Under the pieces are notes generated by a model, which worked only from the letters and a program-made list of their open reading frames with translations, was not told the origin of the DNA and ran no database searches. A stretch of DNA of 64,000 bases from positions 62,001 through 126,000 of the forward strand of contig KV454011.1 of NCBI GenBank assembly GCA_001661245.1, in the 5' to 3' direction. Below, piece after piece: positions 1 through 64,000 of the stretch. The position numbers and the translations under genes are program-made. This DNA is from Pachysolen tannophilus NRRL Y-2460. Lineage: Eukaryota. The number at the start of each line of letters is the position of its first letter. Within the stretch, counting starts at the first letter, position 1.

Positions 1-638
1 GAATATTTGTTGGACAATAAATTGAATTTGCAGAAGTTCTTGCAGAAGTTAAAGATGATCTTGATTTAGGGAAATTTTTTAATGCAAAATAAATTTTTGA
101 TTCTAATAATTGAACTTCAACTAATGATGATTTATCATCTAATTTTTTAAATTCTCTTATTAATGAATGAATTAATTCTAATGCTTGATTATAAAAATTT
201 TTTCATAATATAATGAAGCTAATCTTAATTGTAAAGATTGCCTTAAAAAAGATCTTTTTCCTTTTTTGCCCAATCAATTGATTCTTCAGTAACTTGTATA
301 GTTAAATCAATAGAATTTTCAGGTAATGTCTTAAATAAATCAATTAAAGATTTTATAATTTTTGCAGTTTTAGATTTAGCAAATGATGATCCCATTAAAA
401 CACGAACTTTTGGTAACAATGAAACCAAATTTTCAACTTTATTATGAGAACTATATAATTCACCTAATTCTAAGATAGCAGCTTCTTGAATTTGTATTAA
501 TTTTTCATTGGCGCTTGTATTACGACTTGTATTTGTATTTGAAATTGTTGATAATATTTCAAGATAAACTTGTTCGGCCTTGCCCAAATCATTCGACTTG
601 ACGGCTTCTCTTGCCTCCTCTATTGATGGAATTGACAT
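1..638 (-). CDS. RPN6: 26S proteasome lid subunit Rpn6; runs off the window edge and has two apparent 1-nt deletions in A runs
   Basis: The ORF contains [12 protein letters not shown] and [15 protein letters not shown]. Restoring one A at each of 255-259 and 198-203 continues it as [85 protein letters not shown], which is typical Rpn6. Confidence 0.93.
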
Positions 639-763
639 GACCTAAACACCCAACACACCTTATTCTTCTTTCTTTTCTTTCTGATCTTTAATTCAAATAT
701 ATATATAATTAGTTAAATATATATATAATTGATTAACCGCCGTTTAAACCAACTTATTTTAGT

Positions 764-772
764 GGTGGCAAC
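764..772 (+). promoter_or_regulatory. Rpn4/PACE-like element GGTGGCAAC upstream of RPN6
   Basis: One mismatch to PACE (GGTGGCAAA), about 130 bp upstream of a proteasome gene; a matching site lies upstream of RPT5. Confidence 0.7.
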
Positions 773-918
773 TTTGATGAGAAAGAGAAAGAGAAAGAGA
801 GAAAAAGAATTCTCAAAAAATTCCCTTTTTAGGAATATGGTACAAATCTACACTACCCCACTTTTTACCCATAATAATTTTTTATTATAATAATAATGAT
901 TATTAACTATATACAAAT

Positions 919-1248
919 TCAATGAACATCTCTTATTGTATCACTAGAGTACATTTCAAACCTTCTATGACCTACTCTTAATAGGTGTTCAACTGTAGCA
1001 AATTCCTTTTTGGGGAGTTTTCTGTATTTTGCAAATTCTGAGTGAACATAATTTACCCAATGGTTTCTATTCTCCTAAATAATTAAAAGTTAGTATATAA
1101 AAAAAAAAAAACTGTAAATTTTTTTTTCAATTTCTAAATAAATGCTATTTTTTTGTTATTGTCTTACTTTTGGCTTTTTGTATGCTGACCGAATGCATTC
1201 TCTATAAAGTGCAATGACTTCTTTCTGTAAACCAGATAATCTAGCCAT
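919..1248 (-). CDS. SDH6: Succinate dehydrogenase assembly factor 1 (LYR protein), 78 aa; exons 1248-1168 and 1074-919
   Basis: The spliced product is MARLSGLQKEVIALYRECIRSAYKKPK|ENRNHWVNYVHSEFAKYRKLPKKEFATVEHLLRVGHRRFEMYSSDTIRDVH*. The intron (1167-1075) has a GTAAGA donor, TACTAAC at 1095-1089 and a TAG acceptor. Not in the ORF track. Confidence 0.93.
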
Positions 1249-1393
1249 TCTTGAATGTTAGCTATTCAATTAAAGTATTGAAAAGGTAATTTTAAAGAAA
1301 AAAAAAAATCTTTAAAATTGAAATCAAATAAATTGCTACTTTAATTCGAAATCGAAACCGGGACATAAAGGACAAACAAAGACAAACATAGAA

Positions 1394-1453
1394 GTTACAC
1401 GTCGTTACACGTAACACATTTAGGGGCTGTATCGAATCAGGGCTGTATCGAAT
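1394..1453 (+). repeat. Paired short direct repeats in the SDH6/MAE1 divergent intergenic region
   Basis: GTTACACGT at 1394-1402 and 1404-1412; GGGCTGTATCGAAT at 1424-1437 and 1440-1453. Confidence 0.8.
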
Positions 1454-1802
1454 TTCATTCTTTTTATCAAAAATTTTTTTTGAATCTTATATAAAGAGCG
1501 GCTGAAACCGCTCTTGAATAATTCCTATCTTTTATATATATTGATTGACCAGTAATATCTCATCTAACCAGTGTTAGATAATCGTAATTATATTTAAAAA
1601 AACACCGTAATGCGTTATTTTATTATTTTTTCTTATTTCACATATGCTTTAAAATAATATATTAATCTTTCCGTATTACGTTCCTTTTTATTAATTTTCT
1701 TTTCTTTTTGATTGCGGTTCCGGGTCAAAAAGTATTAGATGGAACAATGGAACAATGGATCACTGGAAAACTGGAAAACTGGAACACTTAAACAATATAG
1801 TT

Positions 1803-1860
1803 TACACTACTTGGTATACTACTTGGTACACTATTTCGGTACACTATTTCGGTACACTAC
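1803..1860 (+). repeat. 12-13 bp minisatellite, about 4.6 units
   Basis: TACACTACTTGG, TATACTACTTGG, TACACTATTTCGG x2, TACACTAC; preceded by 8-mer GGAACAAT/CTGGAAAA repeats at about 1741-1787. Confidence 0.8.
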
Positions 1861-2526
1861 CCCCCCCCCTTGAGTCCGGTAGTTTAACTATCAATATAAT
1901 AATAGTAGTAGTATTTACAAAAAATATACATAACCTTTTTCTTTATTGCTTTCTCCATCCTATAGCAGACATTGAATGGAAATGAAGATTTTGCTTCTAC
2001 TCGATATACAGTTTTCTTCTTTTTTTTTTTTTTCGTGTTTTTGCAAACAACTGATGTTCATTTTCTTAAGTAAAATATTCGGAGTTTTTTTTTCTTTGTT
2101 CCTATCTATCTATTATGCTGGTCGTGTGCGCGCTGGCCAAACTGTTTTATCCGAGAGCCCGTAAAGTTACGGGTTGTGTTAAAGAACGCATGTTGCCAAA
2201 TCAGGAAATTATGCATGCAGTCGATAAACGGGTTTTGTGATATATATAAGAAACCAGATATCTTTGAAGTTGAAGTTGATGTTGAAGTTGAAGTTGAATA
2301 ATTTCAATAAGTTTTCTTGAATTAAAAGTTAAGTCTATAATAAATTCTGTGAGTCTTTTTTTCTTTTTTTTTTAAAATTTTCTAAACAATTGCTATTCTA
2401 TTAGTTTAAATAATTGAACAAATTTGGAAAACAAAAAAAAAAAAAAAGTTTAAATCAAAAGTATTAAAGTTTTGCATTTTTTTTTCAAGTTTAGTACCCA
2501 AAGTTTAATCCAATTGATTTTCCATA

Positions 2527-4383
2527 ATGACTCAACATACAGAAAAGGAAGCAGGTTATGAGTATCAAACAATTAAAATTCCTATTGGAAAACAACTGAT
2601 TTATGAATCTCAACATAGGAAACCAAAGACAACAAGATTATCTGTGGAAGGTCCTGTTGAATGTCCCTTGACAAGTTTTCAACTTTTAAATTCAGCCTTA
2701 TTTAATAAAGGATCTGCATTTACTTTAGAAGAAAGGGAACTGTTTGAATTAACAGGATTATTACCTTCAGGGGTTAATACTTTAGATGAACAAGTGGATA
2801 GAGCTTATAAACAATTGTGTTATTTGAAAACTCCATTGGCTAAAAATGATTTTTGTGTATCAATGAGAGTACAAAATAAAGTTTTATTTTATGAATTAGT
2901 TAGAAGACATATTAGAGAATTATTACCAATTATTTATACTCCAACAGAAGGTGATGCAATTGCTGCATATTCTCATAGATTTAGGAAACCAGAAGGTTGC
3001 TTTTTAGATATAACTGATTTTGATTCTGTAAGTAAAAGATTATCAAGATTTGGTGAAGATAAAGATATTGATTATATCGTTGTTAGTGATGGTGAAGGTA
3101 TATTAGGTATTGGTGATCAAGGTGTTGGTGGTGTTAGAATTGCTATTTCTAAATTAGCATTGATGACTTTATGTGGTGGTATACATCCAGGAAGAGTTAT
3201 TCCTGTTTGTATTGATTCAGGTACAAATAATGAAAAATTATTAAATGATGATTTATATATGGGTAATAAATTCCCAAGAGTTAGAGGTGAAAAATATGAT
3301 AAATTTGTTGAAAAATTCATCTTGACAGTAAAAGAAAGATATCCAAATGCAATCGTTCATTTTGAAGATTTTGGTGTCACCACAGCAAGACCAATCTTAT
3401 TTAAATATAGAAATGTTATTCCTTGTTTTAATGATGATATTCAAGGAACAGGAGCTGTTGTAATGGCTTCAATGACTGCTGCATTAAAAATTTGTAAAAA
3501 AAATTTATTAGATTCTCAAATTGTTATTTATGGTGCTGGATCTGCAGGTTTAGGTATTGCTGATCAAATTGTAAATCATATGGTTGCTCATGGTTCAACA
3601 GAAGAAAATGCTAGATCAAGAATTCATTGTCTTGACCGTTATGGTTTAATCACAGAATCAATGGGTGATGTATGTTATCCAGATCAATTGAAATATGCTG
3701 ATAAAGATGAAGATTGGGAAGGTGTTAATAAGAAATCCTTATTAGAAGTTATTAGAAAAATTAAACCAACTTCATTAATTGGTTGCTCTACACAAGCAGG
3801 TGCTTTCACAGAAGAAATTGTTAAAGAAATGTACAAACATAACCCAAGACCAATCATTTTCCCATTATCTAATCCAACAAGATTACATGAAGCTATACCA
3901 GAAGATGTTATGGCTTGGACCGATAATAATGCTTTAATAGCTACAGGATCTCCTTTTAAACCTGTTGATGGATTTGTTATTTCAGAAAATAATAATTGTT
4001 TTACATTCCCAGGTATTGGATTGGGTGCACTTTTAGCTCGTGCTTCTTTAATTTCAGATACAATGATTTCAGCTGGTGTTGATCAATTGGCTTCATTATC
4101 TCCTGCTTTAACTACTGGAGATTCAAAAGCTGGATTATTACCAAGATTAGAAGATATTAACGAAGTATCTGCACAAGTTGCTACAGCAATTATTCTTCAA
4201 GCAATCAATGAAAATGTTGCTAGAGTTGAAAAAGAACCTTCACCTTCTGGTCATGGATATGTTAAAGTCCCAAGAGATTTCGAAGGTTGTCTTAAATGGG
4301 TTAAATCACAAATGTGGAAACCACTATACAGACCATTGATTAAAGTTCAACACGTTCCAGAAATTCATACTCATCAATGTTAA
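2527..4383 (+). CDS. MAE1: Malic enzyme
   Basis: Motifs LPIIYTPTEGDAI, DGEGILGIGDQG, FNDDIQGTG, GAGSAG and PLSNPT; colinear with yeast Mae1. Confidence 0.96.
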   Translation: MTQHTEKEAGYEYQTIKIPIGKQLIYESQHRKPKTTRLSVEGPVECPLTSFQLLNSALFNKGSAFTLEERELFELTGLLPSGVNTLDEQVDRAYKQLCYLKTPLAKNDFCVSMRVQNKVLFYELVRRHIRELLPIIYTPTEGDAIAAYSHRFRKPEGCFLDITDFDSVSKRLSRFGEDKDIDYIVVSDGEGILGIGDQGVGGVRIAISKLALMTLCGGIHPGRVIPVCIDSGTNNEKLLNDDLYMGNKFPRVRGEKYDKFVEKFILTVKERYPNAIVHFEDFGVTTARPILFKYRNVIPCFNDDIQGTGAVVMASMTAALKICKKNLLDSQIVIYGAGSAGLGIADQIVNHMVAHGSTEENARSRIHCLDRYGLITESMGDVCYPDQLKYADKDEDWEGVNKKSLLEVIRKIKPTSLIGCSTQAGAFTEEIVKEMYKHNPRPIIFPLSNPTRLHEAIPEDVMAWTDNNALIATGSPFKPVDGFVISENNNCFTFPGIGLGALLARASLISDTMISAGVDQLASLSPALTTGDSKAGLLPRLEDINEVSAQVATAIILQAINENVARVEKEPSPSGHGYVKVPRDFEGCLKWVKSQMWKPLYRPLIKVQHVPEIHTHQC

Positions 4384-4582
4384 ATCTTTTCAAAATTTTT
4401 AAACCCTCTCTTACATTACTTTTCCATTTCTTTAAATTTTTACCTAATATTCTTTTATTCTTTTTTTTTTAAAAAAAAAAACTTACTTATCAAACTGGAT
4501 TTTTGCAACTTTATAATATAATATTCATTGAGCGCATCATATAAAAATTTAAATATCATGTAATCGTATCTATCTATACATT

Positions 4583-5485
4583 TTAAAAAGGTGGAAATTT
4601 TTCAAACATTTCAGTTACACTTTTCTCAAGTTTTGACTTATCGATTAAAATCAAACTTAATTTAGGCTCAATACCATAATCATTAAATACTCTTCTAGAA
4701 TCTGATTCCCGTGTCTTGTGAGTGTATGGGAAATATGAATGATAATTTGAATTATCTTCCAAGATTGAATCTTCATAGTGGAAATAATCCATTTCTGTTT
4801 GGTTCGAAACATCTGATGATTTCTTGGATCTCTTTGATTTACGCCCATTATCATTTTCATCTTCTTCATCTTCAGGATTTTGAGGTGAAACCAACTGATA
4901 AACTTTTGTTATTACTAAAAAATATTTTAAATCTTTATAATCGTCTTCCTTAGCAGACTCTTCCAATAACATTTTATACATTGGAGGTACAGTTTCAACA
5001 GGCATATTAATTAAACGTTCACTTATAATTAACCCTGTTTGAATTTTCTTTGAATCATTTGATAATAATAATTTCCTCAACATCAAGTTAAACTCTGTCT
5101 TCTTAGAAGTCTTAGATATAACATAATCAACAATTTTCTTTAAAAACTTGTTATCATTCTTGTTACCTTCTGAAAGCTCTTTGGTTAAATTTAAAACAGA
5201 TAATACCGAAAATGGATCACTTTGCTCACCATCTGTCTTCACAGTTGTACCAATATTATTATTTAATATCAAATCTGTTAAACTAGACAAGTCAAATTCT
5301 TTGGAATCTTCTCCAAATAATTGTCTGAGCAAGTTCTTAATTGAATGGAAATCAATATCTGGATTCAAATTGAAATAGTCAAAATCAACATTAACAATTT
5401 CTTCATTTTCTTCCTCTTCATCTGAAGAACTAACATCAATATCTGAATCTGAAGATACTTGTTCTTCTACCTTTCTCTTAGCCAT
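4583..5485 (-). CDS. BCP1: Bcp1 (BCCIP family), 60S biogenesis / Mss4 export factor
   Basis: VNVDFDYF...[34 protein letters not shown]. Confidence 0.93.
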
Positions 5486-5574
5486 GATCTTAAAGCTTTA
5501 ATTTAGTTCCAATAGTATATAATTATTGTTATTACTGTTATGAAGTTTTGAAACTTTTGAAACTTTTCACTTTT

Positions 5575-5610
5575 AAAAATTTTTTTTTCTCTTTTTTAAT
5601 ATGAGATGAG
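5575..5610. promoter_or_regulatory. RRPE-like (AAAAATTTTT) and PAC-like (GAGATGAG) motifs in the BCP1/CDC40 divergent promoter
   Basis: GAGATGAG at 5603-5610 and an A5T5 tract at 5575-5584, upstream of a ribosome-biogenesis gene. Confidence 0.45.
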
Positions 5611-5681
5611 ATACATTTTATATAAATATTGGTATAAATATAGGTACAATAGATAACATCATCAATTACAAAGTGATAATA

Positions 5682-7328
5682 ATGTCTTTGATAAAAGGGT
5701 ATGGTTCAAGTGAGAGTGAAGATGAAGGTGATAAGATTTTAAATGGGCAGTTAGCTATTAATCCTAAACCAAACGTGGATGTACGAAAGTTGGGCAGTAA
5801 TGGCGATAACGATAAAGGTAATAATGACAACGGTGCCAAAAAGACACTTTCAGGGTATGTTCAAAAGGAATCATTCGATAATGCTACTTTCCAGATCCAA
5901 AAGAGAACTTTTGATATGCTAGGGTATACAGAGGATCCCACCATAGCTTCTGATGATGATGGGGTGAAAATTGTAGGTGATTTATCGACTGCTACAAAAT
6001 TTAACAATCAAGATATAACAATGTTGACCAATTCTAAAAAAGACTCTAAAATTTTGAAAAAAAGAAGAAAGAATAAAGGAACTTTAGGTATTGTTGGTGG
6101 GAAAAACTCATACAAAGGACCATGGGCAGAGTATAATAGTAATAGCAGCAGTGGTGGTGGTAGTGGTAGTAGTGGCGATAGTGACGAAGGTAATGATAGC
6201 GAAACAACGCCTATAACGCCGGATAGAGCTACTTTATTATTACCGGAGAACGATCAATACGCCTTGCGTAAGCAGGATGAAGAAACTACAGAGTTCTTTG
6301 GACCAGGAGGTGAGCTTGATTATCAAGGTAGAACTTATATGCATATTCCACCAACTTTATCCAAAGAAGAGCCTGGTTCAAAAGAATGCTTTGTTCCAAA
6401 GAAATTAATACATACTTGGGATGGGCATCATGGTGGTACCAATAAGTTACAATTTTTTCCAAGGTCTGGACATTTATTGCTTTCTTGTGGTAATGATAGT
6501 AAAATATTATTATACGATGCCTTCCGTGATAGTAATAATAAAGGATATCCTCTATTGAGAGGATTTTTTGGACATTCCAAACTGGTTAAAGATATTAATT
6601 TCAATTATAGTGGTGATAAATTCTTAAGTTGCTCATATGACAGGACTATTAAGCAGTGGGATACAGAAACAGGGAAATGCATATCCAGAATTAAATTGAA
6701 TTCTTTACCCAATGTCATCAAGTATAATCCACTTGAGTCTTTGCAAACTGAATTCTTGGTTGGTTTAACAAACAAGAAAATTGAGCAATATGATTTGAGA
6801 TCGAACGAAGTGATTCAAACTTATGACCACCATTTGGGTGCCATCAACTCTATTACTTTTCTTGAGGATAATAGAAGGTTTTTAACTTCCTCGGACGATA
6901 AAAGTTTAAAAGTTTGGAATTGGCAAATAAATATTCCAATTAAGCTGATTGCTCATCCTGCTCAACACTCGATGCCATGTGTTAAATTACATCCTTCCAG
7001 AAAATATTTTGCTGCTCAAAGCATGGATAATACTATATTAACATTTAATGCTTACAAACATAAAAATTACAAGAAAAACAAAAAGAAACTCTTTATAGGT
7101 CATAATTCTGCCGGATATGGTATTGATTTGAATTTCTCATATGATGGGAAGATATTGATGAGTGGAGATAATAATGGGTATGCTTTCTTTTGGGATTGGA
7201 AAACTTGTAAATTGATCAAGAAGTTGAAAATTGACGATAAATTGATAAATTGTATTGAACCTAATCCTCAAGAAGTTAGTAGAGTTGCAATAAGCGGTTT
7301 AAGTGGTAAAATTTATTATTACGAGTGA
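5682..7328 (+). CDS. CDC40: WD40 pre-mRNA splicing factor Prp17/Cdc40
   Basis: ELDYQGRTYMH, FVPKKLIHTWDGH, QTYDHHLGAIN, QHSMP, AQSMDN. The first ATG is at 5682 (the track starts at a GTG). Confidence 0.93.
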   Translation: MSLIKGYGSSESEDEGDKILNGQLAINPKPNVDVRKLGSNGDNDKGNNDNGAKKTLSGYVQKESFDNATFQIQKRTFDMLGYTEDPTIASDDDGVKIVGDLSTATKFNNQDITMLTNSKKDSKILKKRRKNKGTLGIVGGKNSYKGPWAEYNSNSSSGGGSGSSGDSDEGNDSETTPITPDRATLLLPENDQYALRKQDEETTEFFGPGGELDYQGRTYMHIPPTLSKEEPGSKECFVPKKLIHTWDGHHGGTNKLQFFPRSGHLLLSCGNDSKILLYDAFRDSNNKGYPLLRGFFGHSKLVKDINFNYSGDKFLSCSYDRTIKQWDTETGKCISRIKLNSLPNVIKYNPLESLQTEFLVGLTNKKIEQYDLRSNEVIQTYDHHLGAINSITFLEDNRRFLTSSDDKSLKVWNWQINIPIKLIAHPAQHSMPCVKLHPSRKYFAAQSMDNTILTFNAYKHKNYKKNKKKLFIGHNSAGYGIDLNFSYDGKILMSGDNNGYAFFWDWKTCKLIKKLKIDDKLINCIEPNPQEVSRVAISGLSGKIYYYE

Positions 7329-7496
7329 TAAATATATATATATATATATATATATCAAAAAGGAATTTTAGAAGCAAGGGAAGATAAGATAAAAAGTAAT
7401 TATTTATTTTTGAGCATTATGTAGAAAAAGAAGAAAAAAAAAAACAATCCCAATTTTCTTAAATACGAGTAATGATATCTTTTCTATTTGAAAAAT

Positions 7497-8771
7497 TTAA
7501 GCGTAGAATGATACAGATTTATTCTTTCTTGCTTGGACCTCTCCAATTGCTTCTACGAAATCTTCGTGTTTTATTGTGTTTTGACCATTTCTCAATGCAA
7601 TCATTCCAGCTTCAACTGTAACTGCTTTCAATTGAGCACCATTAAATTCATCAGTAGATCTTGCTAATTCTTGCCAATTTATTGCCTTTTCAGTATTCAT
7701 TTTTCTTGAATGAATTTGTAAAATTTGAGCTCTACCTTCTTCTGTCGGTAATGGGAATTCAATTTTTCTATCTAATCTTCCAGATCTTAATAATGCAGGA
7801 TCCAAAACATCAACTCTATTAGTAGCTGCCAAGACTTTAACTCTATCATCCGATCCAAAACCATCCAATTGATTTAACAATTCCAACATTGTTCTTTGAA
7901 CTTCTCTGTCTCCACTTTTATTTGAATCAAATCTTTTTGTTCCAATGGCGTCTAATTCATCTATAAAGATAATTGTTGGAGCCTTTTCCTTTGCTAATGC
8001 AAATGCATCTCTAACTAATTTTGCACCATCACCAATAAACATCTGCACCAATTGAGGAGCTGCTAATTTTAAGAAAGTTGCATTTGTTTGAGCAGCACAA
8101 GCTCTTGCTAATAAAGTTTTACCAGTACCCGGAGGTCCATACATCAAAGCACCTTTTGGTGGTTTAATACCTAAAGTAGTAAATTTATCAGCTTGTTGCA
8201 TTGGCAATACTACTGCTTCAACTAATTCCTCAATTTGTTTATCCAATCCACCAATATCAGAATATTCTTCAGTAGGTTTTTCATCAACTTCCATCAGTTT
8301 AACACGGGAATCATATTCTGCAGGTAATTTATCCAATACTAAATAACTATCTTTATTAACACCAACCAAATCATTTGGTCTCAAGTCATTAGGGTCAACT
8401 AATCCAACCAATGGTAAGAAAACAGTCTGTCTAGTTGAAGTCTTTACAACAGCAGATTTCCCAACTCTTGTTGAATCTAAATCAACATTTGCACCTTCTT
8501 CAGTTTGTTCAGCTTCTAAATCCAATAATTCTACTACATTAGCAACTAAATATGGTAACTGCTTATTATTCTCAATCTTATCAGTATTATCCTTAATCCG
8601 CTCTTGCATCACCGACCTCTCATGATTTAATCTTTGCAACTCAGATCTAAACAACTTGATTTCATTATCCAATAATTTTGTTCTATTAATAATATCATTA
8701 GTTGAAGAATTCAAAATTTCTTGATCAATTTCTGGTTCTGGCTCATTTTCCAATTCTTCTAACGTTGACAT
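7497..8771 (-). CDS. RPT5: 26S proteasome AAA-ATPase Rpt5
   Basis: MSTLEELE start, [32 protein letters not shown]-terminal SVSFYA (HbYX motif). ATG at 8771. Confidence 0.97.
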
Positions 8772-8958
8772 CTTTACTACTATCCAAAACAAAAAAAAAT
8801 GAAAGCTCCCACTATAATTTCTCTACAATTATTAACTTTTTAAGCCGATTCCAGGATTCCAATCAATTAGTATAAATCAATTAAAATTCAATTAAAAATC
8901 AATTAAAACTAAATGGTTTTATTAAAAGAGGTTTTTACTATTTACTTGTTTGTTCAAC

Positions 8959-8967
8959 GTTGCCACT
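8959..8967 (-). promoter_or_regulatory. Rpn4/PACE-like element AGTGGCAAC upstream of RPT5
   Basis: Shares the GTGGCAAC core with the RPN6 site; about 190 bp upstream of the ATG. Confidence 0.7.
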
Positions 8968-9052
8968 TATACAAAATTTAGTCCAATGTTACACGACCAC
9001 TTTTATAAGCCAAAATTTCCAACAAAAGTTTTAACAAAAGTTGGAACTTGTT

Positions 9053-10771
9053 TCAACTTGTCCATTTGAAGTAGTTGCAACTGCCTTCTGGAGGTTGAAT
9101 GTTGGATTTTCTGTTGCAGCACCAGAACCTCTTCCCCTTTGTGAGTTTTTTGGTTGAGACTCTTAGCACACAGGGTTCATTATGGAGACATTTCGGAACT
9201 ACTTTGTTTTCGTCAACCACATTTTTAAAAGAATCCATATTGCAAGAATGAGAACTAGATGCTGATTGTGATTGTGAGGAAGATGATGATTGCAGTGGTG
9301 AGTTTGGAGTTTCCTCAATTGGGGACCGAGATGAGGTTTCCCGTAGTGTGGTGGGCTTGAAGAAATAATCAGATATCTTTTGTTGAGAATTAATGTCTGG
9401 TTTCCTTTTTTTATAAACAGGTCCTTGAGATACTTGTTCTTCCTGTGAATTACTAGTCTGAGAAGTTCCAGTATTCTGATCTAATTGTAGTGGTTGGTTA
9501 TTTTTTTTCCTGAAAAATCGATCTATATTTGTACCAACATTATAAAAATTTTTTACTTCAAATTTGAAATTTTTTAGTTTATAATAATCTTGATCCTCGG
9601 GTTTCCCAAACTTGTCATCTTTTATAAAATTCTTTATATAATCTTGTAATTGGAAATCACAATATATGGGACAATGATCACTCCCCATTAAATGAGGTAA
9701 AATATTACCATAAGAATTTTTAGCCAATTTTTCAGTTGCAAAAATATGATCTATTCTTGAACCTGAATTTATTGATCTATTATTTTTCAAAGTATTCCAA
9801 CAAGTATATAATTTTAACTTTCTTCCTTGTGATATCCTAATTGTATCATATAAAAATTTTTTATCAAGTTGTGAATTTGGTATAATAATACCATGTTCTT
9901 GACATAATTTTTCAAAATAATCATCTTTTATAATATCATTTATTAATTTCTTAGCTTGAGTAGATTCTCTAAATTTGAAAACTTGATCAAAATTAATATT
10001 TTCAAAAAAATCACCATTTTGTTTTCCATTTAAATTTTTTTGCAAAATACCTATTTTTAAACCTTCTCTTATAATTTCATCATTATCAATTAAATCTCTT
10101 GATACATTTATATCACCCATAACTATTACTTCTTTACCCATTGAAATCAAATTCTTACATCTTTCAATTAAACATTTCAAAAAATTCAACCTAAATAATT
10201 CTCCAGATTCAGTACCATTAGAATTTGCTGGACAATATAATGATATTATAACAATATTAAAATTAAGTTCCACTATAATACATCTTCCTTCATTATCCAA
10301 TGATACATCAAATCCTAAAGGATACCCACCTATACCATCAGGAGATTCTTTATAAGTGATTTCCCCACTACTTGGCACTTTTAAATTCCCAGTAAGTCCT
10401 TCTTCAACTTTTTTAATTATTAACAGTTTTTGAAAATTAATATCATCATTTTTTTGAGGTATTCTAATAAATAATCCAACACCACTATAACTCCTTTTTG
10501 ATTTACTTAAAGAAACAAAAGATTTAAACCCACTAGTAACTAAAACTTTATCAACATTACCAATCTTTAACTCTTGTAATGAAATAATATCCGCTTTTAA
10601 AAATTCAAATATACCTTCTAATCGATTACTATCCTTATCTAACTTTAACTTTAACTCATTCCATGGATGATAATTAAACAACGTATTCAACCCATTAATA
10701 TTAAAAGATGAAAACCTCAACGAACAACTACCTTCCAAAGGCTTATCTGGAACACCTCCATCTTCAACCAT
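9053..10771 (-). CDS. APN2: AP endonuclease 2 (ExoIII family) with PIP box and GRF zinc finger
   Basis: SFNING, DIISLQE, MGDINV, GSRIDH, GSDHCP; PIP-like QQKISDYFF; C-terminal CLHNEPC...GKRFWCC...CNYFKW. Confidence 0.94.
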   Translation of the reverse strand: MVEDGGVPDKPLEGSCSLRFSSFNINGLNTLFNYHPWNELKLKLDKDSNRLEGIFEFLKADIISLQELKIGNVDKVLVTSGFKSFVSLSKSKRSYSGVGLFIRIPQKNDDINFQKLLIIKKVEEGLTGNLKVPSSGEITYKESPDGIGGYPLGFDVSLDNEGRCIIVELNFNIVIISLYCPANSNGTESGELFRLNFLKCLIERCKNLISMGKEVIVMGDINVSRDLIDNDEIIREGLKIGILQKNLNGKQNGDFFENINFDQVFKFRESTQAKKLINDIIKDDYFEKLCQEHGIIIPNSQLDKKFLYDTIRISQGRKLKLYTCWNTLKNNRSINSGSRIDHIFATEKLAKNSYGNILPHLMGSDHCPIYCDFQLQDYIKNFIKDDKFGKPEDQDYYKLKNFKFEVKNFYNVGTNIDRFFRKKNNQPLQLDQNTGTSQTSNSQEEQVSQGPVYKKRKPDINSQQKISDYFFKPTTLRETSSRSPIEETPNSPLQSSSSSQSQSASSSHSCNMDSFKNVVDENKVVPKCLHNEPCVLRVSTKKLTKGKRFWCCNRKSNIQPPEGSCNYFKWTS

Positions 10772-11008
10772 TGAATCATATTTTCATCTCTTTTCAACAA
10801 GGATCAAAGCCTACTTTGGGAAAAAAAAAAAGGTGGAAAATTTTGCTGTATTTTATTTAAAAAATCAAAAATATAAACAAATCATTAAAAAGAATAAACA
10901 ATCAAATAAACAAGATAAACAAAATTAAATAAAATAAAAATTTTTTTTATATATTTATTTGATATTTGATTTGAATTGTTGGAGTGGGAACATATAGAAG
11001 GATCAAGT

Positions 11009-12505
11009 ATGGTTTATGATAAGGAAACTGTTGATAGTTGTTTGAGCTTGATGAATAGTTCACCGCTTACGAATAATAATTCTTTTATGCTTTATAAGCT
11101 TTTCAATGATAATCATAGTTTAGATATGAGGTTAGATATTGAGAGTATATTGATTAAATTGAATAATTTGAATCATGTTGAGTTGTTACCTAAGGATAAA
11201 TTAAAAATTTTAAGTGATCATAAGGAAGATTTATTGTCTAAGAGACAAAAAATTAAATCAAAGATGGATTTAAATAAAGAAATTTTAGAAATGGAATTAC
11301 AATTAAATGATAATACAGCTCTTCAAGATAGATCTTTTAAGATACAACAAACTTTAACTCTGGAATTACTGGAATTGGATAATGAACTTTTTAAAGTAAC
11401 AGAATCTTTAAATAATCAATATTTAAAGATGTTATCACTGGGTTATATATCAAATATTACTCATAATAAGAAACCCCTGAATCATTATACTAATAATAAT
11501 GATGAAAATAATATTAATACTTTATTAGATGATCTTTTTTCACATATCGCTTCAGTGGCTGTTAAACAAAATGTTGTCTTACCAGCTCCTTCAGCTTTAT
11601 CAAATAATCAATTGGTTAATAAAATTCATTGGTCAAAAGATTGTATAAATACTGTATTGGCAAATCATTCTTCTAAATCATTAGAAGCAAAATCAGAATC
11701 TGAAAAACCAACAGATTCTAGAGAAATTATTAATTTAAAAACAGCTTTAACCGATTTACAATTTTCACATAAATTTATTAGAAAACAATATGAAGATGAA
11801 AAAGCTCAACATAATTATTTAATAAATAATTTAAATTTTAAAGTAAAACATTCTCAAGATCTTTTAATTGAAACTAATAAAGAATTAGCAAAACAAACTT
11901 CACATATAATAGATTTAGAAAAAAAATTAAGTGAAGCAGAAATAATTATTAATAATCAAAATAAAGAAATTAATGAATTATACAAAAAAAATAACTTGTT
12001 AAAAATTGATCATTTAGGTGAACAACCTTTATCATCATCAAGAAGATATTCTAGAGGTGAAATTTTAACACCTTTATCAACTTCTAATGGAGATGAAATG
12101 GAAGATGATAAAGAAAATAATAGGTCCTCACTTTCTCCAATAACAAATTTAACCAACAATTCTTCAATCCCAACTACTCCAATGCTTAATTTTAAACAAG
12201 AATCATTGCTTGGTAGTCCTAATCATGCGAATGGAATTTCCAATAGTGGTGCAAATAATAATAATAATGGTAATATAAGTACTTCCATCTTGAGATTGGA
12301 ATTTAAAAAATTGATTAATGAAATTAATCAAAAACATTATTTGGAACTACAACATGAGAAAAATGAAAATAAAAAATTGGAGAACTTGATTAAGTTAATG
12401 AATGAAAAAAATGATAATAATACAAATGATACCAATGCGTTTTTAGGTGTTGGCAATGGTAGAACTAAGATCGAAGGACATAGTTTGGTTGATGACTTGC
12501 GATAG
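11009..12505 (+). CDS. PEA2: Coiled-coil protein, probable polarisome component Pea2
   Basis: LKTALTDLQFSHKFIRKQYEDEK and STSILRLEFKKLINE resemble recalled Pea2 segments (LETAFSDLQLAHNFLTKQFENDR; SLSIMTSEFKKVL). It lies near SPT15, as PEA2 does in S. cerevisiae. First ATG at 11009. Confidence 0.65.
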   Translation: MVYDKETVDSCLSLMNSSPLTNNNSFMLYKLFNDNHSLDMRLDIESILIKLNNLNHVELLPKDKLKILSDHKEDLLSKRQKIKSKMDLNKEILEMELQLNDNTALQDRSFKIQQTLTLELLELDNELFKVTESLNNQYLKMLSLGYISNITHNKKPLNHYTNNNDENNINTLLDDLFSHIASVAVKQNVVLPAPSALSNNQLVNKIHWSKDCINTVLANHSSKSLEAKSESEKPTDSREIINLKTALTDLQFSHKFIRKQYEDEKAQHNYLINNLNFKVKHSQDLLIETNKELAKQTSHIIDLEKKLSEAEIIINNQNKEINELYKKNNLLKIDHLGEQPLSSSRRYSRGEILTPLSTSNGDEMEDDKENNRSSLSPITNLTNNSSIPTTPMLNFKQESLLGSPNHANGISNSGANNNNNGNISTSILRLEFKKLINEINQKHYLELQHEKNENKKLENLIKLMNEKNDNNTNDTNAFLGVGNGRTKIEGHSLVDDLR

Positions 12506-12555
12506 ATTTTTTTTTTTTTTTTTTTTCTTTTTTTTTTTTTTGGTTTCTTTTTTTC

Positions 12556-12598
<43 letters not shown>

Positions 12599-12799
12599 CT
12601 TCGTCATTTTATTTTCTTCTTATCACCATTGGTTTGGTGCTCAAATTTTATTCCTTCTTCTCTTTTTTACTATTTTTCCTGATGCGGTTAACTATATTTC
12701 ACTAGCTATCTATGGACTGTGCATACTATTATCATATTGGCAATAGAAAAAAATGATATATATCAATAAATATGAATCTATACATTTGTAAAAAGTAGG

Positions 12800-15664
12800 C
12801 TAATTGATAATTGCCTTTTTCTTTTTGATTTTCTTTTTCTTTTCTTTGATATCCGGGGTTCCATTTGCGTTATCTCTTCCATTAGTTCCTTCGGCTGTAT
12901 TCTCCTTGTTAACTTTGACCGGCAGTTTAATGGTATTAGCTTCTATATCTTCATCCTTCTTTTTCTTCTTTTTCGTTTTTGAAGTCGTCTTCTTAGGTTT
13001 CTTATTTTCCAAATAGGACGTTGCCATTTCCTTACGTAATTGTTCGACTTCATATTCTCCATTAAAATCATTTTTCAAAGATGGGAGACCCATTTCGTCA
13101 TTAGCAGTTACTTCGGCAGAAGAAGATATATCAAAGTTATCCAAGTTTGATGAATCAATTCTAAATTTTGAGGATTTCGATGAAAAATGTTGTTTCCTAA
13201 TAGTAGAATTATTTTTTTTATTAATGTTTTTATTTGATTCATTATCTGGAACATCTTCTTCTTGTAAAATCAAAACCTTTTCCTTCTTCACATGCTTCTT
13301 TTTCGGTTTAACCTTTTTCTTGCCTTTTGGATTTTGAGTTTCCTGCTCATCTAACGAAATCAATTGTGAAGTTTCTTTGGTACTTATCTTACCAGCGGAA
13401 ACTGAATCCATAGATATATAGTACGGATCATCCTTCAATCTGAGTTCTCTTTCCAGGTTCTTTCTTGCAATTTCGACTTCATCATCAAACGGTTCACCAG
13501 TTTCGTTATCGTGATCGTTTATATTAGATGAATCACTCATATTTTCTCCGCTATCAATTTCATTTTCGTCATCATAATAATAATTATAATCACGATCATC
13601 GTTTTCAAATCTACTCAACTTAATCAAATCACCGAATTTCTCATCATTAATCACTTCATTAAAATCTATTACATCAGGTAAGCTAATACGTAGTTGCAAA
13701 CCAAGAGCAATAGGTTTCAATTCGTAAGAGTTGTAAAACTGCGGTAAACCTTTTGTTAAAAAAAGAGGAGGTGCAATACGTATGCTGGATTCATCTGCAG
13801 AAGACAAAGAAGTAATCAATTTTTGTAAATTGTTTTCCAATGATTCCAATAAAATTTTCAACAACTCTAAATTGTTAATTGCTCTTTCTTGGATTTCAAA
13901 TGATAGAGAGTATTGAAAACTTTCAAAAAAATTAATAAAATTTTTTGTCAACAATATTAGTTCTTCGTAATGATTTGTATCCCAATCTTCAAAATAGTTA
14001 TCAGCATTTATGAATTTAACAAAAATTTTAAACAACGATTCAATGTAAATAGGAAGAATATTATCTGAATTTTCCTGAAATTTCAACCAATTCAACATGT
14101 TATCACTAATTAGATAATTAATGATTGAAAAAGATTCTTCTTTATCCTGTTTATTCAAATAATCAACAAAATATTCCCCAACGCACCACATACAGTTAGT
14201 TAACCAGTTTCTCTTCACCAAATATTCATCTTTAATCAACTCTATACAAATTTGAATCAATTCATGCCGAAGGCTAGGTATTTTTAAACCAATATCGACA
14301 AAATATTGTGTAATTTCAAATACTAGCCCACCATCATTCGAGTTAAGTTTTATTAAATCTTTCAAAGTGATCAAAAACCAATGGAAATTAGGTATTAATG
14401 CATAATTATTTGAAGAACAAACACTTAAGATTTTTTTCGTTATTTGAGTTCTATAACTAACAGGCAAAGTTTCAGTTTCTTCCAGTAATTGAATCAATAA
14501 AAGAGATACAATTTGGACCACATTATCTTCATCTATCAAGCCATCTACTAAATCCAATGATTTTGAACGTATGGTTAAATCTTGATCTTTTAAACAATCC
14601 ATTATTAATGACTGATGTTCACGAATCAAACTAGGTTGAATATTAATGATTTTAATAAATGCTAATATAGAAACATATTTCAAATTCAAATCGTTTGTGG
14701 TTAAAAATTGTAATAGTTCATCAATCATAATTTTGGAAATCTTAGAATCCTGAGGTGATAACATGTTTCCAGTCAATATGCAATTAATACATTCATAAAT
14801 TAAAGAAGACAGCTTTGTCTTTGACATTATTTCCAAAATCGATGGTAATAATTTTTTTTTCAACCTAGGTTCTATTATAGATAACGATGAAAACAATTTT
14901 AGCAATCTAATTATCATCCAATTATTGTTCGAATTAACCAATAAATCAAATAAACGGGGCAGAAGTTCGATATAGTTCTTTGGATTTTTCTTTGCTAATT
15001 CACAAATTACATTGACAGTGGCACTAACAACGGATACATCTTCATCATCCAACCTATCAATCAATCTATTATAATTGAGTCTTAAAGCATTTGGATATTT
15101 TAAAAAAATCTTGAAACTTGCTAAAATCAGTTTCTTCCTAATAAAAGGTTTTGTATGTGTTAACATCTTAATCAAGTCATCTATAACATCTTGAGCCAAT
15201 TCTTTAGTAACAATTGAAGATAAACAACTAATAGCTAAACCAACTTCTAAATAATTTGAAGAGTTGAGATCTTTTTTCAATAAATTTGTCATTAACATTA
15301 ATACATCATCATTGTTATCTCTTGTTAATATTTGAATTGCTGCTAGATATCCAATTCTTTTATGTTGAAACTTATTCGATGACATAACTTCTAATATTTG
15401 GAAAGAACAAAATGATAAGTCAAATCCATACATTTCAAGATAAGTCAACTTCAAAATACTTGTAGATTTCAACTCTGGATCATTTGACTTCAATTCTTTT
15501 CTACATTCTTGAATAGAATCATTGAAAAATTGTGAAAGTTTCTGTTTATCATTATTATTTGATCTTATACCTTTAATTAAGTCAGATAAAGATTTTTCAA
15601 AACTAATCCCAAAAGGCCTTAGTCTTGACCTAAACTGATCAGCAGTAACATCCACCAATGACAT
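12800..15664 (-). CDS. APL5: AP-3 complex delta adaptin
   Basis: RLRPFGISFEKSLSDLIKGIR, KLTYLEMYGFD, NNNWMIIRLLKLFSSL, RLKDDPYY. ATG at 15664. Confidence 0.95.
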   Translation of the reverse strand: MSLVDVTADQFRSRLRPFGISFEKSLSDLIKGIRSNNNDKQKLSQFFNDSIQECRKELKSNDPELKSTSILKLTYLEMYGFDLSFCSFQILEVMSSNKFQHKRIGYLAAIQILTRDNNDDVLMLMTNLLKKDLNSSNYLEVGLAISCLSSIVTKELAQDVIDDLIKMLTHTKPFIRKKLILASFKIFLKYPNALRLNYNRLIDRLDDEDVSVVSATVNVICELAKKNPKNYIELLPRLFDLLVNSNNNWMIIRLLKLFSSLSIIEPRLKKKLLPSILEIMSKTKLSSLIYECINCILTGNMLSPQDSKISKIMIDELLQFLTTNDLNLKYVSILAFIKIINIQPSLIREHQSLIMDCLKDQDLTIRSKSLDLVDGLIDEDNVVQIVSLLLIQLLEETETLPVSYRTQITKKILSVCSSNNYALIPNFHWFLITLKDLIKLNSNDGGLVFEITQYFVDIGLKIPSLRHELIQICIELIKDEYLVKRNWLTNCMWCVGEYFVDYLNKQDKEESFSIINYLISDNMLNWLKFQENSDNILPIYIESLFKIFVKFINADNYFEDWDTNHYEELILLTKNFINFFESFQYSLSFEIQERAINNLELLKILLESLENNLQKLITSLSSADESSIRIAPPLFLTKGLPQFYNSYELKPIALGLQLRISLPDVIDFNEVINDEKFGDLIKLSRFENDDRDYNYYYDDENEIDSGENMSDSSNINDHDNETGEPFDDEVEIARKNLERELRLKDDPYYISMDSVSAGKISTKETSQLISLDEQETQNPKGKKKVKPKKKHVKKEKVLILQEEDVPDNESNKNINKKNNSTIRKQHFSSKSSKFRIDSSNLDNFDISSSAEVTANDEMGLPSLKNDFNGEYEVEQLRKEMATSYLENKKPKKTTSKTKKKKKKDEDIEANTIKLPVKVNKENTAEGTNGRDNANGTPDIKEKKKKIKKKKAIIN

Positions 15665-16298
15665 CCTCACCTTAACGATAAATGGAAATTTTTTATCTTC
15701 TCCTCCTTCTATTGAAATTTAAAGAAACTCAAGTTAAATAAAAGCTCTTCAACAAGACAAATGTCGTATACTTAACTTAAGATATACGCATTTCAAAAAA
15801 TTAAAATGTGCGCAGGTTGCGCGCGTACAAAAGAGCACAATACGCGCTCACAGTTTGCGCGCAGTAAAATTTTTGCAAATCCGTACGCACTTACCGGATT
15901 GTTGTTAGACAAACTGACAACAACTACAACTACAATTAAAACAACAATTCTACAAATGATAAAATTTTCATAATCATTTATCATCAGATATAGAGTTCAT
16001 CATGTTAAGTTAACTTACATTTTTCAGTATCGAAATACCAGACTTCGTGTATCAGAGAAATAAAACAAAAAGAAAAGAAAAAAGAAAAAAGAAAAAAAAA
16101 AAAAAAGTAGCGCTACGACTTCTATAAAAATGGAGATAAATTACCCCATATAATCAATCAACGTTTATATACGCAAATGGTAAAAAGAGAAAAACCTTCG
16201 TTCAAACAACTAATTTTTCATTTTTCATTCTTTCAATTCTTTTCATTTCAATTTTCATTTATATTTGTAGATTATGCCAAAATATGCCTATTTTTTTT

Positions 16299-17036
16299 TC
16301 AAACTTTCCTAAACTCTTGCAAGACAGGATATATAGCTTCAAAAGCTTGATATATTTCTTCTCTTTGCTTCGCACCTGTTAATACGATTTTTCCTGAAAC
16401 AAATATCAACAAGACAATTTTAGGTTTAACCATTCTATAAATCAATCCGGGGAATAATTCAGGTTCATAAGAACTAAAAGTACCATGACTAAATGCTAAA
16501 CCTTCTAATCTAATAGGAAATTTAACATCACATGAACCAACAATGTTTTGAATTTTAAAATCTGTAAATTTAGCATTAAACCCCAATTTTTGAATAATTC
16601 TTGCATATTTTCTTGATGCTAATTTTGAATCATCTTCAGATTTTGCACCTGTAACAACCATTTTTCCTGAAGCAAAAATCAATGCAGTTGTCTTTGGTTC
16701 TCTAATTCTCATTATCACAGCAGCAAAACGTTTTGGATTATATTCTGCATTTCTTGCATGAAGAGCAATAGTTTTCAAATCAAGACGACAATCAAGATTC
16801 ACTGTGGCAACAATATTTTGTAAAGTAGGAACGATACCTGAAGACCCATCTTCATCTTCTTCTTCTTCCTTAACATGATCCTCAACTTTCAAATGGTCAT
16901 CATCTTGTTCATGTTTCAAAGGATCATTTTTAGCAGCTTCACTCATATCATTAGTATTCATTGGGAATGCTAATGACCCTTGAGCTGTAAAAGCCTTTGC
17001 CTGAGCAGCTGTTGTTGGCAACTTTAATGAATCCAT
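16299..17036 (-). CDS. SPT15: TATA-binding protein
   Basis: [16 protein letters not shown]...[30 protein letters not shown]; near-identical TBP core. Confidence 0.99.
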
Positions 17037-17530
17037 ATTCTATTATTAATGAAATTCTTGCCTATAATATACAACCAACTATTTTTCTATATACATATAA
17101 CTATATATAGAAATATAGATTGATATCTTATCAACCACCCAATACTAAGTATATGGAGTCTTGATTTTAATCAAAACTACACTACCGATATCGACGTGTA
17201 AAATTTCAAATTTTATTTTAAAAAAAATTGTTTGTTAATAAAAAAAAAAAAAATGGGAAATGTCCGATATTTATACTTTTTCCGATGTCAAAGGGTCATT
17301 ATTGGCAGGAACGGAAAAAGACACTAAAAAAAATTTTTTTTTGTCAAAAAAAAAAAAATAGGTCATAAAAGGAAAAAGATAAAAAAAAGATAAAAAAAGA
17401 TAAAAAAAAGATAAAAAAAAAAATATGTAAAAAAAAAAAAAAACTTAGATCGGGTCATTAAATGACCCAAAAAATATACGCATAACATATGCTATATATA
17501 TATATTAGGAGTAATTCAATAAATTTAAAT

Positions 17531-18586
17531 TTATATATTTATTGGTTTTTGTAAAAGATGGCCCATTCTTTCGATTTTAGTTCTTAAATAACCATCAATT
17601 TCTTTAGAATGTACTCCTTCTTCTTTATTTTGCCACAGTAATGGGATCATTGGAACTCTTTGTGTAACATGTATTAATCTATTTTTACCTTCAACAGCTA
17701 CTATTTTATCTGGGTTATTTGTTAATAATTTAATATTAATTAAATTTAAATCTAATAATATAGCTGTTGCCATTCCAAATGAACGACTATCAGCAGGATG
17801 CCTTAACATTAAATTCAGTTGTACAGTATCAGCACCTAAATCTTGTAAATTATAAGCTTTTAATTTTTCTCCTAAACCAATGCCACGACCTTCTTGTCTT
17901 AGGTAAACAATACATCCACGTCCTTCTTTACCCATTAATCTTCCTGCTTCATCAAATTGTTCACCACAATCACAACGTGCAGACCATGCAGTTTCTCCAG
18001 TATAACATTCTGAATGAATTCTTACTAATGTTGATATATCAATTGTTTGTTGATCAATTATTATATTACCATTTTCATCAAATTCCAATTTTTTACCTGA
18101 AACTTCATCAATATCAGAAAGTTTCCTTCCTGGATGTAATTTCCCCACATAAGCTCCTCTTGTCATTCTATCTGATTGAGATTCATTAGGCCTTTTTTTA
18201 AACAAAGTTTTAGAGTAAATATCTTCTCCAAATACAATTGCTAAATGTTCTTTATGATCTTCACTATTAGCATATAAATGTAAAAAAATTTCTGGACCTT
18301 TTGTTGTAGGAATTCTCAGTCTTGCAACACATTCCACTAAAGGTAAAGTCTCAGGTAAAAGTTGTCTCTTATGATCATTTAATAATGATTCTGATTCCCC
18401 TATAGGTATTGCAAGTGGCGTCGAAACAAATTTCGAAGGTGATCCCTTTGGTGATATTATTGGCAAATTATCAAAAACATTCGAAGCTTTATTAGTTTCT
18501 CCTTCAATTTTTTTAGATACCTTAGATGATGATGTTACGGTTATATCGATTGGTGTTGGTTCTAATATGTTTCCGTTAGTCATCAT
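17531..18586 (-). CDS. RIB1: GTP cyclohydrolase II (riboflavin synthesis)
   Basis: [42 protein letters not shown]. Confidence 0.97.
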
Positions 18587-19157
18587 TAAATCCTAAATCG
18601 TAAATCTATTTATATTCATAAAATTGTTATATTCTTTTATTTTTTCCAAATAATTATCCAAGAATTGAGGAAAAAAAAATTCTTTAAATGAAATTTCACA
18701 AAACTTATAATTCGAATAATTATTAATAAATACTCGAGACTTATATATATATATGAAATTAATGAAATTTGTCAAAAAAATCAAAAGAAAATATTTACCA
18801 ATGAAAGTTTGACGGAATTAGTCAATTTTCAAAACAAAGCTATTGACACTGCGAACAAAGCATTCCGCCAATTGATTTTTTTTTTTTCTTTCTTTTTTTC
18901 TTTTTTTCTTTGTTTATTTTTAATCAAAAATAGAGTGAATAAAAATTATGCAGTCAGTAAATTGGTATTGGTTTATATCGTATATAATCATATATTTAAA
19001 TCATAAATTCTTCACACGTAATTAGATGTCAAAAGTAGCTAACAATACTAAGTAATAATAAAAATCAAAATAAAAAATTGAAAAAATTAAAAAAAATAAA
19101 AAAAAATCTAAATCATATATATATAAAAAAATAAGTTAATTCGTAAATAACTAGATA

Positions 19158-19188
<31 letters not shown>

Positions 19189-19293
19189 TAAAGAACACAA
19201 AATATTATATTTTATATATATATATAAACGTTTCAGAGTGAAATAAATAATTTGGTGTCAACCAAAAGTCAAGAAATTTAAAAAAAAAATTTA

Positions 19294-19324
<31 letters not shown>

Positions 19325-19325
19325 T

Positions 19326-19665
19326 NNNNNNNNNNNNNNNNNNNNNNNNNNNNNNNNNNNNNNNNNNNNNNNNNNNNNNNNNNNNNNNNNNNNNNNNNNN
19401 NNNNNNNNNNNNNNNNNNNNNNNNNNNNNNNNNNNNNNNNNNNNNNNNNNNNNNNNNNNNNNNNNNNNNNNNNNNNNNNNNNNNNNNNNNNNNNNNNNNN
19501 NNNNNNNNNNNNNNNNNNNNNNNNNNNNNNNNNNNNNNNNNNNNNNNNNNNNNNNNNNNNNNNNNNNNNNNNNNNNNNNNNNNNNNNNNNNNNNNNNNNN
19601 NNNNNNNNNNNNNNNNNNNNNNNNNNNNNNNNNNNNNNNNNNNNNNNNNNNNNNNNNNNNNNNNN
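19326..19665. other. Assembly gap (340 N)
   Basis: Run of N flanked by A/T homopolymers. Confidence 0.99.
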
Positions 19666-19774
19666 TAAAGTAAAGTAAAAAGAAAACACTCATTATCATC
19701 ATCAATTTTTTTTTTTTTTTTTTTTGCCTTTTTTTCCAATTTTTTCCAAAATTTTCTTATTTTACTTGGTTTGT

Positions 19775-21381
19775 TTATTTCTTAGTGACCAATTCAATAT
19801 ATTTTTCAGTTGAGAATGATTTTGGTCTTTCAATTGGCAGACCAACACCACGATCAATGATTAATTGAGGTAAAACACCAAAAGCTCTAGCAACACCGAA
19901 TAAGACTGTGTAGAATGAAGCTTCAGTTAAACCATAATATTGTAATAAGACACCAGAATGAGAATCAACATTTGGCCATGGGTTCTTGGTCTTACCATGT
20001 TCAGTTAAGACTTTTGGAGCAACTTCATAAATATTTGAAACTAATTTAAATAATTCATAATTTGGCATATGTTTCAATGCAAATTCACGTTGAGCAGTGT
20101 AACGAGGATCAGTCTTTCTCAAGACAGCATGACCATAACCTGGAACCACACGACCAGCATTTAAAGTTTCCCACAAGTATTTTTCAATATTTTTAGTTGA
20201 ATAATCACCTTTCAATTCTTCCTTCATCTTGAATAACCATTCCAAGACTTCTTGATTAGCACGACCATGTAATGGACCAGCTAAACCGTTAAGACCAGCA
20301 GCAAGGGATAAGAAAGGAGAAGATAATGCTGAACCAACTAAATGTGTGGTGTGAGCAGAAACATTACCACCTTCATGATCAGAGTGGATGGTTAAATAAA
20401 GACGCATCAACTCAACAAATTCAGCATTATCACCATAACCCAATAAACTAGCGAAATTGGCACCATAATCCAAATCCTTATTAACTGGGGCAACTTTACC
20501 ATCTTTGAAAACATTTCTGTAAATACGTGCAGCAATGTTTGGTAATTTTGCCAATAAATCAATAGAATCTTCATATGTATATTTCCAATATTCCTTCTTG
20601 TTTACACCTTTAGCATAAGCTTTAGCAAATTGTGATTCAGATTCTAAAGCAGTAACTGCAATGGAGAATTGAGCCATTGGATGTAAAGTTGCTGGAGAAT
20701 GATCAATTAAATCTTCAACATGTTTTGGTAAAGCTGATCTTGCAGCCAATTCCAGAGAAAATGCCTTGGTCTGAGCTTCAGTTGGAACTTCACCAATTAA
20801 TAATAACCAAAACAAAGCTTCTGGTAATGGTTCAGCACCACCTGGACCTTTTGGTAATTCTTTTTGAATATCTGGAATAGTTCTACCTCTAAATCTAATA
20901 CCTTCTAATGGATCCAAAACAGAACCTTCCCAAACTAAACCTTTAATACCTCTCATACCACCATAGGCTTGTTCCAATAATACTTCTCCAATAACCTAAT
21001 ATAATTCATTTTGTTTGTTAGTACAATTTTCCATCATCATCAACATCATCGTTAATACTGATATAGTAGTAGTATAGTAGTAGAAATACCATACTTTATG
21101 GAAACCAGGGTCGTGTGCGAAAAAAACTCTTAAGAAGAACCAAAAGAAAACCCAAAAACAGTAAAAACCCATTAAAAACAGCAACCGATCCCCAATTTCC
21201 AATTTTTTTTTATAGTAAATTATAAATTGTACCGATACTTACAGTTTTACCATAATCTTTCTTCAATTGCTTTATTTGTTCCTGTTTTTCAGGTAAAAGC
21301 TCAGCAAAACGTTCTTTTAAAGTCTAAATCAATTATTTTGTTAGTTAGTAAATAAATTCAATTGGAATTGAAAAACAATTA

Positions 21382-21412
<31 letters not shown>

Positions 21413-21547
21413 TTATTTATTTATTTATTTAGTGATATCACTTACTGGTTCCTTGGTGGAGTAAGCACGAGCAGCTCCTAATACATTGAGCCTTTGGGCC
21501 AAAACTGGGGTTTTCAAATTACGAACAATACGAACACTGGATGACAT
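19775..21547 (-). CDS. CIT1: Mitochondrial citrate synthase, 467 aa; exons 21547-21446, 21323-21243 and 20995-19775
   Basis: Exon 1 encodes [34 protein letters not shown] (presequence-like), exon 2 [27 protein letters not shown], and exon 3 starts [16 protein letters not shown] and includes [20 protein letters not shown] and PNVDSHSG. Both introns run GTAAGT...TACTAAC...TAG and are phase 0. Confidence 0.96.
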
Positions 21548-23122
21548 CTTTAAAACACAATTCCTTTTTCACAATTCAAAAAATAGAACAAAAAAAAAAG
21601 AAAAAAATTTTAACAGTTATAGATATAAGTAATTGAATTATTTTATATACACATATATATGTTTATATATATATATATCTATATTTTTGTATCCGAGAGA
21701 AAAAAAAAAAAAAAAAAAAAAAAGAACAATTTTTTTTTTTAATAATTTTGGGAGAGACAAGATTTATTTAAATATTATAGGATGACTAGATGAAAAGGTT
21801 TTAATTTACTATTACATATTTGAGGTAGTGTTTGGTCTTACCAAACAAAATAAGGAAAAATTGATCATTCTTTTTTCTAGCAGCTGCGGCAGGGTAACCC
21901 GTGGGAAGTTCCCATTCTTGCTGGTGCCTGATATCTCTCAATTCAAGCATTCTCTTCTCTTTTCTCTGCTTTACCTTTACTTTCCTAAATAAATTACCTA
22001 GTAGTTCTAACTGTATCATAAATCCCACAATTACTGGGTAAAGACGGAGCCGAACTAAAGTTTAAAAAAAAATATCATCCTTTGTATGGTCTAATGGGAT
22101 CAAACTGTGTACGGTACGTATATATATATAATACACATACTATTTGATAATATAACTAATAATTTATGAGACATAAATAATAATAATATTATATCATACT
22201 ATAATTATTATTATTTATTATTTAATAAACTAGATAACCCCCACTTGGCTCCCTCCACTAATCTATTTCATAGTAAAGTTTTTCCTTATTTTGTGGGTGA
22301 ATCTCATAAATATCATGACGATTAAACGGAAATATTTTTAAACTATTAATATATCCATATACCCATCTATCCATCTACCCATTGATCTATATTATACAAT
22401 TAATACAAATTACGTATATCTGTAGTGTGTGAATCGAACAACCTAATTGTGTCACTCGAAACCTTAAATTACTACTACAAACTTATTACATACAAAAAAA
22501 CAAAAAAATATATAACTATAAAAAAACAGAAAGTCGTGCGTTCACACACAAAAACCAAAACTAAAATAAAAACTTGCTGACCAATTTTTTAAATCTTTTT
22601 TTTGTTTTTTATGCGCTTACTGATATCGTATTACGTCTAGAATTAGCACAAGAGGTACAAAACTTTAATCGTCGTGCTGGCGCTTACTAATCTTGCCGTT
22701 TCAGGTAATTTCATCTTAGGACTAAAAGTCATCGCGAAAATAAAAAAAAAGCAAAAAAAAAATAAAAAATAATATTAAAAGTAAAAGTGAATGAGGAAAA
22801 CAAAATAAAATAAAATAAAAAGCTAATCTTTATAAAATATACTTTTTATCTTAAATTTTTTTATATTAAATACTTAAGCGCTGATACAAGGAATATTGGG
22901 TTTAAGAATTTAGAAACAGATTTAGAAAAGTTACAAGTTTCTTGATATTTGGCTTAGCTTTTTTCTAGTTGCTTTTCTTTTCTTTTCTTTTCTTCTTTCT
23001 TTTTTGTTCTTTCGGGTCTTGCCATACTTTCCACGCTGCATTTTATCATTTATTTTTTTTTTTTTTTTTTTTTTGATTTTTGATTTTTTATTATTAATTG
23101 TTGCTTATTATTATTTATTATT

Positions 23123-25137
23123 ATGCCTAAATCAAGTAAGAAAGTTCGTCAGACGCCATTGTTTGATATTCGTGTTAGGTCTGCAGACCATGATGTTATT
23201 GTTTTGAAAGGTCCAGAAAATGATGCTTCATCGCTGTTGTTATCAGGAGTTATAGTGTTATCTGTTTTAGAACCAATATCTATTAAAAAACTTACTTTAA
23301 AAATGTACGCCAAATTAAGATTAAATTGGACAGAACAATTGCAAACAAATAAAGGTGTTGTGGCGAGACCTATAAGATATGAGAAAAAAATATATGAATT
23401 TAATTGGGATGCTTTGGATATTGGTGAATATTGTAAAATGTTAAATGAAGCAAATAATAACAATAATAATAATAATAATAACAATAATGGTACTACTCAA
23501 TATTCTTCAAATTCAAGACCGGTAAGACCCCCAAATGCACCGCTATTATCATCTTCAAATTTACCAGGACTTTCAAGTGGATCAATTGCTCCTTTAACAA
23601 GATCAAATAATTCTTCATCAGCATCTTTAAAAAATTTAACTTCAAGATCTAAATCTTCTTCAAATATTGCTTCTTCATTTGCATCATTAGCAAATATGAC
23701 ACACGCTTATAGTAGTACTAATTTAAATAATTCTCAAAATTCCAAAAATGATCATATCTTACCAGAAGGAAATTATGAATTCCCATTTTCAACAATTGTT
23801 CCAGGTGATATACCAGAATCTGTTGAAGGTTTACCTGGTTGTTCAATTATTTATAAATTACAAGCAGTAATCGAAAGAGGAAGATTTGCTCAACCTCTTG
23901 TTTCTAAAAAACATATTAGAGTTATAAGAACAATGACCACAGATGCTGTAGAATTAACAGAAACAATATCAGTCGATAATACATGGCCAAATAAAGTGGA
24001 TTATTCAATAAGTGTACCCAATAGAGCTATTGCAATAGGATCAAGTACAAGAGTTGATATGCTTTTAGTCCCATTATTAAAAGGTTTGAAATTAGGAAGT
24101 ATAAAAATCTCATTGGTAGAATTTTATACTTATTGTAGTAATGTTGCAAGTCATACTGCTGAAAGAATAATATCAGAGAAAACTCTTAAAAAACCAAAAA
24201 ATAAAAATGTTAAAGACATGTATGATCAAATGAATGTCGCATTAGATGGAACTTTTTATAATGATGGAGAAATACAATTATTCCCAGATAAATGGGTAAT
24301 TTGTACTTCATTACAACTACCAGCTTCACTTTCTATTTCTACGCAAGATTGTGATTTACTTTCAAACGTTAAAGTTAGACATAAATTGAAATTTGTTATT
24401 GGATTAATTAATCCAGATGGTCATGTTTCAGAATTAAGAGCAACATTACCTGTGATTTTATTCATAAGTCCATTTGTGACATTAACTGTTAAAAATGTAG
24501 AAAAGGAAATTAATGAAAGTAATAATCATAATAATCATAAAAATTCACATTTAACGGTCAATGGAGCTTCTAATAATTCTACTTCTGGTGGTGGTAATTC
24601 TTCTTCTTCTGCTACTGATGCAATTGCGGATTCTCAAGGAGATGATGAACTTATTTTTTCAAATGATCAAAATGAATTGGCTTTGGCTTCTTTAAATAGC
24701 AGCAACAATAACTCTGTTATAAATACACAGGATTTGATGGCTCCACCAGTTTATGAAAATCATATTTATGATAGATTATGGAATGAAGTTTCTTCTCCAG
24801 CAGAGTCTCCCATGTATTCTGGTATAAATACTCCTGAACCAATGACACCTTTAGCTACATATACTTCATCAGCAAACTCGGATAATACTTTAAATAACAA
24901 CCTGTTAATTGAAAATTTAAGATTATTACATTTACAAAGAGAAGGAACTGGACAACAATCTATGGATAATTTGACACTTTCTGAGTTCCCAAGAACTCCC
25001 TACTCTTCATCACAGCAAAATACATCAACTTCATCTACAGCTCTGGCAGCCAGACGAAGACCAATGTTTAGTCTTACTGATGACAACGAGAATAATGACG
25101 ATGGTGATTATTTCTCTTTCAAAACTGATACCACTGC

Positions 25138-25174
<37 letters not shown>

Positions 25175-26314
25175 AATAGCAATACCAACGACGCTACTAG
25201 CGCTAGCGATAGAAGAAACTCTATTACAGGACCAAGTTTAACGACAGGAGCTGTTCAGCCAACTACAGCAACCCCTGGAGTATTTACTTCATCGGGTTTA
25301 TTATCACCGGGTATTATGTCATCTGTTCAACACTTGTCAAGATCAAATTCCCTGAACAAGTTGAATGAAATGGTAATGTCGTCCAATAATAGCAGTAGCG
25401 CCAACCAGAGTACATCTAAGGACTGGGATAGTAATGCCCTTTCTAGAGTTCCATCATATTCAACAGCAATGAAAAGTGATCCAATGGAAGGCGATTTAAC
25501 ACCAGCTTATGAGCCTCCATTACCTGGATCACTGGTTAATTTACAACTCTTGACAAAGAGATTGCAAGAAGCTCAACAACAGCAACAAGAAGTCAATAAC
25601 AATAATCATATTCATAACTCTAATTTATCTTCAACTTCATTAAAAAAATTACACCCACAACAAATTTCAAAGCATACTTTTAGACTGTCCAGACATGGTG
25701 GAGATATTAATCCTATTACTTTTGAATTAGCAAAATCTAGAAATTCATCAACAAATTCATCCCCAACAATTTCAAGAGACCAATCTACTTCTAATCTTGT
25801 TGCTGTTAATTTGAAAACTCCATCTAAATCAGCTGATGGTAGTGCAAATAATAGTACGACTAATCTTAACGTTAATGATTACAATAGAAATCAGGTTGGA
25901 AGGTCATTAAGTCATTCTCCACCACCACAACCAATGCTACAAGTTCACCATCACCATAGTCCTCATGGATCTAATTTCACAATGTCTTTAATGACTAAAA
26001 TGAACAATAATTCTTCTTCTTCATCTTCTCTGGCAGAACAACATAATTCACCTCTGCCTCCGCCATCAGCACACACACGAGTACACTCTAAACAACAACA
26101 TGAGGGTTCTCCGAATAGCACAGGAGTTCCGAAGTCTACAAATATTGTGAAAAATCCATCAACAGGCACTTCATCGTCATCAGCATCTTCAGCAACTACG
26201 CTGTCGCGAGAGCCACCTACTACTTCCAGGCACTCGTCAAACTATGCTCCACAAAGATCACATTCTTCTATTAGTTTGAACTTTTTGCATAGGAAAGAGC
26301 ATTCGAAAAAATAA
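23123..26314 (+). CDS. ROD1: Alpha-arrestin (Rod1/Rog3/CreD family)
   Basis: LFDIR, GNYEFPF...PESVEGL, VDNTWPNKVDYS, VKVRHKLKF...GHVSELRATLP; PY-type motifs PPVY and VPSY; long low-complexity tail. Confidence 0.88.
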
Positions 26315-26671
26315 CTTTGTTTTACTTGGTTTTTAAGAAGTTTCTTTGTTTTCAATATATTCAATTTTTTTTTTTTTTTTCATTTACTTTGTTTTCTTCT
26401 TAAAATAAAAAAAAAAAAGCGCTTTTGTTTTAGATTCAATCATTGGAATACTATATAATTGCATGAATGTAAGTGATAAACATGATATATCTTTTATATT
26501 CTCATTGTCTTGATTGTCGTCGTCGGTATTTCATTATTAGATAACAAAAATGGAGGTCGTGTAGCAAGTTACCAAGCAGTTGGTGATAACTGGCTATAAG
26601 TTTTCTAAATTAATATCACTTTTATCATTTGAATATTGTTGATATAATAAAATAAGTTGAATAGTAATATA

Positions 26672-27925
26672 ATGTTTAGAGATAGAACCAATTTATATAT
26701 TTCCTATCGTAGGACATATCCCCATCATCATGCTTTGGACCATGAGACATCTTCAAGGTTTGATTCTTTCCCTGAAGAAGAAGGTTTAATAGGAATACGT
26801 AATGGAAATAGCCATGATAATGATAATGGGAGTTTTATTGGAGGAGAAGGAGATTCAATTGGTACTGATGGAATAGAATTGAAACCATTGCCACCTAGAT
26901 TTGTTGATTTTTCAGCTGAAGTTGAAGAGAATTTAAGTTTCATAGAAACAAAAATTAATGAATTGAATTTTTTATATAAAAAAAATCTTTTGCCCGGTTT
27001 TAACGATAGAACTGAAGATAATAAGAAAATTGATGATTTAAATTTTGTAATAACTAAAAATTTTCAAAAATGTTATAATATGATCAAAAAAATTGATAAT
27101 TTGAAAAATGAACAATATGGTCCTGATGGAAATATTGGTGGTTCATTTACTAAAAAAGATGAATTGCTGATGTGTGAGAATATTAAAAAAAAATTGGCAT
27201 TAAGAACACAAAATTTATCAAAGACATTTAGAAAATTACAAAATAATTATATACGATTTTTGAAAGATGATGATGATTTTGAAACACAATATTCTTCTTC
27301 AGCAGGAGGAATAGGTTCTGGATCACAACAATCTCAAAATTATAATGAAGAATTGGAAGAAGAAGAATCTACAGCAAAGATAGAATCTTATTCTCGTGAA
27401 GCATTGAAACAGTCCCAGGTGGTGCTACAAGAACAAGAACAACAACAGCAGCAACAACAATCCTCGCTCTCTTCACAAATGATAAATCAACGTGAACGAG
27501 AAATTTTTAAAATTGCACAAGGTGTACTTGAAATTTCTACAATTTTTAAAGAATTGGAAAATATGATCATTGATCAAGGTACAATATTGGATAGAATTGA
27601 CTATAATATAAATAACGTTGTTGTGGATTTGAAACATGCAGATAAACAGTTTGTTAAAAGTTCCAAGTCCCAAAAGAGGACAACCAAGTGTAAACTGATT
27701 TTCTTGTTAAGTTTGATTGTTTTTGCATTATTTTTGATGGTATTAACTAAACCAAGAAGGCACAATTCTTCTAATGGTAGTAACGGTGGTGGTAATGGTG
27801 GTGGTGGTGGTGGCTCTACAAATACAAATACAGGTGCTGAGAGTGGGAATGTTCCTTCTGATAATTCTAGGCCCGTGGTTCCAAATCCCGAGAATGAAGA
27901 TGCAATTGATAATTCAGCTAAATAG
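26672..27925 (+). CDS. TLG2: Syntaxin-like t-SNARE Tlg2
   Basis: MFRDRTNLYISYRRTYPH N-peptide, SNARE motif IIDQGTILDRIDYN, C-terminal transmembrane helix and lumenal tail. ATG at 26672. Confidence 0.95.
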   Translation: MFRDRTNLYISYRRTYPHHHALDHETSSRFDSFPEEEGLIGIRNGNSHDNDNGSFIGGEGDSIGTDGIELKPLPPRFVDFSAEVEENLSFIETKINELNFLYKKNLLPGFNDRTEDNKKIDDLNFVITKNFQKCYNMIKKIDNLKNEQYGPDGNIGGSFTKKDELLMCENIKKKLALRTQNLSKTFRKLQNNYIRFLKDDDDFETQYSSSAGGIGSGSQQSQNYNEELEEEESTAKIESYSREALKQSQVVLQEQEQQQQQQQSSLSSQMINQREREIFKIAQGVLEISTIFKELENMIIDQGTILDRIDYNINNVVVDLKHADKQFVKSSKSQKRTTKCKLIFLLSLIVFALFLMVLTKPRRHNSSNGSNGGGNGGGGGGSTNTNTGAESGNVPSDNSRPVVPNPENEDAIDNSAK

Positions 27926-28672
27926 GTTAACTTTTTTTTTTTTTTTATTATTTTCGGTAAATATTTAAAGTACGATGTGAATGAATAATTTAATAATTTT
28001 TAATGTACAACTTCTATCTAACTATCCTTAAATAAGAACTAATGTGTAATCCATTTCTCAAAATCAAATAACTATGAAAAAAAAATAAAAATAAAAAAAA
28101 AGTTGAATAAAAATAGTTGAGAGTTCAAAATAATGTAAAACTCATCTAAATAATGATAACAATAAAAATAAAAATAATTTTGTATCTGAAAGAAAACAAT
28201 ATATCAACGTCAAAATCCTATTTTGTCTATTTTCTCTGGCCTTTCTTTTTTTCTCTGCCTCTCTATATTTTTATCACTTTCTCAAATTTCAATACCCAAA
28301 AACGAAAACTGAAAAACCCTAAATTTTCAAAATCAAAGAAAAAAAAAAAANAAAAATATATATAACCAACTATTCGTAGCAGAAAAGAATATAACAGTAA
28401 TAGCAAGCCAAATTAAAGAAACAAATCATGGATAACCATAAGTTAAAGACCCTGTATGTTGTTTTCTCGTCTATTTATAATAAAACGAAAAAGCTCAATG
28501 AACACTAAAAGAAAAAAAAAGAAAAAACCAAAAACAAAAGCAGCATAAAACAAAGATGAATAACACCTCCCAAACAATAACAATGAATTAACTTTACTGG
28601 TTCTGTAGTATAAAAATGAAAAAAAAAACAAGGAAGGAATAAAAAACAAAGAAAACAATTCAATGAAGGAAC

Positions 28673-30403
28673 TCAAATAAAAGAACCATAGGGACTATCT
28701 CTTGTCATTGAAGCAGCAGGTAAATTATTCTTGTTTCTATTCTTATACCCTTGTCCAGGGAGTGGTCTATTAGAGATTTGTGGTTGTTGTGGTCGTTGTT
28801 GATATCCTCCTTGCATTGGTCTATTATTTGATGGCCTTCCAACTGCAAAATTTGGATTATTTGTTAATAACATATCTGAAGTATTCTGTCTGGCTACATT
28901 TCTCTTATAGCGGTTAACATATGGTTGAGGTTGCATAGGTCCTTGTGGCATAAAACGTTGTTGTTGCGGGTGAGGAGGAGGATAATATACAGGACGTCCA
29001 TATCCCAGCGGTGGCAAAGATTGTTGTGGTGGGAAACCTTGTGGTGGGTAACCCATCAGTTGTGGAGGTAACTGCTGTTGTGGAAATGGTTGTTGTGGTC
29101 TATTCGACATTGGATTTATGTTTTGAGGTCCGTTACCAGCACCACGGTAATATTTTGGATTTATGGCTCTTTGAGATACGCTTGTGAAATCTGAACCTAA
29201 TTCAGATGAATGACTATCATCAGATGCTGGATCAACAAAAGGTTCTCCACCATTTATTATATTTCTGTCATCACCAACGGTGATATTATTTTGCTTAATA
29301 TTATTATTAGGATTACGGTTGAGGTTATTATTATTTCCAACGCCAACAACTGCTGCACCTGCTGCTGCTGCACCTGCACCAAAATTAAGATCATCTTCAA
29401 TATCTTCATCATCAACATCATCACCACCGCGTCCGCGTGGTGCATATGGATTTCCTGCTTGTATATAAGGATTTGCCAATTGTGGAATAGTTGGTTGTCT
29501 ATTATCTAAATCTACTGAAGGTTCTGCAACTTCAGGCACTATAGCAGGAGCTTCACTTCTTACACTTGATCCATTTGGTCCTGCAAGTAAATTAGGAGTT
29601 GGATTTTTGGAGATTGCAGTTGCTGATCCTGAAGATGCATAACCTCCTTGATTCACAGTGATATCATTTAATGATTTCTTTTCAGTTGAAGAAGAATTAC
29701 TTGAATTTACTACATCAGTAGTATAACCTGGAGTTTTAAAATCAAATGCAGGACCTTTAAAATTATCTTGATCTGCACCTGTAGCATCATCAATTAATTT
29801 TGATTTGAAATATGAATCTTCAGCATTACCTCTTTCCATACTAGTTAAATCATCATCATCTTCACCTCCACCATTAATTAATTTAACAAAAGTAGCCAGA
29901 CTGATTAATCCAAAAAAATTTGCAACTGCAGAACCAATTTGTATCCATGCAGCCCATTTAACATGAGGATAAAATACCAATAATGTAATTATACAAATTA
30001 AAGCAGCTGCAATAAATGCCAATACAGTTAAAATTAATGAAATTATTCTGAAAACTAAAGATTGTCTACATTGTTTAAAACAACCCAATACTGACAAGAT
30101 TAAAGCGAAAAATGTCAATCCTGCCGCTACTGGCATCACTATCAAAATTTTAGCTAAAGTATCCCTTGTTGTATCTGATAATGTCCAATCATCTGTAGAA
30201 TCTAATGTAGAAACTTGATAATTTGCCAGTGCTGTAGAACATGTTGAAGATGAAATGGTACAATACCCAAAAACCCCATAAAGATATTTTGCATCTTCAG
30301 CTAACAGTATTGTCGTTGTCACAGGAGCAGACACAAACCCCAATATCAATAGCGCCAACGCCACAACGTGGAAAAATGTAGTTGTAAGAGAAAACAAAAT
30401 CAT
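28673..30403 (-). CDS. TOS7: SUR7/PalI-family membrane protein with long cytoplasmic tail (Tos7/Dcv1-like)
   Basis: Four hydrophobic helices with YGVFGYC...C; tail motif SDFTSVSQRAINPKY; adjacent to TLG2 as in S. cerevisiae. Confidence 0.75.
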   Translation of the reverse strand: MILFSLTTTFFHVVALALLILGFVSAPVTTTILLAEDAKYLYGVFGYCTISSSTCSTALANYQVSTLDSTDDWTLSDTTRDTLAKILIVMPVAAGLTFFALILSVLGCFKQCRQSLVFRIISLILTVLAFIAAALICIITLLVFYPHVKWAAWIQIGSAVANFFGLISLATFVKLINGGGEDDDDLTSMERGNAEDSYFKSKLIDDATGADQDNFKGPAFDFKTPGYTTDVVNSSNSSSTEKKSLNDITVNQGGYASSGSATAISKNPTPNLLAGPNGSSVRSEAPAIVPEVAEPSVDLDNRQPTIPQLANPYIQAGNPYAPRGRGGDDVDDEDIEDDLNFGAGAAAAGAAVVGVGNNNNLNRNPNNNIKQNNITVGDDRNIINGGEPFVDPASDDSHSSELGSDFTSVSQRAINPKYYRGAGNGPQNINPMSNRPQQPFPQQQLPPQLMGYPPQGFPPQQSLPPLGYGRPVYYPPPHPQQQRFMPQGPMQPQPYVNRYKRNVARQNTSDMLLTNNPNFAVGRPSNNRPMQGGYQQRPQQPQISNRPLPGQGYKNRNKNNLPAASMTRDSPYGSFI

Positions 30404-31775
30404 TGAATTGGAAACCTTCTTATTTTTTTTTCTTTTTTTTCAATAAAAAAAAAAAAAAATTTTTTTTAAATTAAAATTAAAAATCCCTTTAGTTTGAAAT
30501 AGATATTCTTGAATATATGATTTATCAATCTGATCTTAAATCGATCTAGATAATATAAAAATATTTCACTTTTTTAACAAAACAAAACTCACCTTGTAAC
30601 GATATGTTTTGAGTCAAAAAATATATAAAAAATATATTTATAAATCAATGATTTTAATAAAACTTCAACAACTTGGATTTAAAAGGGGAATTTAAAACAA
30701 ACAAATTGTTAATACCCTAAAAATAAATAAATTTTAATCAATCAATTTTTATAAAAATTAAGTAAGCAATTGTAAAATGAATCCTCAAATCAATAGCAGT
30801 TAGTTTAAGCGCACTTTAAAAAATGAACTAATAATATAAATTTATCTAACTGTAATAGCGGCTAAGGTCAAAATAAAAAATAAAATAAAATAAAAAAACT
30901 AAAAATTAAATTGAAATTGAAATTCAAAATTCAAAATGAAAATGAAAATGAAAATGAAAATGAAAATGGAAATGAAAACGATTGCAAATATAAAAATCAA
31001 AGTCTAATTAATTAATTAATTTAACTAATAAATCAATAATAATCAAATCTAAAGCTTTTCTATTACTTTTTTCTTGATTTTTTAATTTTTTAAATTTTTT
31101 TTTTTTTTCTTATTTTAGTTTCTTCTATCTAATCCTAAACTATATTAAACCTTAGCTCAAAGAGAAGAACTTTCTATCTTTTTTCAAGAAAAAAAAAGAA
31201 TTTCTAATTATAGCGGTTACACTTTTAATATTATCAAATATCATTTTAAAAATGTGTTGTATAATAATAATTTTGATTAAATCACCACAAATAGGGCGAA
31301 AGTTTAGCTAGCGGGCGAGAAATCAACTTTGGGCTATGCAGTTTGTGGCTGGTGAACAAGGAGACAAAACTAAAAAAAAAAAAAATACATAAAAAAAAAA
31401 ACGCGTCTTGTTTATGTCTTGAGCGTGTAAAAAGGTAATTAGTGGCTAGTTGTGGGAAAAGGTTAGCTAAAACAAAAATAAAAAAAAAAAAAATATAAAA
31501 GAAAGATGCATAATCTATCTACAGGAAAGTTTGGTTTGCACGCTACTAAGCCACCACTTTTTCCAGAAACGGTTGTGTGTGTGTATTATATATATACGTA
31601 ATTATCTAAGTTGAGTATGTTTATCTTCTATTTATAGAACGCGATCTAGTTTGAATATACACACACACGCCTTGAGGCTCACGCCTCGAAGAATTATTTA
31701 CTTTTTTTTTCTTTTCTTTTTAAAGCCTCTCGAAATTTTTTTAAGATTGAGCCTCACATGGTTGTTTTTTTTTTC

Positions 31776-34700
31776 TTAAATACCTTCTACTGGACCTTGG
31801 TACCAACAATCAGGAACCATCAAGATATATCTGTCCATAGCATCTCTAAATCTATTCTTATACTGTCTTGGTGTTACAACTGTAGGTTCTTTACCACCGC
31901 CACCAACTAGACCTTTTTCTTTAACCCAACTTTCTAATTTTTTATCCCAAGTAAAAGTTCTAATACAATCAATTATACCAACAACTAATTCTTGATTTTC
32001 TGAATCTATACCAATGACTAATGAATAATCCATAACATTCATTCTTGAAAGGAAAAGTGTATCATTCCATAAAGAAGTTCTTAATAATTTTTTTGCATGT
32101 TCTTTAACAAAAAGTGGGGATTCAAAAATATATTCAACCATATTTTCATCCAATAATACTTCATTTTCTTTACCAGTTTGCCTAACATGCCTATTTCTCA
32201 TTGATCCTTTTAAATCAAATATACGTGAAGTCTTTCTATCATAAAAAAGATTTTCCATTATAATAACATCCATCTTAAAATTCTTACCATTAATAGGATT
32301 GATTATTTGAATTTGGAAAAATCCAAAAATTTTAGCCAATACAGTTGGTAAATCATGGAAAAGAGCTTGTGCTAAATATTCAAAATAACTTGGAGCAAAC
32401 TTAACAAATGCATCCATTTCACTATGTGATAATTCTTTAATAATAAATCTATCATCCAATGTTTTTAAAAAAGCAGATCCACTCTTACCACCAGCTGAAT
32501 CCCATTTAATACATCGAGATAAACTTTGAATGAAATTCCCATCACATCCACATTGTTGTCTAAATGCATTAAATTGTTCTGCAAAAAAAATCTTACATGA
32601 CAATGTTGAAGCTCCTTCTTGAAATTGATATTTCAAATGAATAGCAGTCTTCTTTAACATAATCTCTTCTAGCCCAGGCATAGTGGTCTCTCCACTATTA
32701 TTGAGATTCCCAGTATTTATTGATACATTGTCATTATTGTTTGTTTCTTTGGTTAATCCCAATTTGGACATGTAATCAGAAGAACTTAAACAAAATGCAA
32801 TCAATGAACTTGGCTCATCCTCTCTAACTAAAACATCAGAATCAACAAAAATATGTTCCGACGAATTTAAAGGATAATCTAAAGGTTTCCATAAAGTAGC
32901 AGATCTATCAGCCCAAAAGTTAGTTAAAGTTTTCATCAATGACACTCTCTCAGTTTGAGGAATTTCCGATTTCTGAGATTCTGTATCTGGACCAATGTTT
33001 AAGTTCTTCTCCCGTTGTTGTTGTTGCTGTTGATTAATCAATTTATCCTCAGTCCCTTCTGAAACCTCTTTCATAACCTCTTTACTAGAATTAACCTCTT
33101 CCTCATGTTTTAATTTATCATTTCCAATTCCAACAGAATTATCAGTTTCTCCACCCACATCTTTCTTTTTAGATTTGCTTATATGATTAACATCATCTTC
33201 AGACTCATCTTCCTCTACAACAGCATCGTGAACGTTTTTATAAACTTCAACAATGGGCTTAGAAGCAATGACAGGTATAGCCTTATATCTGTTCGCAATT
33301 AATTTCTTTCTCTCTCTTTCTCTTTGTAATTCAAATTCCATAGAAATTTGATCAAAATGTAATTGATCAAACAAACTTGTTAATTTTTTAACCTTACTTT
33401 CATTATTATCCTCAACATCACCTTTCTTCTCACCTTTGTTAACATTTGTAACAGAATTATCTTTCCTTAATTCCAACTCTAATTCTTTAGTACTTTTAGT
33501 ATCTGGGTGTGAAGCTGATTTTGAGGTCAGTAACAAAGTAGAGTTCGATGACGACAGTTGGCTAAATTTGCGACTGTTGTCTTGTTGGATCTTACCCTGA
33601 ATACCCTGAATATCATGTAGTCTAGTGGAAGAATAGCTTTGGGACTTTAATGGACTTACAGGTAAACCTTGTTTTGTATTGGCCTGTCCCTCCGATGAAA
33701 AGTCATGTTGCAGTAAGGACCGTGATAATTCTGGGTGAACTTTCTCTCCTTCTAACATTGCCTCCATTGCAGAGACTTTTTGCAATACACTTGAACTTTT
33801 ACTCATTTTTTTATGAAGCTTCAAGTTGTCATTTTTGTCTTCTTCATCTTGTACTTGTTGTCCTTCATCTTCCTTTCTAATGTCTTCTTCATTTATTGTT
33901 GCAGTTTTGTCTTCTCCTGGCTCTTTATTAGCAACATTATTTTCATTCTTGTCTTCAGATTTTTCATCATACTTCTCACGAGACTTCTCAGATTCGACAT
34001 CTTTGAATTCCCCTGTAGGCTTGTTCTCTTCTCCTGATTCTTTATCCTGGAACAATTTTCTTAATTGGAAAGCTGTAATTCTAGTGATTTCCTTTTCCGA
34101 GGGTAAGAAAGCAGCCTCAAAATCTTGAAATTCAATATCCCACTCAACAGAAAGTTCTTGAATTGTTCTAATCACAGAATTTAAAGCTAAGTGATCAGTT
34201 AACAGAGTAGTATTGAAGATCTCGTCTGTTAACTTGGATACCTTTGATTTCTCGCTACTCACCTTTTCTTTCAATTCTTGAATTCTCTTCTGACCTGCTT
34301 CCATCTTGTCTGTAGTCATACTATCAACTTTAACTCTGTTTAAACGTTCCAGAACACTGTCAAAAAAATTATTAGCTTTTGTTCTTATCTGTTGTACATA
34401 CTCAATTTTGATCTTGATATCAATCTCCGGTTTCCAATATAGTTTAAATCTAGGAACTACTAACTCTAAAGTTTCCACTGAAGAGTATTCCAACCTTACT
34501 GCTAGGTTATAGATTCCAAAATATCTTATATGGTGTTTATATGGATGCTGACAAGCACGTCCAATAACACCTATTTTTTCTGAAGACCAGAATAACAACT
34601 CTAAATATTTTCCAAAAGAATACTTCCAAGTATTCTCACTCATCGGAATAACAGGCGTCGATTGTCTGCATTCTTTGCAATAACTCCACATTAAGATCAC

Positions 34701-37700
34701 ATGTTGTAATCCAGCAATTCGACTCTGAAACTTCTCTACAATAACGTCAACCTTACCATTCCCATGAACATAGGATCGGTAATGATCTACTAATGTATGT
34801 TCACAGTTATTACATGCAGTATTCGAAGTAAGGCAAATATGTTCAATATATTGACCAAGGCACACATCACTTAACCAGTAATAATCAATACCCAAAACTT
34901 CTGGTCCAACACAAGGGGTTGCAGTTTTTGAGTTAACCATACTGTATAAGAACAAAATAGATTGATGGGATGTCGCATCCAAAATATATGGTGAATGATG
35001 ATAGAATAACTCCCATTGACGTTTACAAATTTGAAAATTCTGCTTTTCCAAAGCAATTTTTTGTTGGACGATAAAAAGTGCTGTTTTCAAATCATATTCT
35101 TTATCTCCCAAAAATTTTTCTATCTTTAAAATTTTTGAGGTTCCATGGTTCTCACTATCTGAAATAATTTCAGGCTTTTTGGAATTCAGGATTTCATGTT
35201 CTTCATCATCCAATTCAACAATTTTCGCATTATTTAATTTCTGCTCCGTACTTTCATTTTTATTAATCTCATCTCTATTTCCTACTTTTTCCTCAAACTT
35301 TGGCAATTCTTCTAGCATCAGTTCTGCATCTTTTAACTTTTTCTCTGCATTTCTAGCTTTGACCAAAAGTGGTGGTAGACAAAAATGAACAATTGGAGTT
35401 GTTGATAACAATTTATTATTAAAAACTTTAACAAATTCATCGAAGTAACCAAGATGTTCTGTATCATTTTCCAGTATTTCTTTATTTTCTGAACTGTCAA
35501 TAAATGATATGTATTCATCTTTAAATAAGGAATATTCTAAATGTGAATTGAATACCACATAAACCATAAATTCAATAGCATCCTTAACTTTCTTCAAAAT
35601 AAAATCATCGCCACCACGTAGTAATATCGTTCCACCAAAAGATTGATTACAACCAGTCAAAAACATATAACATTTTTTAGTATTCAGGTGTATATACTGA
35701 CGGACTTCAAATAAATCAGCAGTGCCCAGCTTCGGATTCACTGCAAGCTTATCAATCGAAGTAACAACGTCCGCATCAGTTAGTCGTGCTATTCGTTCAA
35801 TTACCTGTGGTTTTAAATTGTATGCTACTGCTATTCCCTCATTGTCTAACATGTTTAAAGCTAAACCACTGATCGATGCACCAATGAAGACAATATCAGG
35901 ATTCAAAGCAATTATCCGTCCAACCAATTTATGCAAATACTCTCTTTCTTGAGCTAAAACTAATTCTAAACTCATGTATTGCTGCTCTGTCTTGTTGTAT
36001 TCAATTGGAAACATGATTAATATAATTCTTGGATTTGATAATTCTCTAGGCATTGACTTCAAAGCCAAATTCTTCGAAAAAATCAAGCCATCAACATATG
36101 CGCAGTCGTTAATGGTTGCCCCTGGAATTCTCTTCAATTTGACATATTGTCTAATATCAAAGCTGTCACCTGATTTAACATCAGGATTAATATTATTAAT
36201 CTGCTTCAAGATTGGATAAATAACATTTTCCCAACTTTTGATATTTTGCAAACCTTGCTCTGTCAAACATTGTGTTAATAACGATTTTACATGTTTTTCG
36301 CAAATAATACTCAAATCTTTATTTGGGAGCGAAATTCCTCTTTTGTTGTTATCGATATTTCTTGTGATAACCGAACTATTCGTACTTTCATTATTATTAA
36401 AATTGAACATATTTCTGTCACCCAAGATATTGTTGTCATTAACTAACGAGAAAAAACTATCATCAGCTAAACTCATAGTTTTAGATCTATGTATTCCATA
36501 ATGTGGTTGCTGCTGATAATGAGCATTGGAGAGTACTCTGTTTATGCTTTTACTTTTCTTCCTATTTTTCATTCTTAACAATGAAGCATGAGCTCTTTCT
36601 GATCTTGTTTGATTATTAACTCTAGGGAGTCGCACATTTGAAAATATATTGTTATTGTAATTACTAGAATTGATTGCTGAAGTATTTTGTAGACCACTTT
36701 TATCATTACTAGGACTATAATCGACATTATCGCTATTTAAAGAAGCATATAATGACATAGACTGTTCATCTTCACTTTCAGAAGCATCATCTTCATCATC
36801 ATCATATCTATCACTATCATTTCTGATATTACTACCGAAAATGGATGAGCCATCATTCAATTTTGGAGACGCAATTAAGCTACTATTGATATTATTATTA
36901 GTAGTATTATTATTATTCAGAAAATTAATATTAATATTATTATTGTAATTCTGATTGCCATTATGGTTCAAATTAAAACCAAATTTTGAATTGATATTGT
37001 TTATGTCACTGTTATTATTGAAGTGAATACTCGATTTTTCATTGTTCATATCGTTATGGAGTTCACTGTTGGAACTAATTGCATTTGTCAAGTTACTGTG
37101 AGTCGAGTCATTAGGAAAATTGTACAAATTCTTTGAGCCAAAACTTGATTGAGCCAATTTCAACCTCCTATTACTATGAATTGAAGCATCTCTATGGAAA
37201 CTTCTACTACTTGGAATTGGTATCTCCACAGCAGCACCTTGTCGTGTAGCAGGAATTGCCATTCTTGGTGGTGGTGTCGGTGCTTGTATTATTACATCCT
37301 GATCTATTATACTACTTGTTGGAGCCAAGCTACCGCCTCCACTAAAATTTTCGTTACTCATCGATGTATATATCGATTCGCTATTATTACTATTATCGTT
37401 ATTATTACTATTATTGTTGTTGTTGTTCTGCATATGACTATTGTTGTTATTTTTAATATTATTGGTACTGTTCATTTCTTCAGCTAAAGACTCGTCACTT
37501 GATGCAAAATCATCGTACTGATCTGCAAAATTTAAACAAGTTTTACAAACTCTCATTCTACCATTATGGTTAAATTTTTCACCAGAAATAAAAACTGTAC
37601 AATTACTGCAAAAAATTTGTCCACATATACGGCAATGATGTTTTCTTCTAAAAGTTGTGAAAGAACGTTCACAATAAAAGCACTTCACTGCAGAAGAATC

Positions 37701-38659
37701 TTGAAGCCAATATTCTTTACCAAGGCCACCAGATTTTAAAGGATTTTCTCGACGTATAAAATTGAATAAGAAATTTTTCGAAAATGATGATGCAATTTCA
37801 CTATATATCGATTCATCGTCATTATTAGTGGCAGTTTTAGTACTGTTGTTCCCAGTAGTTATATCTGTAGCAATAGAACTATTACTGAAACTATGCAGGT
37901 GATGATGCTGTCTCTTGTTGGTGTTGCTATTATTCTTGTTACTAGCTCCATGATCATAAACAGAAGGAGATGACGGCAGCACGGAATTGGGCACTCTTTT
38001 TGCTGAATATGACGATAACGGCGGTTGTGAAATACTTTTAATCCCCATAGCATTTGTAGTACTTATATTTGAAATTGAACTTGATTTATCTATATCTGGA
38101 ATAGAATACCCCATCCCAACTGTTTTCCTTGTCAAGGGGAACCCTGAAGAAGATGGTATACCATTTTTATTAATAAGGTCGCTTTTAGAATCCAAAATTG
38201 ATGATGCCGTTGTATTTGTCGAAACTGGTTCCAAAGGCTGCTTAAGATGTGATATCTTCAACGTCTCATTTATAACCTTGTTGCTATTATTATTGCCAGC
38301 GCCTATACCTACACCACTATTACCTTCATCTACATTAATACTATCTGTGCTACTCTTCGGACCCGCGCCAGTAATTGTGTCTTTATCTTTAACTGCTGAC
38401 AATGATGGCGCTAATGGTAATTTAGTGGCAAACGAATTGAAAGTACTCGGCGCGCTCGGCGCGCTAACATCACTAGCACTGCTATTATTTCCAGCACCTT
38501 GACCAATACCACCACTGTCAATAGCTGCTAAATTCCTTCCTCTATCCGTTGTATCCTCCTTGTTTAAATCTGGCTCATTGGGAAAAGATAACAATTCTGT
38601 ATTTTGATTAATAACTAAATCATTATTATTATCATTATTGTCATTACCATTACCATTAC

Positions 38660-38692
<33 letters not shown>

Positions 38693-38774
38693 CACTCAGT
38701 TTAGATGTTACTTCTATCACCTTACTTGTTCCATCATTACTATTCCCATTCTTATCACTTTTTAATGATTCCAT
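31776..38774 (-). CDS. FAB1: Phosphatidylinositol-3-phosphate 5-kinase Fab1
   Basis: FYVE domain (FRRKHHCRICGQIFC), CCT-like domain, PIPK domain (GGKSGSAFLKTLDDRF, DLKGS, MDYSL). Confidence 0.98.
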
Positions 38775-39264
38775 TACCTCAGGTATATATATCTAGCTAA
38801 ACATTATTATTATTATTGTTGTTGTTGTTGTTAAGGCTCGTTATTATTTACCTTTAAATTTAAAGCGCCCTATAAGAGATGATATCGCCCCAAAAACATT
38901 AAAACTTTAAATTGGGGCTGTTCCCCGCAAAGCTTTACTTATAAAACTATGATCACGGAACTACGATTATGTTCGACAAATTTTTATATTTTTTTCGCAA
39001 AATTAAAGTCCTAAGATCTAGCACTAACTCATGAATCTTTTTTTTTTTTGGTTTTGCTCTTCAAAACAAAGCATTGAAATAGTGAATTTTTTTTTTTAGA
39101 ATAGTACTCATCGCAACGGCCTGTCAAGTCATGTGCCAGGTATCTAATAAAAAAGGTCGTGCGTCTTAGAATTAAGTGATGCCCGTTATATATTGCAGGC
39201 TCCAAAAAAAAAAAAAAATCGCAGCTCAGCTCGTTTCCTCATATTTTTTATACGAAATCTATAA

Positions 39265-39552
39265 ATGTCCAATATTATAGATATTTTTGTTCCACCGAAA
39301 CCGAGGGACTTATCTGAGGATGAGACTGCTGACTGTGTTCCTTGCCAGATGATGGCATTTTTATTTGGTGTTGGTGGAGGTTTGTATTTTAGTTCTGGAA
39401 GAGTTTTCAAAGGCGAGAAAATTGGTGATAATCCGATGTGGTGGAAATACACGGTGAGAACGGGCGGTTTGCTGATGATTGCTTATGGAGCTTATCGTGG
39501 AGGCCAAGGGTGGCTCTGGGACAAAGATCGTGTATATAAGAGGCTTCAATAG
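39265..39552 (+). CDS. DMO2: Small mitochondrial membrane protein, YDL157C/Dmo2 (DMAC1-like) family
   Basis: MSNIIDIFVPPKPRDL...DCVPCQMM, NPMWWK and RGGQGWLW match recalled YDL157C; close to the CMR1 (YDL156W) orthologue. Confidence 0.8.
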   Translation: MSNIIDIFVPPKPRDLSEDETADCVPCQMMAFLFGVGGGLYFSSGRVFKGEKIGDNPMWWKYTVRTGGLLMIAYGAYRGGQGWLWDKDRVYKRLQ

Positions 39553-40009
39553 GTAGCTATGTACAAAATTACCAATACTTATTTATTTTATTACTTACTT
39601 TTACACCTTGTTATAGTATAGAATTTAACCGCCAGCCTCAGAAATTGACTTTGACTGGTTTTTTTTTTTTTTTAAGGGCTGTTATTGGCAAAACGCCGGC
39701 GGCGCCATTTTTTAAAATATACTAGGGCTGTTGGTGATTTCTTCTTTATTGAAAAATTTTTCAAAGTGTATATAATCAAGAGAAGCTTTTTAACATTACC
39801 TTTCATTGTTTGAAGAATTATTGTTCACTGAAATATATTCGTTTAAAGAGGTTATCTTTTTTTCTTATTAGAAATCAGGATAAGATAACAACTATATAGT
39901 TGAAAGTTTTGTTTGCTTTATTCTTATTTCAAAGAGAAAGCTAAAGACAAAAAACACAATAAAAAAGATAGAAAAAAAAAAAAAGAAATTCAATTGATAT
40001 ATTATCGAA

Positions 40010-41680
40010 ATGTGTGGTATCTTGGGAATAGTGTCTTCAGATCCAAAGAAGAATGTTGCTCAGGAGTTGTTAGATGGAGCTATGTTCTTGCAGCATAGAG
40101 GTCAGGATGCTGCGGGTATTGTTACTTGTGGTGCAAGAGGTAGATTTTATCAATGTAAAGGTAACGGTATGGCTAGAGATGTTTTCAACCAACAAAGGAT
40201 GTTGGGTTTGGTTGGAAACATGGGAATTGCCCATTTGCGTTATCCAACAGCAGGTTCAAGTGCCATGTCGGAAGCTCAACCTTTTTATGTTAATTCTCCA
40301 TATGGTATATCTTTTTCTCATAATGGAAATTTGGTGAATGCTGCAGAATTAAGAAGATATCTTGATGAAAAAGTTCATAGACATATTAATACTGATTCTG
40401 ATTCAGAACTATTGCTTAATATCTTTGCAGCAGAGTTGGAAAAATATGATAAGGCAAGAGTTAATAATGCAGATATTTTCAGAGCCTTGGAAGGTGTGTA
40501 CCGTGAATGTAGAGGTGCTTACGCTTGTGTTGTCATGCTTGCAGGATATGGTATAATTGGATTTAGAGATCCTCATGGTATTAGACCCTTATTAATAGGT
40601 GAAAGAACTCATGAAAATGGTAAAAAAGATTATATGCTTGCATCAGAATCTGTTGTCCTTAAAGCTCATAACTTTGTTATTTTTAGAGATATTTTACCAG
40701 GTGAAGCTGTAATAATACCAAAAGATACAATGATTCCAGAATTTAAGCAAGTCGTTCCTGGGAGTTCTTATACACCTGATATCTTTGAATATGTTTATTT
40801 TGCAAGACCTGATTCCATATTAGATGATATCTCTGTATATAGATCAAGAATTAAGATGGGTGAAAAACTTGCCAAGAATATCGAAAGACAATTTTTAGAT
40901 GATAACAGGAAAAAAGTTTCTGATGAAATTGATGTTGTTATTCCAGTTCCAGATACCTCAAGGCATTCTGCATTGGAATGTGCAAATCAATTGAATTTAC
41001 CATATAGAGAAGGTTTCGTCAAGAATAGATATGTTGGTAGAACTTTTATAATGCCTGATCAAAAGGAAAGAACATCTTCTGTTAGAAGAAAATTAAACGC
41101 AATGCAAAGTGAATTTTATAACAAATCTGTCTTATTGGTGGATGACTCAATAGTTAGAGGTACTACTTCAAAGGAAATTGTTGCAATGGCAAGAGAAGCT
41201 GGTGCTAAGAAAGTTTATTTTGCATCATGTTCTCCTGTTATAAGATTCAACCATATTTACGGTATCGACTTGGCTGATACAAAAGCCTTAGTTGGTTTCA
41301 ATAGAAGTGTGGAAGAAATTTCCAAGATAATCGATGCAGACAAAGTTTTCTATCAGGATTTACAAGATTTGGTGGATTGCTGTCAGTCCAATGATGACTG
41401 TCCAGATTTAATACCTTCACAAAATAAGCCTCCAAAAGATTCACGTTTGTACCACCCTGGAGAATTACCAAAAATTAATAGCTTTGAAGTTGGTGTTTTC
41501 ACAGGTAAATATATAACAGGACATGAGGATAATTATTTGCAAGAGTTGGAAAAAATACGGGCTTCAAATCAAAGAATAAGGGAAACAGGTAGTATATTTA
41601 GTGATGGTGATTTCGTTGATGTCAAGGCTGAAAGTGATATTTCAATCTTTAATAGTGGTGACTATAATAATAACTACTAG
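40010..41680 (+). CDS. ADE4: Amidophosphoribosyltransferase
   Basis: MCGILG Ntn N-terminus, LQHRGQD, HLRYPTAGS, VDDSIVRGTTS. Confidence 0.98.
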   Translation: MCGILGIVSSDPKKNVAQELLDGAMFLQHRGQDAAGIVTCGARGRFYQCKGNGMARDVFNQQRMLGLVGNMGIAHLRYPTAGSSAMSEAQPFYVNSPYGISFSHNGNLVNAAELRRYLDEKVHRHINTDSDSELLLNIFAAELEKYDKARVNNADIFRALEGVYRECRGAYACVVMLAGYGIIGFRDPHGIRPLLIGERTHENGKKDYMLASESVVLKAHNFVIFRDILPGEAVIIPKDTMIPEFKQVVPGSSYTPDIFEYVYFARPDSILDDISVYRSRIKMGEKLAKNIERQFLDDNRKKVSDEIDVVIPVPDTSRHSALECANQLNLPYREGFVKNRYVGRTFIMPDQKERTSSVRRKLNAMQSEFYNKSVLLVDDSIVRGTTSKEIVAMAREAGAKKVYFASCSPVIRFNHIYGIDLADTKALVGFNRSVEEISKIIDADKVFYQDLQDLVDCCQSNDDCPDLIPSQNKPPKDSRLYHPGELPKINSFEVGVFTGKYITGHEDNYLQELEKIRASNQRIRETGSIFSDGDFVDVKAESDISIFNSGDYNNNY

Positions 41681-41823
41681 AAAAAAACATAAAAAAAAAA
41701 AAAAAAAATTTTGTTAAGATCTGATTTTCTGTTATTTTTATTACGAATCTATAAATACATTTTTATATACAGAGATACAGGTATTTAGATTAATTATTTT
41801 TTTCTTCTTTTTTACTTTTTTTT

Positions 41824-43497
41824 TTAACAAAACAAATAACCTTTACCACTTGCACTTCCACCAACTATCCAGTTCTCTGTAGGGTGAAATGATACCACTG
41901 CAGGAACTGCTCCCAATAAATCTCTATCTCCTAAATGAGCTACTTGTATTCCGCTTGCTGTGTATATATCAATATATCTTGTCATGTTGGCAATTGCAAA
42001 TTTTTCAATTCCATCTTTGGGTTTCAACTGCCATTTTGATTTCAATATACTTACCCATCTACCAGTCTGACAGTTATGCCTAATCTTATGATTCGGTACC
42101 AAGTTCTCCGGTACTTGTAAATCCAGATGATTTGTCTCTTCTTCTTTTTTACTACCGCTACTTCTTTTTCTCAGTTCCAGTCCATACACGAAATCTGATT
42201 CTAAATTTGAGGTATCACCAAGGTTGAAAATATTTACTGTATCATCATAACCATTACAGACTATATCTCCTGATCTATTCCAATCTGCACAACTTATCGA
42301 CAATCTTGATAAGTAGGATCCATAGCAATGAGGTGACTTGATAGATTCGCCATTTTCACGGTATGCGGACCAATTATTCTCTGTTATTTTTCTAAGATCC
42401 CACAATCTCAATGATCTATCTAAAGATGCAGTTGCAATCTGCTGGTTGAAACTAGGATTTATTGCAAAAGATCCAATCTTTTTATCGTGCAATCTTAGTA
42501 ACCGCGTTCCAACAACAGAAGTTGTATCAGGAACTCTTAAATCTTTAATACCCAACTCTCCTCCAAGAGTCGTAAAGTATAACAAATTCTCATCTGCAAA
42601 ATTTGCATCAGATATCCCTACAGGTTGTCCATACTCATCATCCAAATGAAATATATCTTCAGATTTCAGACTTTCCAAGTCGACTGATCTAACAGAACCA
42701 TCATAACTTGAAGTATATATTTTGGATGGTGACTTTTGAAGATTTATCAAACATTTGGAAATTGTTTTACCATGTATCTTAAAACTTGATATATTTGGTA
42801 CCAGTTTGTCCTGATCATCAATTTTCTGTTTTTCATCATCAATGGACCAAATACCCATATGACCCGACGTATCACCACCAATTACTAAACGTTTAGTTAT
42901 TGAAGGATGGAAATTTATCGAAGTCATTCTGTTTGGAGTTATCTTCACATCTAGAGGATCATATTTCTCAAAAATTTTCAATCCATTAAACTGCTTGCGT
43001 AAATTATCTAAATTCTTATCGTTTAATTTAGTCTTCAGAGAAACCAGTTCGTAGAAATCTCCCATTGAAATTGATTTCCCAATTTGAGCAAACTTGTCTA
43101 GCATTATTTGATCATTATTCCCATCATCCTTTGTGTTATAAGACAAGACATCAATCAACTTGATATCACCGCTCAATCTAACTTTTTGTAAATTTTCCAA
43201 TTCTTCCTTTTTAGCTCTAGCATCTTCCAATTGCTTCATAAACAGTTGACTTTCTTCAGTGTCTTCAGTCTTAACACCAGCTAATCTTCTTGATTTCCGA
43301 AGAGGTTGTTGTGGTTCATTTTGTTTTGTTTTCTTCTTCGGCCTCTTGGCTCTTTTCGTGGCTTGCTTTTCATTTTCTTCCTTTTTAATGTCAGCATAAA
43401 TATCATTTGAAATAGAATTCAAATTTAATTTTTGCAAAAGCTCTTTATTACGGGCAATATTCGCTTGTCTCTGCTTTTCAAACTCTGAAAGTCCCAT
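41824..43497 (-). CDS. CMR1: WD40 DNA-damage-binding protein Cmr1 (WDR76)
   Basis: LSEFEKQRQANIARN, IATASLDRSLRLWDLRK, HNCQTGRWVSILK, GGSASGK. Confidence 0.94.
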   Translation of the reverse strand: MGLSEFEKQRQANIARNKELLQKLNLNSISNDIYADIKKEENEKQATKRAKRPKKKTKQNEPQQPLRKSRRLAGVKTEDTEESQLFMKQLEDARAKKEELENLQKVRLSGDIKLIDVLSYNTKDDGNNDQIMLDKFAQIGKSISMGDFYELVSLKTKLNDKNLDNLRKQFNGLKIFEKYDPLDVKITPNRMTSINFHPSITKRLVIGGDTSGHMGIWSIDDEKQKIDDQDKLVPNISSFKIHGKTISKCLINLQKSPSKIYTSSYDGSVRSVDLESLKSEDIFHLDDEYGQPVGISDANFADENLLYFTTLGGELGIKDLRVPDTTSVVGTRLLRLHDKKIGSFAINPSFNQQIATASLDRSLRLWDLRKITENNWSAYRENGESIKSPHCYGSYLSRLSISCADWNRSGDIVCNGYDDTVNIFNLGDTSNLESDFVYGLELRKRSSGSKKEEETNHLDLQVPENLVPNHKIRHNCQTGRWVSILKSKWQLKPKDGIEKFAIANMTRYIDIYTASGIQVAHLGDRDLLGAVPAVVSFHPTENWIVGGSASGKGYLFC

Positions 43498-43758
43498 GTC
43501 TCTTACGTTAAAAAAAAAACTAGATCATAGTTTATAATATCGTTATTTCATAGGTAAGTACGCGCTTTTATTTTCAGAGTTTTCCATTTTTCACCTAATT
43601 TTTTTTTTTGCTTTTCTTTTTTAGTACAAATCTACAAGTTTATAATCATCATTTCAAGAGAAGATTAACAATTTTTTGAATAAAATATATATAGAGGAAA
43701 TAAAACACACAAAAACCTGTAATTTAGTATTTTTTCCGTTCTTTTTTTTTTTAAAAAT

Positions 43759-45957
43759 TTAAAATAAACTCAACAAATCTTCATTGGTCTTCTTTGTAGT
43801 ATCATTTCCACCAGCATTGTTAAAATTAATAGTGTTATTGTTATTGATATTGTTATTATTATTATTATTGTTGTTGTTGGTAGCAACTGTTGGGCCACTT
43901 GACAATCCTGCAAATAAATCGTTCAATTCATCCAAAACATCAACATTGGATGAAACCCCATTATTGTTATTGTTACCGGTGTGGTTGGTGTTGGATGATG
44001 AATTTGCATCGTCAAAGCCTTCATACTCATCGTCGTCATCAAAATCTAATAAATTTTCAGCTTTGACAGCATTATTAACAATTTCGTTTTTGGCCATTCT
44101 TTGCAAATCTTCAATCTTGGAATTTTCCTTTGTATCAAGAATATAATTTTTACTTTTCAGTTTCAGATCTGCTTCAATGAACATCTCACTTGGTTCATGG
44201 TAAACAGAAGATAATGTTGATAATTCATCAATTAATTCGTTTAATAAAGTCGTTGGAATTTTCTCGATAGTGGAATTCAAAATTGGTAATTTCTTCAAGA
44301 TAATAGATTTCGATAATTCAGAATCATTTGCAGATAACATACGCCAATATATATATGACTTGTCACGAACATCTGCGTCTTCCACTTGTTGTGTGGATAA
44401 GTTCAAAATCGTTTGAAGATACTGCTGCGAATCTTTTGAAGGTTTGACTAAATTAATCTTAACGATGCACGATAAAATTGCTAGTTGTATTGCAGGATCT
44501 ATGTCATAGTAATTGCTTATAATTTGTTGTAATTTTAAATCCAAGTGAGGAATACTTTTGCAATATTGACCAACTATCCAAACATAAGAGGATATCGATT
44601 CTGGTTCATCCAAGTCATCAATTGAAAGATCGGCTATTATTGGTATTATAGTGGTTACAAACAGTTCTGGGTAACGTCTCAAGATATTTTGTAAAACAAT
44701 AATTCCTTCATTAATAACGTAACTTGTTCTTGTTGTCAACAAATCATATAAAATATCGACTGCTAATTTAGAAGATTTTTGTAATTTAATGGCAACTTGT
44801 CCAATGGCTCTGACAGATCTTTTCACAAAATCTGTATCTATTTCCATTGAATATTCCTTTAATTCTGAAAGTAATAAAGCTGCATTTGCATCATTGGACA
44901 ATCTAACCAAAATTTCAATTTTTTCTAATTTCAAATACAGTGGATCATTATATTTGACAAAGAAAACTCTTAATTCTCTTGATAATAAGTTTGGATATTT
45001 TTCCAATATAATTCTTATATTTCTTAAAGCAACGTATTGAATTTCTGGAGGTGTAGAAAGCAATGATATTAAAGGAGCTGATAATTTTTTCAAAATCAGT
45101 TCAGTTTGCAGTTTTGATTGTAAATTTTCAAAATGTTTTAATATAGTTTTTATAGACAGTAATACAACAGCTGGATTTTCATGTTGTAACTGAGGTGTTA
45201 CTCTATCGATAATATGAGAAGCATCTTCACTTGATGTTGAAGTAAATTCTGAAAGTGCAGTTAATATAGTAATTCTACCCCATTCTGTACATTCGTTTAA
45301 AGTCATTAATAATTTTTTCAAAATTTTATCATCAATTTTTAAAAATTTCCCTCCTAAAAAATCATTAGTATTACTTGATTGAATCTCCAATAATGCACTT
45401 ATAGCATTAGCAACAACCATTGGATTTGAATCATCAACTAATTTCAACAAGATGTCTAAAAATCCATTTTCAAGGCATATCTCCTTATTTAAATCAAACA
45501 ATTTAGCAACACATATTGCCGCTGTTTTCCTAACATAAGGATTATCATCAGTTAAAGTCCTATTCAATGGAATTTCCATATAATCAACAATCTTATCAAC
45601 TCTAATACATCCCATGGTTCGGATTGCTAACGCCCTAACCAATGGATTTGGATCCTCAGTATCTTGAACAAAAGTATTAACCGCCAATATACACAATTCT
45701 GGATTCGTCTTTGCATAATTCATCAAATATAAATAAACCAATTTCTTCTGCTCTAAATCATGAGTCGATATATTCTTCAACACATCAGGAAACAATGAAG
45801 AAACATCCTTTCCTACAGTCATTGCTGCAATAACCCTCTTAATAGAATCTTTCCTTTCATCAGCATATTGACTAACAAGCCCACTTCTTAACTCAAAAGT
45901 CTCACCTTTACGCGGAGCACCAAATATTTTCTTTAATCTCTTTTCCAATGATGTCAT
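43759..45957 (-). CDS. APL2: AP-1 complex beta adaptin
   Basis: KGETFELRSGLVSQY, MTVGKDVSSLFPDVLKNI, DPNPLVRALAIRTMGCIRVDKI. ATG at 45957. Confidence 0.93.
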   Translation of the reverse strand: MTSLEKRLKKIFGAPRKGETFELRSGLVSQYADERKDSIKRVIAAMTVGKDVSSLFPDVLKNISTHDLEQKKLVYLYLMNYAKTNPELCILAVNTFVQDTEDPNPLVRALAIRTMGCIRVDKIVDYMEIPLNRTLTDDNPYVRKTAAICVAKLFDLNKEICLENGFLDILLKLVDDSNPMVVANAISALLEIQSSNTNDFLGGKFLKIDDKILKKLLMTLNECTEWGRITILTALSEFTSTSSEDASHIIDRVTPQLQHENPAVVLLSIKTILKHFENLQSKLQTELILKKLSAPLISLLSTPPEIQYVALRNIRIILEKYPNLLSRELRVFFVKYNDPLYLKLEKIEILVRLSNDANAALLLSELKEYSMEIDTDFVKRSVRAIGQVAIKLQKSSKLAVDILYDLLTTRTSYVINEGIIVLQNILRRYPELFVTTIIPIIADLSIDDLDEPESISSYVWIVGQYCKSIPHLDLKLQQIISNYYDIDPAIQLAILSCIVKINLVKPSKDSQQYLQTILNLSTQQVEDADVRDKSYIYWRMLSANDSELSKSIILKKLPILNSTIEKIPTTLLNELIDELSTLSSVYHEPSEMFIEADLKLKSKNYILDTKENSKIEDLQRMAKNEIVNNAVKAENLLDFDDDDEYEGFDDANSSSNTNHTGNNNNNGVSSNVDVLDELNDLFAGLSSGPTVATNNNNNNNNNNINNNNTINFNNAGGNDTTKKTNEDLLSLF

Positions 45958-46213
45958 CCTTTCTAGCTGATACCAAGAATCAAAATAAACATAAAAAAAA
46001 AAAAAAACTAGCAATCTTGACCACCAACTTTCAATTAATTGATATATAAAAACTTATATCAATTATAAAACTATATTCTATTCTATTAAAACTTATACTG
46101 GATTGAGCTGTTAATTCCAAAAAAAAATTCCTGCGAAACAAGAAAAAACCAAAAGTAGTGCTGCAAATAACAAAAAATTAAAAAAAATAAATAACAAAAA
46201 ACCGGCGTTAATT

Positions 46214-46256
46214 GCCGCCTAAAATGCCGCCTGATGGGCCGCCTAGTTGTCCACCT
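46214..46256 (+). promoter_or_regulatory. Phased GCCGCCT array (12-bp period) in the APL2/FOL3 divergent promoter; URS1-core-like
   Basis: GCCGCCT at 46214, 46226 and 46238, plus degenerate TCCACCT at 46250. Confidence 0.55.
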
Positions 46257-46409
46257 GAATAGATGGGGGAAAGTCTTGGACGGAGCCATGTAAAGGTCTT
46301 TCTGAAGGTGAAAATCCCAAGTGAAGAGAAAACCGACAAAGTCATAAAACTTTTTATATTAATATAAATATATATTGGTGTAGATATTGGTGTATTGTTT
46401 TGAATCCTA

Positions 46410-47681
46410 ATGCCAATTGATTTGGGACTACAGAGGGTTACAAGGCTCTTGTCATTGTTAGGAAATCCACATTTCCGTTGGAAGTCGATTCATATTGCAG
46501 GTACTAATGGTAAAGGTTCTATATGTGCATATTTAAGTTCTATATTAACTCAATCTAAAATTAAGAATGGGAAATTCACTTCACCTCACTTGATTAGAAG
46601 ATCAGATTGTATTACTATAAATGATGAATATGTTTCAAATGCGCTTTTTGAAGAAGTTGAGTCTAAGATTAATAAATTGAATCTGATGAATGAGTTAAAA
46701 TGTACAGAATTTGAGATTTTAACCTGTTGTGCTTTTGAAATTTTTAAAATATTACAAATTGAAGTTGCTGTAATAGAAGTTGGTCTAGGAGGTAGATTAG
46801 ATGCAACAAATGTTTTACCTCCTTACCCAATTCGAGACGATTATAATGGAGGTGTAATTGCTACTGGAATTGCAAAAATTGGTTTAGATCATGAAAATAT
46901 ATTGGGTTCAACTTTAAGAGAAATAGCTACTGAAAAAGCAGGTATAATTAAAGAAAATATACCATGTATAGTGGATGGGACAAATGATAATGATTCATTA
47001 CAAGTCTTCAAAGAAATTTCTGATTTAAAACATTCAAAATTATATGTTATGAATGAAAACGATAATGATTTACCTTTTAATCTGAAAAGTTTACATTCAC
47101 CTTTAAGAGGTTCTTATCAATTATCTAATTTATTAGTTTCTTTGAAAATAATAGAATTGATTTCAAAAATTTTCAATATAACACAAGAATCTGTTAAAAA
47201 AGGAGTATTAGAAGTGAAATGGCCTGGAAGATTACAAGAATTAAAACTTCAATATTGTAAAACAAAACCTTCAGTACGAGTTTTACTTGATGGTGCACAT
47301 AATAAATCACTGACTATTGAATTATCCAAATATTTACTGTCAAATGTTAGAAATCAAAATGAATCCGATAAAGGATTGATTTTTATAATGGCAATAACAA
47401 AAGGTAAAAAAATTGACCTGTTATTAGCTCCTCTAATTAAACCTCAAGATACAGTGATATTAACAACTTTCGGTAAAGTTGATGGTATGCCATGGATCTC
47501 TTGTTGTGATCCAGAATCTTTAAAAAATGAATATTTGAAATATACTAAAAATGTGGAAATTCAAAAAAATCAAGTAGATGCAATCAAATTTGCAATTGAA
47601 AAACCTCAGAAAAATATTGTTATATGTGGAAGTTTATATTTGGTAGGTGATTACTTGAGAATGCATGAGAATAATATATGA
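46410..47681 (+). CDS. FOL3: Dihydrofolate synthetase (FolC family)
   Basis: MPIDLGLQRV, HIAGTNGKGS, EVGLGGRLDATN, WPGRLQ, DGAHN, CGSLYL. Confidence 0.9.
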   Translation: MPIDLGLQRVTRLLSLLGNPHFRWKSIHIAGTNGKGSICAYLSSILTQSKIKNGKFTSPHLIRRSDCITINDEYVSNALFEEVESKINKLNLMNELKCTEFEILTCCAFEIFKILQIEVAVIEVGLGGRLDATNVLPPYPIRDDYNGGVIATGIAKIGLDHENILGSTLREIATEKAGIIKENIPCIVDGTNDNDSLQVFKEISDLKHSKLYVMNENDNDLPFNLKSLHSPLRGSYQLSNLLVSLKIIELISKIFNITQESVKKGVLEVKWPGRLQELKLQYCKTKPSVRVLLDGAHNKSLTIELSKYLLSNVRNQNESDKGLIFIMAITKGKKIDLLLAPLIKPQDTVILTTFGKVDGMPWISCCDPESLKNEYLKYTKNVEIQKNQVDAIKFAIEKPQKNIVICGSLYLVGDYLRMHENNI

Positions 47682-47971
47682 TTGTATATTTGATAAAAAA
47701 CAATGTAGTTTTAAAGAAAAAAAAAGCGTCAAGATTTAAAGGTAAAAGTAAAAAAGAAAGCAGAAAAGCAAAAAGAAAACGTCAACAGTTTGAAAGTCAA
47801 TTTATAGTAATAATAAAATAAAAAAATAAAAAAAAAAAAAGGAAATAAGGATATAAAAGTTCGATTAAAAAAAGGTGATAACTGTAAAATAATAAATATA
47901 AAACTCCAATTTCAAAATGTTAAAAAGAAAAGAAAAAAAGAAACCCCCCACATAAATATGAAACTATATTT

Positions 47972-49303
47972 TTATTTCTTAATAAAGTCACTGACAGTTG
48001 TCCAGCAGAAAGTCTTGTATCTCAAACCGAAATTCTCAGTAGTTATTATTTCTCCATTGGTCACACAAATCTTATCGATTAATTCGACTTTACTAATAAT
48101 TTCATTTAATCCATCAAAAAATTCTTCTCTCGGTATATCATTTAAGAAAAATAATTTTAATTCATGATCTCTTAACAAATGTACACTTAAAGGTCTACCT
48201 TCTTTTGTTAAAAATGAAAATGATAAAGTTGCTTTTGAAGATCCAATCTCATTTGAAATTTGGAAAGAAACAAGACGTACTTTTTCAAAAATTTCATATG
48301 GTAAATTAGATTGTGTAGGTGGTGGAGAAGATAATACACTCACTCCAGATGATGATGGCATAACACCAGACATCCCTGAAGATGATTGACCTATTAATGA
48401 TGATGATGATGAAGTTGTTACCGTATTTGTAGAAACTTTACGTTTCAGAGGTGGTGGTGGAACAGATGTTCCTTCACGGGTACGACCACGATACTTAGAA
48501 CGCGGCCGCGATTGACTTTCTATTTGTCCTTGTCCTTGGACTTGTCCTTGGACTTGTCCCTGAACTTGCGTTTGAGAAGCCAGTATTTGGTCGTGTCTTG
48601 TGTCCAAGTTCCCCTCTAATTTATGAGATGAAGATTGACCAATATGATTACCACTAATAACAGTGCCAACATTGTCAAGTTCATTCTTGTTATCCCTTTC
48701 CTCTTCATCAACATCCACATCCACATCCACATCATTAACATCATCATCAAGAAGATTATTATTATTATGATTTTTCTTTGTATTTTTAGTATTATTAATT
48801 TTTTTACCATTTTTTCGAATTTCAGCCTCACCTAATTTTTTCTCTTTTTCCCCCTCGCGACTCTCCCTTTCATCTGAACTTGAACCAGAAAATGGACTTG
48901 AACCAAGATCTAAACCCCCGTTAACATTACCATTTCTTTCAATGATCTTTTCCCTAATGAATTCACTATGGATTTGATTACTATTCATGACTCCATCAAA
49001 ACTTTCTTCACCTTGTTTTAATTTAATCATTTTTCTAGTATACAGCCTAGGTCTAATAATATTATTTTTTAAAGGGGCCTCAATTTCTTTTAATAAATTT
49101 CTTTTAATTTCATCCATCTTAATACCATGAATATTTCTCAAATGGTTTATTGCCTTTTCCTTTCTCTTAAAAGATTTCGAGCAAAGATAACATTTAATCC
49201 TTTTAGTATCATGAATCTCTTTAATATGCCTGGCCAAATGGGTTATAGTCATCTCCTTTTGGCAAATGTCACATTGGACTATTTTATACAATGGCTTTTC
49301 CAT
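47972..49303 (-). CDS. Uncharacterised protein with two N-terminal C2H2 zinc fingers
   Basis: CDIC...HIKEIH and CYLC...HLRNIH; disordered middle with a (QGQV)n repeat; globular-looking C-terminal ~110 aa. First ATG at 49303. Confidence 0.8.
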   Translation of the reverse strand: MEKPLYKIVQCDICQKEMTITHLARHIKEIHDTKRIKCYLCSKSFKRKEKAINHLRNIHGIKMDEIKRNLLKEIEAPLKNNIIRPRLYTRKMIKLKQGEESFDGVMNSNQIHSEFIREKIIERNGNVNGGLDLGSSPFSGSSSDERESREGEKEKKLGEAEIRKNGKKINNTKNTKKNHNNNNLLDDDVNDVDVDVDVDEEERDNKNELDNVGTVISGNHIGQSSSHKLEGNLDTRHDQILASQTQVQGQVQGQVQGQGQIESQSRPRSKYRGRTREGTSVPPPPLKRKVSTNTVTTSSSSSLIGQSSSGMSGVMPSSSGVSVLSSPPPTQSNLPYEIFEKVRLVSFQISNEIGSSKATLSFSFLTKEGRPLSVHLLRDHELKLFFLNDIPREEFFDGLNEIISKVELIDKICVTNGEIITTENFGLRYKTFCWTTVSDFIKK

Positions 49304-49999
49304 TCTCAACAGCCAACAATATACATGTATGAATCTGTATATATATAGATATATATATATATATATATGTCTCTGATAATATATATGTATTTATATATAT
49401 GGGAATTAAAAATAAAAATTTCTTTTTTTATATGTGTATCCTCTTATAAATTCAGTACAATTTATATAAGATAAAACATAGAAAAAAAAAAAAAAAAAAA
49501 ATTGAAAAAAAGGGGAAAGAATTTATAAAACTGTAAAATATTTTTTTTTTAAAAAACAAACAAACAAACAAACAGTCTAATAATAAATAATAGTTAAAAA
49601 AGACTTTATCAATTCAAATGATCAATCGATTAACTATAACAAAATATCAATTCTTTTATAATATAATTTAAGAAATTTAATGTTAAAAAAAAAAAATAAT
49701 AACAAACAAATAAATTTTGGTTAAATATTATGGCCGAAATAAATTTTTTTTTGATTTTTTTTTTGATTTTTTTAAAAATTATTTTTTTTTTCCCATTTTT
49801 TCCCTCATTTAAATTTTTTTGGGGTTTTTAAAGAAATTTTCATAATAATAATAATAATAATAATATATATATATATATATATACGTTGAAAAAGGGGGTT
49901 TTTATTAAATAAGAGTATAAACTATCTAACTAACTAATGAAAAACTAATGAAAACTAACTGCTATTCTCTTGGCTAATTTGAATTTATTTAATTAAAAT

Positions 50000-51520
50000 T
50001 TATTTGACGTCTTTGCCCTTTTGTATTCTTCTAACGTTTCTTGCCCAATTTTTAATTTTTGCCTGATCCTGATCATTATTATTATTATTGTTATTATTGC
50101 TATTATTGTTATTAAAATTTTTTAAAAAAATATGACCCATTAATTCTATAGGTCCATGTCTTTCTTCTTCTTTTTTCAAGCATAAATCAATAAAGTCACA
50201 TAATTCGGGGCTAAATCCATTTTCTGGTTTTAAAGATGGAGGTTTTTCATTAACAATTCTTTGTAATAAATCTAAAATTCCTTCAGGTTGAATACTTATT
50301 GAATTATCACCAAATGGAAATCTACCTGTTGCTAATTCAACCATCATTAATCCTAATGACCAAACATCACCTTTTATTGAATAAATTCCTCCTTGAATTC
50401 TTTCTGGAGACATATATGTAGATGTACCAACAAATGTATCTGCTATAGAATTGATTAATTCACGACTAACTCCGAAATCACAAAGTTTCATATTTCCTTT
50501 AGAATCCATTAATACATTTGAAGGTTTAACATCACGATGAATAATACGATGATTATCATATAAATATATTAATCCAGAAAGTACTGAAAAGGCAACTTGT
50601 TTTAATATTAATTCTGGAAATGGTCCAACAAGTTTTAAAATTTTATCTAAAGATCCACAATCAACATATTCCATACATATTACAACATCACTTTCATTAA
50701 TAAATGAACCATAAAATCCTATAATATATGGTGAATCACATTCATGCATTATTCTTAACTCTCTTATAATTTGAGTTTGAACCATTTGCTTTGTTTCAAT
50801 ATGTATTATCTTTCTTGCCATAACTTTCTTTGTAGCTAAATGTAAAACTTTTGAAACTGTCCCTGAATTACCATTACCTAATTTTTTTAAAGTAAGTAAA
50901 TCTTTTGCTTTAATATTTAATTGATATTCAACTCCTAATTCTAAATTTTGCATAGATGAAACTAATTCATCTGAAGAATTTTTTAAATCAGGATCACGTA
51001 TCCCTCCAATATTATTATTATTATTATTATCATTATCATCTGAAACTTTAAAATAATTTGGTTGCTTATTTAATAAAGGTACCAGTTGCGGTATAGAATC
51101 ATCAATTTTTAAATGTTTTAAATTCCGTCTCTTTAAAGTCTTTGGTCGGAAAAGACTATTTTGTGAAGATAAACTATTACGTACATTGGTTGAATTATTT
51201 TCAATTATAACATTTGTTTTTCCTCCATTACCATGACCTCTAACTCCATTACTAATCCTATTATCACTAATATTAATACCAAGACTATTCCCATTCCTAT
51301 TATTTAATTTCAATACCCTATCATTCCTCTCACTACCACTATTATCATTTATTAGATTTAAATTTAAATTTTTTTTCAATCCGTTTGAACTTGAATTTAA
51401 ATTTGAATTTGAAGGTGGTTGCAACGGTGCCTTTTCTCCAGTACTATGATAATTCAGAGTTTTGGTGATCGGAGGCGGAGGAGGTAGCTGCTTATCCAGA
51501 TTATATGAAAGCCTATTCAT
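50000..51520 (-). CDS. STE7: MAP kinase kinase Ste7/Hst7
   Basis: Docking motif LKRRNLKHLKI, kinase motifs HRDVKPSN and DFGVSRELINSIADTFVGTSTYMSPERI; next to DHH1 as in S. cerevisiae. First ATG at 51520. Confidence 0.94.
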   Translation of the reverse strand: MNRLSYNLDKQLPPPPPITKTLNYHSTGEKAPLQPPSNSNLNSSSNGLKKNLNLNLINDNSGSERNDRVLKLNNRNGNSLGINISDNRISNGVRGHGNGGKTNVIIENNSTNVRNSLSSQNSLFRPKTLKRRNLKHLKIDDSIPQLVPLLNKQPNYFKVSDDNDNNNNNNIGGIRDPDLKNSSDELVSSMQNLELGVEYQLNIKAKDLLTLKKLGNGNSGTVSKVLHLATKKVMARKIIHIETKQMVQTQIIRELRIMHECDSPYIIGFYGSFINESDVVICMEYVDCGSLDKILKLVGPFPELILKQVAFSVLSGLIYLYDNHRIIHRDVKPSNVLMDSKGNMKLCDFGVSRELINSIADTFVGTSTYMSPERIQGGIYSIKGDVWSLGLMMVELATGRFPFGDNSISIQPEGILDLLQRIVNEKPPSLKPENGFSPELCDFIDLCLKKEEERHGPIELMGHIFLKNFNNNNSNNNNNNNNDQDQAKIKNWARNVRRIQKGKDVK

Positions 51521-51861
51521 GAACAACAATAGCACACTTCTATAAAGATTGATCTAGAAGATAATCTAATTTAAAAATATATATTTTTATACATATCTTT
51601 TGTAAAAGGGAAGATAAAAAAAAAAGAAAAAAAAGCGCAGTTTTTAAATTTTTTTTATTTATTTTCATTTTCTCATTTTACATACATACATACACATATA
51701 GAGTGAAAACAGGAAACTTTCAAACTGAAACTTGAAAACATGAAAACATGAAATTAAACCAATACATAAAACTTTTTTACCAGATCAAAGTCAAGTCAAA
51801 ATTTAGTTTAATTCAATCTTATTCTTACAATAATAACTCGTTTTAAAAACCTTTTAAGGTT

Positions 51862-51907
<46 letters not shown>

Positions 51908-52553
51908 NNNNNNNNNNNNNNNNNNNNNNNNNNNNNNNNNNNNNNNNNNNNNNNNNNNNNNNNNNNNNNNNNNNNNNNNNNNNNNNNNNNNNNNNNNNNN
52001 NNNNNNNNNNNNNNNNNNNNNNNNNNNNNNNNNNNNNNNNNNATTAGATTTAATTTAAATTTTTTTTCAATCCGTTTGAACTTGAATTTAAATTTGAATT
52101 TGAAGGTGGTTGCAACGGTGCCTTTTCTCCAGTACTATGATAATTCAGAGTTTTGGTGATCGGAGGCGGAGGAGGTAGCTGCTTATCCAGATTATATGAA
52201 AGCCTATTCATGAACAACAATAGCACACTTCTATAAAGATTGATCTAGAAGATAATCTAATTTAAAAATATATATTTTTATACATATCTTTTGTAAAAGG
52301 GAAGATAAAAAAAAAAAGAAAAAAAAGCGCAGTTTTTAAATTTTTTTTATTTATTTTCATTTTCTCATTTTACATACATACATACACATATAGAGTGAAA
52401 ACAGGAAACTTTCAAACTGAAACTTGAAAACATGAAAACATGAAATTAAACCAATACATAAAACTTTTTTACCAGATCAAAGTCAAGTCAAAATTTAGTT
52501 TAATTCAATCTTATTCTTACAATAATAACTCGTTTTAAAAACCTTTTAAGGTT

Positions 52554-52585
<32 letters not shown>

Positions 52586-52601
52586 TAAAAAAAAAAAAAA
52601 A
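51351..52601. repeat. ~555 bp direct duplication (51351-51907 and 52043-~52601) on either side of a 135-N gap (51908-52042)
   Basis: Both copies run ATTAGATT...TCAATCCGTTTGAAC...GGTTTATT(A)n, and where I compared them they differ mainly in homopolymer lengths. Confidence 0.95.
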
Positions 52602-52663
52602 TGGTTGTTTTAATACATAGAATCTATATATGAAAAGAAATAAAAAATTTCAATAGTTAAAAG

Positions 52664-52687
52664 TTAGCTGTGCTGCTGGCCATTACC

Positions 52688-52723
<36 letters not shown>

Positions 52724-54019
52724 GTTGTTGTTAATGTTATTGGATGTGTTGTAGCCCATTCTTGGTATATTAGTTTCATCACCCGCGTATATTTCTAGTG
52801 GGATTACTGATGGAATAGGTTTAATTTCTGTTCCTAATTCTTTTTCAATCTTGTACAAGTTAAATCTATCATTCCAATTGATTAAATTAATGGCAACACC
52901 AAGGTGACCAAATCTACCTGATCTACCAATTCTATGAAGATAAGTTTCTGCTGTTTTAGGGAAATCGAAATTTATAACCACATTAACTGCTTGAATATCA
53001 ATACCTCTTGTTAATAAATCTGAACAAACTAAATTTCTAACTTTCCCCTGTCTAAATTCATGAAATACTTTATTTCTTGCTTGTTGTGGCATTCTTGCAT
53101 GTGAATAATAACATGAATAATTTAAATCTGTAATTTTTTTAGCTAATAATTCTACTCTATTTGTAGAATTACAAAAAATAATTGATTGATTAATTTGTAA
53201 TTTTGAAAATAATGTATTTAAACAATGTAATTTTTGTTTTTCTTCAACAAAAGCATAATATTGTGTAATACCTCTTAAAGTTAATTCATCCATTAAATTG
53301 ATTTCATAAGGTTTATATAAATGTTTATCCATAAATGATTTTACCAGTAATGGGAAAGTTGCAGAAAATAATAATGATTGATAACCATTACCACCACTAT
53401 CTAAATCTGGTTTAGGGAAAAAATCTAAAATTTGTTCAATAATATTTTTAAATTCACGACTTAACATTTTATCAGCTTCATCCATAATAAACATTTTACA
53501 ATGATCAAATTGAGCCAATTGTCTACTAGCTAAATCTAATACTCTACCTGGAGTACCAACTAAAATATGTACTGGATCATTAAGCCTTATAATATCATCT
53601 CTTAAACTTGTTCCTCCAGTTGTAACCATCACCTGTATACCAAGATGTTTTCCAAGTGTTTTAACAACTTGTGAAGTTTGTAAAGCTAATTCTCTTGTTG
53701 GTACTAAAATTAATGCTTGAATTTTATTTAATTTTGGTTTAACTTTTTCTAAAGTTGGTATAACAAAAGATGCTGTTTTACCAGTACCATTTTTAGCTCT
53801 TGCTAATATATCTCTACCCATTAAAGCAACAGGTACACTTTCTTCTTGAATAGGAGAAGGTTTTTCAAAACCTGCTTCAAATATACCCATCAATAATTCT
53901 CTTTTTAAATGGAAACTTTCAAAAGTATTCCCTTTAGTATTTGTAACATCTTCTGTTTGAGGACGTAAATCTTTACTAGGAAGATTTAAACCATCTTTCC
54001 AATTCGCTTCTGTTGCCAT
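52664..54019 (-). CDS. DHH1: DEAD-box RNA helicase Dhh1 (DDX6)
   Basis: [36 protein letters not shown]; poly-Asn tail. Confidence 0.98.
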
Positions 54020-54478
54020 GATGATTGATGATGAAAAGAGATAAAAATGAAAATGAAAATGAAAATGAAAAAAAAAAGATACGAAAAATTAAATTGAAGA
54101 TTGAAAATTGAAAATATGAAATATAAAAAAAAATTGAAAAATAGAAAATTGATTAATTTTTTATCTCTAAACCAAGTAAACCTACTACCTCTTTATAGAC
54201 AAATGATTTTTTTTTTGAATTTTTTTTTTTTTTTTGTACAAGATTAATTAAAATTAAAATATTCTTGTATTTTTTAAATTTTAAAATATTTCTAATTTAA
54301 AATGACAAGTTTTATTTATTAGTAGTAGTAAGTAGTATTTGTTTGTTTTGCTTGATTTTTGATAAGTTTATATGGAAAATGAAATGAATAGAATAAACTT
54401 CAATAGAGGAAAAAAAAAAGTAAACAATTTTGTTTGTATCACAATTGAATAGAAAAAAAATAGAAAATCAAAAGATAT

Positions 54479-54511
<33 letters not shown>

Positions 54512-55044
54512 ATGTATAATAATTTAAATAATATTAATAAAAATAATAATAATAAAAAAAAAAAAAAATTTCAAGTTTTTCTATTAATCAATCGATCTAA
54601 TATCTAACTTTTATTTTATAATATTTATTCTTTTTTTTTTTTTTATATATATATATTTTATATATTTTATTTATATATATTATTTTCCAATTAATTAAAT
54701 TATATTAAATATTAATTTATTATTATATTTATTAACAATAAATATTGCTTTCTGTCTTTTTTTTTTTCTTGTTCGTCCAAAATTTCAAACAAGAAAAAAA
54801 GCTGAAAAAATTAAAAAGTTAAAAAAAATTAAAAAAAAAAAAAAACTTTTTTGTGCACTTGCGCACTACAATACAAAATTTTTTTTTGCTTTTTTTCATT
54901 CATTCATAGTAAAGGGTTTAGCCACATTGATTTATTACTTGATATATAATACCTTCCTTTTTAGGCTAAACGTGCAATTTTCCTTACTAGCCATTAAACT
55001 GTTAGCCATAAATTAACTTTTTTGGGTTTCTTTTTACTTTTTTT

Positions 55045-55050
55045 TGACTC
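55045..55050 (+). promoter_or_regulatory. Bas1/Gcn4-type TGACTC site upstream of ADE5,7
   Basis: TGACTC 220 bp upstream of a purine gene; related TGACTT/TGACTG at 39646-39657 upstream of ADE4. Confidence 0.45.
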
Positions 55051-55269
55051 TGCTCTGCTCTTTTACATATAAATATATATTATTATTTTAATATTATGTA
55101 TGGTGTATATAGACTGAAAAATTTTTTTTCTTCTTTATCAAACCTGAAATCTGATTTTTTTTTTGTATGATTGATTGATTGATTGTTATTATATTCAAAA
55201 TTGAAAAAATAGACTGATTACTTAGAGAGACTGGTTTTTATTGATAAAAAAAAAAAAAAAAAATTCAAG

Positions 55270-57657
55270 ATGTCTAAGATCAATGTATTAGTGGTTGGTA
55301 ATGGTGGTCGTGAACATGCTTTAGTTCATAGTTTATACACTTCTCCATTAGTTAATCATATTTATGTAGCTCCAGGTAATGGAGGTACACAAAATTCTTA
55401 TTCTAATGTGAGTAATGTTCCAATTGGTTATTCTCCAAAAGATTTTCCTCTGTTGGTACTGTTTGCAAAAGAAAAAGATATTCAATTAGTTATTCCAGGT
55501 CCTGAACAACCATTAGTTGATGGTATATCAACTTTTTTCAAAAAAAATGGTATTTCAGTATTTGGTCCATCTCTGAAAGCTTCATTAATGGAAGGTTCAA
55601 AAACTTTTTCTAAAGATTTTATGGCAAGACATTCAATTCCAACTGCAGATTTTCAAAATTTTAATAATTATGAATTAGCTAAAAATTATTTATTAAAAAA
55701 TTCTGAAAAAAATTTTGTTATTAAAGCTTCAGGTATAGCTGCTGGTAAAGGTGTTTTAATTCCAACAAATACTCAAGAACTGTTGGATGCTGTAAAACAA
55801 ATCATGGTGGATAAAGAATTTGGTCATGCTGGTGATGAAGTGGTAATTGAAGAATTCTTACAAGGTGATGAATTATCAATCTTGTGTCTTTGTGATGGTT
55901 ATACTATAATCGATCTTCCTCCTGCTCAAGATCACAAAAGAATCGGTGATGGTGATCAAGGTCTCAACACTGGAGGTATGGGTGCTTATGCCCCAGCCCC
56001 ATTAGCAACACCCGCTTTATTACTGAAAATTAGATCAACTATCTTAAAACCAACAATAGATGGAATGAGAAAAGATGGTTACCCAATGATTGGTTGTCTC
56101 TTTGTTGGAATCATGGTATCACCTTCAGGTGAACCAAAAGTATTGGAATATAACGTTAGATTTGGTGATCCAGAAACTCAAACTATATTACCATTGATAA
56201 AATCAGATTTGTTAGAAATCCTTTATGCTGCAGCAGAAGGAAGATTAGATAGTGTTGAAGTTAATATTGAAAAACTGTTCTCAACAACAGTGGTAATGGC
56301 TGCAGGTGGTTACCCAGAATCTTACACAAAAAATGATGAAATTACAATATCAAAACCGTTACCTGAAAATACTTTTATCTTTCATGCTGGTACTTCAATT
56401 TTACCAAATTCAACAAAATTGGTAACTTCAGGTGGAAGAGTCATTGCTTCAACTGCAATCGCTTCAACTTTAGAAGATTCTGTTAAAATGGCTTATGTTG
56501 GTGTAGATCATGTTTCTTTTAAAAACAAATATAACAGAACAGATATAGCTTATAGAGCTTTTAAACAACAACAATCTCAACAAGAAAGACAACTGATTAC
56601 TTATGCAGATTCTGGTGTTTCTGTTGATAATGGTAATCAATTAGTAGAAAATATTAAAAAATTGGTTAAATCTACAGCAAGACCAGGAGCAGATTCTGAA
56701 ATTGGTGGTTTTGGTGGTTTATTTGATTTATCAAAAGCAGGTTATACAAATATTAATGAAACTCTCTTGGTTGGAGCTACAGATGGTGTTGGAACTAAAT
56801 TAAGAATTGCTCAAATCATGAATATTCATAATTCAGTAGGAATAGATCTTGTGGCAATGAATGTAAATGATTTAGTTGTTCAAGGTGCAGAACCATTAAT
56901 GTTTTTAGATTATTTTGCAACAGGTCGTTTGGATATTAAAGTTGCTGAACAATTTGTTTACGGTGTAGCAAAAGGTTGTAAAATTGCTGGATGTGCTTTA
57001 GTTGGTGGTGAAACTTCTGAAATGCCTGGAATGTATTCAGAGGGACATTATGATACAAATGGAACTGCAGTTGGTGCTGTTGTTAAAAATGAAATGTTAC
57101 CAAAACTTGACGAAATGGCAGTAGGAGATATATTGATAGGTCTTGGTTCTGATGGTGTACATTCAAATGGATTTTCTTTAGTTAGAAAAATTATTGAAAA
57201 AAATGGACTTTCTTATCATGATCCATTACCATACGATAATAGTTTAACCATTGGTGAGGCAGTATTGGTTCCAACAAGAATATATGTAAAACAACTCATG
57301 CCTTCAATTAAAAAAAAGTTATTACTTGGATTAGCACATATAACTGGTGGAGGTTTAGTGGAAAATATTCCAAGAGCTTTACCATCTAATTTACAAGCTA
57401 AAGTTGACATGTCATCATGGGAAATCCCAGAAATTTTTAAATGGTTTGGAACAATAGGTAATGTTCCAGTAGAAGATATTTTGAAAACTTTCAATATGGG
57501 TATTGGTATGGTACTGATTGTTAAACCAGAGAATGCAGATGAAGTTATTAAGAATTTAGTTCTGGAAGGTGAAAGAGTATTCAAGATTGGTGAATTGGTT
57601 GAAAGGAAGAATGGTCAAGCTGGTTGTATTGTAGAAAATGCTGCTGGTCTTTATTGA
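55270..57657 (+). CDS. ADE5,7: Bifunctional GAR synthetase / AIR synthetase
   Basis: GNGGREHAL, NTGGMGAY and EYNVRFGDPE (PurD), then TDGVGTKL, GGETSEMPG and HITGGG (PurM). Confidence 0.98.
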   Translation: MSKINVLVVGNGGREHALVHSLYTSPLVNHIYVAPGNGGTQNSYSNVSNVPIGYSPKDFPLLVLFAKEKDIQLVIPGPEQPLVDGISTFFKKNGISVFGPSLKASLMEGSKTFSKDFMARHSIPTADFQNFNNYELAKNYLLKNSEKNFVIKASGIAAGKGVLIPTNTQELLDAVKQIMVDKEFGHAGDEVVIEEFLQGDELSILCLCDGYTIIDLPPAQDHKRIGDGDQGLNTGGMGAYAPAPLATPALLLKIRSTILKPTIDGMRKDGYPMIGCLFVGIMVSPSGEPKVLEYNVRFGDPETQTILPLIKSDLLEILYAAAEGRLDSVEVNIEKLFSTTVVMAAGGYPESYTKNDEITISKPLPENTFIFHAGTSILPNSTKLVTSGGRVIASTAIASTLEDSVKMAYVGVDHVSFKNKYNRTDIAYRAFKQQQSQQERQLITYADSGVSVDNGNQLVENIKKLVKSTARPGADSEIGGFGGLFDLSKAGYTNINETLLVGATDGVGTKLRIAQIMNIHNSVGIDLVAMNVNDLVVQGAEPLMFLDYFATGRLDIKVAEQFVYGVAKGCKIAGCALVGGETSEMPGMYSEGHYDTNGTAVGAVVKNEMLPKLDEMAVGDILIGLGSDGVHSNGFSLVRKIIEKNGLSYHDPLPYDNSLTIGEAVLVPTRIYVKQLMPSIKKKLLLGLAHITGGGLVENIPRALPSNLQAKVDMSSWEIPEIFKWFGTIGNVPVEDILKTFNMGIGMVLIVKPENADEVIKNLVLEGERVFKIGELVERKNGQAGCIVENAAGLY

Positions 57658-57717
57658 AAAATAAGAAGAAAAAATAAAAAAAAATAAACAATTTATTTTA
57701 TATATCAAATTATATTA

Positions 57718-58872
57718 TTATTCTGCAGCAAATGGGTTTTCCTTTAATGCTAAATTAACTGTATTTTCAACTGCCTGGTAACTTGCCAATGTAATTGTTC
57801 CACTTAAACTTACTTTAAATAATCTAGGTAACCAACCTGACCATAAAGTAGCTATACCTTCATTTACAAAAATTTTAAATAAACAAGTAAAAGAATCTTT
57901 ATAATGTTTTGAATAATCTTTTGCTTGTATTCTTGTCTTTACTACATCAATTGGTTGAGTTATAGCAACAACAGCAGCAGAAGATAAAAATCCCAGAAAT
58001 AAAGAATATACCAGATCCAAATCGTGTAAAGGATCAATAATTGTTTTCAATCCATTATAAGTTGAAAACCAAACCATTGAATTCATAATTTGTCTTAATA
58101 CCGTTATCGAAGAACCTTGAGTAAATCCTCTAAGACCTCTTGTGTTATAAATTTCTCTACAAACTTTAAGAAATAAATACTGTGGTGGGGATTTATTTGA
58201 TCTTAAATCTGTAGAAGGTGGAGGTAATGTACCTTTAGCTTTCATCACCAGATCACTAATCTCTTTACTCACATCAGAAGTAGTAGTAGAAGAAGAATTT
58301 TTCACTGACAGAAATTTGGCTTTGACTCCCGAATTTTTTGGAGTTGATTTTTTCAAAAATTCTCCATCATCTGTAAAACCTTTTGATCTATTTTGTAAAA
58401 TTAAAAAATTCTGTATAGATGTTGTCTTTATATTTTCAAATGGTATTACAAATAACGATTCAATAAACCCAGTCATCAACCCTGCCACCACTACACGAGG
58501 AGCAGTTGTACTCCCGCTATCATTTGCCATAAATTTTGAAGTTGAATTAAAAATGAAAAATCTCGATGATGCCTTTAATGCATTACCTATAGCTAACCCA
58601 TTACAACCAATGAAAAAATCTCGACCATGGGACTCCAGAATTTGAAATATCAGCCCCAGATTCAGTTTCTGTAATTGACGGCAAGTCTTAATAAATTCAA
58701 ACGGATAAGTTACCAATGTTTGAACTATTGCAGCTGAACTACCAGCAATAACCGCCGTTACCAAATTCGGCTCAACATTCGCAGATGTAGTACCTTTATT
58801 CCCCATATAAAGCCCCCTCCGAGAATGTCTCTGCCTCGAGGGGAAAGGTAACTCTTCTCTATCAACAGACAT
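57718..58872 (-). CDS. Mitochondrial carrier family protein (YFR045W/Mrx20- or citrate-carrier-like)
   Basis: Three PX[DE]XXK signatures: PFEFIKT, PFENIKT, PIDVVKTR. First ATG at 58872. Confidence 0.85.
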   Translation of the reverse strand: MSVDREELPFPSRQRHSRRGLYMGNKGTTSANVEPNLVTAVIAGSSAAIVQTLVTYPFEFIKTCRQLQKLNLGLIFQILESHGRDFFIGCNGLAIGNALKASSRFFIFNSTSKFMANDSGSTTAPRVVVAGLMTGFIESLFVIPFENIKTTSIQNFLILQNRSKGFTDDGEFLKKSTPKNSGVKAKFLSVKNSSSTTTSDVSKEISDLVMKAKGTLPPPSTDLRSNKSPPQYLFLKVCREIYNTRGLRGFTQGSSITVLRQIMNSMVWFSTYNGLKTIIDPLHDLDLVYSLFLGFLSSAAVVAITQPIDVVKTRIQAKDYSKHYKDSFTCLFKIFVNEGIATLWSGWLPRLFKVSLSGTITLASYQAVENTVNLALKENPFAAE

Positions 58873-59398
58873 ATCCAAAACCCCAATACCAATTACAAAA
58901 TTAACCTAACCGCCGTTAGATTTAATAAATTAATTATCTCGTCAAGATGAGCTTTCTCTCACTCTTTCTCTCTTTTTCACTCACATAGAGCAAAAATAAT
59001 TTAAAATAGTTTTGCGTAGTGTACCCAAACACCAATTTCCCGAATCGGTCAATTGCAAAAGAAAAGAAAAAATAAATAACATCAGAAAAAACGAGAAAAA
59101 AAAAACAAACATTGTTTTATAAGTAATATATACGATTTATTAATAGCTTTAAATAAGTTATTTAAAGGGCGTTTAATATTAGTTTATGATTCATATTTTA
59201 TAAATTATATTTATAGATTGCTCATTCGCTGAGATTTTTAATATTATCATTTTTGGCATAGTCAATACGTTTATATTGGTTATTTTGTTCATATAGCAAG
59301 AGATACAAAAAAAAATTACATAAAAAACAAGAAAAAACAAAAAAAAAGCATTTTTTTTTTTCTTTTTCTTTCTCTGATTTTTTTCACAAAAACACGCA

Positions 59399-61108
59399 AT
59401 GTCTCCTCCTAGTGAGAATGGTGAAGGGACATTTTTTCAAAATGTTCAACATTCGATAAACAGTTTTATATATTCTGTGACTACTAAGGATCATTATGCA
59501 TCGTTTGATTCTCCATTTAGAGATCAAAGAAATGGGCGTCGTAGTAATAATGATAATAATGGTAATGGTAGTCATGGTAGGTTAGATGGGTTAGGATCTC
59601 CAATGATTAATAACAATAATAACAATAAGAATTCAAGTACTGCTTCTTTAGCAAATAATAATTCGAACAGATCATCGATTTCAAATAATAATAATAATAA
59701 TCCAGTACAATATGTTCCTGGGTTAAGATCACAATTACAAAATAATGTTAGTGGAGATGTTCAATTACAAGATTATATTGACGGACAGCCTCCGTTGCCT
59801 TCTATTGAATCTATTTGGGAAAGATTGGATAATTTTTTAGAAAGAGAATATCCTGAATTGGCTGATAATTTAGGAGATTCTGTTACTGCTGCAGATTTAA
59901 ATGAATTAGAAAATGATTTAGGGGTATCCTTGCCATTAGATGTAAGGGAAAGTTATCAAATTCATGATGGACAATTTAGAGGCGGTAAGCCAAGTGGCTG
60001 TATCATGGGGCTTACATTATTGGATTTAGAAGGGATTTCTGAAGAAGCAAATATTTGGAAAAAAGTTTCTCAAAAATTGGAGAGACAAGTTGCTTTACAT
60101 CAACAGCGACTCGAAGCGCAACTGCAGTTATTCCAACCTCATCACCTGCCACAACATCTGCCACTGCTGCATCTGTCACAACATCTTTTCGATGAAACTG
60201 AATCTATTGGCTCATCGTCAAACATTAAGCATTTACCATTAAATAAAAGACCAATAGATTTCATGTCAAGACAAAGTTCTGTTCCTGAAGGTTATATCCA
60301 ACCTGTATATTCTCATTCACATTGGATTCCTTTAGCAAAAGATTTTGCTGGTAACAATATTGCAGTGGATTTAGCCCCAGGACCTCTTGGAAGATGGGGA
60401 CAAATTATTATATTTGGTAGAGATTTTGATACAAAATTTGTAGTTGCTAATAATTGGACTGAATTTTTATTGGATTTAGTTGAAGATTACGAAGATGGTA
60501 AATTTTTGATAGATTCATTGGATGAAGATATTTTTTATTATGAAAATGGTAGAACTGCAAATTATTTGGATGTATTAGCTCGTAGAGTCTTGGCACCATT
60601 AAAACTGGCAAATGCTAAAAAATATCAACAAAATCAAAATCAAAAAAGAAAACAATTCATTGGTAAGGAAAATGATAATTTAAACTTACCTAAGGAAACA
60701 TTAATTACACCAGCTGCATCTTCAAAAGAACAATTGATTCCAGATCTGAAATTGGATACCAATCAAGGATTAAAAATAAATTTAAAAATTGAAGATGAAC
60801 CTGAGACAGAAGAATCTCAAGTCTTACTTACAGATGTTGATAAAAAAAATGATAATAATATTAAAGAATCAATTGTAAGTTTGGATGATGATGATGATAA
60901 TAATGATACCAATATTTCAAAACAAGATGTTGACACAAATAACACAAATACACAAACAAAAAAAGAGCAAGAACATTTAAAGGATATTGAGTTACAAAAT
61001 GAAGAGAAAAGACAAGAAGAGCTTGAAGAACAAGAACAAGAACAAGAACAAGGTACTGATGAAACCGTTAAATTAGTTTCTGAAAAATTAGAAGAGGTTG
61101 CCTTATAG
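59399..61108 (+). CDS. SMI1: Cell wall assembly regulator Smi1/Knr4
   Basis: TTKDHYASF, ELENDLGVSLP..VRES..IHDGQ, WIPLAKDFAGNNIAVDLAPGP.GRWGQIIIFGRDFDTK, acidic tail ending EEVAL. Confidence 0.94.
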   Translation: MSPPSENGEGTFFQNVQHSINSFIYSVTTKDHYASFDSPFRDQRNGRRSNNDNNGNGSHGRLDGLGSPMINNNNNNKNSSTASLANNNSNRSSISNNNNNNPVQYVPGLRSQLQNNVSGDVQLQDYIDGQPPLPSIESIWERLDNFLEREYPELADNLGDSVTAADLNELENDLGVSLPLDVRESYQIHDGQFRGGKPSGCIMGLTLLDLEGISEEANIWKKVSQKLERQVALHQQRLEAQLQLFQPHHLPQHLPLLHLSQHLFDETESIGSSSNIKHLPLNKRPIDFMSRQSSVPEGYIQPVYSHSHWIPLAKDFAGNNIAVDLAPGPLGRWGQIIIFGRDFDTKFVVANNWTEFLLDLVEDYEDGKFLIDSLDEDIFYYENGRTANYLDVLARRVLAPLKLANAKKYQQNQNQKRKQFIGKENDNLNLPKETLITPAASSKEQLIPDLKLDTNQGLKINLKIEDEPETEESQVLLTDVDKKNDNNIKESIVSLDDDDDNNDTNISKQDVDTNNTNTQTKKEQEHLKDIELQNEEKRQEELEEQEQEQEQGTDETVKLVSEKLEEVAL

Positions 61109-61795
61109 AAAGAGAGAGAAAATTATTGAATAAGAAGAGATTTTGTTTCACAAAATGCGAGCTCAGGTATAGGGATGGTCAAACTTGAAATTTGTTTTTT
61201 CTTAGCGTTTTTTAAACATTTTCCTTGACATTTTTTTTTCTTTTTTATTTTTTTTTTTTTGGCCTTCTTTTCCTTATCATATTTTTTATGTTTTTTTTTT
61301 TTTTTTTTTTATTTGAAAACTTTATTTATTAACTTTTATACTTTGATTATTATTAACTTTCTTTTATTTTTATTATTATTATTATTATTATTATTCTTGT
61401 CTTTCTTTTTTTTTTTTCTTTGTCGTTGTTGTTGTTGTTGTTGTTCTTTTTTCTTTTATTTTCTCACGTATACGCTATTTGTTTCTTTTCTATACATTTT
61501 TTTCTTCTTATATTCTTCATTCATTAAACTCTGTATTAACCTTTTCTTCATATCTCCTTTTATAAATCATCTAATTAGTTAGTTAGTTAGTTAGTTTATA
61601 TTAATAGAAAAATACAAATTGCGGTGCGCATTATTAAAATTTAAAAAAGGGTGCGCATTTTGTGTGCAATCAGCGCGCGCGCTTTTAACATTTTGTTTTT
61701 TGCACAAAGATCTGAAAAGGTAAATAAAAAACCCACAATTGGGAACTACAATCAATATCTAATATCATCTAAATTAAATTTTAAGAGCGTTTGTG

Positions 61796-62608
61796 ATGTC
61801 TTCGGAATGGGATCATGGCCATCATGCAGGTAGTTATCATGATGATTCAGCAGAAGGGTATATGGATAATAGCGCCATTAGTGGTAATGATTTGACGATG
61901 AATGGAAATAATTTTGCAAGTTATGGAGATGAAGATGATGATATAGATGACGCCGATGTAGGAGGAGGAGAAGAAGAAGAAGAAGAAGAGGAAGAAGAAG
62001 AAGAAGGAGATGATGATATAAACAGAAGCAACAATGAGGAGTTTATGAAAGGTTTACGAGAGATTGAGACTATGGGATTGGTTGATATTGGTAATTTAGC
62101 ATCTTGGACTGTATCTTCATTTAAACAAGGTTCTGGAATTCTGGAATTACGTGATGATAATCCTGCAACTTATTGGCAAAGTGATGGGTCTCAACCACAT
62201 AGTGTTGCTTTACATTTTGCGAAAAGAGTATCTATTGAAAGAATCTCAATATATACAAATTATTTATTAGATGAAAGTTATACTCCCTTGGTGATGAATG
62301 TTACAGCAGGCACTGGAGACCATGATCTATTAGAAGTTGCTAGCTGTGAATTAAAAGAACCTGTAGGCTGGTCACATATAATTTTTAACGGAATTAGAAA
62401 TGATGGTGTATTGAAAACTTTCTTAATAAAAATTGTAATCATGGCAAATCATCAAAATGGTAAAGACACACACATAAGGTGCTTGAAAATTTACCAACCA
62501 AGTAACTCAACTGTTAATAAGAATTCATTCCTGAACCAAGACCTTAATAGTGGCCTAGGCTTGAATTTTAAAAGTATCAAAATGTTAAGTGAATCAACCA
62601 TAAGGTAA
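61796..62608 (+). CDS. DOC1: Anaphase-promoting complex subunit Doc1/Apc10
   Basis: LASWTVSSFKQG, TYWQSDGSQPH, DESYTP, NHQNGKDTH, C-terminal IR tail. ATG at 61796. Confidence 0.94.
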   Translation: MSSEWDHGHHAGSYHDDSAEGYMDNSAISGNDLTMNGNNFASYGDEDDDIDDADVGGGEEEEEEEEEEEEGDDDINRSNNEEFMKGLREIETMGLVDIGNLASWTVSSFKQGSGILELRDDNPATYWQSDGSQPHSVALHFAKRVSIERISIYTNYLLDESYTPLVMNVTAGTGDHDLLEVASCELKEPVGWSHIIFNGIRNDGVLKTFLIKIVIMANHQNGKDTHIRCLKIYQPSNSTVNKNSFLNQDLNSGLGLNFKSIKMLSESTIR

Positions 62609-62633
62609 CTTCCAGTTTCCAACTTCCTACTAT

Positions 62634-62670
62634 GTGTTCCGAAAACGGCCAAATTGTGGTTTCGGAACAC
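62634..62670. repeat. Perfect 11-bp inverted repeat with a 15-nt spacer
   Basis: GTGTTCCGAAA (62634-62644) and TTTCGGAACAC (62660-62670). Confidence 0.85.
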
Positions 62671-63039
62671 TACTGTTTTGTGTGGATTTTTTTTTTTAAG
62701 AAAAAAAAATTGTTTTCAAAAAAATTTATTGGAATTTTGAAAAATTTTGAGTGTAAAACAAGTGCAAAACAAGAAATTATTTAATATTATATATATATTT
62801 GATCTCATTGAAATAAATTAATTGGAAATTTATTTGGAGTTTAAACTCGATTTAAGCAATTTAATGGATTAAATTGTTTCCAGATAACTCATTCATTTTG
62901 GTTGTTTGTGCAAAATAGTTGTAAATTAGTTTGTTTGTTTGTTTGTTTTTTTTTTAAAAAAAAGTAAATAAATAAAATAAAATAAAATAAAAATAAAATA
63001 AAATAAATAGAAAAGTTCAAATTTTAAAATTTGGTTTCC

Positions 63040-64000
63040 ATGTCGCAACAAGATATAGCTAATTTACTAGATCAATCCATCAATTCATCAACAGCAAAGA
63101 TTGCTGAGAATGGGTTGCGGCAGCTTGAAGGCCAGCCCGGTTTTGCACTCAATTTGTTGGAAGTTGTTGCATCTTCTTCATTACCAATAACAACAAGATT
63201 AGCTGGATCACTTTTTTTCAAAAATTTTATTAAGAGGAAATTTATTGATGAAGATGGTAATTATAAGATTCCTTTAGGAGATGTTGACTTGTTGAAAAAA
63301 AATATTATATCATTAATGATACTGTTACCAAATAATTTACAAGTACAAGTTGGTGAAGCTGTATCAATTATTGCAGATTCTGATTTTCCAGATAGATGGC
63401 CAGATTTATTAGATGATTTGGTAGGAAAATTATCTACCGAGGATATGGTAACTAATAAGGGAGTCTTAACAGTGGCGCATTCAATTTTTAAAAGATGGAG
63501 ACCTTTATTTGGATCGGATGAATTATTTTCAGAAATTAAATTGGTATTAGATAAATTTGCTCAACCTTTTTTAAAATTATTACTTCAAGTTGACCTGTTA
63601 ATTGATAATAATCAACAAAATAAAAAACAATTACAAGAATTATTTGATGTTTTATTATTGTTAATTAAGATTTATTATGATTTAAATTGTCAAGATATTC
63701 CTGAATTTTTTGAAGATAATTTAAAAATTGGAATGTCTATAATGCATAAATATTTAAGTTATTCCAATACATTATTAGAAGATATAAATGATGAACAAGA
63801 AATTGATATCAATACAAAAGTTAAAACTTCAATATGTGAATTGGTTCAACTTTATACTAGAAGATATGAAGATGTATTTGGAGATTTAATTCAACAATTT
63901 ATTCAACCAATTTGGGATCTTTTAACAAATATTGGACCTCAACCAAAATATGATATCTTGGTATCAAAATCACTTTCATTTTTAACTTCTGTTGCCAAAA
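63040..64000 (+). CDS. CSE1: Importin-alpha export receptor Cse1 (exportin-2); 5' part only
   Basis: MSQQDIANLLDQS...TRLAGSLFFKNFIKRK...LPNNLQVQVGEAVSIIADSDFPDRWP...AHSIFKRWRPLF...QDIPEFFEDN; open to the window end, so absent from the ORF track. Confidence 0.95.
   Translation, partial: MSQQDIANLLDQSINSSTAKIAENGLRQLEGQPGFALNLLEVVASSSLPITTRLAGSLFFKNFIKRKFIDEDGNYKIPLGDVDLLKKNIISLMILLPNNLQVQVGEAVSIIADSDFPDRWPDLLDDLVGKLSTEDMVTNKGVLTVAHSIFKRWRPLFGSDELFSEIKLVLDKFAQPFLKLLLQVDLLIDNNQQNKKQLQELFDVLLLLIKIYYDLNCQDIPEFFEDNLKIGMSIMHKYLSYSNTLLEDINDEQEIDINTKVKTSICELVQLYTRRYEDVFGDLIQQFIQPIWDLLTNIGPQPKYDILVSKSLSFLTSVAK

What the first reader, a model, noticed from the sequence alone, without database searches (positions are those of the whole stretch)
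2740..63324. Non-standard nuclear genetic code: CUG is read as alanine
Seen in sequence: 'L' residues in the track that disrupt conserved motifs are CTG codons at positions where homologues (recalled) have Ala. Examples: RPT5 8295-8297 DSRVK[CTG]MEVDE (RVKAMEVDE); CIT1 19838-19840 G[CTG]PIERPKS (GAPIERPKS); RIB1 17816-17818 DTVQ[CTG]N (DTVQAN); MAE1 2740-2742 EERE[CTG]F (EEREAF); APL5 15128-15130 RKK[CTG]I (RKKAI) and 14810-14812; APL2 45157-45159 PAVVL[CTG] (PAVVLA); ADE5,7 56593-56595 [CTG]ITYADSG (AITYADSG); CDC40 6582-6584 GHSK[CTG]V (GHSKAV); FOL3 47310-47312 DGAHNKS[CTG]. Less clean sites: ADE5,7 57514-57516 GMV[CTG]IV (Leu in S. cerevisiae) and CSE1 63322-63324 (Ser). Established: CUG-Ala decoding (translation table 26) is known in Pachysolen tannophilus and relatives (Nakazawaea, Peterozyma) and is distinct from CUG-Ser in Candida. 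Inference: this genome belongs to that clade or has an equivalent reassignment. It is a known phenomenon if the source is one of those yeasts, and new if not.
Basis: partly seen in the sequence, partly recalled or inferred. Interest (0 to 1): 0.85.

Follow-up and report, generated by a model that had tools for sequence, protein, structure and literature searches.

The report
Known yeast code: CUG means alanine

Summary
I masked CTG as X and compared with homologues.

**CTG does not behave like a leucine codon.**
- Leu is the majority residue at 3 of 26 usable CTG columns, against 178 of 235 for the other Leu codons (p=1.5e-10).
- Ala is the best-fitting residue: 46.8 nats better than Leu and 15.1 better than Ser. 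Ala came top in 4237 of 5000 bootstraps.
- Five near-invariant Ala columns carry CTG, in RPT5, RIB1, APL5 (two) and ADE5,7.
- The fit is weak, because CTG sits at the most variable columns. Three to four CTG lie at Leu-type columns.

Of the 10 "clean" examples, 4 were confirmed as Ala, 2 partly, and 4 were wrong (Ser, Gly/Ser, Gly, Asn).

**The code is already annotated.** The public copies of four window proteins carry Ala at 31 of 31 CTG codons.

**The placement fits the CUG-Ala clade.** Phylogeny and contig size fit Alaninales, probably Pachysolen tannophilus, where tRNA-Ala(CAG) and mass spectrometry established this code in 2016 (PMC4937558).

The tRNA could not be tested here.

Verdict: real, already known, low interest.

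The parts
8295..8297 (-). CTG codon 159 of RPT5 (DSRVK[CTG]MEVDE)
   Evidence: Ala in 5 of 5 aligned PDB chains of Rpt5/PSMC3
17816..17818 (-). CTG codon 257 of RIB1 (DTVQ[CTG]N)
   Evidence: Ala in 3 of 3 GTP cyclohydrolase II chains, which I take to be bacterial (recalled)
15128..15130 (-). CTG codon 179 of APL5 (IRKK[CTG]IL)
   Evidence: Ala in yeast and human AP-3 delta
14810..14812 (-). CTG codon 285 of APL5 (SKTK[CTG]SSLIYEC)
   Evidence: Ala in yeast and human AP-3 delta
55780..55782 (+). CTG codon 171 of ADE5,7 (TNTQE[CTG]LDAVK)
   Evidence: Ala in 119 of 119 homologues
55573..55575 (+). CTG codon 102 of ADE5,7
   Evidence: Ala in 68 of 119 homologues
45109..45111 (-). CTG codon 283 of APL2
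   Evidence: Ala in 53 of 119 homologues; Ala is the commonest residue
19838..19840 (-). CTG codon 373 of the last CIT1 exon (G[CTG]PIERPKS)
   Evidence: Ala in 2 citrate synthase chains that I take to be fungal, Phe in 3 that I take to be animal
6582..6584 (+). CTG codon 301 of CDC40/PRP17 (GHSK[CTG]V)
   Evidence: Ala in the chains I take to be human, Pro in those I take to be S. pombe and S. cerevisiae Prp17
45157..45159 (-). CTG codon 267 of APL2 (PAVVL[CTG])
   Evidence: Ser 82, Thr 26, Leu 6, Ala 4 of 119; the nearest relative P0392 has Ala
56593..56595 (+). CTG codon 442 of ADE5,7 ([CTG]ITYADSG)
   Evidence: Gly 57, Ser 51, Thr 6, Ala 3 of 119: a small residue, but Ala is not the consensus
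57514..57516 (+). CTG codon 749 of ADE5,7 (GMV[CTG]IV)
   Evidence: Val 50, Leu 38, Ala 30 of 119; Ala in the 3 nearest relatives
47310..47312 (+). CTG codon 301 of the FOL3-like gene (DGAHNKS[CTG])
   Evidence: Gly in both distinct homologues aligned
2740..2742 (+). CTG codon 72 of MAE1 (EERE[CTG]F)
   Evidence: Asn in the only chain aligned; fungal homologues were not examined
63322..63324 (+). CTG codon 95 of CSE1
   Evidence: Ser in the only homologue aligned, which I take to be S. cerevisiae Cse1
44938..44940 (-). CTG codon 340 of APL2 (YNDP[CTG]YLKLE), at a Leu-conserved column
   Evidence: Leu 116, Ile 3 of 119: the strongest counter-example. Under the CUG-Ala code it is a Leu-to-Ala replacement.
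42667..42669 (-). CTG codon 277 of the CMR1-like WD40 gene, at a Leu-rich column
   Evidence: Leu 76 of 119
35727..35729 (-). CTG codon 1016 of FAB1 (VNPK[CTG]GT)
   Evidence: Leu in the single PIKfyve chain aligned, which I take to be human
57994..57996 (-). CTG codon 293 of the mitochondrial carrier gene
   Evidence: Leu 13, Ile 6 of 29 homologues
2596..63597 (.). Span holding all 108 in-frame CTG codons of the 28 long ORFs
   Evidence: Codon table and positions. CTG is 32.8% of the CTN box, against 4.4-11.7% for G-ending codons in seven other four-codon boxes.

Best explanation
The window is nuclear DNA of a budding yeast of the CUG-Ala clade (order Alaninales), most likely Pachysolen tannophilus. 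It reads CUG as alanine (NCBI translation table 26).

The mechanism is taken from the literature and was not shown here. The ancestral tRNA-Leu(CAG) was lost. An alanine tRNA whose anticodon mutated to CAG captured the codon. It keeps the G3:U70 pair and A73, and alanyl-tRNA synthetase does not read the anticodon.

Inferred from the code table: after the change, a single base change can reach CTG only from Leu, Val, Met, Pro, Gln or Arg codons, and never from an Ala codon. New CTG codons are therefore amino-acid replacements to Ala, and they survive mainly at tolerant sites. That would explain why CTG columns are the most variable of all codons. It would also explain why a few CTG sit at Leu-type columns.
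For: **Shown here**
1. All 52 other codon types with at least 5 columns were assigned their standard residue by the column test. CTG was assigned Ala (LL/site -0.22; Ser -0.81; Leu -2.02, seventh). Ala beats Leu by 46.8 nats and Ser by 15.1. In the bootstrap Ala was top 4237 of 5000 times, Ser 585 and Leu 28. This used 26 of 32 CTG columns from 4 gene families.
2. Leu is the majority residue at 3 of 26 CTG columns, against 178 of 235 for the other Leu codons (p=1.5e-10). Ala is the majority at 5 of 26, against 5 of 235 (p=0.0012).
3. Among near-invariant columns there are five with Ala: ADE5,7-171 (119 of 119), RPT5-159, RIB1-257, and APL5-179 and APL5-285. There is one with Leu (APL2-340) and one with Gly (FOL3-301).
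4. CTG makes up 32.8% of the CTN box in a 29.4% GC window. G-ending codons make up only 4.4-11.7% of the other four-codon boxes.
5. The database copies of the window's own proteins have Ala at 31 of 31 CTG codons.
6. In the ADE5,7 tree the window sits in a 100%-supported clade with the Pichiales, outside the Serinales.
7. The window's proteins lie on a contig of 2,514,465 bp. A table in PMC13232491 lists a P. tannophilus assembly with a longest scaffold of 2.51 Mb and under 2% N (passages).

**From papers**
- PMC4937558 (Results sections read): the tRNA(CAG) has Ala identity; there are 16,824 CUG codons in 5,288 genes; 97.2% of 907 fully supported CUG positions were Ala by LC-MS/MS.
- PMC5951914 (passages) and PMC11182611 (passages): the clade comprises Pachysolen, Nakazawaea and Peterozyma.
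Against: - **The Ala signal is weak for a sense codon.** The best LL/site is negative (-0.22, against +1.48 to +2.12 for GCN). Ala is the majority at only 5 of 26 CTG columns, against 89 of 134 for GCN (p=1.4e-5). Ser was top in 12% of bootstraps.
- **Some CTG lie at Leu-type columns:** APL2-340 (116 of 119 Leu), CMR1-277 (76 of 119), carrier-293 (13 of 29) and FAB1-1016 (one PIKfyve chain, which I take to be human). This is an excess over GCN codons (3 of 26 against 1 of 134, p=0.014).
- **Coverage is partial.** Only 44 of the 108 CTG codons were examined, 18 of them against just 1 to 5 PDB chains.
- **No direct evidence on decoding.** The window has no tRNA gene and no whole genome is held. 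The decoding tRNA and the peptides were not examined here.
- **The species name is indirect.** No named Alaninales sequence was in my comparison sets.
Confidence: 0.93

Rival explanations
1. CTG is read as serine, as in the Candida (table 12) or Ascoidea/Saccharomycopsis clades.
For: - Ser is the second-best residue (LL/site -0.81) and came top in 585 of 5000 bootstraps.
- Ser is the commonest residue at APL2-267 and APL2-287 and at CSE1-95.
- A 2014 study using the same kind of column evidence assigned Pachysolen CUG to Ser before the tRNA and MS data corrected it (PMC4986446, passages).
Against: - Ser is 15.1 nats worse than Ala.
- No CTG falls on any of the 34 columns with at least 80% Ser, while five CTG fall on near-invariant Ala columns.
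- The window is outside the Serinales clade, which has 100% support.
- The deposited proteins carry Ala.
Confidence: 0.03
2. CTG is decoded ambiguously: mostly as Ala, with a biologically relevant share of Leu. This would make the CTG codons at Leu-conserved columns tolerable.
For: There is an excess of Leu-majority columns at CTG relative to GCN codons (3 of 26 against 1 of 134, p=0.014). APL2-340 lies at a column that is Leu in 116 of 119 homologues. FAB1-1016 aligns to Leu in the one PIKfyve chain, which I take to be human.
Against: - The same excess is expected from single-base TTG/CTN-to-CTG mutations under a pure Ala code (inference from the code table).
- For P. tannophilus, 97.2% of 907 fully supported CUG positions were Ala. 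The rate of deviations was reported as similar to that at AUG (PMC4937558, Results).
- Sequence alone cannot show ambiguity.
Confidence: 0.03
3. The code is standard. CTG is Leu and merely happens to lie at variable positions in this AT-rich genome.
For: Three or four CTG codons lie at Leu-type columns.
Against: - Leu is the majority at 3 of 26 CTG columns, against 178 of 235 for the other Leu codons (p=1.5e-10).
- Leu is 46.8 nats worse than Ala and came top in 28 of 5000 bootstraps.
- Standard decoding would require Leu at five near-invariant Ala positions.
- CTG is far too frequent for a G-ending synonymous codon here.
Confidence: 0.01

Closest known systems
Pachysolen tannophilus nuclear code (NCBI translation table 26; CUG-Ala clade / order Alaninales: Pachysolen, Nakazawaea, Peterozyma)
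   Same: - CTG fits Ala best and not Leu.
- CTG codons are fairly frequent: 108 in about 27 real ORFs here. The paper reports 16,824 in 5,288 genes (PMC4937558).
- CTG codons avoid conserved Leu and Ser positions, as reported for Pachysolen (PMC4986446).
- The phylogenetic position next to the Pichiales matches (PMC5951914).
- The deposited proteins are already translated with Ala.
   Different: Nothing found here differs in kind. One CTG (APL2-340) lies at a column that is over 95% Leu. The 2014 survey of 26 cytoskeletal proteins found no such case in Pachysolen. The tRNA-Ala(CAG) itself was not seen, because the window holds no tRNA gene.
CUG-Ser code of the Candida/Debaryomyces clade (table 12, Serinales) and the CUG-Ser2 clade (Ascoidea, Saccharomycopsis)
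   Same: The same codon is reassigned, in a neighbouring yeast lineage. The same kind of evidence applies: unnamed homologues in my sets show Leu at conserved Ser columns when translated with the standard code (for example 8 such sites each in P0184 and P0191).
   Different: Here the fitted residue is Ala, not Ser, and the window is outside the Serinales. The capturing tRNA is an Ala tRNA, not a Ser tRNA (literature).

Membership tests
CUG-Ala nuclear code (table 26, Alaninales) | A tRNA with anticodon CAG that carries alanine identity elements (G3:U70, A73, short variable arm), and no Leu- or Ser-type tRNA(CAG) | not testable with these tools
   ARAGORN finds no tRNA gene in the window. No whole genome is held. 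The feature is described for P. tannophilus in PMC4937558.
CUG-Ala nuclear code (table 26, Alaninales) | In-frame CTG codons align with Ala, not Leu or Ser, at conserved columns of orthologue alignments | tested here: met
   Ala is the best residue, +46.8 nats over Leu and +15.1 over Ser, and top in 4237 of 5000 bootstraps. Five near-invariant Ala columns carry CTG. Caveat: the signal is weak, and 3 of 26 columns have a Leu majority.
CUG-Ala nuclear code (table 26, Alaninales) | Peptides show Ala at CUG positions | not testable with these tools
   Needs LC-MS/MS. Published for P. tannophilus: 97.2% of 907 positions (PMC4937558).
CUG-Ala nuclear code (table 26, Alaninales) | Phylogenetic membership of the clade Pachysolen/Nakazawaea/Peterozyma, sister to the Pichiales | tested here: inconclusive
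   In the ADE5,7 tree the window pairs with the unnamed P0006 (SH-aLRT 96), deep inside a 100%-supported clade with the Pichiales and apart from the Serinales. No named Alaninales sequence was available.
CUG-Ala nuclear code (table 26, Alaninales) | The public annotation of the same locus translates CTG as Ala | tested here: met
   P0001 9 of 9, P0121 8 of 8, P0241 7 of 7 and P0391 7 of 7 CTG codons are Ala.
CUG-Ser code (table 12) | CTG codons fall at conserved Ser columns, and the organism belongs to the Serinales or Ascoideales | tested here: not met
   No CTG falls on any of the 34 columns with at least 80% Ser. Ser is 15.1 nats worse than Ala. The window is outside the Serinales clade.
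Standard code (CUG-Leu) | CTG columns look like the columns of the other Leu codons | tested here: not met
   3 of 26 against 178 of 235 Leu-majority columns, p=1.5e-10.

The most novel reading that the evidence does not exclude
CUG in this yeast may not be purely alanine. The excess of CTG codons at Leu-conserved, buried-looking positions (APL2-340, CMR1-277, FAB1-1016, carrier-293) could reflect a low but functional level of Leu insertion, or site-specific tolerance. That would make this a second case of stochastic CUG decoding, beside Ascoidea asiatica.
Probability: 0.03. Interest if true: 0.5.

Novelty: already known. Interest (0 to 1): 0.1.

Why it matters
- **Annotation.** Anyone translating this DNA with the standard code would put Leu where the cell puts Ala, at about 7 codons per 1000 (108 sites in this window alone). 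The code must be set to table 26.
- **Biology.** It adds nothing new. The CUG-Ala reassignment, its tRNA and its proteomic proof were published in 2016, and the clade was named Alaninales after it.
- **Method.** Column-conservation evidence for this code is intrinsically weak, because CTG codons occupy the most variable columns. From few genes it can be confused with Ser, as happened in print in 2014.

Tried and rejected
- **tRNA search.** The window has no tRNA.
- **Earlier scan notes.** There were none for this genome.
- **Sequencing runs.** Seven runs were listed with coded organism names. Five hold the ADE5,7 stretch, and no RNA holder was listed. They were of no use for naming the organism or for the code, and I laid no reads.
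- **PDB pairwise alignments as a substitute for deep alignments.** They were informative at only about 18 sites, often with one or two organisms per site. FAB1 sites beyond codon 1030 and MAE1-24 were not aligned at all.
- **The mitochondrial carrier family.** It proved too divergent. Only 30 representatives had E<=1e-30 (29 besides the window's own protein), and its 7 usable CTG columns carry little signal.
- **Test of the nearest unnamed relatives.** I looked for the tell-tale 'Leu at conserved Ala' that would show they share the code. There was only one such site (P0392), so this is uninformative.
- **Literature search for the GC content of P. tannophilus.** I found none in the passages read, so GC content is not used as evidence for the species.
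- **The 'ORF' at 19301-19702.** Rejected as a gene, because it is mostly a run of N.

Full report
**What is in the window**

The 64-kb window has 29.4% G+C and 476 N. The N lie in three gaps at 19326-19665, 28351 and 51908-52042. It holds 28 ORFs of at least 100 codons, with almost no spurious ones. The 'ORF' at 19301-19702 is mostly gap.

Pfam gave at least one family for 23 of the 27 proteins scanned.
- malic enzyme, Rpt5-type AAA ATPase, AP-3 delta and AP-1/2 beta adaptins;
- TBP, GTP cyclohydrolase II, citrate synthase, Fab1-type PIP kinase;
- Dhh1-type DEAD helicase, GARS/AIRS (ADE5,7), APC10 and Cse1.

The FOL3-like protein had no Pfam hit at E<=1e-5. It matched folylpolyglutamate/dihydrofolate synthase chains in the PDB at 2.4e-49.

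There is no tRNA gene in the window. No whole genome is held for it.

**The observation**

In total there are 108 CTG in 15,588 ORF codons, or 6.9 per 1000.

Within the CTN box, CTG accounts for 32.8% (T 150, C 24, A 47, G 108). In the seven other four-codon boxes the G-ending codon accounts for only 4.4-11.7%. In this AT-rich genome CTG is therefore several-fold too common to be just another synonymous CTN codon. This hint is independent of any alignment.

**Design of the codon test**

I translated every query with CTG masked as X, so that the meaning under test could not influence the searches or the alignments. Four gene families gave deep alignments:

| Family | Homologues used | Source |
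|---|---|---|
| ADE5,7 | 119 of the 120 best listed; own copy P0001 left out | |
| CMR1-like WD40 gene | 119 of 120; own copy P0121 left out | |
| APL2 | 119 of 120; own copy P0391 left out | |
| Mitochondrial carrier | the 29 representatives with E<=1e-30 other than the window's own P0241; the 120 weaker ones listed were left out as probable paralogues | |

These genes hold 32 CTG codons. Six fall in columns that are gaps in more than half of the homologues and were dropped, leaving 26.

For each codon type I summed the log-odds of each amino acid over its columns against the background of all columns.

**Result of the codon test**

*Positive control.* All 52 other codon types with at least five columns were assigned their standard amino acid.

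*Log-odds.* CTG was assigned Ala.

| Residue | LL per site |
|---|---|
| Ala | -0.22 |
| Ser | -0.81 |
| Thr, Gln | -1.38 |
| Leu (seventh) | -2.02 |

In total Ala is 46.8 nats better than Leu and 15.1 nats better than Ser. Resampling the 26 sites put Ala on top in 4237 of 5000 replicates, Ser in 585 and Leu in 28.

*Majority residue*:
- Leu is commonest at 3 of 26 CTG columns, against 178 of 235 columns of the other Leu codons (Fisher p=1.5e-10).
- Ala is commonest at 5 of 26 CTG columns, against 5 of 235 for the other Leu codons (p=0.0012).
- For the GCN codons Ala is commonest at 89 of 134 (p=1.4e-5 against CTG).

CTG is therefore clearly not a leucine codon here, and Ala is its best meaning. 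It does not look like an old, settled Ala codon either. CTG columns have the highest mean entropy of any codon type, 2.41 bits against 0.5-2.15.

**Single sites**

The ten PDB searches added 18 readable sites, each with only one to five chains.

Ala in every chain aligned:
- RPT5-159: 5 of 5 chains, from three different proteasome sequences.
- RIB1-257: 3 of 3 chains, which I take to be bacterial enzymes.
- APL5-179 and APL5-285: yeast and human.

With ADE5,7-171 (Ala in 119 of 119), that makes five near-invariant Ala positions carrying CTG.

Ala in some chains only:
- CIT1-373: Ala in 2 chains I take to be fungal, Phe in 3 I take to be animal.
- CDC40-301: Ala in the two chains I take to be human, Pro in the two I take to be yeasts.
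- APL5-235: Ser in yeast, Ala in human.

- APL2-267 is Ser (82 of 119; Ala 4).
- ADE5,7-442 is Gly/Ser (57 and 51 of 119; Ala 3).
- FOL3-301 is Gly in both homologues aligned.
- MAE1-72 is Asn in the only chain aligned.

All of these are small or polar residues, and none is Leu.

**Results that go the other way**
- APL2-340 lies at a column with Leu in 116 and Ile in 3 of 119 homologues.
- CMR1-277 has Leu in 76 of 119.
- Carrier-293 has Leu in 13 of 29.
- FAB1-1016 aligns with Leu in the one PIKfyve chain, which I take to be human.

Leu-majority columns are more frequent at CTG than at GCN codons (3 of 26 against 1 of 134, p=0.014).

My reading is an inference from the code table. CTG is one base change away from four Leu codons (TTG, CTT, CTC, CTA) and from GTG, ATG, CCG, CAG and CGG. 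It is two changes from any Ala codon. After the reassignment, every new CTG therefore arises as a replacement to Ala, quite often from Leu, and persists where Ala is tolerated. This predicts both the high variability of CTG columns and a minority of Leu-type columns.

The alternative, some residual Leu decoding, cannot be excluded from sequence. For P. tannophilus, however, mass spectrometry found Ala at 97.2% of 907 fully supported CUG positions, with deviations no more frequent than at AUG (PMC4937558, Results read).

**Whose genome, and is the code already known for it?**
- **Database copies.** The protein database's own copies of four window proteins carry Ala at every CTG codon: 9 of 9, 8 of 8, 7 of 7 and 7 of 7. 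The deposited annotation therefore already uses the CUG-Ala table.
- **Contig length.** These proteins lie on a contig of 2,514,465 bp. A table in PMC13232491 lists a P. tannophilus assembly of 12.60 Mb whose longest scaffold is 2.51 Mb, with under 2% N (passages).
- **Nearest named relatives.** They are Ogataea, Kuraishia, Candida arabinofermentans and Brettanomyces, at 59-73% identity. No relative is closer than about 75%.
- **Tree.** A maximum-likelihood tree of ADE5,7 used 32 rows: the window, 23 named and 8 unnamed homologues that I picked out of the 119. It used LG+G4 with a quick search.
  - The window pairs with one unnamed sequence (SH-aLRT 96).
  - The pair sits deep in a 100%-supported clade with the Pichiales, separate from a 100%-supported Candida/Debaryomyces clade.
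  - That is the position the literature gives the Ala clade: 'a deep division within the Pichiaceae' (PMC5951914, passages), order Alaninales with Pachysolen, Nakazawaea and Peterozyma (PMC11182611, passages).
  - No named Alaninales sequence was in my sets, so the clade assignment is consistent with the data but not proven here.
- **CUG density.** It is of the published order: 16,824 CUG in 5,288 predicted proteins, against 108 in about 27 real ORFs here.

**Mechanism**

This part is from the literature and was not tested here. In P. tannophilus the CUG decoder is an alanine tRNA with a mutated anticodon. It keeps A73 and the G3:U70 pair within G1GGC4 and lacks the long variable arm of Leu and Ser tRNAs. 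The authors explain the change by loss of the ancestral tRNA-Leu(CAG), a decline of CUG codons, and then capture by a tRNA whose synthetase does not read the anticodon (PMC4937558: abstract, Results and one Discussion section read).

**A caution on method**

The same group in 2014 assigned Pachysolen CUG to Ser, using column conservation in 26 cytoskeletal proteins. They noted that it had no CUG at conserved Leu positions (PMC4986446, passages). My 12% bootstrap share for Ser shows the same fragility. The window alone rejects Leu firmly. It prefers Ala over Ser only moderately, until the invariant-Ala sites, the phylogeny and the deposited translation are added.

As an internal check that the approach detects mistranslated codes, several unnamed homologues in my sets show Leu at conserved Ser columns. 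P0184 and P0191 have 8 such sites each. This is the signature of CUG-Ser yeasts translated with the standard code.

**Verdict**

The phenomenon is the published CUG-Ala code in what is most likely Pachysolen tannophilus itself. It is already known and already annotated, and of low interest beyond correct translation.

Supplementary files of the papers were not opened. They may hold the tRNA sequence and per-site CUG tables that would bear on the Leu-column excess.

Noticed in passing
window 19326-19665, 28351, 51908-52042: There are three runs of N (340, 1 and 135 bases), that is, scaffold gaps. The 133-codon 'ORF' at 19301-19702 is almost wholly the first gap and is not a gene.
   Followed up: yes
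window 20957-21500, minus strand: The citrate synthase ORF (19775-20956) is only the last exon. Upstream lie two short coding pieces separated by two intron-like stretches, with GTAAGT at 21445 and 21242 and TACTAAC at 21350 and 21023.
   Followed up: partly
window 57718-58872, minus strand: The database's copy of the mitochondrial carrier (P0241, 323 aa) starts at Met23 of the ORF. It also lacks ORF residues about 163-201, an in-frame 117-base 'intron' in the deposited gene model. One CTG (codon 188) lies inside the removed part. I saw no canonical yeast intron signals there.
   Followed up: partly
window 60122-60175, plus strand (SMI1/KNR4-like gene): Six CTG codons are clustered within 18 codons of a His/Gln/Ala-rich low-complexity tract (codons 242, 250, 254, 256, 257, 259). 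Under the CUG-Ala code they make the tract markedly Ala-rich.
   Followed up: no
homologue sets (e.g. P0184, P0191, P0118, P0240): Unnamed public proteins carry Leu at columns that are at least 80% Ser (up to 8 per protein). This suggests CUG-Ser yeasts translated with the standard code in public collections.
   Followed up: partly
window 46410-47681, plus strand: The FOL3-like protein has no Pfam-A hit at E<=1e-5. It nevertheless aligns over 412 residues with a folylpolyglutamate/dihydrofolate synthase chain at 2.4e-49.
   Followed up: no
many ORFs, e.g. 52664-54019 (DHH1 C-terminus), 43759-45957 (APL2 C-terminus), 23123-26314: Long poly-Asn and Asn/Ser/Gln-rich tracts occur in many proteins, as expected for a 29% GC genome (translations).
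   Followed up: no
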